From Marsupella aquatica (Eukaryota > Plantae > Marchantiophyta), in the NCBI GenBank assembly GCA_973895155.1, contig OZ316891.1:27441561-27505560 (forward strand): 64,000 nucleotides of DNA. Direction: 5' to 3'. Of this stretch, positions 1 through 64,000 are shown piece by piece. The notes below the pieces were generated by a model. That model was not told the DNA's origin. It saw only the letters and a program-made list of their open reading frames with translations, and did not search any database. The number at the start of each line of letters is the position of its first letter. Position 1 is the first letter of the stretch. The translations under genes and the position numbers were made by a program.

Positions 1-431
1 TGTCACGAGAGTAGAGGAGGTATATGCTTGATAGACCCCTAACAAATAGTTTCTTCCCAATTCCACCCCCTTTGACAGTTTTTGGTGAAATGATCTTGTA
101 TGGGGCATTCTACTGTGTACAATGGCATATGAGAACATGAACCCACTTCCTGGCATAATCGTGTACTGCAGTCTAGATGAGCCAACATCTAGACTTGGGA
201 GCCAACATCTAGACTTGACCAAACTGTCAACAACAACAAAGGAACTAAAGCTACGCAACAAACTAAAAAGCCTGATAAAATGGCGCCCAAGAGTAAATCT
301 TATAGAAAAGTCACAAACCCAGTAACGTAACCAAGAGCCTTTTCATAGTGGTGAAAAATCACTAAATTCCACCTCTATGGAAGCCACTTTTGGCAAAACA
401 CCACCCAGAATTTGTCATTATCTTTTCACAC

Positions 432-730
432 CTTTTTAACTAGGTTAACCCCAAAACTGAGCATTATTACAAACCTGACCCCAAAACTATTTTTATTAGT
501 TTACTGCATCGGGTGGGTGTCCTCAGGCATTGCACCGGTAGGGGCAACCAAAGGGGAGCAGGGTGGGCTATGCTAACCCAGCTGAGTTGATGGAGGACCA
601 ATCAAGCACTCCCATGGGCGAGAATGCAGGTTACTTAGACTCATATACTATTTGGGGGACAACATAGTAATAAAATAGTTTGTGGGTAAGGTCTATAATA
701 GCAATCAGTTTGAGGGTCTATTAAAAAGTT
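432..730. mobile_element. Decayed MITE-like inverted repeat
   Basis: About 65-70 bp of imperfect inverted repeat: 432-500 (ctttttaa..ccccaaaactga..tattacaaacctgaccccaaaactatttttatt) versus the reverse complement of 661-730. No clear TSD. Confidence 0.5.
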
Positions 731-751
731 GTTAAAGAACAATTCTACCAG

Positions 752-1008
752 ATTTGCAAAAGGAGTTCAAGTTGGAGACAGACTTCACTGGGGCAGTGTT
801 TGAAGGGAAGTTCTACGCGCCAGAGGATTTTAAGGAGTTGGAGTCCATGCCCACGAGAGCAGAGCTCTACTCCAAGCTTCTTGGTGGTCTCCAAGGTCCT
901 GCAACAAATCTGGTCGGGACTCTACAAGGACCAGCTCGGGAGCTGGTCTTCACTTTAAAGGCGTATGTTGCCAAGCTAGAGGAGGAAGCAGGTCAAGCCC
1001 CTCAATAG
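752..1008 (+). CDS. RPL10: Plastid 50S ribosomal protein L10, 3' part/last exon
   Basis: DFTGAVFEGKFYAPEDFKELESMPTRAELYSKLLGGLQGPATNLVGTLQGPARELVFTLKAYVAKLEEE matches the C-terminus of plant chloroplast uL10. Possible AG acceptor at 750-751. The N-terminal part is not identified in the window. Confidence 0.85.
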
Positions 1009-3444
1009 TATACTCGGCAACACAGCTTTTGCACAATTTCAAAGTTTTCAATTTGAGTAAACAATGGCGGGAACCGCTTTGTTTCAGTTGCTGTTGCTCA
1101 GTTGACCTCCAAGGTCATGATGAGCTTTCCAGGATTCTTCCGTCATTCTTTTTATAGCTGCTAGTCTGCGCAATGGAGAGTTGGCTAGGACATATCTGAA
1201 CTTTTAGACTTAGTAATTGCGAACGGCACGAGATCAATGCCATCGTCAGTTTTCAGTGCTTGCCAAATTTATAGTCAATGCTGATCTTTGATCTTCTTGT
1301 TAAAAGACAAGGCGTGCCTCACATTTCACTTCTCCCTATTCAACTGCTCAAATTTTTTACTACCGGTTTGTTATCAAATTTGATCTATGCTCTCAGCGGT
1401 TGGGTTACAGCAGATCTCGAGTATGACTCAAGGTCGCCCCCACTTACTTCCATGACCGCTCACTCGCCTGGAAAGAGCTAAATACACTCTGATATCTCAT
1501 TGACATCTGCTTTTCTCCCCACTCAAGAACTTGTCTATTCTCCTCGAGTATAGACTCATTTGCAGGGATTGTTAATTTCTTCTTCAGCAATGACAAGCAT
1601 TAGAAAAAAGTAAGTAGAAGGAAGTAAAATGATTGGAAGGAGAGTTGGATGTTCCTTCTCCGGGACTGAGTAGTTCGGTTTGAGCGCTCGTAAGTACATA
1701 ATTGGTGTTTTGATTACAGATTCATGCTCTGGACGTGTTTGTATGATGGCCGTGTCCATGGAAACGTATCCGCTACGAGATAAATGGAGCTTAACTCAAC
1801 TCAATACAGAAAGACACAAGCATGTCAGGTCAAGTTATTGATAGGACTTGCTCAGTTTCTTAACGTTACTCTCCAAACTCAATCTCGAGCTCTTTCCTCA
1901 TTACCTCGAAGCAAAGGTATTGACAAACCAGTCTAAAGTTTAGGGAGATGGAAAGAAAAGGTTTCAAAGACAGCAATAAGCAGTTGCAATACAAGGTCAC
2001 AAGAGGTCCCCGTTCTGTAACAGTGGAGTGTGGGCACACATACACTAACCACCCTGAATCTTACATGTCTCTAATGGGCCCATAATCAAAAGTGTCTCTG
2101 ATGTACGCCTAAAGGATTTTGAGGTGCTCAGCCAAGACAATTGTATCTTGGCGTTCCTAAAGGCCTCCCTAACTTCATGTACTAATAAAAGACAAACTTG
2201 TTTATCGTTTCCATGACAAATCCACTTAAATACTTAAATTAAATTGAAATGGATACAATACAATACAATCATGCGAAGCCAACGAAGGGGATGAATCCGA
2301 GGGATGCAAGGTCTCCACATTGTGGTGACCTCTTTCCAAGTAGGCGTAACATATGTCGTAGATGTTGCCATGGGCGCAGAGAGAGCTAGACAGAGCAGTG
2401 TTCAAGGTGACAGAACTCAGAAATCGATTCGTGTGTGGGATTTGGACCACTCAAGGTAGACTTCGATTTCAGTCTTTGCTCACAACCAAATTGGAAACCT
2501 CAAGTAACGGTGCCAACATGAGCTAGACCGAACGTCAAAATGTTCGCTCTATTATGCATAACTTTTGTAGATTGGTGCTGCCTACCATATTGTATACATT
2601 TCAAGAGTACACAGTTCAAAAAGTCCTTTCAATCGTTTTCGTCTATCCTGCTTGAACGCTTTGGAGTAAGATTCTGTCTAAAGTCTTCACGTACAAGTTT
2701 GTGGCCCGTACCTTGGTTATGTCTAGCCCAGTCTTACAATAGATTTTCCGCTTCCTTGTGTACATTTTTGTGTCGGCTCAGCCTATCTTCCAGGATGTTT
2801 TCCTCGTCAACAATATTAGCATGATCACTTGTCTGTAGTCCTTAAAATGGAGTCCTTCTGAACTCCCACTGCTGCGATCAAAAGCAGGGTTGCAGCAGCA
2901 CTACTGTACATGTCAGGAATATTCTAACCATAGTCCTAAAATTCCTGTGCTACAATGAATCAAACTATGAGACTCTGTCATTCGACTGGATGAAAGCTGC
3001 GAGTGTCTTTAACAAGAAAATCTGCCATAATTTTGTCATCAGAGCAACGTCAGCTAAGACTAATTTTCAAGACTTCTTACAAGCCTGTTCTGAATATGCT
3101 GCATGCACCATTTCATATCATCCCACTACAGTACGAGCTAGGTATACAATGGAAACCTCTGTAGATGAGCTTTGCGACCCAAAAATATGTTGAAGTCCAG
3201 GCACGGCGGCATCGCACCAAAGCTCTGTAATAAGTCACATTTGTGCAGTACTACCAGGATAGGCCGTAAGACATCCGAGGAAGTCCTAACATTGCCCCTG
3301 TGAAGACCTACGTGAGCCGTCAACGAGTGCTCCGTCTGGCAATGAATGAATGAATTGAAAGTCCATGGAGGCCAAACAGGGATCAGAAATGTACAAGGCC
3401 TCCCGAGATTCCAACGTCAGAAATGAGAACAGAGGTGCACGGGG

Positions 3445-4881
3445 TCAATGATTTCGACGTAACTCTGGAAGTGAGTCTTCACAGCTCAATCTTTCTCTTC
3501 TTTTGGGTCTCCGTTGATTCAAAAGGTGCATTGTACCAGCTCCTGAAAGGAGACCAATAGCAGATACGTAAAAGATTGTGCTGTTATAAAGCTGCTTCAT
3601 AAGTGCACCCTTTATCAGAATCAGCACCACTCCAATGCTCACAGGTACTCTGTAAAGGCTCCGAACTCCAGCTCGCTGATCACTCCAAATGTAAATGTTG
3701 CGAAGGCGGGCAAGAGATGGCCAAGCAATGCCAACACATATGTGGAAAACACAAAAGGCTGCTAGTAACACTGGAATCTCCTGGTAGTCATAACCTGGTA
3801 CAAGCATTGAGAGGCTTGCAGCGATGAAGACCCAAGGTAGGAAGATCTCTGGCCGAACAGGAAACGGCCCACAAAGGAGTAAAGAGGCAATGACGCTCCC
3901 AAGCATGAGAGAACCCATGAAGAAAGTATATAAGAGTCCACTGTGAATTTCCCGGCCATCAGAGACCATAGTGGGTGCCCAAAGGAACCAAAATATGGCA
4001 ACGCTGAAATCAACGCATGCCTGTGTCCAGCCCAACAACATTACCCTTGGATCAGTGAGAGCTTGACCGGCATTGAGAAATACTTCCCAGAGTCCATAAG
4101 CCTGTGGAATATCACCACTGCCACTGCTGCTTCCAATCTCAGGCCATCCCGTGCAAAGTAGAAAGATCCACAGGAAGCTGAATGCAGCAGCTGAGAGAGA
4201 AGGAGAAACCAGTCCAAAGCCGAAGTGATATACTACAAAATTTGCCCAAGCTCCTGCTGCAATTGCAGTGACTCCCATCCCAAATGCCATCACCCAGAAA
4301 GTCCTGCTAAGCCAATCTTGCTTAAATCCCAGCCTTTCGTGCTCTGATGTCAACCAGGCCTCGAATGCGGAAGGGAAAACTGAGATCCCAATTCCTCGGC
4401 ATACATTGGCTAAACAAGAAACATAAAAGCCATTGGAACGACTATCCAAGTAGCAAGCAGTCAACTGGAAAAGCCCAGCTATGATGCACGCCTTCTTTCG
4501 ACCGATTGAGTCAGCGGCAGCTCCCAGAAATGTTCCAATCATCAGAGAACTTGCATGAACGGTCACAAGCATGTATCCGATCTCTCCGGCTCCATACTTG
4601 TAATGATTCTTGTACAGGGCCTCGCCATATGCCCCCTGCAGCCCTTCTGCGAAAGTGAAGAGGAAGAAGACACTGAGGAATCTGCGCTGGAAGTCCACAA
4701 ACAAAGGAGGTGCAGCATTGTGGCTATGCTGGTACCAAAGGACTATCTTCTGCGCGAACTTGACTTCAAAAATTGTTAACAACGTTGGTGCGTTGAGAAG
4801 CACTGCACACAACCCTAGAAGAAATGCGTAGAGCAATCTATGTTCTTCCCCCGCAAGTGGCTCCTTTACCAACGTTGCCAT
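3445..4881 (-). CDS. MOT2: Molybdate-anion transporter MOT2/MFSD5 family (MFS_5)
   Basis: 478-aa intronless multi-TM ORF with family motifs FQRRFLSVF..AEGLQGAYGEALY, GAAADSIGRKKACI, SAFEAWLTSEH and WLSRTF. Confidence 0.85.
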   Translation of the reverse strand: MATLVKEPLAGEEHRLLYAFLLGLCAVLLNAPTLLTIFEVKFAQKIVLWYQHSHNAAPPLFVDFQRRFLSVFFLFTFAEGLQGAYGEALYKNHYKYGAGEIGYMLVTVHASSLMIGTFLGAAADSIGRKKACIIAGLFQLTACYLDSRSNGFYVSCLANVCRGIGISVFPSAFEAWLTSEHERLGFKQDWLSRTFWVMAFGMGVTAIAAGAWANFVVYHFGFGLVSPSLSAAAFSFLWIFLLCTGWPEIGSSSGSGDIPQAYGLWEVFLNAGQALTDPRVMLLGWTQACVDFSVAIFWFLWAPTMVSDGREIHSGLLYTFFMGSLMLGSVIASLLLCGPFPVRPEIFLPWVFIAASLSMLVPGYDYQEIPVLLAAFCVFHICVGIAWPSLARLRNIYIWSDQRAGVRSLYRVPVSIGVVLILIKGALMKQLYNSTIFYVSAIGLLSGAGTMHLLNQRRPKRRERLSCEDSLPELRRNH

Positions 4882-5738
4882 TGCCTATCAATCAGATGAA
4901 CTAGGGCTCATTTCCAAAGTAGTCCATCAGCTTCAGTTTCGAAGACTTATATCAGCGTCCAAGCTCCTCCGCCATAACTAGTTCCGCTTATTAAATGTCC
5001 TCCCTTACCGCGGGCTCCCCTCGAATTTCGTTGCATTCTTTCCACGGATTGTGTAATCTTGCACACCTATCGTCACTAGTTGGACATTCCAGGGTGGCAT
5101 CCACACCTGAAATCAGCCTCTACGTAAATACTCGCAGATATCACTAAATTTTCGCAATCTTGTAAGAGAACACCTGCGTTTGCACATTATTTCCTTCTAC
5201 AGCCATCGAATGCTTGAAGACCAGCAAAGCACCTATCGATTGAAATCGGTGCTCCCCAGCTTGCCCGTCCTCGACCTGCAAAGAGACTTGCCCTGATGCC
5301 GTCAGCTGCCGATCAGCAGCAAATGTCTAAGCACAGAGATCGCCTCCGGTCAGCCGAAAATTCATCAGCAGTTCAACATCCGGTCCTTCAATCAACCAGT
5401 CCCTTTGCCATCGCGATACGAAGATGGACATCACCGCTGAATATAGCAACACAGGCCGTCGACTCAAGACAGTGGCGCACAGAAATCCCGCTCAGAATTA
5501 ATATCTTCCCTGGTCACTTTCACACAGCCGGACCAAATCCCTTCCATAGAGTAGAATGGTGCGGAATCCATCGCTCCATCCGCTCGCCCGAAGAAGTAAG
5601 TGTCGAATTCCCGCAGCAATCGAATACTACTCAAGCGATGCATTCCGTCAAGGAAACACCCCAACAAGCAAAGACTGCTGCGACGAATGCATCACAGCAG
5701 AGCATCGCCAACAGCTTCAACCGTCGCTAATGTTGACC

Positions 5739-6469
5739 ACCAAGGGACGAGCATACAGTAGTAATCACCAATTCTCGGTACTAGGCACATTGCCGCGAAA
5801 GGTTTGAGTACTCGAGTCTTTGTACTTCGTTTCAATAATAGTGCTGAAGAGCAAATAAGCAATGAGTGAGTGAGACACAAAATCATGATGTATCAAGGCC
5901 TTGACGGGCATATTGGGGGTCTACCGTCATCTCGACACCCGGTCCTCCCCGACCTTTCTCCTACCCCGACCCGGCCCGGCCCCGGTCCCGACCATTTCCG
6001 ACCCGGCCCCAACTCCGCCCCCACCATTTTCAACCTCGGCCCCGGTCCCGACCAATTCCGACCCGACCCCAACTCCGTCCCCACCATTTTCAACCTCGGC
6101 CCCGGTCCCGACCATTTCCGACCCGGCCCCAATCCCGCCCCCACCATTTCAACCTCGGCCCGGGCCCCGACCTCGACCGGTCCCCTAACCCATCCGGCTC
6201 GTCCAGACCCGGCCTCGCTAGACGGGGGAGTTCGGGGGACCCTCGGACCGGGTCGGGACAAAGTTAGGGAAGTTAGGGAATGTTCGGGGAATAATTTGGA
6301 ATATGCGTCAAATGGACCGTTTTTGCTTGTCATTTGACAATTTTATGTCCCGGCGTCAAGTTGCCCATCAGGTCAAACTGGGCAAAGTACAAAGACTCGA
6401 GTACTCAAACTTTCACGACAATGTGCCTAGTACCGAGAATTGGTGATTACTGTATGCTTGTCCCTTGGT
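5739..6469. mobile_element. Non-autonomous TIR element with ~85-bp TIRs
   Basis: accaagggacgagcatacagta...gagtactcgagtctttgtactt (5739-5827) is a near-perfect inverted copy of 6385-6469. No coding capacity; TSD not clean. Confidence 0.8.
5975..6170. repeat. GC-rich 60-bp tandem repeat (~3.3 copies) inside the TIR element
   Basis: Unit cggccccggtcccgaccatttccgacccggccccaactccgcccccaccattttcaacct repeats at 60-bp period. Confidence 0.9.
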
Positions 6470-7051
6470 AATGATCGACGCCTCGATCATGTGCAGGTCA
6501 TTATGCACATGGCCCACAAAGTACATGTAAGGTAACTCATGGCCTGGTTTTAATGTGTATCATTTATCACTAGTCAAAAATACACTCAACTTAATTCTCC
6601 CTAGTTTTCTTGGCGGCCTGTACACTGTCCCGACCCAGTCCCCAATCCGTGCTACCCATCCAATCAACTTTGGTTTGTGTTCCGGCATCAACTTGGGTTT
6701 GCGTTTTGGCACCTTTCACTGCCATCAATCCGTTGACAAAAACATCATCCATTGTAGCACCTGCAATGTGAAGTGTGAATTTAAGAGTATTTACAAATTG
6801 GCTGAAGCAAACATTGGCTGTGTGGTAGCTCAATTGAGTAGAGTCTCATAGGTCTTGGGTACAAATGTTGTAAATGACATTTGTCACCTTTACTTGAGGG
6901 TTCATGGATTTCCCTTTTATATTTCAAAAAGAAGTGTTTAGAAATTGATAAATAAACTTGGACTTCAGAGTTTCACTGCCAAAGCAATAATTGGGCTACA
7001 AAAAGCAAAGGGAGCCATAACACAATCCCAAGTCAATGCCAAAACATGAAC

Positions 7052-7132
7052 CAAAGTAGATTGGGCCAAAGTAGGCAGCAAAGTAGATTGGGCCAAAGTA
7101 GGCAGCAAAGTAGATTGGGCCAAAGCAGGCAG
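7052..7132. repeat. 27-bp tandem repeat x3
   Basis: caaagtagattgggccaaagtaggcag occurs three times. Confidence 0.9.
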
Positions 7133-7474
7133 CACACATCTGCTACTGAAATGAGCAGTGTAGGACCCCAAAGAAAACTGGGGATACTGGGACTAGCAGT
7201 GTATGGGGCCCCAAAGAAAATTGGGGAGCATAGACATGCACCTGATTAGAGTCCATTAATGTACAACCACTCACACAGAACACCTTTTTTCCCTAACCCA
7301 AAACCCCAAACTGAGCACTGCTTTGCACCAGCAGATGGGTGCGGTCATGTGTGGAGCGAACAAGATCACATCACTGGGCATGGGTTCAAGCCTGACCTCC
7401 CAGGACTGGAGGTGACAGTAGAGTTCAGTGCCTGGGGGTAAAGAACTATCAAGTAGACAGAGCATTGTACTGTC

Positions 7475-7641
7475 CTTGAGCTCAGAAGACCAACAATGAC
7501 TCTTTAGTGCTGCTTTGGTGCAATTTTGCAATGGCGTCCTGTCCATCGAGTGATCCTGTGCTTGAGTTCAGAGGACCGACAGTGACTATTTAGAACTACT
7601 TTGGTGCAATTATGGAAAGGCGTACTGTCCATCGAGTGATC
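7475..7641. repeat. ~85-bp imperfect tandem duplication
   Basis: cttgag.tcaga.gacc.aca.tgact.tttag...ctttggtgcaatt...ggcgt.ctgtccatcgagtgatc occurs twice. Confidence 0.75.
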
Positions 7642-8738
7642 TCTCGCTATGAGTGGGATTCGAGGTTGACAACTACGGCTCCCTCTCTGGGTATGATTTG
7701 CACTTGAGGATGAAAATCCAACATTCCAACTTCCTCTGCCACAGGTACGGTACGATTGCTATTTGAAGTTGAGATTCCAACTTCCTCTCTCTCGCTCTAT
7801 CTGTCGGTCTGTGGCTATGATAGCCAAAGAGTTTCAACCTCTTTGTATGCAAGTATGATGATTGCAACTGGAACACAATTTGAGTATATCATTTCTTTCA
7901 GCTTATCAACATCAGCTTGAGTTTGAGAATTGCAGTAACTGCTCTCAGGAGCTGCTATAGGTTTTGTGCAGTTCACAATTTCATCTGTATAGCTTTAAAT
8001 GGTATTTAGGTCAAATGCCTGGACTTGGTCTTCGCAACTGAAGGGTACCCACACCTTGAAATGAATAGTACAATTTCTAAGCGGACTTCAACCGGATCAC
8101 CAGTTTTATGTTACACGCACAGCAATGACTCAAAGGCGTAGTGAATCTCAGCTATATTTAATCGTTCTATGTGACTGGGGATACAATTCGATCGTCTTTA
8201 CTTTAGTGAAACACAAATCTCAGAATAAATGCACAGGGCCACGAGATGATGTGATCTACATACACGAAGCGAAGAAACAGATTTCAGGAATCGTTACCAT
8301 TCTCAATTGGCTTTAGAATATCACAACTGTCAATTCTCTTGAAGCAGAACTGGGACGGCTCTTCCCCGTTTTATTTCAGGCTTGCTACCTCTTGTAAACA
8401 GCAAACAGCGATCCACTCCAATCCTTTTTAGGAACAGACAATCTGTGCCGACGACGGGTGAGTAGCTGTCACGTCGTAAATGTCAGGCATGGTTTGGAAA
8501 CCAAGACCAGATGTCTCCAGGCTCTACTTTTACAACTTTCACATCTGGCAGGTTCCCACCTCGGGTCTTCGCTGCTATCAAAATCCTAGCCCACTAAACT
8601 TTGAGCCTGTAATGCCGGCCACTGATGACAAGCATCAGGGCACCTCCTGATGTGGCTCTGAGCAACTCATTCAAACCCACAAACAAGCATATAAAACACC
8701 TGTCTCCAACGTCAGAGAGGAACTGCAACACTCCAACT

Positions 8739-11700
8739 CTAGTCATCGTTGAAGCCTCCAGAATCATTATTGAAACCGCCTCCATCAAAATTGCCAACGT
8801 CTTCAGCATCACCAAGATCCGGATCATGATCTCTAATCTTCACTTCTGCATCCTCTCCAAACTGTATTGCATTATCGATGTGGGACAGTAAATACTGAAT
8901 GCTGTAACATGCAGACCAAATGTTAGGAAGTTGAGTCGGAACAATACTAGTGATGAAATAAAACCAGCCTCCAGTTCTCAAGATTCCCCGAGGCAGACAT
9001 GGCGTCACAGAAGTTGTGCCCCAGAAAAGTACTAGCATGAGACAGCACACGTAACTGAAAGCAGATGCGATCAACTCATCTTGAGTGTCATGTAAGATAA
9101 GGGAGCTATCCCTTCTACAATGGAAGACGAAGAAATTAATCTATGGGGAGCTAAGTGACGTGATGGATAGTCGAAACTGACCGAGTAACGGAGTAGACGA
9201 TGTGAGATATAAAAGAAACGAGGAGCATATATTATACTAAGCAGAAGTAAGACACTGTTACGAGAAGGGCTGGAGTGGGAACCCAGTCAATCGTGTGAGA
9301 CAACAGACAATCATTTCCGGCCCAAGCCTTGAAATAAAGAAAACCAGCAGCTTGAGGCAGAGAGCCATGAAAATTACCTCTCTTCATCTCTGACGTCCAA
9401 CGACAGAAAACTAACCATGCTGTAATCATCGACCTGTTCAATGAAGTGCAAATCCACAGAAGGTTATGGCCGACTTCAGGATCTATCACAAGTCACTGCA
9501 TAACAAGTAGAGTTCAACTTTGTCACATTTTAACTGCTATAATTGTATTCTTCCTTTTGCTCGATTCCTTCTTAGAGAATTGGCCCATCCAGCAGCGGGC
9601 AGTGCTTCGAGTAAACTTCAAATTGCAACAGATATCATGTTACATGTCGTGCTTACAAGCTCGGCCAAAGACTTATTTAGCTTTGCAAATCGGGGTGCCA
9701 TTTGTTGATTTAATTCTCCAAGTAGTAACCTAGCATCTGGATCCAAAAATCTGCCACAAGCCAATATCACACTGTCAAGGAATGTGGTGATTTGCAGCCA
9801 GCAGGCCTTTAACCCAGGAGAGTTTTTCTCTGAGACATCAATCGGCTGCCGAAATGAAGAAAGCTGACCTGAGTAGTCACATCCGGTGACCTCTAACCTA
9901 CCCCCATAATTTTCTGCAAGTAGAGGAGACACAGTCATCCCTCTTACAAATCTGGCAAAAACATTTCTTCAACTGTTCAATCAAGGAAGAGAAGCGACTC
10001 ACTTCTCGAGATCCTTTTTATTTGGAAGCAAATCTATTTTCGTGAGAACATTGACATGGGGTATCTCAAGCTGAACCATTGCCGACAACGACGCCATGCA
10101 TCCACTTATGTACTTTGTCACATCTGAGACAAACTGCACATGACACTAGAGTCAATCCCTGGCTTTCCTTCACTCTCAACAGGCACAAGAAAGTTTCGGA
10201 GGTTGGAAAAATACATGTTCCAAGGTCAGAGTCATTAGAAAAGACAAAAACAAAATTTCATTACTACAATTTTCAATACGATGCTAAACTTGAACTATGC
10301 CATCAGACCCCAAACCCACCTATTGAATTCTCTCCACTTCAGACGTAATGCGGCAAAAACCATAACAACTACTGCAACACTCCGTTCTTATGGACAAAGG
10401 TCAAAACAGACAATTTCTGGGCAGCAGGAGCCAAAATAGTAGTGACTTGAGTTTTAAGGGTCTAAATCGGCAGCATGGCCCCAAATAGGTATGGTATTCA
10501 ATAAAAGCTAGAACTTGTTCAAACATCTTCATCACATCCTGCTTTGGGAGAAAGACTGCCTAAGTCGTTTTCGGCTCTGCTAAGCTATCTTATTGAAAAA
10601 GATGAGATGGAAAAAGGCATCCAACCTGAGAGTCGAGCAAATATACAGCGCACACATTAAAATCCCATCTCTTGAGTTGATCGACGAATGTCCGCAGCAC
10701 AGGGATATGTGAATACAACTCGATCTGACCTGAATACCAGAACAAATCACTATGAGAATCCCTCCTAAGCAAGAGCTTTGCAGAGATTACAACAATCGAA
10801 GTGAACTGTTATGTGGACATCATATCGAGAACCGATTTGTCTGTTCAGTAAGCCACGAAAAGCATCGGGACTCGAAAAGTGAAAATCGTAGCTACTGACC
10901 AGGGCAGTCAAAAACGAGATAGTCATCATCAATGTAGTCCTCGAGCTGCTCGGACAACCAGTCATCTAAATTGTCTTCAAGATACTCCATACAGTAAACA
11001 AGGCCACCATTCGGCCCCAGTTTCAATTCTTCCATCACATCCTCCAGAGAGATGAGTTCACGAATGTCTGCAATCCCATGTTAACCATCCCGTGTTAACC
11101 ATCGCTCGTCAGACTAGCAATGCTTTGGAAAAATCGGGACTCGATTCTCCAAAGATCCAAAAATCCTCGTAAACCTTGACATTTTGAATCCTGGTTCGAT
11201 CGCTGCTCATCTTTCAGGAACCGTTTCCTAGGAGCACCCTAGTCACAGCACAATCATAGGGCTCCACGCTCTTTAAGAGCCCTTCCCTAGTCTAAATTCC
11301 ATTCCAGCGTCGTTCAATATCCATGTGTGAACTTGGGTTACGACCAAATACAATCTTGCGAATCGTTTTCAATGAGTTCTGACACTTGAGAGATACGTGG
11401 GCGTACAACGCGAAATGAAAAGCACCACTTCAACGAAAGATCCTTTTTTACAAGGGAGACGTCAAGCTAACATCGAACAGACTCTTTCAGCACCCGACAA
11501 CATTCTCATCAGCCATAAACGGATCAAAGGTCTTCCATATGCATGTGTAGTCCGTACCTACAGCCACCGGATACTTAAATTGATCCGCAGCCGGGTCAAG
11601 GTTCACAATATGCACTGTTCGACCAATGCTCGAGCAGTGCTCGTACAAGTTGTAACAATAGGTCGACTGCAAACATAGGACAGAACGCACGCGATTCAGA

Positions 11701-12738
11701 AAACCATCACTCCGAGAACAAACCTCGGCACTCGTATCATTAAATATTGAGATAATATTACAAAAGGCTGCCACCACAGGCAGAGCTTGCGCGCTAGAAG
11801 ATTGGCTGAAAACAACGCAAAGCGCTGAGGTAATTGATTTCCTCCAAATCGACACCTGCATATGCTGAGCTATAAATTCTATACTTCTGTGCCATACATA
11901 AGTAGCCTTCGGAATCGGCGGTAGAGAGTGCTTCAAAATCCTAGATCTCCAAAATAGTGCTTCGGCCTAGCCCATTCGGCTGAAATCAAGATCCTTCCAG
12001 CTACAAAGACGACGGACTCCATTGGGATCATCTTCTTTGCAAAATCTTCCTCTACTAGAACGGAAGACCAGTATCCACATGGCCAACCTCTGTCCTGTGG
12101 GAGGTGCCCCTCGGACCTACATTCCGACAAACAAAGCCCCCGGAGCCGCTTGCAATCATCATGCACAAGAGTTCCTAACTCGGAATGCTGTCATGGACTG
12201 AAGAAGTATCACAAGCATCTACAAGTCCTCGAGCAGGAGCACCATTGCTAGTTCAATGGACAGAACCATTTTCCTACTTGACCGTCCCCTTTCAGCTCCT
12301 GAATCATCGAGGAAAACTCCGAAAGTGCTCTCATTCGGTCGGGCAATTGCTTTCCGGAGTCGATCACGCTCAGTCGTCAACCATCTCATCATCTGAGCGT
12401 CACGAAGAGTAGACTAGATCATCACGGCCGATGATTCTATGACCAAACAAGACCTATCCTATCCGTCCCAGACAACCCCATCCAATCTCAAAAAAGAACA
12501 CCAAACAAACCAGTGGACAAGAATGCCTGCTCCTCCAGTCTGACTGACCCCCCGCTACCACGAACAATAATTATCCGGCAGACCACTCGGCACGAGTTCC
12601 CCTATTGAACTCTAAACGAGAATCTCTGCACAAGACGACCGCCACCCTGGAAATATCGAGAATCTCATGAGAACAGGAGACGATCCCGACCTTGCCACTG
12701 CCTGCCGGCCCAATCACAAGCTGAGCGTAACGCGGCAT
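8739..12738 (-). CDS. GPN3: GPN-loop GTPase 3 (8 exons)
   Basis: GT-AG exons 12738-12691 ([16 protein letters not shown]), 11666-11558 (STYC..VNLDPAA), 11067-10900 ([34 protein letters not shown]), 10729-10626 (GQIELYSH), 10133-10003, 9750-9657, 9433-9378 and 8901-8739 ([14 protein letters not shown]) join in frame. P-loop and GPN motifs are present. Confidence 0.95.
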
Positions 12739-15232
12739 GGTGACGATGAGAACGACGACGGCCTCCGCCTCTCTCCTTCTGATACTCCTTCACGGATCAG
12801 TAGCACCTCCACCTGTGCGAGTCCCGTGCAGCCAATTCCTCCAAACGCAATCCGCTCGTTCCTGCACTTCCTCACTCCCGCGCGCCGCCGGTGGCTCCTT
12901 CAGAATCGCCTCAGCGATAACACGAACGAACTCCCTCCTCAATTTTCCTGCCCTTCTTCACTCCATGTCGCGGACGGCGGCTCCGTCCGAGTCTTCCCGG
13001 CGTTACAAGCAACCCGACCCGAAAAGTGGAACCCCCGCCGCATCAATTGAAGAGAAACATGAACGCCTTCGTCACCGTGGGGAAGACTGAGAGGATGCCA
13101 ACAAGAAGGTACGCCGAAGACCAGAGCAATCCTTCGAGGATTAGCACAGGCCAACCGCGCTGCCGCCGTGCCATCTAAAATCCGAGCTTCTCTCCGCAGC
13201 TTCCACTCCGCCTCCTCCGTCAACCATTTCTCCCGATGCGCATCTCGTTAGGAGGCTCATCACTCTTCGCTCAATAGTTCGTGCTCTTCTTTATGTTCTT
13301 CCTCCTCCGACCTCCTCCCTCCTCCGCGAGCTCGAGCTCGAGCTACCGCAGCAGTACAGAAGCTCGATTCCGATTCCATGGGGAGCTCTTCGCACGGGGC
13401 TGGAATTGGGCTACTGCTACATCACTACGACTGTAGTAGTCGTAGTCTCTCTCGTCGTTGAGTCGTTCGCCATTGAAGCATTCCAGAACTCCGATTGGAC
13501 CGATTCCGCGTGTCCAAGAGAGATTCGCAGACAGCGGAAGAAGTGGAGGACTACCCAATGGGAATCCTCCACCTTGCGGTTGGCTGACTCGTCTAGTCTC
13601 CTTATTGCTTGTTTCTGGATGACATTGATAAATTGTCTGTCATCTTGGGGAGGTTTTATCTAACTTTTGGAGGGATTGGGTTGTCCTTGGGGAGGTTTTA
13701 TCTGACTTTTGGAGGGGTTGAGACCCATTCTAGGAATGAGATGAAAGGAAAGGAAAGGAAAGGTACCTACACTCAATTTTGGATGACACAAATGGGTGGC
13801 TTTACAAGAAATTGGGGGCACTTTCAACTTTTTGGGGGTTTTCAAGATGTGATGAGGCCATCATGCATTGGGGAGAAAGTGAGAAAGTGCTGCTATTCAC
13901 TTTACAAAATGTTGGGGGCATTTTCAACCTAATCTATTGCCAATCCTACATGGAATGGAGTGGGGCCCAAATTTTGCTCATGTGGAGCACGTTTTTGTCC
14001 TAGATTTTAGACCCACCTATATTGGAGGTCTCTTCATTTGGGGGCTTGGTCCAATGGTATTTTGAGTAGTTTAAAAGAAGACCCACATGCCCCTCATGTT
14101 GCAGTTCACTTACAAGACATTGGGGTCATAAAATGATCCTAAACTCCAATAGCCCCAGTACACTATGTTTAGGATGTTAAATTGTTGATATATTAGCTTT
14201 GGTAAAAAAAACAATTCAACTGCCCCCAAGATCTTGTAAAGCCACCCTAAGTACCAATGCCAAAGTCAGTGACAGAACTTGAGCTGGCGCCGTCATCTAA
14301 ACATTGATGCATCTAATTTAAAAATATATATATTTCTTTGTCACTTTGAAGAATAATTTAATTTTTAATTCCTCTCAATAAGATAGGATAGTTTCTTTCA
14401 ACTTACTAAAGGACAAAATAACTAAGTGAATGCCAGGATGGCCAGTAATTAAAGTGCATCGAGTTTGAAACACATGAAAGATGAGTGCATGAAACCACCT
14501 GACTGGGTCCAAACAGTCCAGCAGATGTGGCCCTCAGGTGATTAGTTAAGTCCCCTCCATGTGCCTAGTGTGGGGCAGGTAAAGGGTCAGTTGGGAGTCT
14601 TTGGTGGAGAGCATTCTAGGCCATCATGTTGAGTTATGGGCCAGCACCTAGCTCTGGTCCTACCTTTGACTCTCCTGGTTCTGGTTGTGGTACTCAATAA
14701 CGTAGACCCCTGGGCATTGTTTGCCATGGAGAGACGTGCTTGATGGACCCCCTGCCACTACAGTAAAAGTTTGCCTGATCACAATATTCATTAAAACTGG
14801 AAATTTAAAAGTCCAGATTGTGATCCTCAAATTTACATTCTTGTCTCTAAAAAGTCCATTAATTTTGCTCCAAATAAACAATTTTTCAAGACTAAATATA
14901 CACTCTTTTTGGTTTAAAATTACACTTTTGCACTCCAAATTTGATTTTAATCAATTAATCATAATACAGAAATTATTAATATTAATTGTATTTGAAATTA
15001 AATAGATAAGTGACAAACATGTATCATTTGGTCAAAAACTCATGATTAAATTCAAAGTGAGATTAATCATCTCATTTATCATAATATATATTCAAGGTTG
15101 GCTAGCCATAATGTCGATCCTACTCCAATGGTCAAGCTAGTGTAAAGTCCAAAGTAGTTCTATGACCTGTGAAATAGAAAAATGATTGCATGACTCCAAT
15201 CTTGTGTCCTACAATGTACAGAAACATAATGA

Positions 15233-16312
15233 TTAATCATCTAAAATTTCAAATTCTATGCCTCCATGAATATGTCTACATGACTGATTTGAACAAGTGA
15301 GTCGCTCTCCATTTGGGTCATATAGTCTGTCACGAGTGCAAGTGTCTTTGGGATAACGGTTTTTAAACTTAGAGGTGAGATCCCTAGTCTTTAGAACTTC
15401 CCAGACAAATCGGCAAGGATTTTCTCTGAAGGGGCCTGCATAAGACTCGCCCAAACAGTTGTTGACCACATCTTTCATATCATCTTCGGTCAGGTTCTCA
15501 AATGTAGGGTAGGATTGTACCATATCCCTCACTTCCCAACATATCTCATCTCCAGTGACATCCAAGATGGTATACTCAATCTTGGAACGCCAAATCTTAC
15601 TTCCCCACTTATGGGAAAGTAAATCATAGATTGCAGCATTACTTTCACGGTCATCATTTATATTAACAAATGACCAAAGTGGATTGTTGACAGATATATT
15701 TTGTCGGATGTCATAAGCCTTCCACAATTTTCTAAGGAATGGCCAAAGTATCTCTAGTAAAAAAATGTCACTCTCGGCAATGTGTGAGAAGGGAGTTGGG
15801 AACAAACCACTATACTGTGGATTTGCAAAAGCCTTCACTGGAGAGTCATCAATAAGTAGAGTGTTTGTATCATCATACTTGTCTCCAAAACGACTCCACA
15901 CCACACGCAAATCCTTCAACATAATATTTGCTTTCCCATCTGCTACGTCCGGTCTTTTTATGCCAGTATCAAAAGCATCTTCTTGTGTGAAAACAAATTT
16001 AAATTGCCTTCGCTCCTCTTCTTTGAAAATCAAATTCATCATTTAATTAGTTCTTGGCCTCCCCGCACAAGTCCACAATGCGACATCAAAACCTTTGAAA
16101 GCCACCTCCAAAAATTGGTGCAACCCTGGCCTTTCCACGTACATGAAATTGAATCCACCCCGTCTCCCCCAATGCACACCCCGCACAGTTGTTGTAGATC
16201 TTAACGGTCCCGAGCTTTTTGTTTTGACGCAATCCCAACAAATTTTGTTCAGGTCCAAAATCAAGAGTTTTCTTCTTATATCAGAGTGCAATTTAGGAGT
16301 GAAATTTGCAAA
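15233..16312 (-). pseudogene. FCP1/NIF-type HAD phosphatase-like cargo gene, disrupted
   Basis: KLLILDLN..YVERPGLHQFL..FDVALWT..VFTQE..LKDLRVVW..NTLLIDDSPVKA..NP motifs. In-frame TAA at 16045-16043; the 5' end is cut by the CACTA insertion. Confidence 0.8.
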
Positions 16313-17121
16313 CACTGGTACATATTTTGGGTTTTTCCGATGCTCTTCTTTCGGTCGGCAACACTTTCCGATACAGAGAAGATCGGTACTCTCCGATTGT
16401 CCCCGCATCGGGGATTTACCATAAATTCTACATCGGACACATACTGTCCCATACTATTAGAATCGGAAATAGTTTCCCATGTAAAAACTATCGGAGAATT
16501 TCCCATTCTACCTGCATCGGACAATGAGACTGCCGCGACGCAAGAGGCGTCCGATAAATAAAATATCGCATGTTGGTTCCGATGAACTTAGGGATGAAAC
16601 ATTTCCGATATTTTTGGAATCGGAAATGTGTTCCGACTTGTGTCCGAACCCATTACAAACGGACGTCATTTCCGATGTGATAAAGATGGAAAAGTTTCCC
16701 GATACCTGTAGTATGGCATATGTGTTCCGTTTCTTTTAATATCGGAAATATCGGTTTTTAGTAGAGCCGGGGTTTTTTGAGGGTTTTATCATCTTCCTAG
16801 CTTCTAATTAAGGCATGTTGTGTTTCCGATAGGTTTTTGACTCCATTTCCATTTGAAGTATGTGGGAACTCAACTAGGGTCAACTTGAAATGAATTGGAA
16901 GCTTTCATTTCATATATATTAAAAGCACAAATATATAGCCACAGCTAGAGCCCAGAGATTTAAGTGGTATATATAAGTAAAGTAACATGCAACAAAAAAA
17001 TGGTAATGACAATGTAGATAACATATATATGCCGAAAAAATCAATACATGGAGGGAAGTGGTCATTAATTAGGTCTAGCTAGTGCTAGCTACCTAGCTTT
17101 TACCATGAAATTCCTAAGTAG

Positions 17122-20100
17122 CTAGTTGTTCTCATTTTCCAAATCTTCCACAACAACTACATTTGGCTGTTCTTGGACTATGGATCGGGATCGTGGAATG
17201 TAAGGCATTACAATGGACCACTCAGGATCATCTGGATAAGGGAGATAGAATGCCTGCTCAAGATTATGAGGAAATGCAAAAGGATCTGAGGCCCTCCAAT
17301 TTGAGCTGATGACAGCCCCTATCTTCAGTCATGTGAAGCCGCAAGCATCCTCTTCACATGTTTGATTGTGGCCAACAAGATTCATCCGAAACCATTTGCA
17401 CTTCAGCACCACCTCTTCCAATGTTGTATGCGCATGGTATTTTACAACAAGGATCTCCTCTATCTTTCCATAGTGAGCTATAGTAGAACGGATGGGATTT
17501 GTGTCAGATCTGCTACTTACAGAATCCTGGGTGAACCAACCCATCACCCCACAATCTTGTGTAGCTGCCCTCTTGTCATCAAGTCGTTCCACACGAAAGT
17601 GTCTCCCCTTGGACCACATGGCAGTCCTGGTTGTAACTGTAAGTAGAGGTCCATGAACCAAGGTGCGCAACTTATCAGTTACCATTGGGACGTGTGATAC
17701 ACTCTCCCCAACAACCACCAAGGCATCCACTTCTAACAACTTCCCCTTCATGTACATGTGGAATTTGGGAAATAAGCGTGGTCGTCGACTATTGTGCTTA
17801 TCCTCCTCATAAAATGTGGTCCACTCCCCAACAATCTCTGGAGAGTTATACAACATGAATGCAGTGAGTTTAGTGCGCTCACTACGGTCAAGAAGCCGTT
17901 CTCCCTTTGCACCTGTCAAACGGTCATCCTCATAGTCTGTTTCTCTTGATGCCTCATCTATCCACCCGCTTGGAGCATTTGAATCAAGTGTAGCAATAAT
18001 GTTTGTACAATAAAACATGCTCTCTGCTCCAAGATGACGCTCTGCAATGCTACCTTCCACCCTTGCGCGATTTGAAACATAGGACTTCATCACTCCCATG
18101 TACCGCTCTACCCAGTACATCCAACGACAATGTACAGGGCCTGCAATACCAACCTCACGCACTAGATGTAGTAGAAAATGAACCTGACCATCAAAAAATG
18201 AAGGAGGAAGGGCCCTTTCAAGTTTGCACACAACCTCCACTCCAAACACCTCCATTGCTGCAACCTCATCCTCGTTCACCTCCTTTTGACACACCCATCT
18301 CAACAACTTACCCAACGACCAAAGGGCATCACGAAGATCCTCACTACCCAATCCAATAATAGCAATTGGAATAACATGTTGCAATAAGCGATGATAATCA
18401 TGGGTCTTCAAGAAAGCTGGCCATTTTGGAGAGTCAAGTTCACCAAATGCCTTGCGAAGATTGGCACCATACCCTGTAGGAAATCGCATAGACCCTATGC
18501 GTTTGCGAAACTCGGTCCGCTCACCTCGTGTCAAAACCCAAGGAGGATGAATAGTAAGGGGGGCATTATCGGGATCCATAGATGGCCAAAAACCATGAGG
18601 GCCATGCATCCCCATCTCTTCACAACTCTCTCTCCAGTTGTTGTCTTTCTCTCCATATAGGTGGCGAATCAAGGACCTCCCAACATTTCCCTCAATGTGC
18701 ATAGGGTCAAATAAATGGTTAAGTGGCATCTCAGCCCAATAAGGCAGTTGTGACAATGCAGACAAACAAGTCATGCCACACCGGGCATATTGCAATGGGT
18801 CATCTGGATTAATACTCTCTCCCATACCTCTTTCCAATATGCAGGATCTTTTGGAATAGGTTGTGGTCGTCTGTCTGGTTGGCCATCCTCAGTGTCATAT
18901 AAAAAGGGGTCTCTCCTCCAATCATGGTCTGGAGGGAGGTACTTGGTGTGACCAATATACACTATCTTCCTCAAGGTCTTTGACTTTGGCCGCGCTATTC
19001 CTTCCAAATCAGGTCCACAAGTTGGGCAAGCTCGATATCCTGATGTGGTCAGACCAGAAATATATCCAAACCCTGCATATAAATATATATCCCATGCATA
19101 AGTAAATAAGTTTATTAAAAGATATATGTGCTTCTAGCTAACTCAATACATAACAAAGTATGCTAGGTACGGTTGCCTAGCTATGGGAAGGGATAATTTA
19201 ACAAAGATTCATACCTGGAAGATCATGTATGGTCCACATAAGAATGGCCTTCAACTTAAATTCTCGACGTAAGCCCCCCGTTTGCACTCGACCATCATAG
19301 CAATCCACACCACTCCAAAGCTTTTGTAGCTCCTCAATCAATGGTTGCAAGCACACATCAATTTTTTTCACTTGCTTAGGACCAGGGATAATCATGGAAA
19401 GGAGCAAATGACCCTTCTTCATGGACATCCATGGAGGGATGTTGTAATTAGTAAGGACCACTGGCCATAGTGAATATGGTTGGGCCTTACCTGCTAGTGC
19501 AAATGGGCTGATGCCATCCGCTGCCAATCCTAGGCGAACATGACGTGGGTCAGTTCGGAACTCACCCCATCTCTCCTCCACAAACTTGTTTGCAGGGGAG
19601 TCAACCATCATGCGCATGGTGGGTGGTTGTGAACTCATATCTGAGCGATTTTGGGAATGCCAAACCATATACTCAGCCAACTCAGCACATCTATATTGGT
19701 GGCGCAAACGAGGTATAAGAGGAAAGTACCTCATGACCTTCTGAGGAACTTTTCCCGTCAACATGTCCTCACGATACCTAGGCTTCTCACATGTAGGACA
19801 TGACGTTGCATCTTTATAAGTGCCTCTAAACAGAACGCAATCATTCACGCAAGCATGTATGACTTTGTACTGCAGACCTATGGACTTCAACACCTTCTTT
19901 GCCTCTTTCCAAGAGTCTGGCAAGTTGTTTCCTTCTGGCAAGATACAATCATGCAATGTCCGAAAGAGATCATCAAGAAGTAGGTTGCTTGCTCCATGTC
20001 TTTGCTGCAAGTTCAACAACAACATTATTGCTGAAAGACAAGACAAGCGTGATCCATCAAATATCCAAGTTTGCGCATGTTGGCGTGCTTCCTCCCACTG

Positions 20101-21801
20101 TTTGGAGGCTGAACTCCTTGAACCTTCTTGATGTGGAAGTGGGACCTCAATGTTCTCCCTATCAGCCATGTCATGATCACCATCCTCTATGTCATAGAAT
20201 TGGTGCATCAAGTCATCCATGGCCCTATCTTCATCAACTCTTGATTGGGAGGCATCTGGTTCCTGCTCTGGAACATCCGGATCGCCATCTGGTGGTAGAG
20301 AGGCATGTTGCCAATCTTCCATGGCCTGCACAAGGTGTTGGCGTATAGCTCGTGGTAACACCCCAACATCCGGCTCAACATATGCATTCTATCATACAAC
20401 GCACAAAACAGATATATACGTTTGAGTTAGCCCATGGGTTCCTAAAAAAACTACAATATTCTTATATTACTTCAAAAATGGGGAATACACATATGTGCTA
20501 AGTGTGGCCAGATCGAATGCCCATCGTGGGTGCGTTCCATTCATAGTCACAAAACAACTCATCACCCGCCCTAATGGTCCGTATGGCTACTGTCATAACA
20601 TGATCATCCATATGTGTGACATAGTAAGGCGGAGTGGGTGGGCCAAAAATCTGAGCCCACTCTACATTAGGCTGGAGTCCACTCCCTCTACCATGTGTAC
20701 TATTGATGTACCCAGCTATGTTATCTGAACGGACAGGGTCCCCATCAATCATCCTACAATGCCAAGGCCTCCTTAGGACCTCATCTGGGTCTGAGTCCAT
20801 CTGCAATGCATATACCCCCCAAGCTGGATGTTGGCGCAAGAGGATGTTCCAACTCTTGGATGTATACACAGGCCCAATGTAAGGGAAAAGGTGTTCCCCA
20901 TCATAGCCACGACGCCAAGGCTTTGGAGGGACCTCAATGTCCTCCAAAGCAAATAAGCCTAACCCAACCTCCCTGCCAAGGGTCGATGCCTTCACTATCC
21001 ATTGCCGACCCCATATATGTACAGGGATGTCAATGGCTAGGCCACGAGGAATCGCAAAACTCTCAGGGTCAAAATCCTTGAAGACACTGATTGCCTTTCC
21101 CGTCACATATGACAAGCCCAACCTCCCTTCAACTTCTATGTACTCCTCCCCTGGTGGAGGCATAACACTCGTTCTAAAGTGCTCATGGGATGGGTCTGTG
21201 TCTAGAACTACATGCTGTTGTCGACGTCTATGAGAACGTGGTCTTGTGCGTAGAACCCTAGTAGGGGGCGGTGCATCATCCCTACCATGCCCCAACTCTA
21301 CCACTATGGGTTCATGAACAACATCTGCCTGAACATGTGCGGGGGTACATGATTGCTCGGGGTCTTCAACTGATGATGCAAGCAACTGTCTAGCACCAGC
21401 TAGGAATGCATCATGCCATAGTTGACTAGAGACCAATGGAGGACGGGCCCTACAACGCACCTATTCAATCATAAACAAACAAAAATTAATACTTGTCTCC
21501 TAAAAGGTCTCAAACCAGCCAACTATTATGATAGTGTATCATATATAGCGGAGTTCATGTCAAGCAATACCTGGCGAGCTGAATATCCCGGTAAATCACC
21601 CTCATGTCGACCATAGTTTTCAATGTGTTCAATGGACTGCCACGCTTGACGAACCACCAGTCCTTTACATCTAAGACACCAGCATGGAATAGGGCCTAAT
21701 GGAGGGGGTGCTCGAGGCTGTTGAGGGGGAGGAGGAATGTCCCCCTCAGAGGAAGACAAGTCAGAGTCGGAATCTGTATCCAAACTCTCAGAAGTCGACA
21801 T
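17122..21801 (-). pseudogene. CACTA TnpD transposase (Transpos_assoc, Transposase_21, DUF4218, DUF4216)
   Basis: Exons 21801-21571 (CWCLRC..HIENYG), 20388-19215 (HACVNDC..RLGLAADGISPF..SLWPVVLTNYNIPPW..IPGPKQ..DVCLQPLIEEL) and 19072-17122 (ACPTCG..DPMHIEGNV..LKTHDYH..GPVHCRWMYWVERYM..YGKIEEIL..KCKWF..DPFAFP). Frameshift near 18815 and an in-frame TGA at 17331-17329. Confidence 0.9.
20498..21801 (-). CDS. SET-domain protein (putative lysine methyltransferase) encoded within the TnpD intron
   Basis: Open exon 21460-20498 with SET motifs VKASTL..GLGLFALEDI, FPYIG, YALQM, IDGDP..DNIAGYINS, PNVEW, VMTVAIRTIRAGDELFCDY. The AG acceptor at 21462-21461 is in phase with the donor of exon 21801-21571. 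Confidence 0.8.
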
Positions 21802-24800
21802 TGTCTGCCAATTACACATAAACAAGTCTTTACCAAAATGCAAGATTGATTCATCACCCTAACTTGAGGTAAACCCAAACAGGAAATATATAGTATGTTA
21901 ATAATTTGCAGTGTTGGACTTAATTAGTACCTGAATGATATCCGCGCTCTACAGTGCCTACTAGGCTCTAAGCCTTAGACTATATGCTAAGGCCAATCCA
22001 AAAAAACCTGCACATACAGGCTAGGTGGGGAAGTTGAAAGATGAGATGACATACATGCAAACCTAAGTAACAAACCAATAATTAATGAAATTAATAAAAA
22101 TCAATGACGAGTTGGATGTCCAATTATAAACTCCCACAAGTAACGCATATATCATGTCAAATATTTCCAATACATTTTGGAGGATCATATATGTCATACC
22201 TTTTGGATGCGCGTACTCTCGCTGTGCATAATGCATTGGCAAAAATAAACCCTACTAAGAAAACCAAGGAAAAGCAACGACCCGACCCTCCAAAAACAAA
22301 AAATACAAAATTGCACAAAACGGCACTAGAGTGTTAATTTAATTTGTGACTTCTTATAGTCCCCAAAAGTTGCACCATGCATATAGCATTGCCTCATGGT
22401 CAAAATGGGAATCATTTAAAATCAAACTGAAAATAGATCTGGGTACATACATTCAATGATCATCCATACCCACCAAAAAATAGTGTGCTAGCTTTGTCAC
22501 GGCAACTGTACGTTGATATGCCCGTTTTGCGCCGCACACCTAATAAGCCCACAATATAGCATAATTAACCCCCAACTAACATAAAGGGGGTCATTATAGT
22601 ATACATGGGATCCAAATGCCAAAGTCCAAATGCCAAGGTCATGCGATTCACAAACCATCAGAAAATACATTGGGAGGGTTAAGTCCGATACTTTGGAGGA
22701 GGGGTCCGATACTAAGTCCGATTGACCTAGAATCGGAGTTTCCGATGCAGAAAGTATCGGACGTTATGCATTTTGGGTTTTTAGGTCACCCGACTAAAGT
22801 GCGAAGGCACTCTAGTCGGGAAAAGCATCGGGAGCATTTCACGATACCTTTGCGGAGCTCGTAGCGATGGAAGGGAATGCGGGAGGGATGGGAGATGGTG
22901 CCGGGCCATCAAGCAGCTATGGTGAAGTCATGGCTCAATTGTTTAGGGAGAAGGTGGGGCTCTCACCAGAGGTTGCATTGCAGGTAGCCCAGCTCACTCA
23001 AGGACTGATCGACAGCTCCCAGAAGGTAGCCATCACTGATGCAGAAAAAGCTTTCCAAGCCAGACTCGAGGAGGAGAGATTGCAGAGGAAGAGGAAACGT
23101 AACACTAGGGAGGACGAGAGAGAGAGGCCAGTGGAAGCCCTATCACCAAGACAAAAGGAGAAGAGCCTAAGGAGGGAGGCTCGGGCTGCAGAACGACAGA
23201 GAATTCAGGAGGAACGAAAGAAGGCAGAGGATAGGTCCAAGAGGCCAAAATTGTTTCTGAATGAGGGAGGTGCTCCACTCTCCAGGAGTTATCGTTTGTT
23301 TGGGAGTCAAGTTAGGCAGATTGTGAGGTCTCATTTTGGCCCGATGGACTACTGGGGGAAGAAGAAGCAGGATGAGAGATTTCGAATTCGAGAGCAAATC
23401 AAAGAGAGATTTTCGAATGGGTCGTTTGTGGACGATCGATTCTTAAACAAAAAGATCTCAGTCTCACTTGCAGACATGCGAAATCATGTACGAGAGAAGA
23501 TGCGAAAGTACCTGGCTGAATGCAAACTGGATGAGGAGGTGATCAGGAAAGGGGGAAGCCCAGCTGGTGAGATTCCTGAGAATGCTTGGTGTGCCTGGCT
23601 TGAAGAAGAGTTGCAGGTTCGAGCTTGGCAAGCCACACAACGCTGGGAAGCTGAAATTCAAGCAGCTCAGAAGAAGATTGAACAAGGAGAGATGGTGAAT
23701 ACTGCACCCATGCATCAAGAACTTGAAGAATGGTCAGCAAAATCAGCCCTGCTTGGAGACCCACCATCCTGGCTAATGAAAGCTCTGCTGAGAGTAACAA
23801 AGAGGCCAAAGGTTACTCACAGAATGGGGCAAGGCGGATCACAGCGTCTCAAGGCCGATTTTGTAAGTGCTCCATTCCCCTCCTCTCCATGCATTCCTTC
23901 AGCAGCATTCCTCCTCCCTAATCACCTGAGGCCAATTGACGAATGCCTAACCCTTCCAAACCCGGGACAGGTCTTTGTATGCCCGTAGGTCGCTCGATCA
24001 TGCCTTAGTTTTTTTTGCTTTCGGCATATAAGGTCCGATTCTAGTCCGATCCTCTAAGTATCGGATGCAGCATCGGACAATAAAAAAGAATCGGAACTGT
24101 CGAGGGTGCCGATTCTATTAGTATCGGACATATTCAAATTTTTGAATAGTTTATGCATGAACGGCTAAGTGTTCTTATGGGTCTTTGACGGTGAAGGGTT
24201 TATATAGGTGTTTAATTAGGCCAGGGTAGGGTTGCTATAATTGACCTTAGTATTGGGGGTGGCATATGGTTTGGGTGTGTAGGAGAAAGAGCACGGACGA
24301 CCATTATTGCCGGCAGAGAGAGAGCTGGCAAAGGAGCATGGTGCTCGGGCGCTAAAGATTCACATGGACGACATGTTGGCCTCGGTAAGTGCGGATATTA
24401 GAATGATTTGAAAGATGGCTTCATGCTGGTATGTATGTTGCGGAATGACATATGGATTGGAGATTGTTACTATGTGCAGGATGAGTCAGGGGGTGAGGAG
24501 GACTTGGAGAGTGAGGAGGATGGTGAGGGGGAGGAGGATGAGGAGGATGCGGAGGATGATAGTGCTTCAGAGGGGAGTGTGGCCGAGGCTCCAGTACGAG
24601 GTTCTACTGGTGCACGTGGCCGGTCAGGACCCCGAGAGAGTGGACGTCACCAGTCTGGTCGGGGTGTAGGTGGCTCCACTCGTCGGATGGAGCATAGAGC
24701 AGGTGATATGCCTCCTTCTCGTCAGAGATTAGCCGGTAGGAGTGGACGGAGTGAGTCCCGGGTTCCAGCCACAGTAGGTCACAACCGAGGGGTTCATAGT

Positions 24801-24908
24801 GAGTCTGGAGTTCTAGCCACAGCAGGTGGTCGAGTGAGGACTGGCCCTGGTGTTGTACCAGGTGGGTCTCGACAACGGACTGGTGTTCATACTGGTCATG
24901 TCGTTGGC

Positions 24909-25540
24909 CAGTCAGGAGGTTCCGGCCGTAGTGGTGGAGGTGAGTCTCGCCCTGAGGGGGGTAGTGGTGGAGTTGTTGCACCTCGTCAGTTTAGGGCTGG
25001 CCCTGGTAGTGTACCAGCTGGTTCACGACAGTTCGGGGGAGGCCTTGGTGGTCATGTGCCCACACCATCTCCTGTTCATAGTGGTGGTGTAGGCATCCAG
25101 TCTGGAGGTTCCGGCCGTAGTGGTGGAGGTGAGTCTCGTCCTGAGGGGGGTAGTGGTGGAGTTGCTGCACCTCGTCAGTTTAGGGCTGGCCCTGGTAGTG
25201 TACCAGCTGGTTCGCGACAGTCCGGGGGAGGCCTTGGTGGTCATGTGCCGACACCATCTCCTGTTCATAGTGGTGGTGTAGGCATCCAGTCTGGAGGTTC
25301 CGGCCATAGTGGTGGAGGTGAGTCTCGCCCTGAGGGGGGTAGTGGTGGAGTTGCTGCACCTCATCAGTTTAGGGCTAGCCCTGGTAGTGTACCAGCTGGT
25401 TTGCGACAGTCCGGGGGGTGCCTTGGTGGTCATGTGCCCACACCATATCCTATTCATAGTGGTGGTGTAGGCACCCAGTCGGGAGGTTCCCGTCATAGTG
25501 GTGGAGGTGAGACTCGGCCTGAGGGGGGTAGTGGTGGTGG
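24909..25540 (+). repeat. 189-bp (63-aa) coding tandem repeat, ~3.3 copies
   Basis: QSGGSGRSGGGESRPEGGSGGVAAPRQFRAGPGSVPAGSRQSGGGLGGHVPTPSPVHSGGVG repeats with starts near 24909, 25098, 25287 and 25476. Confidence 0.9.
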
Positions 25541-25596
25541 TGCTGGAGGGGCTTCTTTCCACACTTGTGTCGGGGAAGGAGTGCCTTCCCATGGTT

Positions 25597-25893
25597 CTCG
25601 GGGGTTTCACTTCCACAAAAATGGCATATCATGTGCGACGAAGGATAGGGTCATTTTATTGGTTCTAAGGGAAGACTTAAGAATTTTTGTAGAAGAACAA
25701 TAGGGTCTTTTAAATTCAATTTTGAGACTTATAAGAACATTAGGGTCTTTTTAATCCAATTTTTAGAATATTCCAAGAATATTCCAACTTTATAGGGGTT
25801 AAAAAATAACATTTTTTTCTTACATTTTAGGGGGTCTGAGGCCTAAAAACGTCGCAGGCGATGGGGAGGTCCCCATATAGTGAGACCCCCGAG
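25597..25893. mobile_element. 297-bp MITE with 8-bp TSD (hAT-like TSD length)
   Basis: 14-bp TIRs CTCGGGGGT[T/C]TCAC; TSD CCATGGTT at 25589-25596 and 25894-25901. A homologous copy lies at ~54891-55160. Confidence 0.9.
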
Positions 25894-27196
25894 CCATGGT
25901 TCAGGCGCATCTGGAGGTGGGGGAGTACCAGAGATTGCTTCTGCACCTCATCCACATGACGATGGAGGCAGATCAGGTAGCCACGACCATGATGTGCTAC
26001 CTGGTGTGTCAGCGGTAGAGACTCATAGAGCAGAGCAGCCTAGTCGTTCCCGTGTGAAGAAGAGGAAGACGCGACATAGCTTGTATGGATAGTGGACTAG
26101 GTAGACATGTATAGATCTAGTACCAGGCTAGCGAGGTGGATAGTTGGAGGGCATTATGTCCATTTGATATGCCCAGCCTTTAGCATAGTTGGCACTATGC
26201 ATGGAGATGTTCTCCATTTTTTGTACTTTTGCCCTTGATATTTCATTTTTGTATATAAGATATAGTTATGCCGTGTCATGCCCAGGTTTCAAGGTACATA
26301 GTGTGCAATCAAAATTGATAGTCTCTCTTGACTAAATGACCTCTCTAAACCCTAGATAAAAACTCAGTTAAAGAATTAAATTGCACCCCAATTAAACCCC
26401 CAATTAGCCCCCCATTTAAAATAGGCCCAATCAAGCTCGCCAAATAGTTTCCGGGTAGATATCGATCCATATCTGATGCCACAATCATCGTACTTTTCCA
26501 TCCCAAATGTATCGCAAAGTCCGATTCTACTATAATCGCAATTTCCGTTCCAAATAACATCAGACATTTCCGATGTTAAACCAATCGGTCATTTCCATGT
26601 CCAGAATATCGGTCTAGAATCGGACGCCTCCACTAACAGAAAATGCATGAAATAGACATCCGATTACGCGGGCATCAGACATAGTGTTTCCCGACAGTTT
26701 AGGCGACGGAACTCCCGAATGTTTTGGTATCGGTAGTTCCGATTAGTTTCCGATTGTCGTTTTCCGATACAATTTATATCGGAAATTGCGATTCTTTTGG
26801 TATCGGACAGGTGAGATTTCCGCGCTGGATTTCCTAAAGGCGTCCGATCTAAATACAATCGGTAAAATGCCTCAAAATGTACTAGTGAAAGATCCAAATG
26901 AATCAAAATTATATCTAAAAGATATAAAAGAAGAACTTAGGGTCGAACCTGGATCGACCCGACCTAATGGGGAAAACAAACATATCATTTTTGAATGTCA
27001 AAGCATTTTGATATATCAATGTAGAAGTACCTTGCTCAAATGCTTTGTCTTGGACCAGGGTACCGCTTGCTGAAGGTAGACCAATAATATCCTTCGATGG
27101 AAGAGATGCTATGAAAAAACTTTGGTCTGTCCATATATGATTTCCAAACATAGTATTTTAGATTATTGTGAAAAATAGAAGAATGAAACCATAATA

Positions 27197-30100
27197 TTAA
27201 CCTCCACTACTAAATGACCCATATTCATCTATCATTTTATCACCTAGATCACTTTGGATATCAGAATTGACGCCAACAGGAAGTTGCTCCACCAACGTTG
27301 GCGGCACAAACACTGGACTCAATCTCAATTTGTCTATTATGTAATCAGGTTTGACCATTAACTTAGGCGCATCCTCCAACGTTTCTTTCAATCCAACTTT
27401 AGGTCCATTTCTCCAAATGAAATGAGTTGCATGACGGACTGTCTTCATATATCCTGTTCTACCTATCTCAGATCCAGACTTTTGAGACAAGCGTAATATT
27501 ATGGGGCTTCCGCTTGACATCCTTGTGAAGACCAATTTATTCCCTGACGAACAAAATTGAGGAGACTCGGAACAAGTTGAAGCACCTGCCTCTTCAGCTT
27601 CAACATTTGTTGTCTCTCCAAGTGGAAGGTTGTCTTCAATCGCTTCTGCAATACCAGCTTGTAGGTCCGTGGTGGGTGTAGTGGCCCCAATATTCTGCCA
27701 ACCTGCATCCAATGTGCACGATACCTGCGGTCTCTCGGGATGCAATTTTGATACTTCAGGGTTGAGAGGATTTGATGGAGGGTCGCTCTCAGGGCGACCC
27801 GACATCACTATGTCGAGTTGAGGTAGCCCTTCAACACCATAGGTAGTAATGCCAACCATTTCTGTTGCTCGAGCATCCCAATTTCCGCCAAAATCCTCCT
27901 CTACCATAGGACTTGAACCTCCATCATCATGCTGCAACTCACCATCCTCAAGGTCAACTCGCTGAGGGCCCGGTTGGGGGTTGTCCATAGGCCCGCAAAG
28001 AACACTCAGATGAGCTCTACTAGGACCATGTACTCCCATCCGATCTTTCATAAGGGAGGGAATCCTGTTGCACAAAACCCTTGCATATGCTTGGGTGAAA
28101 TGGTGTTCTTGCAAAGTGGCTGAATAGGCAAAACAATCTCGGTATGCCAACAAGGCCACCTTCAAAACCTGCCCTCCTGAAAAAAAATCGAGGAAAGTCT
28201 CCCCCTCACCAGAAAAACATTCAATAATATTTTTGAGCATGTGTCGGGGCTTGGCATGCGGATTGACAAATCCTCCTCGACTTCCGACCATCTCAAACAT
28301 TGGAGCTTGCCGCAATAAATCTGCCATATCAAATGCGGGAGACTGCTCCTCTATCTCATTCTCTTTTCCCTTGCTTTTCTCTTGCTTGTCAGCCTTCACT
28401 TCAATATTGAAATCACAGTCAACATCGGGGTGAAAACTAAATTTTGAATTGAACTCTGGCTTAAATAATTGATTCCAATCAAAATTGTCTTCACCTGTAA
28501 TTCCAGCAAAAATGACCTGCTCAATCGCTCCTGTAAAAATTAAGCCCTGCGGATTTGGGCGATCTTCCCGATCATAACTCCCATATTCAACATGGATGGC
28601 CAAATGCTTTTCATGTCCTAATTTCCTTAGGGCACTTAAGATGTTGGCTGGAAGTGGCCCTGGATGAGTAGTCATGACAACTACAATGGTTGTATTCCTT
28701 GGCAACTCCACAATATATTGGAGCAATACAAAAATTTCCGAATCTGTCCATTCATGTTGTTGTGCCCTACTAAAATCAACAATTGCAAGTGGACACATTG
28801 GCATCGCCTCTTCCAATAACTCTAGCGTGGTTGTCTTCATTAGATTCTCACTGAAGAACGTCAAGAAAGGCTCTGTTCGTGTGCGCCCAACTCCACCAAA
28901 TTGTTTGCAGTACAACCCGTCTAATCTCACCATTAGACTTTGAGGGAAAGCCTCCTTCACAATGTTCTTCCTTAATAAACTACTAAGGTAGACCTCCCCA
29001 ACTGCTCTTCGCAATTTTGTCAACTCAAGTTGAGATCCCAAGGCCGGCATGATGTTGACCACCGAAGCCCACGATGTCCCCCCGGGAAACTTCTCCTTGT
29101 GCTTCTCAACAAAGTACTCAACAATGACTTGCTTCAATTTAGTCATTACCTTGATGGTATGAGCCATATCTGGCATTGACACCAAATCCATCTTGTTGGA
29201 GGCATCTTTCTTGAGAAGTGCTTTCTTCTCATAAACCGCGGTCAATATATCAATGATATCCTTAGAACTGATCTCCCCTTCAAAACATCTAAAAAGAGTT
29301 GGCGTGACCAACTTTAGTGGCCGCGGCCCACCATACTCTCCTGCCCCGCCAGGGAGCTTCCCTGCCAACCAATCCCAACAAACAGTTTGCCATAAATGGA
29401 AAAGCTTATCCTCAACAAAGAGCAACCAAAAAATGGCTTTCAAGCTCGACTTTCCCATTGTTATCTTTGCGAGGGCAAACCAATCCTGCATTTACATTCA
29501 TCCACCAAAAAACATGTTAGATGTTTAAACTTAGAAACTTCAACTTCTCTGCCTCGCCCCTAGAGCGAGGCGAAGAAAATGACAAAGCCATATGAAAATG
29601 GTTGGGGCAAATCGTTCAATTTCATTTGGGTCGCTCCAAGAGCGAGGCAAAATTAAACTACAGTTCCAACTAATGAAAATGTTTACCTGGTATTTGTGGT
29701 TGTCTGTACTTTGGTTTGTTCCAATTCCTGGACGCGGTGGTTTCCCACATTCATCAAATTGCCTTCTCGCATGAACAACTGTCTCTAGAAAACAAGACTT
29801 AAATTGCATGGTCTGATTTACTGCATTTGAAAGGCTCGAGTGCTCGACCAAAATTGCCCTTGGAGTGAGGTCTGATAAGATCCTCGCTTTTCGATATTGG
29901 AGTTTGCTAGCAAGATCAGTTAGCTTGGCATCCTTGTCTGCCCACCCTTGAATCCATTGTGCAGCCTTTGCGGAATGTTGCACACTGATTGCAAGAAATT
30001 GTATTTCTTGCTTCTTAACACCAAACAAAAATTGCTTCCGATCGCGTGCGGTATTGTCAAAATGTAACAACTGCTTAGTGCGCTCTAGAAATGGAATCAA

Positions 30101-31797
30101 ATCTGCAACATGTGGTTCTTGGCCAGGGTTTTTCATCATTGATTTTGCTATCTCTAAGGCATGAGCCTGGTTGAACATCCGATACACAAAAACTGCAGTA
30201 GGCGGAAGAATACTTTTAACCAGGATTTCAAAAACCTCCGTGATTCCAAAAGTGTAGTATTGCTCGATGTTCCGCAAAGCTTTCTGCCCCTCCAATACAT
30301 CTCGTTCCTCTGGTGCATCTGTTGGGCATGTATCATCCTCCGGATCCAAGACCAACCTTGCTTTTGACGCTGACACGGGCTTTGATTTTCCAATCTTGGC
30401 CTTCTTCTTGGGCTTCTTGTCGGAGTCCTTATCTTTCTTCTTCAACGCCGCCTTTTTTCCTCTAGTACTTCCTTGACTCCTTGGCTCTCTTTGTTTTCTC
30501 TTCTTTTGTGTTTCAGCCGACGTCATTTCTTTGGCCTTCATCTTCATCTTCCCCTTACCTCGATGCTTTTCTTCCTTCTTCTTTTGAGTTGAAATCCACT
30601 TCATGCAAGCATCTTCGTCAAACTCATCAGAGAAAATAAAACTCTTATCAATTGCTTGCTCATATGAAAAGCGTGTTGTTTCAATCATCCTCTCGACAAC
30701 CCATGTGTTAGGAAGATCTATAAGGTCCGGATGATCATGCATGTGCCGCTTCACAGAGAGGAATCCAAAGACAACATCAACCCCACTCAATTTGAATCTT
30801 CCATGCCTCTCAAGAACATCCTCTGCAGTGAACCCATCTGGAAGAAATCCCATTGAACAAATACTAGCCTCCGAGCGTGCTATCCACTCCACGTTGATAA
30901 TTGACGAGTACATCTTGATTGGCAAGTAAAGTCTCATCCACTGAGATCTTTCTCTGGATTCAATAATGATTGTAACATTGCGGTTATCACTGCAATTTAC
31001 AAGGACCACAGGGCCCAACGCAACTATCTTCTTGTCGTTCATTGTCTCAGCAGTGATTGCCTTGATACAAATCATCGACAAGTCATTCTCCATGATCCCT
31101 ACTTCAAGTGCCCACGAAAATCCTGCCTTATCTTGTCTAGGGAAAATAAAGTCCTTGACATCCTCGGCCATAATATTTAACTCTGGGGATCCAAGTTGTT
31201 CTCCTGGCAAAACAAATTGAAACAACAACCATTAAAACAAGAGATCTTCTGTGTTGCCTCGCCCCTAGAGCGAGCTGGAGACAAGGTCTGCATCAACAAA
31301 CATGTGGGTTGGGTCGCTCCTGGAGCGACCCTAGGAAAACTTAAATCAAGGTCCAACCAACAACAAATTTGGGTCGCTCCTGGAGCGACACTAGGAAAAC
31401 TTAAATCAAGGTCCAACCAACAACAAAGTTGGGTCGCTCCTGGAGCGACCCTAGGAAAACTTAAATCAAGGTCCAACCAACAACAAAGTTGGGTCGCTCC
31501 TGGAGCGACCCTAGGAAAACTTAAATCAACGTCCAACCAATAACAACGACAAATCTTAGGCAAGATAGGGTCGCTCTAAGAGCGACCCTTCAAAGACTGA
31601 CTTGCATCAATTGTTGAATCATACTTACGTGGAACTGTGATATGAAATCCCTTTGAGGCGGCCAAAGCGGATTCCACCGACATCTTTAGTAAAGTGTCTT
31701 GAGAATCATACTCAAAGATTTTACTAGAATCAAAGTTCAGGGACTGCCCAGAACTAGAAGTGCTAGTAGAATCATCAGAACTAGAGGAAGTGGCCAT
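27197..31797 (-). CDS. ~1324-aa ParB-like domain + beta-class N6A/N4C DNA methyltransferase-like protein (transposon cargo)
   Basis: Exons 31797-31629, 31203-29687 and 29485-27197 join in frame through GT-AG introns with no stops. ParB-like segment: YRMFNQAHALEIAKSM..FLAISVQHSAKAA..YRKARIL. MTase C-terminal motifs: VNPHAKPRHMLKNIIECFSGEGETFLDFFSGG..VALLAYRD. Motif IV appears degenerate (AIVDFS). Confidence 0.7.
31311..31550. repeat. 60-bp tandem array x4 with palindromic core, in intron 1 of the ParB/MTase gene
   Basis: Unit gggtcgctcctggagcgaccctaggaaaacttaaatcaaggtccaaccaacaacaaagtt starts at 31311, 31371, 31431 and 31491. Confidence 0.95.
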
Positions 31798-32857
31798 TGA
31801 AAAATGCCTCACAAACGTTTAGATGACACATGACAGCCTAGTATACAAGAATGCTTATAGCTAGACCACACCACGGAGCGAGGCTACAGAGCAAGGAAAA
31901 AAATCTACTATGAGCAAGGCAAAATCAACAGAGCGAGGCAAGAAAATCTACTATGAGCGAGGCAAGAGGGAGGAGGGAAACCAGGGCAGCCGGGCAAGAA
32001 GACAATGAAGGAGGAGATGGATGCAAGAAGACAATGAGGCAAATGAGGTAATGTCTTTGCCTTTTGCCTTCCTATACCCTCACTGCCACGGCCGATCCTA
32101 CCTGCGACCCCAGCCACGGCCGATCGTACGCGACCTTACGCAACCCAGCCACTTGCTCCCTTCCACGCGCCTGTGAACTCGCAACCCTCATAATGACCTA
32201 GCTGTACGGGTATCCATAGATTTTGAAAAATGATGCACGGTCGTACGGGTGTCCACATAATGCCGATCAGAGTAATCAGACTTTCGGCCTCTCGATGTTG
32301 TGAACCCCTTCAGGACAAACTTGGCTAAAGCTTGCTCACAAATGGTATAAAGCTCTACAGTTCCAATCATTTCTCTCTTTTGTATGGCGCGTGCGTTTCT
32401 GGTCATTGCTCACTCTCGGTCTTGCCTTTTGGCCCTTGTCTATATTGCTTCTATTCGGTGACTGATTCGACTGACTTGGACATTTATGGTTACAAGAGTT
32501 CGTGCAAGGAAAGTCCTCACTGTTTCAAGTACATTGCATTAGTTTTGGTGTCCTTGGTTGGCGACACGTCTTCTATAGTCCTTAAGAGAGGTATTACTTC
32601 ATCTACCATTCTCTTAATTTCTTCTCTATGATATCCACCAAATATTTGGCCCTAGCTTTATCTTAATATATGGACCTAACTAAGCCCTAGATAATGTAGG
32701 GTTCCTAACGACACACTCGTCTACCCACACGTCTACACACTTCAATGGTCTAATTCAGCTTAATCATTCCCCTGATTTATTCATTTCCATATTTTCTCTT
32801 TTCCTTCACAATTCTTGCTTCTCCAGGATTGTGCTCGTCTTTTCTTGCTCTCCCCTT

Positions 32858-33260
32858 GCCTCGCTCCAAGAGCGTCATGCCCTTGCCTCGCTCCAAGAGC
32901 GTCATACACTTACCTTTCATCAGGAGCATCCGCTCTCCATTGCCTCGCCATCAGAGCGTCCCTCAACCGCCTCGCCCCTAGAGCGACCCTCCATCGCCTA
33001 GCCCCTAGAGTGACCCTCATTCACCTTGCCCCTAGAGTGTCTCTCCATCGCCTCGTCCCTAGAGGGACCCTCATTCACCTCGCCCCTAGAGCGTCCCTCC
33101 ATCGCCTCGCCTCTAGAGCGACCCTCCATCACCTCGCCCCTAGAGCGACCCTCCATCGCCTCGCCCCTAGAGCGACCCTCCATCGCCTTGCCCCTAGAGC
33201 GTCCCTCAATCGCCTCGCCCCTAGAGCGTCGCAACCTTGCCTCGCTCCAAGAGCATCCCT
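32858..33260. repeat. 27-bp tandem array (~15 copies) between the divergent MTase-like and transposase genes
   Basis: Consensus cctcgcccctagagcgaccctccatcg; shares the TCGCYC-nnn-GAGCGA core with the 60-bp array. Confidence 0.92.
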
Positions 33261-33437
33261 GACCTTAGAATCCTGTTGTGTAAAGCCAATACACATAAAC
33301 TCCCAAATATTTTTTTCCTTTAAATAGAATTCAAATGTTTAGATCTAAAATTGTAATATCTAGAGTAGTGCTTATCAGTATGCACATTAGCTGAACAATT
33401 TTTAAATGTTTTTGGATGCAGAGATCCTTTCGCTACC

Positions 33438-36400
33438 ATGAGTAAATTTATGCGAGGGGATGAAGTTTCATTGATAATTGATGGTTTTGAAGTGGCAATT
33501 GGGACCATCCAAAAGGTTGATCCCAAAGACACTATACACAATATTTGTCTTGGGAAAAATCGAATTGGGGTCCTTATCGAGAGGTGTCTTGAAACATCTT
33601 GTCCACTACCATTTCCATCCAAAACATCATCGAGCCTAGGTGATGCAGTTGACTCGTGTGTGATCTGGGATTCTTCCTTGGCATATTTGAGGTCTTCAAC
33701 ATTGCCGAAAAGAACCGCTGTGGATGGTGTTCCTACTCCAGTGGACGGGGATGAAGGATGTTCCAAAATGGACGTTGGTGGTAAAGGAGGCAACCTTGCT
33801 GAAGGAGAGGAGGTTGAGATGTTCATTTTAGATGAACTTGTATCAAAAGGAGTTGTCTTCAATACCAATCCAATGGACACTTGTCATAGTGAACGACTCG
33901 GTGTTGGCCGTGTCAGTATACAAATATCAGAGGTTGTTCAGGGAAATAGAAAATTACCGTATCCGCATCCTGGAGCTGACACAGTGCAAGAGGCAATGCA
34001 GACTTGGGTAATGTGGGATGTTGTTGATGTTTCAAGAAAAGGCTCTATTTGAGGTTCTGGCATGTTTGTTGGTGCAAACCCGGGTGCAAACCTGTTTAAG
34101 GATCTTCCATTGAAAGATTTTACAATGCGTTCCAACTAGATGGCAGAGGAAGTTGACTTGTATGATGTTTCTTGTTGTCGTAAGGTTGCGACAGGGGTTA
34201 TCACAGTTCCTTTTGAAGCAGGTGTTGTTGATGATGAACTTCTTGGTCCAGAGCATGTGGGTGTAGCTGTTGTGAATATCAACGATCCTGCATTATTTCC
34301 AAATATCCGTGCTGGTACTCCAGGTTTGGTGAGGTGGGAAATCAAATCTTTGTTGTTGATTTCATCTCAAATGTTTCTCGGGGATATCCTTGAGAAAGGT
34401 TCACATGTGTGGATAGAATCGGGTCGAAATGAGAGCGACCCGGATTTGGATGGTGATGGGAAACCTCCAAAAAGACCTTATAATTTCATTAGAAGGACCA
34501 AAGTGGATCTGGAGGAGAAAAAAAAACATTTGCAATCAAGGGCGCTTTTGAAAATCACCGAGGAGTCCATTGATTCCATCCAAAGAGAAGGTTGTTGCAG
34601 GTTAAAGTGTTGCTTGAACATGCCAAGAGAGGACTTGGAGGCAATGAGGAGGGAATTCCATGGAATGTCAAGTGACAACAAAACAAGTCATATCTTCAAT
34701 CTTTTTGGGTGTAGAGAAGACCAAGTCAAGAGAAAATGATTTTTTGTTCTAAAGGGACGTGTGGTTTGTAAGGATGCGTTCATAAAAATGCATGGGTTTA
34801 GTACGGCAAAGTATTATGATTACAAAAATCAGTACGAAGCTGGGTGCACAATTGGTTTCCATGGAAATCAAGGGCAACATAAGACACGATCAAGCACCTT
34901 GCATGCTCGTGCATTGTTGGAGTCCATTTTAATCCAAAATGGAGAACCAATGCCACATCTTCCCTATGGTGGGTCCAACGGCACCGATACTGTCGAATAT
35001 CGACTCCCATCATGTTTCACTAAGAAGGAGATTTTTCAAGAGGTATTTGCAAAGATGGAATTGGACGGCTATGCTAAGGTTACTGAAGTTACCATGTACA
35101 ACATCTGGAAAAATTCTTTTGATAATTTTGACTTTCACAAGGGCAGTGCATTTGCCAAGTGCACATTTTGCACTGAGTTCAAAGATCAATTGATGCGGGA
35201 GAAGAGAAAAAAAGAGCGTGCAGAGATTGAAGAGAAAAGAGCACGACATCTTCGTGAACAAATGTCAAGGAGATATGTTTACTATGCTCATAGGGTTCTT
35301 GCAAAGAAGGATCCTCAAAATTATCTTTGCATTATTCATGATAAGATGGACCAAGCCAAGACTTGGATCCCCAGATTGGTCCCCACTCCAAAATCTCTCT
35401 CTGGTAGTGGTCAACCTCTGCCCATTGCCCTTACTGGGATGTTAACCCATGGAAGGGATCCAGGAGTGTATGCACACTTTAGTTTGACTGGCCTTTGGCC
35501 TGGAGATGCAGACTTCACTGTGACATCTTTGGCCAAATGCCTTCGAGATTTGGAGGATTACACTGGAGACAAAACGGGAGACATGCTTGAAGCTTTCAAT
35601 TGGAACGCAACTAGGCCAATATTTCAGTCTCTTTTGGACTTTGAAGCATTTCAAGCGGGTTACTTGGAACCCAAAAATGTTTCAATTCTCAAGTTTCAAG
35701 GCCTTGATGACGTCAGGAGAGCCAAAAAACCAGCACAACAGATGCTGGTTCTAGAGTTGATCCTGAGACTACGAGCTCTTTCAAGCCCTTACCAAGGCAC
35801 CTAACACTGCAGATGGACAATTCAGGAAAAGATAATAAAAATCAATATGTGATGGCATTTTGCAGCGAACTTGTTAGCAGGGGGTGTTTGAAACTGTGCA
35901 AATGTCATTCCTCATGGTTGGCCACACCCATGAGGATGTGGATGCACTATTTTCTCAAGTATCCAAACAGGTCAGGTACAAAGAGGTTGCTACCCTCCTT
36001 GCGTTGATGGCTGAGGTTTGGGAGTGTGAAAGCATCCATCCCGTACCACGATTGATTCAGGAGGTTGCATCTTACAAGCACTATTTGAAGGCTTTCCAAG
36101 TGAAAGAGATTGAAGGTCACTCAAAACCAATGGCATTTCTATTCTCCATGAGGGATAATGTGCCAGTGTATCAATATAAAGCACATGTCAAACAACCTTG
36201 GCTTCCAGCAACAGGGAGGTCAATTTGGAGAACTGATCTCATCACAAACACGCTCATTTTACCTGAGGGCCAACCATTTGCAAAACCTATATCGGGGGAG
36301 GTACAAAAGAAAGCCGAGGAAATCATCCCATTCCTTAATCGTTACATCGATTTCTTGAGGAAAAGTTGCAAGGATGAGACCTCTGCAGCATACCGCGAGA

Positions 36401-37170
36401 GATTTCCTTTGGTGAAATATTGGGAGAGGCTTGTTATGGCACTCTCTGAGGCACTTACAATAGAAGGGGAGGGAGAAAGACAATTGCCATTGACAACTGA
36501 TTTCTGGCCAAAGACTAATCATGGCACAGGTTACAAGGTGATTTTGGGGACCTCTCAACCTTCAAGTGAACCTACTCAAAATTCAGAGATGATGGACCTT
36601 CAAAATGAGTACATGGAAGAGATGGAAGGTCAAGCTGCACCCTTCGTTGGTGCACGAGAAGAGCGAGAACTTGCACGTTGGATTCCCCTACAAGATATTC
36701 AAGAGGGTCACTTTGTGTTTTTACGTCCAGAGGATGAATGGGAGCAAAAAAATGGCAAAGGGCGTTTCTGGTTAGTTCGAGCTTTGGGTGGTGTGGATCC
36801 AAACCATGAGGTTTCTTCACTAGATTTGCAATTTAGTGAAGGGTCTTCTTCAAGGTTTTCTAAGAGCATTCACCTAAGTAGCATTCCTAAGCGGTATGCT
36901 CCTATGTTCCAAGTGCAATGGTGGAGGCCTAAACATGGTAAGTATGATGCAAAGGATGATGTTCGATACGAACGTTGCTTTCAGACCACTAAGACTTGGG
37001 AGCTAGATCCTGGGTTTAACACTATCACTCAAAGTTGGCAGTTTGCAAATTCTGCAATGTATGGGTTTAAGTCAGGTGCCAAAGAAAAAAATATTATGGA
37101 TAGAGGTTTGACAATTCCCAAGAATGTTTTGAAAACTCTCAAAACTTACATGGAAGGTATTGATGAGTAG
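33438..37170 (+). pseudogene. DUF7869/Sola-like DDD transposase with 3 N-terminal Tnp1/Transposase_23-like repeats and a C-terminal SH3-fold (Tudor/chromo-like) region
   Basis: Motifs VCKDAF, FAKCTFC, IIHDKMDQAK, LTLQMDNSGKDNKN, FLMVGHTHEDVDALFS. In-frame stops at 34050-52, 34137-39 and 34737-39; frameshifts near 35710 and 35883. Confidence 0.85.
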
Positions 37171-39884
37171 AGTGATAGAGTGGTCACAAGTGTCCACTAT
37201 GTAATGACTTGTAGGTAGGAGGGTCAAGTTAATTTCCATGCATTTGTCTAAAGTAAGTGAGAGAACAAGGCTTGCAATCAAATACTCTATGATCTTTCTT
37301 AGTTATTGAATGGACTTTTTGATAATTATTGTTATTTTTTTTGTCTTAGTACATATATTTCTAGAAAATGATGGCAGTTCTAAGTTACTTGGATGTCATC
37401 CTAGTTTGAATATAAGATATTTAACTTGTCTAGCATTTCATTGTTGCTTAGATAATGATCCTATCCAAGCTAGATGTTTTGAGTATAGATGCTATCCAAG
37501 CTTATGTGTTATTACACACGTTCTATCTATTAATCAAATGAACACTTTTTATCACCCAAATGTTTTTTAATATTATCCAAATTAATATTTTCTTTGCCCA
37601 AATGTCTAATTTTTTGCCCCAAATTTAGAATTCATGATGCTTAAATTTTCGTTTTTCATCCTTCAAATTTACAATTCTTATGCCTAAAAGTGTGTTTTTA
37701 AATGCCCAAATTTCCAAATCTTCTTTATAATTCCACTTTTAATGAATATAGTGATCCTGATGAACTCTTCCACACCTTCTTTTTCAAATTGGTCTCCCTC
37801 TTAATAATCCATCCGAGATGTTTTTGTAGGGGATTTTCTAAAGTGGGGTTTTTAATACTAGGACCCAATTGGATGAACTACGACTCAATGTTTTGAACCA
37901 TGATCTCTGCTTGGTTGAACAGTGGCTCCAGGGTTTCTAACAAAAAACTATGTCGGGTTAAACTTCTGGCGGGCTGAATGTCGTTGTCATTGTTATGACA
38001 AGCCCCTCACTACCAAGCTGTCTGAACTTTAAATTTAGGGTAATCCAAAAGTGAAGACTATCATGTGAGTGCGGATTTTGGTTGTAAACCTCATCAAGCA
38101 ATGTGCCATTTACCCCCTGCCCAAATGGCAGATGTGGGCAAAACACCCAATAGCCAAAGAAATATGCAAAGTGTTAGTTGCAGACATTGTCCATGTTATC
38201 TTTCAAAAACAAAATCAGTCTGAGTCATTGATCCCCGCCCAAATTGCACAAGTGAGCTAAAAACCCAAGAGCCAAAGAAAAATGTTGTGTCAGCTGGACA
38301 ATTGTGGAACTCGATTACATTACCACTTAGCTCCGACATTGCTAACTTCAACTCCGAGCTTCCATATGGTCCAGGCCCTTGGGACGGCCATCGCTAAGTA
38401 TGTGGAGACTTGTGGGCAAGGAAGTGTTCTACTAGCGAAGGCGGTGCATTGAGCTAGTGGTGCACACACTGGCAATAGGAGCTGGTTGGGTCATGGGAAG
38501 GGCCGAGCTTACGGAAACCGTCCAGACCCTTGGACTCTAAGTTCTGAGAGCTTGAGTGAGAGCTCCTTTTGGGGCCCAAGTGCATAGAAGTTCAGTTCAT
38601 GTGTAACGTCAGATGCTTGGTGGATGAGAAACATCGTGGCTTGGGTGGAGCCTCTAGGTCCCCGACTGATGCCGAATCCCACAATAAATGACGAACTCCA
38701 TTACTCATATGATAGCACAACGCTAATAAAGTGAAATTGACTAAGCTTTGAGTTCTGAGGGCCCAGGCTAACCTAAATTTAGGTATTAGGTAACCTTACC
38801 TTGCCTGGCAACAGCAAATAGAGGTGAAGGCAAAGAAAAATGATCCACATATGAGCAAGACACATCTTTGGGGTTGAAAATCTGTTCCCGAGTAATGTAA
38901 AGGAATGGAAGTTGAACCAATTGGGTGGGGGCCATTGGCCTTTCCCACCTTGCAAAAGATTTTGTGGAGGAAGTCTTTGAGGAATAGAAGTATCGTGGAG
39001 GCAAGGTGAACTTTCAAGCCCTATGTCCATGCATTGTACAATTATTATTGCAATTGTGTTGTGCTTGTGGTCGGTGTGATTGTTGCAGAAATGTTGTTAC
39101 AACTGTGTCATCTAGATGTCGTCATTTGATGATTGTGGAGTATCGTTTGGGTGCATGTTTGTTGGTGCCACAATGTTGTCATTTTAGTCCATGTTGTTGT
39201 GAGAGTTGAGTAGCTATATTGTTGGGGAGGGCAAGCGTGTGGATGGGCGGCAAGAATGACCCAAAAATCATGGGGTACTGGTGGGGTTGTGCAATGCTAT
39301 ATACAAAGATAATGTTTTTTGTTTGCCCCTATTTCCCCTGCCTTAATTATGTGCCATTCCACCGGTGCCCTTAGAGTGCCTGTTTCCTTCCCCCCTTTTT
39401 CTTCCCTCCAACACCATTAAAATGGAGAAAAACATGGGGAAGAAAAGACAAAGTTGACTTCCAAATAATGAATATTCACTTTTGAAGAGCCAGACATTTT
39501 TCTCATGTCAATTTACTTTCTCTTTAGTTGTTCAAGGCCAAACCAGTCTCTCACGTAAATCCATTCATATTATATCCATGTCACTCCATGCCAAAAAGTA
39601 CCGTGTGAACTGGCTATAGAATAGCCAACATTGTGTACTTTGGCTACCACATGTCAGTCATTTTGTCACATATACTATACTTTACCCTACTATTCAAATG
39701 ATGGGCACCATTTCACCCACACCATTTCACCCAATCCCCAGAGTCTCAAATATTCCTGCACATCATCTCACATTAAAAAGTGTTCCCTCCCTTTTCCCAT
39801 TTTGTAAACAGACCATGAGAGGGATTATTTTGGTGTGATCCCTTATTCTAGTTGTACTGGCCCAATGCCCAGTGCGTTGCTCAG

Positions 39885-40190
39885 AAGATGTCAAGTTTTG
39901 AGGAAAGATGTCATGCTGGAAAAATATGTCAAAGTGAGAAAACTATGTTGAGGTGAAGAAAAAATGTCAAGGAGAGAAAAGATGTCAAGAAGGGAAAAGA
40001 TGTTGAGGTGAGGAGAAGATATTGAAGAGAGAAAAATACGTCAAGGAGAGAAGGAAAGAAAAGATGTCTTAGTGGGACAAAATATGTCAAGGAGAGAAGG
40101 AAAAGATGTCAAGGAAAAAAAAAGATATTGAAATGGGAAAAAATGTCAAGGCGAGAAAAAATGTCAAGGCAAGATAAAAATGCCGAGGCA
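39885..40190. repeat. Degenerate ~21-bp purine-rich tandem repeat
   Basis: About a dozen variants of gagaaaagatgtcaagg. Confidence 0.7.
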
Positions 40191-41165
40191 AACAAAGCAT
40201 GTCCCAAGGTGTTGTTGTGAAAGCCATTCTCTTGGGGAGGGCGAGGGTGACGGATGTAGGGGCAGCACACGATTGAGATAGTGGCTAGGGCGTCACAGGG
40301 ACTATGCTGCATTTTGATGTCACTATGCTAGATGTCACTATGCAAAAAATGCCAACGTAGAAAAAGTGTTGTTATGTAAAAGATGTCATGGATGGAGCCG
40401 TTGACAAGAAGACATGTTTTGGAGGCAACATGAGCTTTTGAGCCCTATGTCCATGCATTGCACAATCATGACACAACTACAATGACAACCGTAACTCACG
40501 CACAACGTAGTTGCAATGATAATTGTGCATACAGTCCTGTTTCCATGTGAGGTTCACTCAAATTCATTACTTCCAACAAAACGCATGACAGAATTAGCAA
40601 GCTCACAAAGTTGATAGACAGTTCTGATTTCCAAGTGAGAGGAATAGTATAATTCATAATAAGCGAAACCTGTCGGTAAACTGAAGAACATTATTTTCCC
40701 TAGACACTGTACTGATTACTATGAAGATCTTCACTCTATTTGAAGCAAATGGTCCTCTGAAGAATGCCTATTTTCAATTCCAAATTTCAGTGTTTGGTCA
40801 CAGCTGAGATTTCTAACTTGGAGCAACAGTCATACTCACTTTTATATTAATAGAACAGGTCGCGAGGTTCAATGTGTTGGATAGTCCCTGTACAGTGTAC
40901 TCATTGGTGTTAAAAAGCTCGATTAACTTGATTGCCTCGTACTACACTACACTACACTACACTACACTGATGAACATTCAGACAAGCATCCTCTGAAGAA
41001 AGCATGTCTTGAATTCTTCAATTCAAGAGCATTTGAACATCAGCTATAATCATACCTTTTGTGTCATACCCTAAGCATGACATTGTTGTGAACACCAAAA
41101 GCACTGTCCATGAATCCATCTCTATCTCGACCCACCCCAAGCCAGCAGCGCTCTAAAGTAATCCT

Positions 41166-43900
41166 TTAAGTTTTGTGTGAATGGCCTGTACCGAGCTGGG
41201 TGTGCAGCATCCACAAGCTCTGTGGACTCACGACAGTCTCTGTCTGAAAGGGCCATGCGAAGTATGCAATTGAGTAGCGAGGGCATTTCGAATTAGCCAC
41301 TGTTTGGTGCTCTGCACCCAGGAATCTCCGATTTGTCCAAGCCTGCAAACCATAGTCATGCGAAAGGTGTCTGATTCAGCGGGCTGGACTACTTTCCTGG
41401 CCAACAATTCTATCATAACCTACTCATTAGCTAGGTCAGACTTTGTTAACCTAATGAGAATAGACCCCTCCCAACCTCCTAAAGACAAATCAGATGTTTG
41501 TCAATAAAAAGAGAATAGTTCAATTGAGGACAACAATTGTTATGTGACCAGTACAGCTCACTGACTAGCTAGCCGACATAAGTGGTCAACTAAGAAAGGT
41601 GAGGAAATCTTCATGTTATGAGCAGAGGTCAATCGCAAGCTACAGAAACTGCCAAATACAGGTCCTTAATTACTTATGAAAGCCATTTTTCGTACCCATA
41701 GTCAAACTTATCAAGCACCGCAAGTTAAGTCTCTCAAGTACATCTGAGCATTCCCTGAATTTCTGCTCCATACCATATTAATAATGAGCGATGAGCTGTC
41801 CAAGGTCCATCTTTCGGTGGTCTATATTGCAACATTCCCATTTTTACTTTTTCATTTCCTTACATCACTCATTGCACCTACCGTGACAGACCTTTTGTCT
41901 CTGTATCATGTACTCCGTGAGGGATGTGTTTCCATTGTCTGTTCATTCATGAATGCTGCTGGGCTATTCAGGAACTTGGTCTTGTAGACACTGACTGAAC
42001 AGTGACCACATCTCTATTACGAGAATTCATATTACTTCTACATACCTGAGATAATCGCCAACATTGACCACCAAGGCACCTTCTACGGGCTGGACTCCAT
42101 GCCAAGTTTGATCCTTGAAGCAAATCTGTAGCCCTCCCACAGCCTCTTGATGGAGCAAGGTGATGATTGATGGGTCCGTGTGGCCTTGAAGCCCCCAAGT
42201 CAGTTTGGGATTTGCACAAACTGGGTCATGATTGACCCGGGCTTGACCATCGCCTGCCTTCTGTAGAACCCATCAAATCTTCGACGGATCTCTCTGGAAG
42301 ACCGAGGCTGAGTGCCATCAAATTCAGGATACTTAACGTTGCTCGATTGCTTTGCATATTCCTCTGCGCAAGATCTGCCCAAAGCAAATAGGGAGGAACA
42401 ATGGTTAGACATCAGGAGCAGCTTACTAAATAGGCATCATGAACCATCATCATTGAGATAGCTGCGCCTTGATAGTTGGACAGCGGTCAGTAATGAATCC
42501 CAAGATTACTAGACTTTTTTTAAGGTACAAATGATTCATCTGTCTCCATTTAGTGTTCATCATGATACCTGAACATGTCTAAATGGTTAACATTTAATCG
42601 TCACTGTGTATTTTCAAAATCTGGTGGATCGACCATAAATAGTCAATTACGTTCTTAACAAATTATACAAGTGGAGGAAAAGTGACCATTTGTCCTCCGA
42701 AGACTTCATGCAGACTGGAGGTTCAAGACTAGACCGATCTCCTCGGATCATCATTACATTGCCTATTTTTGGTGCCTCAATTTTGGTAACAGAACTTCTT
42801 TATCTTGGGTCAACTTAGCTCTAGACCCTTCTCCTAGTCCAATCATGGTGCCTCTGCTCTCTGCCTTGATACTTGTAGCACAGAAATTTGAAATGGCCGA
42901 AATTAATAGCAGACCCTGTTACTGTCCCGGCCACGTAGGGTGCCTCAGTATGGTATACCTGAACAATTGACCCTGCTCGCTGCAAGTGCCGGGCTCTCCA
43001 GGCTCTCCTGGAAAGAAAATACTTGTGACCTGGTCCAGCCTACCTGGGAACTGAACCTCAGGTCAAAAATGTTGAACCCCTCGTTCCAAATATGAGATTT
43101 GTTGTGTCTGGTGAATGGAGTAGAGCGCTTCATGGGGCCATAGCCTGTTCCATGGCTGGACCCAAACCAGTTTTCTGGAAGTGGGGACTCCTCGCTTGCT
43201 CTCATTTTTTCCTGCAGATGCAATCGACAACAGGAAATTACTCCACGATCAATTTTCAAGCAAGTCAATATTCAATTATGGCAGGCCTGTGACATTTGTA
43301 TCATTGTCATGTGAAGTGCTCTCACTTCTTTTGAGTGAAGTTTGAATACTATGGAGTTTCTTTTTCCAATCGAAAGGGTTGCAGGAATACAGGCTATGAG
43401 CTTGAATTCTGCAATGCAATACCACCCCGATCGAAGCTCACAAGGCTTTCACAAGGCTTTCACAAGGCCATGATCATGAAAGCCAATTGGGTTTTGCTAG
43501 AAAACTCCTCTCAGGTGGACAGAGGCCATTTATGCGCGGTGACATGCTTTGGATGTACTGTGAATACCTCCAGGGGCCGGTCGAATATGTGTTTGGAGTA
43601 TTCATAAAGCCGGTCCGCCATTTCCATGGGGAAACCATGGTTAACTATCTGGAAGAATCCATACTCCTCGCAACCTACTCGAATTGCCCTCACCACGCTT
43701 GCTCTGGCGGTTTTGCAAGACTTGATTTCCCCCTCTTATGCCAGGCCTTGTCCGCCTCGACTCCGCCTCCTCCACCTCCAGTTCCCTCTGTAGCCTTTCC
43801 AATTTGAACGGTAGAGCTAGGTCAATCACCGGAACCTAGAAATCAAACTTGTCGTACAATCGATGTTTGGCCTCGTTCCCTCCGGCCAGACAAAACGATT
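41166..43900 (-). pseudogene. 2-oxoglutarate/Fe(II) dioxygenase (DOXC-type) pseudogene
   Basis: FVWPEGTRP..VPVIDL..GCEEYGFFQIVNHG (DIOX_N); [47 protein letters not shown]; AWTN.RF..AEH..RYSIAYF. Several frameshifts and stops. Confidence 0.85.
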
Positions 43901-46900
43901 CCTCAAATTCCTGTTCGGATTTTTTTAATCTTCAATGGATTGTTGAGCAGAGCGGCACCTTCCTCTGCGTTGTTTGTGCTAAGGGTTCTTTTCTCCTCTG
44001 ACTGAAGAGCAGAGTTGAGGCTGCTTGTCGGTGGCGCTGCAGGGACCGGCATTGTTGTAAACCAGCTGACGTCTAAAGCTACAAGTAGAGTAGGTACGGT
44101 AGCTAGCTACTCGGAGTTACCTTATCCAGGGAAGACCCAAGCTAGGACACATAGACTCACGGAGCTTGGACCCTGATCTCTTCCCAGCTCTGAAAGCTAC
44201 AAACCAATTTGTGGGAAGGCGAAACTGACCAATCCAAAGCTACGGGTCTGTCCCCAGGAAAATGAGGAAACAAGCGTAGAAAATCCCCCCCGTTCAAAGG
44301 ACTACAGTATGAGAAGATCAATGTCCTTCTGTGGATCCATGTCTCTGCTGTAGTGATTTTGAAGAGAACGAGCGTGGGTTGTCTTTCAGCATTCTTAGTA
44401 CTCCAATTTATTGGAGATGGGCTCTGAGGGGCGTGGTGGCACCAGGAAGAGCAGAATGATGCAGAAGGTCTGGCAAGATCATTATTAAGTACTCCATGGT
44501 CTGGTCGAGGGTCTGGTGTCAATGACTTGCAATCTCCCACCAACTCATAAAGAGAAATTTGTCTGCACTAGGTAAGTATGTACTTCAGTCTGCGAGGTGG
44601 TCAGCTGTTTCAGTCTGAAGCTTCAACGTGATTGAATTGTCTCCACTAGGCATTCACCTGTCGAGGAAACACCTAGGTTGAGTTTTTCAAAATTACCCTG
44701 ACAATCGTTTTGACATTTGTTTCAGCATTCTACGGTAGAAGTCAACGTCTCGATCTCGTCACCTGCAGAGTAAGGGCCTCAAATTCAGTTTGCTACTCCA
44801 TATCGGGGACGAAGCAAGTTTCAACATATATCCATTCCGAGGAACAACCTTTTGGACAACAACATTATAATTTGATGTCTCCGATCTACAGAAGCTATCT
44901 CCAATGTACAATTAGAACCCCCAAATTGTCGGAGGATGTCTTGTGGCTCTCTTCGTGGTTGTCATTGTAACTTGACTCCGCCCATTCACATGACGATGAT
45001 TGCAAGCTACAGTATATTGCAAGCCAGTTGTCAGTGCGCGAGGATCAGAGTACCGGCCGACTAACGACCCAGAGAAACACTACATTAGATTGCAAGCCAT
45101 GGTCGGTTGGTCCAAGGGTCAGATCATTAGCTGTAGCTCGAAGGCCAATTCGTTTCCGGAGGTTTCGTGGAAGCTTAGAGTCTTCAGTTTGGGAGTCGGG
45201 GTTTCGTTGAAACAGTAATGCATGTCTATTTAACAAGAAACTGTGCATTATTATGGTCAGTCAGAGAGAATGATCGAGGGTTTCGTTGGTCTTTGCGAAG
45301 ATTGTTATGTTCAGAGACCCAGACTGAACTGTCTACAGGTCTGAACCGTCTGAGAATGTCGTGCATTATTATTCTCTTTGGTAGAAAGGGTCAGAGCCTG
45401 AGTGGTGAATTGCACTACTAGGATAGGGACAAGTTACACCTTTGTCCAAACCCATAACAGCAGGGTTACCGGTGTTAAAAATATCGAGTCTCAAACACCT
45501 TATCCTGAATATTGTCTCTTTCTTTGTAGTGTTGGATGCTAACCAAAAAAGGGGCAATTTGGAAGGTTTCATTGAAACTGTCGGCAAACCAGGCATCATC
45601 AAGGAAACTGCTTTTTGACGCACTATCGATCAAAGCCCGCTTTTCTGCAAAAGACCTCTTATTGCGTCTTATTTACTCGAGACTAAGTTGTCTCTTGAAA
45701 AGATGAAGGAAAGAAAAGATACGGGTCCATCCAAAAGGTCATGACGTGTTCAAGGACTTGCACATGTACATACTGTTAGTACCATCTAGTCAATTCTTGG
45801 GTATGTGAATTGTTAGTGATTCGAGCTTTCATAGAATAGATAACTGAGATTCAAACCACGTGTCTGAGAGTCGTTGATAGAGGTCAAAGATTTCATCATA
45901 GCAGCTGCAATGGAAAATAAGTAGTATATACAGTAGTATAACTCCCAAAGTGGACCCTGATCTGTTTTAAAACCTATTCAATTCTTCCCTTGAAAAATCA
46001 ACTTTGCTTTGCAATAACATGAATTGAGAAGTCGGGGAGAAGTATGGAATCTCATTCTTAATTGTTCTGGAGGCATCAGGCTGCTTACTGTTCATCTGTA
46101 TCTGGTCTTGGGCTTAGCTCCCGAGACGAGCCTCTTCCTGGTGCTGGCCTATTCACCATCCTTCAAGATCATGTGGTTAACCTGAGGCAGCGTACGTTTC
46201 TCATTCTATTCATATAAATTAGATAAACTGAACAGGAGAGTGGTCATTGGTCCAATGAGCCCTTCCAAGAAATAACATCACTGGCTGCAAATTGAAATGC
46301 TCCAATCCACTCCTACTCTCCTAGCCCTGCTGTACGTATAACAGTCAACTCCATTACACACAGACAATTCAATTCAATCTCATGGAGCAAAACAAAGAGT
46401 ACAAAGACGTCAACGCTTACGCTAAGCATAGAAATCACACTGCAAAAGAACAAAGAGCCAATCACACTGTAAAAGAACAAAAAGCCAAACCGGGACAGGA
46501 GACCCGAATTAAGGGGAGCAAACAAGGGAAATCTAATACAGAAAGGGATGCCTGGATACAAACCACAAATCAGAGCATGCTTGACAATGGCTTCACAGCT
46601 ATGATTATCATTGGTGTGACAATCCCTGGGCCAGCTAGCTGCTTGATGCATGATGAGCATTTCCAGAAACCTTGCAGATAAGATCTCATTGATTCTAGAT
46701 CTCATTGATTCTACGCCAGGGCCTTTCAATTGGTTCTTCAGACAACTTAATTTGACATGTTTTGATGAAGTTTTCTCATACTTCAGTTGCTTAATTATGA
46801 TGAGGACAAAGTCAATGTGGGACGATTTTGTCCGGTAATCACGTGAAAAAGATTGTCACATTACAAAGTTTGGTGAGTGTAGTCTTTTGTACTTAGATTA

Positions 46901-48409
46901 TTTCCTTCCGCTCTATTCGCCTTTGAGCACGGATTTCGTCTTTGCATTCTCTTTTCGGGGCTCTTCAAAGTAATTTACGAGCAAATGATATGTCATGTTT
47001 GCAGTTTGCACCCATTGTTCGCTGACGAAGATGATTGTCAGGAGCAGGTGCGACCATGCTTCTAAACTTCCTAAACCCTGAGGTGAACTGCAGTTTCTTC
47101 TCTTAGCTTGAAGGCGAAGAAAGCAGTTACTCGATCTCTTCTGAACTACAACAGCCTCGCTCTCATGCACCTTCAATTATTTGAAGCCACACTGGAATTG
47201 GTAGATCACCCTCACTGTACTCTGTGTTTCTTACTGATTGGGCGACTTCGCAGAAACTAAAGTCAAGTCAATTGGACTCTATTTTCTATAATGATAAAGA
47301 ATGAATCGTCTGTAAGCAATGGAATTGATTGAGTGAGCGTTCTTCAGACCGCCGTCACACCCGACTCTGCACCGAAGTTCAATTTGACGGACTAATCTTT
47401 CAGCTCCGGTTCCAATTAATTAAGCGGACCTAGGATAGACTTGGAACATTGTGTGAACATTTGGATACCTTGCAGATATTAAAGGTCACTAGCTCGACTA
47501 CAAGGTCACTAGCCCTCCTATCCGTTGTTCATGATTAGAGATGAGGATAAATAGAGATGAGGATAAATAGGTGTCAACCCTCCATGACAAGAGCTGACCA
47601 AAGCTTATTCAAGTAATTGACGAGAAGCTGACCGTACCAGATAGCCCTCAACCCTCAATGACAGCAGCTCACCTCTAGCTCACCTCTTCACAGGTGACCT
47701 CCCTAATCCATCAACTATCTTCACATGCAACCCTCTGACCTCCCCCCGGACCTCCCTAATCCACCAACTATCTTCACATGCAACCCGCACTTCGTCAACT
47801 CTCTTCACAGGAGACCATATTTTCAAATGCTGTGCACTACTCCCCACACTACTCCACTCCAAACTCTAATTTGATTATCAACCCATAAGTCTTTGAACAT
47901 AAATAGAAACCAAGACAATAAAGAATCATGCAATAAAAATGATTATATATTATTTCTGGTTTAATTTGCCCATCTCTATTTTTTGTCTCTGTTTTGTCCA
48001 TATTTTCTAGTTTTATCCATTTTGAGTGTTCACTTTACATATTCACATTTAGAAAGAAGTGAAGAGTGATCTAGGCAAAGGACAGATCTTTGCACCAGGA
48101 AATGAGATGACAGACTAAATATAAAGTCCACATGTCACAAATGAAAATTCTAGATAAAAATTGTGTGTCCATAACTGACAGCCAAGGTGGCCATAATAAC
48201 ATAACAGCAAGGTATTAGATACTTGATATGATAACAAGATATATTTCTGAATGTGCATTAAATTTTCATTTGGATTTTACAAATATTATGCTCCCATGGA
48301 ACTAAACTTGTCACTACTGAAAGGAGGTAAAACTCTAAAAATTCCCAAGCTAGCTTTTGAGGTAGGAGTGCTTTTATGGAGGAAATGCACAGTCCAGATT
48401 TGGATCAGG

Positions 48410-48735
48410 GAGTTATGAAACTTCTCCTCCACTTCTACTAGAACTAGTAAAAAAATAATCTCTTAAAAAAAATGTAGTAATGCCCTGTTTAGCTAATTAT
48501 GAAACTGTTCCACTGCTTTTACTAAAACTAGGTTTAAAAAATGAATCTCTTAGGTCCTTACATGTATTAATGCCCTGCTTAGCTAACTATGAAACTGCTC
48601 CACTGCTTTTACTAAACTAGTTTAAAGAACTAATCTCTTAGGTACGTCCTTAAATGTATTAATGCCCTGTTTAGCAAATTATGAAACTGCTCCATGGCTT
48701 TTACTAAAACCACTAAAACACACAAATCTCTTAGG
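48410..48735. repeat. ~90-bp AT-rich tandem repeat (3-4 copies)
   Basis: Unit aatgccctgtttagctaattatgaaactgctccactgcttttactaaaac...aatctctta. Confidence 0.85.
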
Positions 48736-48744
48736 TTAAATGTC

Positions 48745-48955
48745 TTAAACCACACCTGCCCCTATAAAGGGCTATGGGTAACACGTAGCTCTCATTCTAA
48801 GGAGTACAAGTTCAGAAATGGGTTTTGAGCTGCATAAAAGGTGCTGACTGCAAATGTTTTTTGGCAAGTACTCTACAAAACGTGCTAGTGTTCCACCTTT
48901 TATGGTGAGTAGTGAGACATGGAATGAGACTTTTATAGTGGCAGGTGTGGTTTAA
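48745..48955. mobile_element. ~210-bp MITE flanked by TTAA
   Basis: ttaaaccacacctgcccctataaag ... cttttatagtggcaggtgtggtttaa inverted termini. Confidence 0.75.
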
Positions 48956-50469
48956 GAGTGCAATATGTGCAATAATAGCCCCTCAACACTGGAGCTGAAC
49001 CCCTCAATTTTGGGGGCTTATTGGCCAATAATGCCCAGTTACAAGAGAGGGCTATTATATACAAAACTTTCTTCCTTCCATTGTCCGTCTGCAGGGGAAA
49101 ATGGTGATTCACCTAGCTAGAGCATAATTGACTCCTTTTGTCTGCCCACGAGGGAAAATGGTCTCTGGGCGAACGGCCCTGCTACTTGCTACTGGGAAGA
49201 AACCCTCTTTCGCCCACATCAGTGAGGTGTGCTGCTGGATATATACCCTGCCCTGTTAGAGTCTACAATAGAGATAAGATCTATGTGGACCAAAGGATTA
49301 AACAGAAACATTAGCTTAAAAATCAGATTTCTAAAAATTGGTTGAAGTATACTATGTCTATCATTCACGTTTAGAGAACTGTATTTTATCATAGATATTA
49401 AACTTAATAACTTGTAAAATTTCAATTTCTATATTTAATTATTGTGTAAAAATAATTGGGAGACTACATGGGTATTGGAACCCTAGAACGATAATAATAG
49501 ACGAGGGCACATATTACCTGGCTTTTCCCCAAAATTAACATTTGAATATCATCCACCACTATATTATCCTATTGCACCCATTCTGGTGGATGGTCAAAAA
49601 GCAAAAAGGACAAGAGGGAATCTTAACCATTTGTCACAAAACCTGTTTTTTGGTCATCATTGATCAGCAAATCATGCCTTCAGCCTCACCCTTGGCTCAT
49701 TCATCTCCAGGACTACGTCTGCAGCGGTACCCCTTATTAGGCAGGTGTCCCGTCATGCATGGTACCTTTGAGGCAGGCTTGTTTTTAGTGGAGAAAATTC
49801 GCCAGATATCACCTTCCCAAAAAGCTTTGCTAAAATTGACTAAGTTTTCTTGGTCTCATTAGCAAGTGGTCCACCTAATCACAGGCTCCACTAGCCAGAT
49901 CCTAAATAGTCATCGTTAAATTTGGGGAGATATAATGGGGGGGAATGTAATGGTGAGTAAACTCAGAAAAAGAATATTGTGAGCATTTTCTCCTTCGCAG
50001 AGTCTACATTTACCATTCTGGCAAAAAAATTAAAACCCTTGAAAATGCTGGTTTGAGGTACACTGGCCTCAAGATTAGTCTGGTTCTACATATGCTACAC
50101 TCAGCTGGCTAAAAAGTAAAAACCTTAAAGATTATGCTGGTTTGAGGGTACACCTAAAGATTAAGTATAGGGTAATGACACCTTGGTCTGGGGTTACTAG
50201 TCTGTAACCTAGTGACCAAAACGTAAGGAAATGTTGACCAGTGGCCGGGAAGTTTTTCTGAGCTTTGTGGAAACAGGTTTCAGACAGTAATTCCAGCAAC
50301 TTGAGTCCAAACAGTCATTATCATAATACCTGCCCGGGAAAAAAAATACCCGTCAAAACTTTATGGGCACAGGGTTATGAAAATAGTTGCACCTAGTAAA
50401 ACAGGTTACACACAGGTAACCTTTGTTCCGGACAAGGTTACACACAGGTAACCACGGGTAACCTTTGTT

Positions 50470-50900
50470 CCTGAGAGGAATTAGGGGGTGCACCTTTAGT
50501 GCCACAGTATCCTGCTGCAGTATGGTACCCCCTCCCCACACACTACGCTGCTGCATGACTCTCCCATGCTGTACCTCCCCTTGGGCATGACGGTCAGCCT
50601 CCCTGCGCAATACCCGTATGGGGATCGGAGGAGAGAACTTGCGAGAGAAGGCGAGAAACAGTCTCCTGCCTTTGAGTTTGTGTGCTCACAGGGGGGTTTC
50701 CCCAAGCTCGATCTGGCTGTGGGCAGATTGGGTAGTGGTTGGCTCGCACCCTACTAGGAACTTCAGATTTTTCCACCAGCCTGAGAACCAACCAAGATGA
50801 GGGCGGAGAATTGTGGAAGCCCAAGGCTAGTTGCCGTCAAATACAAGAAGCGGTACGCCAGGTTGCTAGATTTGTTTGCATACTCGTGCACTGTAGATCT
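50470..50900 (-). pseudogene. Second, more decayed 2OG-Fe(II) dioxygenase fragment
   Basis: STVHEYANKSSNLAYRFLYLTATSLGLP..RVRANHYPICPQPDRAWG..PHTG..TILQQD; same exon start as the 42375 exon; broken by short insertions. Confidence 0.7.
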
Positions 50901-52219
50901 GGGCAATAACCTACACAGGAACCCACATGGGACAGATCAATCTTTTAGTGCATGCTAAGCTACGTTTAAACTGAGTGAGCTAGCATCAGATTTTGGGTCA
51001 TTGATCTTCGAGGATAACTGGCTTCGAATCAAGTTTAATTTTTGATCATAACCTCACAGTCACTGCTAGCACCGCTGCATGTCCGCCTAGATCAGGAACT
51101 CAATGACTCAGATGTGCTTTATTTGGATAGACTTCGTCCCAACTGGACGAAGTAAAAGATTTTTCCCAGGCCTAAAGGGCCCAAGGCACAATTTATGAAC
51201 ACTACAATAATGTATAGTCTCTAGGAAACAAAGTCTCCGCTACTGTTACACTTCGATTCTTGAATCTTGCTACTCTATGTATTAGGATTTGATCAGGACT
51301 GTCTAGCTCCACGGTGTTAAGGTTTTTTTTTGGGTCTTGAAAGTTTCAGACAAACCACCGGTGGACAGACAGTGCTTACTGGTGAATCTAGTGCACATGC
51401 AGGTGGCATGTTCAACCTAGATCGATGGTGTTAATCTGCACTTCTGCAGGTCTTTCTGACGAGGCAATTAATTCATCGCTGGCTCTTCATTCTAAGTCAA
51501 TACTTCAGCCTGTACGCCTTCTCTACAAGAGGGAAAACTCAGCCCCACCAACTGAGATTCCACCGCATAGAGTCGGGGTTTTGGATGCACAGGGCAGAGA
51601 CACTGTCCTCACAGCCTGCTAGTGACTTGGCCGTGTTTCGGCAATGAGTGGAAGGATGACACCCGTTTGCTGGAGACTAGCACACCGCATCTGCGTGAGA
51701 TTCAAGGGCCCTATTACGAACAACCATGCACAAAATTAATGGGCGTCGGAGTTCCCGTCACAGTTGCATTGGCACCCCGACCTCAGGACAATCTGGTAAA
51801 CCACCTCGATCCCATTTTGGGCGGCAATGGAGAATTGCTCTGGCAACTTGTTTATAGGGTCCCGGACCATGGAGCATTCAAGAATGTCCTAGTTACCACA
51901 ACAGGACCCGCTCACCTGGTGCACTCGGTGCAGCCTGAACCAGCATGAGGATCTGATATATGCATTGCATTTGCCGCTCACGTAATGCATTTGGTGCAGC
52001 ATGAACAAGCTCTTTACACAAATGAGGGTCTTAATTAGCTCTCCTTCATTTTGCGTTGAATTTCGACACAACTGAACTGCTGTGCCCTGCTTGGTTGCTT
52101 TTGTGGTGAGTGTGACAATGGATTTAATTTCTATCTACAAATTAAATGGGTTACGTGTGCGAATACATGTACTTCACATTGGTTGCCGTGATGGCTGAGG
52201 CTTGCTCTTGTGAGCTTCG

Positions 52220-52224
<5 letters not shown>

Positions 52225-52305
<81 letters not shown>
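52225..52305. repeat. (CT)n microsatellite, ~40 units
   Basis: Direct inspection. Confidence 0.98.
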
Positions 52306-52308
<3 letters not shown>

Positions 52309-54890
52309 GAACCTGGAACAACGACTTTGTCATCCAATTTGGCTTTTTAGGTGAATTGTTTACAGGTGACTGTTGCGTCTCTCTCTCTCTCAGTGAACCT
52401 TGAACCGCGACTTTGTCATCCAGTTTGGCTAGTTGGGTGAAGTGTTGACAGTATATATCCCGTTGCCTCTCTCTCTCTCTGGAACAGCTGTCTTCGTAGT
52501 AGCCTTCACGTTCCAACTTTTAGTGTAGTAAGTTGTAGACGCAAGGATAGTTGGACTAACGATTGCCTGTCTCGTGCCATCGTATTTGTGGACACAACAG
52601 AAAAAAGCTTTGTACAGGGGAGCTTAATTGCAAGTTTACCGGAGCAGATCATTGATTGCTTGCCGTTCGGACATGTACATTACTGGTACCAGGAGCGTTC
52701 ATTCGGGGACTGAATCAGCAATTAGAACCAATCAGGCAAGTACAATCATGTGAGGACGCCACTACTGTTCTACAATTCGGATTTGCTACAATACCGCATA
52801 CCATTTCCGAGGTAAATTTGATTCAGATACTCGTGAGTCTTGCCAGGAGTAAAGATTCTTCCAGATAGTCAACCATTGATAATCAACCATCAATGCTCGA
52901 TTATCTGGAAGAATCCCAACTCCTGGTATAATCACCAAGAGTTGCCCGTCCAACTTCTGGAAGCTCTCGGACTGTTTTTAGACAGCTATTCGCATTATTT
53001 ACCTTTAGAGGTGAGAAATGCATTAGACGCGGACAGAAACGACTGATCTGCTAAAATTCAAGCATGGAACGTGCAGCCAAGTCAAAGCTTTACTCCCCAC
53101 CAAGAGCATTTTGTGATTCTATCCGAGCTGGAATAGGATTTCCGAGGTAACTTTCATTGTCTTCTTCACAACCCGCTTCACAACCCCGTTCAGAGCACGT
53201 AGAACAGACTCTCCATCCCAACCAACTGCCAATCACACCAGCTACAAACTCTTTACATACAGAGCTCTAAGACAGTCATCTCCAAACTGTTTTCCTGTTG
53301 CTCCCATCAAGGATATAGAGGTATATCCTTGATTAGACCTCTGCCAAAACAAATTTACATTGAGATGACGGAACCATATTGGACGCCCTTGAGGCTGACC
53401 ATTATACTGAAGGGGAGGTGCAAGCATGGGAGAGGCATACGGGTGTGGCGTTAGACTGGACTGCACCCATAGTCAGGCTTCACACCTGTGAGTCGGGACA
53501 ACTCGAAATGCAAATCAGATCTGTGTGTGGGGTGAGCGTAGTGGTGGGCCTATTGGTTTGTGCGGAACTTTTGTGTTGTGTAGTATTGGTTTCTCCTCAG
53601 CCCAATTTGGGACCTTAGTTGGTTTAATTTTCTCTCCCTCCTTGGTCTGGGTCCAACCCAATTTGGTACCTTGGTTTAACTTTCTCTCACTCCTTGGTTC
53701 GGGTCCTGTCAGATCCCTGGGTATCATCCCAATCTAGCTATCCTACAAAGGCGCATGCTTTGGAGTACTAGTCTATTGTTGGATGGGTCTGTTTTTGGTT
53801 AAGGCAAAAATTATAATTTTGTGGAAAGAACAAACAAATGATAAGTTAGTAGTACTTCAGTAGAAAATGTGGATCCCATTTCATATTCATCCTCAGTTTC
53901 TGTTATACTCACTACTCGAGTCCCTTGAATGAGTTCACAAAAGTGAAGAAAAACTTTATGTGCAAGCTTGTTCTTACATAGTTTTTGGGAAGGTGTCCAC
54001 ATGGAGATCTTTGATTGGTCTGTATGTAATTAAAAAAATTGACCCATGTTGGTATTTGACCCAAAATATTGTGGGAATGGATATAGGAAGTGTTAATATG
54101 GCGGGGGGGGGGGGGGGACTACCACATGGGATCCGAGGATCTCATATTGTATTCAAAGCCTAATATCGAGTTGTTTGTAGGAATTAATACATTATTATTC
54201 ACCCTTGGTTTGAGAGGGTCGATTTTGGACCTGTTCAGAAAATGGGATCCATGGATCCTTGTTGGTATTTAATTAAACCTCAATTTCCAGGCGTGCGGAG
54301 CGGCGATCGAGTATTTTGAGGTTGAATACCAGATTGGATACTTGGATCTAACTTCATATTAAAAAATTGTGTTCCGGCCCCAAGATGCGCTTGGGTTAAC
54401 TTTACTGACTGTGAGAATCAACTGTGGTTTGGAGGAAATGTTTTGTGGTAGGTGTTTTTACGCTTAGTAAATATTCAAATCTGGTTTACCCTTTCTGGTA
54501 AATGTGTCTGCCAAACGGTTGACTTGGCATGTTTTTGATTAATTTTCTTTGAATGAACGCAAAGTGGGATACGAGGTATCCCATTTTGTTTGGCATACTT
54601 GATTGACGATCGACATTTTTTGTTTTTGGTGTGTTTTGAGACACCTTGATTCAACTTTCAAACAGAGGACTTGGAAATTGTTGTTTTAGGCATTTTTGAG
54701 TTTTTCCTCATTTTAGGGATGAACTGTTAGGAAATTATAAATGATAGAGATTTGCCAATTTTAATTAGAAAGTATGCCGAGTTGGAATCCGATGTTGGAT
54801 CCAATTTTGGATTCTTACTAGAATTCATATTTTTAAGATAAATTTATGGGATTTTTCCCTGTTTTCGGAAAAATCCAAAACACAGTTCTT

Positions 54891-55160
54891 GTTGGGTGGT
54901 CTCACTTCCCGTTTGGTGTGTTTAGTGACATTTTATTGGTTCTAAGGGAAGACTGAAGAATTTTTGTAGAAACACAATATGGGCTTTTAAATCCAATTTT
55001 GAGACTTATAAAAACATTAGAGTTTTTTTAATCAAAATTTTGGAATATGATTCCAACTTTATAGGGGTTAATAAACAATTTTATTTCTTACATTTTAGGG
55101 GGTCCAAGGCCTACAAAAGTAGCAGGTGATAGGGAGGTCCCATGTAATGAGACCCCCAAG
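54891..55160. mobile_element. Diverged copy of the 297-bp MITE
   Basis: Colinear similarity to 25597-25893 (cattttattggttctaagggaagact..ccaactttataggggtt..cattttaggggg..tgagacccc); TIRs degenerate. Confidence 0.85.
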
Positions 55161-57071
55161 AAATTAGCCACACTTGCCTAAAAGACAATGGTCTTTGAAA
55201 AATATGCTGGACAGGTCTCCCTAAATCTTTGCGATTCCTTTGGTCAGGTTAGGATTTTCCTCTACAGGGCAATCTGTCCCCCCCCCCTTCTTTTCCACCT
55301 CCCTATTCCCAGGCGGTTTGGACTGTGTTGCCCTTTCTCCTTCCTCTATGGGTGTGCTCCCCCTCTCAGCCCCCTTAATTCTGTTTTGCTTCTGCTGCCT
55401 GCCCCCTCTAGGCGGTTTGTATTGTTTTGGTTCCTGGGAATACATTTTTGCAGGGCTCCTTCTCCTTTAAAAAATTTAAAAAATTTAAAAATCAATCTTT
55501 TTGCATGATCCAATTGAGTCAATTTTGCTCACGGTCAAACAAAATAAAATCTTAAAAAATACGCTGGACCGGTCTCCCTTAATCTTTCTGCGTTATCCAT
55601 TTGTGTCAATTTTGGTCACACAGTCAGATGAAATAATTGCACTCAACATGTTTTGGTGTCAAAAGGTTATTGTCATTTCAGGTGGATTAATCCTGTCCAT
55701 TGGTAATGTGTCCTTTGCATTGGTTTATTGTGATAAGGTACCTTTTGCACGTTTGTAAAGGCAGGTCGATGTACATAAGCACAGGTCCACGTCACTAAAC
55801 AACAAATACATAAGCACATTTTTGTCTATAAGAGTCCACATGCATTAATCAATTACTGCAACACATATGCTAGAAGCATTTAATGATAAGTGCATTGGAC
55901 AACTACAGTACACATGGTAGTCTCATGCACTTATTCTGTTGAATGAATGGTGCGGTGTGAGGATTCCGGGTGTGAGGAGCCAGATGCATATGACCTGAAA
56001 AGATGCTTGCAACAGTGCATCAGTGATTTCACTTGCACATATGGAGAAGTGCATTAATGACACCCAAGCCTAGACCCGAGCACTTATGGCATAGTGCATA
56101 GTGTGTATAAGTGCAGGCTTGGGGTGTCTTCCCGGGAGCCTGCACTTTGACACGGTAGACTGTATGCTATTTCCCCTTCATCTTTACCCCCATCCCTGGA
56201 ATGCATTTCACTTTCAGTTTGTCCTTATTTGTTTAATTTGTCTTTATCTAAAGTGACTGTGTAGGCTTCTCTCCAGAAGTCTAGACCCTAACTCGAGATT
56301 TTAGTCATAGATTTTTGCCTATGATGCGCCTCAAACAGGACATTACTATAAAGAGATTTTTGTTTTTTCCAATTATTAGTGAAACTAGAGGAGAATCTTC
56401 CTAACAAGGTGTTTTAATGGTGACTGGGCATCCTTCTAGCTCCCATAATAAGCTGCAAAACTACCCTCCGTGCTAGCAACCTGGGGGGTCACTTCCTTTT
56501 TACATATATAGCAATATATGTACTGTTAAGAGTGCATAGTGCCTCCCCCCAAAATGAGAATTTCAGTTTTGAGGGGCTATTGTTGCCCCATAATGCTCCT
56601 GAGCAGGACCTTACTATAAAGATATTTTCATTTTTTTCCCAATTTTAGTGAAACCAGAGGAGACTCTTCCTAATAAGGTGATCCAAACCTTGTCTCTGCA
56701 TTCTCCCAGAATGTCAGGTAGCTGCAAAACTTCCCTACTGTACTAGCAACCTGGGGGTTACTTCCAAAAACTTACATATGACTTTAGTGGTGTCCCTTGA
56801 AGAGAGTCACTGTACTAAAAACCTTGGGGTGCCACTTCCAAAAAACTAAACATATAGTAATCCATACAGTAATGTCCTTTGTAGAGGGCAGTGTGGGATA
56901 TAATGCCCCCCAAAATGAACTTCCAGTTTTGAAGGGCTATATTGCTCATAATGGTATGGGAAAACAGATCCTTACTTTAAGAAGATGTTAAGATATTTCA
57001 ACTAATATTAGTGCCTGTAGGAGAATCTTCCTAGATCTTGAATTTAATTGTAATAACTTGATATTCAATGT

Positions 57072-57133
57072 ATTTGGTGAGATGGTGAATCATGTAATTC
57101 AAGGCCTTCACATGATTCACCATCTCACCAAAT
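57072..57133. other. Perfect 24-bp stem hairpin with 14-nt loop
   Basis: atttggtgagatggtgaatcatgt (57072-57095) is the exact reverse complement of 57110-57133. Confidence 0.9.
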
Positions 57134-59427
57134 GTCGATCAATGATTGGTGGTTTTTGGAGCTTTTTATTCCTTCGAAAGTAGTGGGCTAATTGGATGGG
57201 TGCATTTGCACAGGATATAAAACCAATTCATAAGATGAACCCTCCCTTAGATAGAGGAAGGTGGAGCAATAGTGTAATCATGGAATCCAATTTGCTCTCG
57301 CTTTCGACGCTGGGTCGCTTTTGGAACGTGAAGTGGGGAACACGACATCCAATTTGTCTTCACTCTCCTTCGGCGCCCACTTTTGGAAGGGCATCACTTT
57401 TTTGCCTTGAAATACCAAATGAATGCCATTCAAAGTCACCGGATGGTAGCACCTCGACCTTCGGTCCACTTGGGTTTTGCCTGTTGGGGCTTGCCGGTTT
57501 ATGTTTGGGGAATGGCATCACTTTGGACAAACAGGAAGCATTATGAACAACTCACAGCTCGAGTCAGACTCTCTTACTGTGCAAAGCATGGAATTCAGAC
57601 CCTTTTCGGTTTCGCTGGGAGGGAAAAGGTTCACTGTCGTTGGACAGACTCGGGATATAGAGATACTTGAGATTTCGACTGGGATTGACGTGCGCAAAAG
57701 AGCGATTCTTTCTATGGGACAACCAGCGCGTGAGATGACTGTCATCGAAAAGTTATGTTCTCGTCACCCGTTTTGTTTCCCTCTTGCACTCCCTCGATTT
57801 GTGTGTCTTATAATAACGAAGTTTCAGTTAAAACTTAAAGCTCTTTGGTGTTTCTTGTATCTTGCGGTTCTTGCCTTACCCGGGAGACCCGCCGTTGGAA
57901 AGTCCATCCATGCAGATTGGTACGTGGCTCATAGCTGCAGCAGCGAAATCTATGGAGATAAGGATGCAGCTAGTCTAGTGGCAGAACTACTGTAGCAAAG
58001 GTAGAGGAAGATGCTGAGATGCAGCAACAGTATGTTGAGTGAAGAAGTGGGATTCAAGCGAGGATTCAAGCGAGGATTCAAGTTGCTCTGCTCTCACTTT
58101 TGGAACATCACATGAAGGATGCAAACTTTGCATAACATCCAGACCCTCCGCTACTTCACTAGCTAGCAGGAAACGCTTTCACTGTTGTCCACAGAGACGC
58201 AGGAACTAAACTCGATTAAGATATTGTCAGGAATAGAATACTGCAGCTAGCGCAGAAGAGCGACTCACTTCTACGAGAGTAACGTGTTCAGTATTTAAGA
58301 TTGTTCTGTAGCTCCTTTGGATTGTAGTGATTATTGACCGGAAACTGGAACAGCCAGTTCCCATCTAGAATCGAAAAGAGTTTGTGTGAGTTTGTGTGTT
58401 ACTAGAAGCGTCTGAACCCCACTTTTGGGGGATTATGTGTGTAAGCTCTTTTTGAATCAAACTCAACTTATGACTAATAAGAGCCGTCTGAACCCCACTT
58501 TTGGGGCGGGTGAATGTTAAAAAGCTCACAGTGAGATTCGGAACCCAACACCGTAGAGTTCCCACTCTTCTGAGTTAACCGGTAACCCATGGACTGCCGA
58601 TGCACAGAAGCGCATTCTTTACGTATTTGTTTTAAAGTCTGCAGGCAACTACTGGCTACCGGCAGCTACGGGCTAACGGAGGAGGCGCAACGCGACACCG
58701 TTTAATGCGAAACTCGTGATTTGTAGAAGGAAATGAAGAGCGGATTTGCCAAAGGCTGGGACACTTAGTTCGGTGGGACAGTCTGCGTGTGAGATGAGTC
58801 TAGTTTCTCAAATTCTTGGTATTCATTGAATGTGTCCTCGTCATCCTTTTGTCTCCCGATCTTCGTCTGACAGCGTAAATTGAAAGAAAAGAAAACTTAA
58901 CTCTAGACAACTGCGAGGCAAATTGATCGAGCAGAAATTTGTCCTTGAGGGGCGGATCTAGAGAGACACGGATCTAGAGAGACACCTCCGAGTAAGGCCG
59001 AATCTTATTGTTCAGGAGCGAGAGCAGACTTGAAAATGTGTTAGGGAGCGGAAACATTGCATTATCGAATGGAATGGAAAGGTTTGTATGCTTTCCGAAA
59101 AGCTAGCTTGAATAGCTAAAATGCAGGCGCTTGAGCATATTAGCATATATTAATTAGCCCTCGTTGGCTGCTGTAAGAGTTCACGACGAAGTTATAGGCT
59201 CGAGGCAACAGCAAAGGAGAACACCTTTCAGGACCCACAGCAAAGTCCTCCAAATTGTGATAGAACATGAGAAATCCGGTGCGGTCTGTAAGTCGGAACT
59301 GCCGAATCAAGGTGGTCCTTTAGGATCCCCCGAGGTTGAGCAAATGTAATAGATAGAATCGAGCTGATGATTGAATCAAACCGCAGCCCCGATCGATATT
59401 GTCTTAAGCCCTGCAATATCAGAATCA

Positions 59428-60354
59428 TCATTGCAAATTTACAAACAGTCCCCCGTCGACAAGCAACTGCGCCCCATTCACATACCCACTCAACTCCTCG
59501 CATGCTAAAAACACTGCCGGCCCAGCCAAATCCTTCGGCTCCCCCATCCTCCCTAGTGGGATCCTGTTCTCCATATGTCTCCTGTTCTCCTCATTCGATA
59601 GATGCTCCTCATTTAACCTCGTCCGAATCGTGCCGGGCAACAAAGCATTGCATCTGATCTTGTACTTGCCCAGCGCCACGGCCATACTCTGCATCAGGGA
59701 CAGTACGCCGGCTTTAGTCGGCGTGTAATGCGTTTGTAGACCTCCACCGACGAGTGCGCTGATCGACGAGATGCCGATTATCGAGCCACCGCACCCTTGC
59801 TTGGCCATTTGGCGGGCGGCTGCTTGGCAGGCGTAAAAGGCGCCATTGAGATTGACGCGCACCGTGGAGGAGAAGAGGTCATGGTCGAGTCTGTGCAGGG
59901 TCGATCAATCATCAACAGGCGATTCAAGTAAGTTTCAGAGGATCGAGCTAGATCTATGAATCCATCACGAAAGTCTCGAGCAATCAGGAAGAACGAAAAC
60001 TTACTCCAAAAACTCAGCAAACTTGAGCACCCCCGCATTGCTTACAAAGACATCTAACCTCCCCCATTTGTCCACCGCCTTCTCAACCAGGTGTCTTCCT
60101 GTCTCTGGATTCGTCACGTCACCCTGCACTTCGATCAACTCGCCCGCATCCTTATCTTCAGATTTCAGCGCCGCTGCTTCGGCTAGCAGTGATTCCTTGT
60201 GATCTATGTCGGACGCAAGGCCCAGATGGTTGACGGCAATGTTGCACCCTTGCCGCACGTATTCCAGGGCAATTGCTCGGCCGATGCCGGTTGTGCCACC
60301 AGTTATGGCGGCGGTTTTTCCCGCTAGGAGATGCGAGTGAGAGGGTGCCATCAT
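59428..60354 (-). CDS. Short-chain dehydrogenase, fungal-type L-rhamnose-1-dehydrogenase (RHA1/LRA1-like), 2 exons, ~270 aa
   Basis: Exons 60354-60005 and 59890-59428 (GT-AG, in frame). Motifs TGGTTGIG, NAG, SSISALVGGGLQTHYTPTKAG (YxxxK), RCNALLPGTIRT and C-terminal GAQLLVDGGLFVNLQ. Confidence 0.88.
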
Positions 60355-63300
60355 GATCGAACAGAATCTGAGAGTGATTTTACTTGAAGAAAGGTCTCTC
60401 AAGAGATGTCAATTTTCACTCCGTAAAAGGTTTAATTCCAAATTCCTCATCTTTCCATGGAGCAGGTTTTCTTCTTTCTGGAGTGATTTCATTTCAAAGA
60501 CCCTAGACTCTCCATTGGTCTGCTGTTGAGTAGTAGGTTTTCCATCTGCCACTCCTGTAGTTCAGGAGAATCATGAATGTCCACGATCAAAAAGCCTGCC
60601 TGGCAGCTAGCTTCGTGGGTTAAGTTCTGCAGCTTTCCTTGGCTATGATGTTGTGCTCAGACCGAACAAGATAGCTGACAGCGTAAGATAGCTGACAACT
60701 TATGTGACGAGGTGACACGCCCAGCAGATTGTTTTTTTCTGTCGGGTAAATTAATCAATCTCCCGAAAACGATTTTCTTTTTTGTCTTCCTAAAGATTGC
60801 AGATGAGTTGATCGAACCCTGTCCTTTTGCTAGTCCTTTTGTAACGACATTATACCCAGATCGAGCAGTGGGCAGTTGAATGTTAAACTTCGGACGATTG
60901 CATGCTGCCGAGATTGAGGAGCTCTGGGGGATATCCTTTAGATGACATCGGAAAGAACAAAAGTAGACTGGAAGGGTGCGGATAACCCTCGATCTTGCTT
61001 GATACACCCTCGAGTGAGGACTGCTTCGTACAAAAGTTGCCTATTAATTACAAGTGGTCTAGCAAGCAGAGTCTCTATTGAGTGCAAATTCACTGAGAAC
61101 AATCCCGAGGCTCAACTACTGTCGAAACCTTCGAAAATCCATTTCAAATGCGTACGTACAACGAGAATTTCTTTCGGAGGAACTTATATGGATGCAAGAG
61201 CTTTGCGGCTTGATGGACTTAAGATTTGGATGCAGAAGCCTTGGGACTGGCAGGGCTGAGCCGCTTCTAATGCTGATCAAACATCTGCACCGAGTTCTGG
61301 CAGGCAAGGCTGGTGCTGAATCCAGTCTTTGAGTGAGGAGTAATTGACAGTAAGTTAATTCAGTAATCACTGGGATTTGATGGTCCGTACTTTTGTTAAT
61401 TAAAAGCAATTGATGGGCAAAAAGCTATATTTACCAATCATGGATGACGTGCACGCATCGTCAGACAGGCATGGGTTTTATTGACTGACCAAGTAGAAAT
61501 ACTCGGTCACTTCGAAGAATCCAGCTACAGATATGTACTGATCCAGACCTATACGGCCAGCGACCATCCACTTGGCAATTTTATACTGAAGCTTTGAATT
61601 GAAGACCTTGCACGATATTCTACCGTGCTACAAGTAGAATTGGAGTTTTCGTGTGATATTTCTTTAATCTGCCCCCTAACGAAGTGGCACTCAGGCACTT
61701 CTGCTCTTGAGGTTGACCCAGCTTAGTGGATCCGCAAGGGGTCTAATTTACTTTTTAAATCGGGTCTGGACGCTGCACTCCCAATTCAGATTGGACGCTG
61801 GGGTTCGGTTTTGGTTTCATAAAAAAGGGTCTGAGGCCTCTACCCAAAGGAGGATGGGAATTATTTTTGCATAGTGATTACATGTCTTGTAATATAATGA
61901 CTCATCTCATGCTGCGTTCCTATCGCTAGAGAAATTAGAAAATGCTGTGTAGCATTAAGTGGAGTGTCTAATGAATTCTATAGAAAGGACAGCTTTTGGC
62001 AAGATTCAAGTTCAGAAGACTATGTTGAAGAACATAACTCACCAGAAAACGTTCCTCTATGGATTGCAATTTTCCTGTTTGTGTTTGCAAGGACATGATG
62101 CAAAGTCAATTGAAGCGAAGGTGCATTACTACAAGTTAGGTCACACTGTTGAAGCAGAGACTTTATATTTCGGGTCCGTGATTTGTAGATGGAGAAGATG
62201 CTCTTTGTGAATTTTGATGATGAGCTTTCTCGACTTTGAAACACAGTCGTTAAGCCGGTTGTGATGAGCTGCGGCAAAGCTAGAAATACAGGTGGTGACT
62301 CAATCATAAAGAGATCATCCGCATCTAACAGAAACAGAAGGAAGCAGCTTCAGAGCCATGGAAGTCGTCCAATTTGGTTGGCTTATGGCAGATAGAAGAT
62401 TACCCTCTCCGAGTGGCAAGGATAATCTCCGTCTGGCAAAGTATTATCACAATCATTTCCTTCTTGAACAGAATGAAACTTAACGGTAGACAGATAGGTT
62501 GATAAAATTGCAGAAGGCTAAACATAAAGATCCCCTAAAGAAAATAACATGTCTTTAAGCATATATGTCACTAAAACGTAAACTGGTTCCTATTCTTAGT
62601 TTCCTAGGATATTTACTGAGGGACAATTGTTGAAATCCAGGTTGACATGGCTGCACAGAACAATGCCACTGTTCAGAAGAACTTTGATGGGCATGAAGGC
62701 ACAATCTTTCCTGTACTCTGCTTTCCAACGAGTCTGAAGAACCGAATTTGTACCTCCCATTGACAATAATTAGACAGAGAGATTCAAGAGCAGATGTGAC
62801 CATGAATTCGACAACCTACTATGTATCAGATTCGAAATTTTCACTTTGATGGGTGCAAGAAGGATGACGTTTCCGCTGTAGTCTGTCAGGACAAATCGAA
62901 AGCAACAGTAACGAAACTGGCATTTGAGCATAGGGAATCCAAACCTCCAGCACCAATATGGCTTATTAACAAGTAAAGTTAGTTAGCCTGAAGGTACACT
63001 AGTCTCTGACTTAATTGCCCGCTTTGTTATTCTTGATCATCTAGACATGCTCTGCGAGTCCTCACCCTTGTATAAAAACCGTACTTTCAGGTTTCTCTTT
63101 GACCGGTTTTGTGGCCAATTCTGTCTGGTTACCGTTTCCCTGTACTCCAATTTCCTCTATTTTATTTACACCGTCCTCGTATGAATCAGTATGTTTCCAA
63201 CTTTCTCTTTGACCAGTTGTGTGGCCAATCCTCTGGCAAATGTTGCTGTATACTTTAATTTTCCTCTACCTCATATTTTGCAATATGCTTTAATTTCCGT

Positions 63301-64000
63301 CTATCTGATCTTCTGCAGACACTTCTTGTTTGAATAGATTTCTTTGAAGTCATCACAGCAAGTTCTTACCGTTGTATGAAACACCACCTTGGCAGCTTTC
63401 TCTTTCATTGACCAGTTGTGATGCCAATCCTCTCTGGCAAGTGCTGCACTACGCTCCAGTTGTCCTCTTTCATGTTCTGTAGACACTTCAATCCTGTTTG
63501 AATCTAATTCTGTGAAGCCATTTCAGTTCGATCTGAGTTGATTCCGTTCGAATCAATGCAATGGTTTGGGATTTGATATACCTGGTTTTTTGAATTCAGT
63601 GGTTGATTACAGGCTTTCGGAAGCAAGAGGGAAAATTAACTCGGAAAATTAATTCGGAATATCCAGGAGTCGACTAATGTCATACATTTTCTACCTCCAC
63701 TAGCCCAATGCATCTGCATTCCACTGACAGAAGATGTCAAGGCGGGATCAAACAGAATTCCCATCTATAGTATTTGATCTCGGCCTTACTCAATTACAAA
63801 ACTACAATATCATGCTGTGTAGCCCAATGCCCGTCCATTGCAAGCATGCTATTATTGAGAGGGCGGGGTGAAAGACGAGTGACAGCGGCTAGGGTGTCTT
63901 GGGATCAGGCTTGAATGGTCACTTTGGGCTAAGATTGTGGAGAGAGCAAAGAAAACGCGATTGGCGAGAGCAAAGACAACGCCAGAAAGGGATTTGCTCC

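Follow-up and report, generated by a model that had tools for sequence, protein, structure and literature searches.

The window, the whole 64-kb stretch of Marsupella aquatica DNA analysed here, contains a transposon with a transposase gene on the forward strand and two cargo genes, one ParB-like/methylase-like and one FCP1-like, on the reverse strand (Table 1). Its terminal inverted repeats (TIRs) are identical at 23/25 and at 28/32 positions, and a CCTG target-site duplication abuts both ends. Searching the 64 kb with 19 nt of the TIR returned good matches only at the element's two ends, with an additional AT-rich match at 37335 carrying four mismatches. Extending the TIR by one base (G..C) was ruled out, as this leaves no duplication and the contigs stop at 37755. 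Once the nested 10,575-bp CACTA element (ends CACTG/CACTA, AAA duplication; containing Transposase_21, DUF4218 and a SET-domain ORF) is subtracted from 14778-37755, the transposon measures 12,400 bp. The 25-bp TIRs, the 4-bp CCTG duplication and the length of about 12.4 kb without the CACTA that an earlier note on this DNA had claimed were thus all borne out.

Table 1. Features of the element, in window coordinates.
Feature	Position	Strand	Basis or remark
Left target-site duplication, CCTG	14774..14777	.	from sequence
Left TIR	14778..14809	+	28/32 match to right end
FCP1/NIF-like gene	15233..16312	-	DxN motif, conserved C-terminal Cys cluster; Pfam NIF
Nested CACTA/EnSpm element	16313..26887	-	10,575 bp; joint 16309>26888 in 3/4 runs
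Predicted exon 3, ParB-like/methylase-like gene	27197..29485	-	homology, profile, predicted fold
Predicted GT-AG intron with 2 palindromic motifs	29486..29686	-	fused homologues
Predicted exon 2	29687..31203	-	N-terminal domain, Lys-rich linker, ParB-like domain
Predicted intron with 60-bp-period array of 21-bp palindrome	31204..31628	-	prediction from sequence
Predicted exon 1, ATG at 31797	31629..31797	-	in-frame splice; prediction only
27-bp-period array, same near-palindromic motif, upstream of transposase start	32853..33260	+	sequence
DUF7869 (Sola-like) transposase	33438..37170	+	Cys clusters, candidate DDD triad
Right TIR	37724..37755	-	37755 is the end point of high-depth contigs in X1, X2, X4
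Right target-site duplication, CCTG	37756..37759	.	from sequence

The forward-strand transposase was identified as claimed, with DUF7869, which we take to belong to the Sola transposases, above the Pfam cut-off in two of the three pieces scanned. The motifs HDKMD, Q[ML]DN and GHTHED[VI]D, present in 10/10 homologues, are taken to contain the DDD triad. The transposase had no match in the PDB, and no KDZ family was listed in the Pfam scans. A DDD-type transposase, a 4-bp duplication and short TIRs, all shared by the window element, characterize Sola transposons, which are known from a moss (PMC10741241); at 12.4 kb, however, the element lies at the large end of their size range. The duplication is CCTG in the window and ATAT in a related metagenomic locus recovered in three assemblies (L007-L009), one per family, and contigs end at the right TIR in three of four runs. 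The element is likely a cut-and-paste DNA transposon of the Sola superfamily, and the literature searched showed no Sola cargo like that described below.

Run X1 has contigs that tile the element's listed parts at a depth of 256-349, compared with 14.8-18.3 on the flanks (about 17-21 times flank depth). X1 matches each flank with 0 differences and is possibly the run from which the window derives; it is therefore not independent for this locus. The CACTA-less joint occurs in contigs of X1, X2 and X3, and contigs terminate exactly at 37755 in X1, X2 and X4, in agreement with the defined TE family proposed in the earlier note, which proves to be a TIR family present in many copies and making a 4-bp duplication; among the matches listed for the run contigs, there was neither a loose end at either terminus nor an empty-site joint. 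We regard it as virtually certain that the element represents a real repeat family. The window copy itself is damaged: the transposase carries stops at 34050, 34137 and 34737 and two frame changes, and the FCP1-like gene has a stop at 16043-16045 and the CACTA inside its 5' end. Across the three predicted exons, in contrast, the frame of the ParB-methylase gene is open. Other copies lack three of these lesions, namely the FCP1 stop (missing from contigs of 4/4 runs), the stop at 34737 and one of the frame changes, and carry GQH where the window copy has VQH. Summed depth is far greater across the transposase core than across the cargo, which may point to relatives that bear different cargo or none.

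The ParB-like/methylase-like gene is predicted to encode a protein of about 1,324 aa. Its exon 3 comprises a helical region, a beta-class amino-methylase fold (at about 28055-28880), an acidic low-complexity linker and a conserved C-terminal domain, and the parts flanking the intron between exons 2 and 3 are fused in the homologues P0043, P0119, P0130 and P0136. The methylase match stays under the Pfam cut-off (19.4 vs 26.7 bits) and was confirmed by profile and fold: the domain model (pLDDT 87) superimposes on CcrM with Z 17.4 and rmsd 3.4 over 213 residues, and the beta-class order IV..X-I-II on a circularly permuted Rossmann fold is present. The amino-methyltransferase-like domain of the earlier note thus stands as a fold, whereas the ParB half of the claimed ParB-methylase fusion is weakly supported, by a GQH motif and by one language-model search in which homologue P0136 scored 0.96 for DUF3723 and 0.91 for a cluster with 35% ParB_N. 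The ParB-like region (model pLDDT 44) had no match in Pfam or PHROG, nothing in Foldseek and VIA searches (best Z 2.7) and no tblastn match in phage. Phage methylases matched no better than E 0.06-0.7, and viral contigs yielded no relative.

Conservation within the methylase-like family points to a retained fold with a degenerate active site. The catalytic (D/N/S)PP(Y/F/W) motif is found in 0/46 homologues, which makes active DNA modification unlikely, judged by these residues. The motif IV Asp is retained in 34/35, its placement being drawn from structure ranges together with a profile alignment of low confidence; global alignment misplaced it. The motif X Lys is conserved in 29/33. In motif I (SAM-binding, FxGxG), DFFSGG is conserved, yet one residue shorter, and the motif II acid position aligns to Ser. 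This Asp, Lys and DFFSGG are kept across 20-50% identity, and the folded core is conserved while linkers drift. CcrM, M.RsrI, M.MboIIA, rotifer N4CMT and Marchantia DN4MT1 share the fold and motif order of the window domain, at 9-17% identity (DN4MT1 sequence left out of the comparison), but in the window protein DPPY/SPPY is replaced and the domain is fused behind the ParB-like and helical regions.

The FCP1-like gene extends at its 5' end beyond the CACTA. Pfam NIF lies above the cut-off in both halves, upholding the claimed FCP1/NIF phosphatase-like gene, and ten homologues were found. FCP1/SCP phosphatases use the catalytic motif DxDx(T/V); the window protein has DLN there, and the eight homologues covering the motif have DxN (7) or ExE (1). 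Since 0/8 keep DxD, CTD dephosphorylation appears unlikely. The proposal that the element packages DNA-modification and CTD-phosphatase functions was not supported as worded, the catalytic motifs being degenerate across both families, and both domains are probably non-catalytic.

The near-palindromic motif of the arrays matches the window at 26 places, where 3.15 would be expected; the predicted introns and intergenic DNA, 2.4 kb in all, account for 21 of these. The arrays are internal, not subterminal, and their distance from the ends of the CACTA-less element is 4.5-15 kb. Their location in predicted introns and between genes suggests, by analogy, a VANC-like self-binding.

The outcome that would have spoken against the earlier note, cargo homologues never linked to this transposase or TIR elsewhere, or TIRs that do not recur at other copies, did not occur; linkage was found in Riccia and in L007-L009. 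In Riccia sorocarpa, the methylase-like R1sor_018197 adjoins the transposase R1sor_018196 and R1sor_002462 lies five tags from the transposase R1sor_002457 (p 0.007 and 0.0003 in simple shuffles, values made optimistic by transposon clustering); the two methylase-like genes sit in separate deep branches of a quick tree. The gene model R1sor_016354 joins methylase-like and NIF domains. By two lists, both incomplete, no transposase is recorded within 5 tags of 11/13 methylase-like models in Riccia and no cargo within that distance of 3/5 transposases (nearest 130-587 tags), and many copies are fragments. The L007-L009 locus (transposase identity 28-34% to the window) has a similar TIR and three remnants of FCP1-like genes oriented divergently from the transposase, with a palindrome array between; the L008 motif is unrelated in sequence to that of the window, and no methylase-like gene was seen there. 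Among 80 transposase-bearing metagenome loci, many of them short, none had a methylase or ParB match and three, representing this one locus, had an FCP1 match. As L034 (4.6 kb) has an L008-type TIR and no cargo, the cargo is dispensable in the L034/L008 lineage. Linkage of the cargo to a DUF7869 transposase is very probably old, and is kept at about 21-25% identity between window and Riccia cargo.

As a plausible mechanism, the DUF7869 protein would excise and insert the element via its TIRs, and the ParB-like/methylase-fold protein would bind the element's own near-palindromic arrays, those in introns as well as those separating the divergent genes, and would shield them from silencing or promote transcription, much as VANC acts on VANDAL. 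For the FCP1-like protein, binding of a phosphoprotein, for instance the polymerase CTD, is proposed in place of dephosphorylation. We tentatively favour, at slightly less than an even chance, the reading that the products of two long-retained cargo genes, predicted to lack catalysis, maintain the element's activity by acting as binding proteins; to the self-directed binding or anti-silencing role as such, we give similarly guarded credence. The cargo might instead only help transposition, the ParB-like/methylase-fold protein bridging or bending the element for the transposase with no chromatin role, in the manner of TnpA of CACTA elements. The arrays, a possible ParB-type DNA clamp domain, the conserved divergent layout and the degenerate active sites would suit such a helper, but we think it unlikely, as the arrays are not subterminal, L034 moves without cargo and the FCP1-like protein points toward transcription. 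It is quite improbable that the methylase domain is a working amino-methyltransferase whose active site is unorthodox and which marks the element with 6mA or 4mC: despite its full beta-class fold, its conserved Asp, Lys and DFFSGG and the eukaryotic 4mC enzymes of the same class in Marchantia and rotifers, PPY is missing in 46/46, motif I is shortened and the motif II acid is replaced. That the cargo genes are captured passengers of no use to the element is very improbable, for although cargo-less relatives exist and many Riccia copies are fragmentary, a 1,324-codon frame is open, the folded core has outlasted drifting linkers and linkage has persisted despite deep cargo divergence.

The favoured reading, in which the cargo proteins sustain the element's activity through binding, has partial precedents. 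VANDAL elements likewise combine an accessory gene, VANC, with tandem repeats in non-coding regions, which diverge fast (PMC10398659), but VANDAL is a MULE, not a Sola element, and no VANC homology was seen in the window cargo. The TET/JBP transposons of fungi, including KDZ, are also DNA transposons with a DNA-modification fold, but these are dioxygenases in other superfamilies, and the word 'Sola' is missing from the main text of that paper (PMC12730594). The inactive N6A-methylase domain of DIRS1 retrotransposons and METTL14 have both retained a methylase fold that lacks catalytic residues, and a binding role has been proposed for them (PMC4738411), a state resembling that of the window protein; the DIRS1 domain, however, is PCIF1-derived (group 2) and part of a retroelement polyprotein, whereas in the window element, a DNA transposon, a gene of its own encodes the fold, which is beta-class (MboIIA/RsrI-like). 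The combination of transposase, methylase-like and FCP1-like genes was not found in the literature searched.

Few transposon-encoded counter-silencing systems are known, and the element offers a defined candidate: a protein, a motif predicted as its target and many nearly identical copies, in liverwort lineages amenable to genetics. The land-plant family of beta-class amino-methylase folds, with members in Calypogeia and Riccia and a distant Ceratopteris relative, is apparently undescribed; annotation labels its members DNA methylases despite their predicted inactivity, a point of relevance to research on 4mC/6mA in plants. More speculatively, and in our view doubtful, an ancient land-plant Sola-like lineage may have turned a prokaryote-type ParB/methylase fusion and a CTD-phosphatase fold into pseudo-enzymes, the first reading the element's own parS-like palindromes and the second engaging RNA polymerase II; plants would then have a second sequence-specific anti-silencing system, evolved independently.

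The earlier note had described an element of about 12.4 kb bounded by 25-bp terminal inverted repeats (TIRs) and a CCTG target-site duplication, with a transposase on the plus strand and, divergently, methylase-like and FCP1/NIF-like genes on the minus strand; boundaries and gene arrangement were both borne out. In Pfam searches, the plus-strand gene matches DUF7869, both halves of the leftmost gene match NIF above cut-off, and the large minus-strand gene gives only a sub-threshold N6_N4_Mtase match. Removal of two predicted GT-AG introns would leave the latter with roughly 1,324 uninterrupted codons, and its ParB-like and methylase-like parts are joined in single homologous proteins. The FCP1-like gene carries a CACTA insertion in its 5' end.

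Features of the element and of the surrounding window
Feature	Position	Observation
Sola-like element	14778-37755	ends match at 23/25 and 28/32 bases; CCTG on both flanks; 12,400 bp after CACTA removal
Nested CACTA	16313-26887	AAA duplication; Transposase_21, DUF4218, SET (Pfam); highly repeated in its own right by contig depth
SET-domain ORF in CACTA	20498-21460 (-)	PF00856, 30.3 bits (cut-off 22.4); by sequence, a second chromatin-type cargo
305-bp insert in CACTA	25589-25893	very high depth; skipped by contigs of runs X1, X3, X5, with 9 shared letters; related copy near 54923; probably a short mobile element
PF26133 domain	33438-34050	N-terminal in transposase homologues, apparently repeated
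Transposase core	34492-37243	in each of the four runs, summed contig depth is much higher here than over the cargo; sister families with different flanks may exist
MITE-like element	5739-6469	inverted ends 30-45 bp
MITE-like element	13794-14247	inverted ends 30-45 bp; high-depth
37-bp inverted pair, 38-bp hairpin	43637-43673, 52840-52926	pair members 9.2 kb apart; possibly another element
Short-chain dehydrogenase exon	59428-59904 (-)	presumably resembles fungal L-rhamnose dehydrogenases; horizontal transfer possible

The element belongs to a multi-copy repeat family, its DNA being found in six sequencing runs from three organisms. Run X1 has listed contigs over the cargo genes, the DNA between the genes, the 5' part of the transposase and the right end, at depths of 256-349 against 14.8-18.3 in the flanks. 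The resulting excess of about 17-21-fold is approximate, and the element is not spanned by any single contig. One X1 contig (depth 314) covers 14800-16309 and 26888-27410, the CACTA-less form, whose joint is also present in X2 and X3 and absent from X5. Contigs of high depth stop at 37755 in X1, X2 and X4, which fixes the right boundary and suggests that the base that follows is not the same in every copy. Compared with the window copy, other copies show about 1% divergence, read GQH in the ParB-like part in place of VQH, and carry neither its FCP1 stop, nor one of its frameshifts, nor the stop at 34737 in its transposase (two further transposase stops and a second frame change lay outside this comparison); the window copy has therefore decayed.

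Linkage of cargo to transposase, which the earlier note had proposed looking for elsewhere, was found, and by sequence it appears to be old. The named transposase matches (4 of 13, plus a fifth from another search) are all from Riccia sorocarpa. Source names, looked up for 23 of about 113 methylase-like matches, comprise six Calypogeia fissa proteins on at least 4 contigs, 13 Riccia gene models and one distant Ceratopteris protein matching in the helical part only. On these matches, the host is probably a liverwort. Two Riccia methylase-like genes lie close to such a transposase: R1sor_018197 directly beside R1sor_018196, and R1sor_002462 at a distance of five tags from R1sor_002457. The p values from uniform shuffles are 0.007 and 0.0003, although the clustering of transposons makes them optimistic; for the other three Riccia transposases the nearest listed cargo is 130-587 tags away. 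R1sor_016354 combines methylase-like and NIF domains in one gene model, in the window's gene order. Among 80 metagenome loci with a related transposase, methylase and ParB profiles matched none and FCP1 matched three, which are one locus in three assemblies. This 11.3-kb element has a TIR similar to the window's, an ATAT duplication, a transposase sharing 28-34% identity with that of the window, and three degenerate FCP1-like genes divergent to it, with a palindrome array in between. At another locus, L034, a 4.6-kb relative (8186-12827 in that locus) has the same TIR type, an imperfect 4-bp duplication and no cargo.

For the methylase-like domain, the fold stood, and the proposed DNA-modification function was not supported. 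A 48-sequence profile matches M.RsrI (E 9e-10), and the predicted structure (pLDDT 87) matches CcrM (Z 17.4, rmsd 3.4, 213 residues), MboIIA, RsrI, HpyAVI, PvuII and rotifer N4CMT, a beta-class fold likely of prokaryotic or phage origin; no donor was found. However, the PPY/F/W catalytic motif occurs in 0/46 homologues. The strand ending in Asp237 of the model sits at the expected motif IV place, and this Asp is retained in 34 of 35 alignment rows; a low-confidence local profile alignment places DFSR opposite DPPY, a pairing not reproduced by global alignment. Relative to three phage methylases, motif I (DFFSGG) is one residue shorter and Ser stands opposite the motif II Glu. Similarly, the NIF domain of the supposed phosphatase was matched, but the second Asp is gone in all eight homologues covering the motif (DxN in 7/8, ExE in 1/8), a loss expected to cripple HAD catalysis; plants have host DxN relatives. 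ParB-like identity is backed by the GQH motif and by feature scores of the fused homologue P0136 (0.96 to DUF3723, 0.91 to a cluster partly made up of ParB_N), whereas profile searches and fold comparisons either found nothing or were uninformative. The cargo is thus probably a pair of pseudo-enzymes, judged from these motifs.

The window contains 26 occurrences of the near-palindrome TCGCYC-N3-GRGCGA, allowing at most 2 mismatches, where 3.15 would be expected. Of these, 19 fall within 31172-33368 and two in the 201-bp intron, while the transposase and the right flank have none; the arrays occupy predicted introns and the region ahead of the transposase start, not the element ends.

Given its DDD motifs, the TIRs and the duplication, the DUF7869 protein would transpose the element through its TIRs. 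We tentatively favour, at somewhat under even chances, cargo proteins that bind non-catalytically and would act through the arrays to keep the element expressed or unsilenced. That they instead help transposition is rather unlikely; an active, unorthodox methylase, which has the fold in its favour and the missing PPY/F/W against it, is less likely still, and mere passengers are improbable. In the available parts of the sources, Sola elements have a DDD transposase and 4-bp duplications and occur in a moss (PMC10741241); VANC, the VANDAL-encoded anti-silencing protein, binds tandem repeats of VANDAL non-coding regions (PMC10398659); TET/JBP and SET cargo are known in transposons (PMC12730594); and DIRS1 and METTL14 have inactive methylase domains, phage loci a ParB-terminase methylase, with no land-plant Sola-borne methylase clade found in the same portion (PMC4738411; see also, likewise in part, PMC4455052, PMC5751038, bioRxiv 2021.02.12.428880 and bioRxiv 2021.09.26.461848). 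Searches of the literature outside Repbase and subscription journals yielded no description of transposase, methylase-like and FCP1-like genes combined. The element is a multi-copy, cargo-bearing DNA transposon, apparently of a variant not described before, and its cargo probably consists of two pseudo-enzymes.
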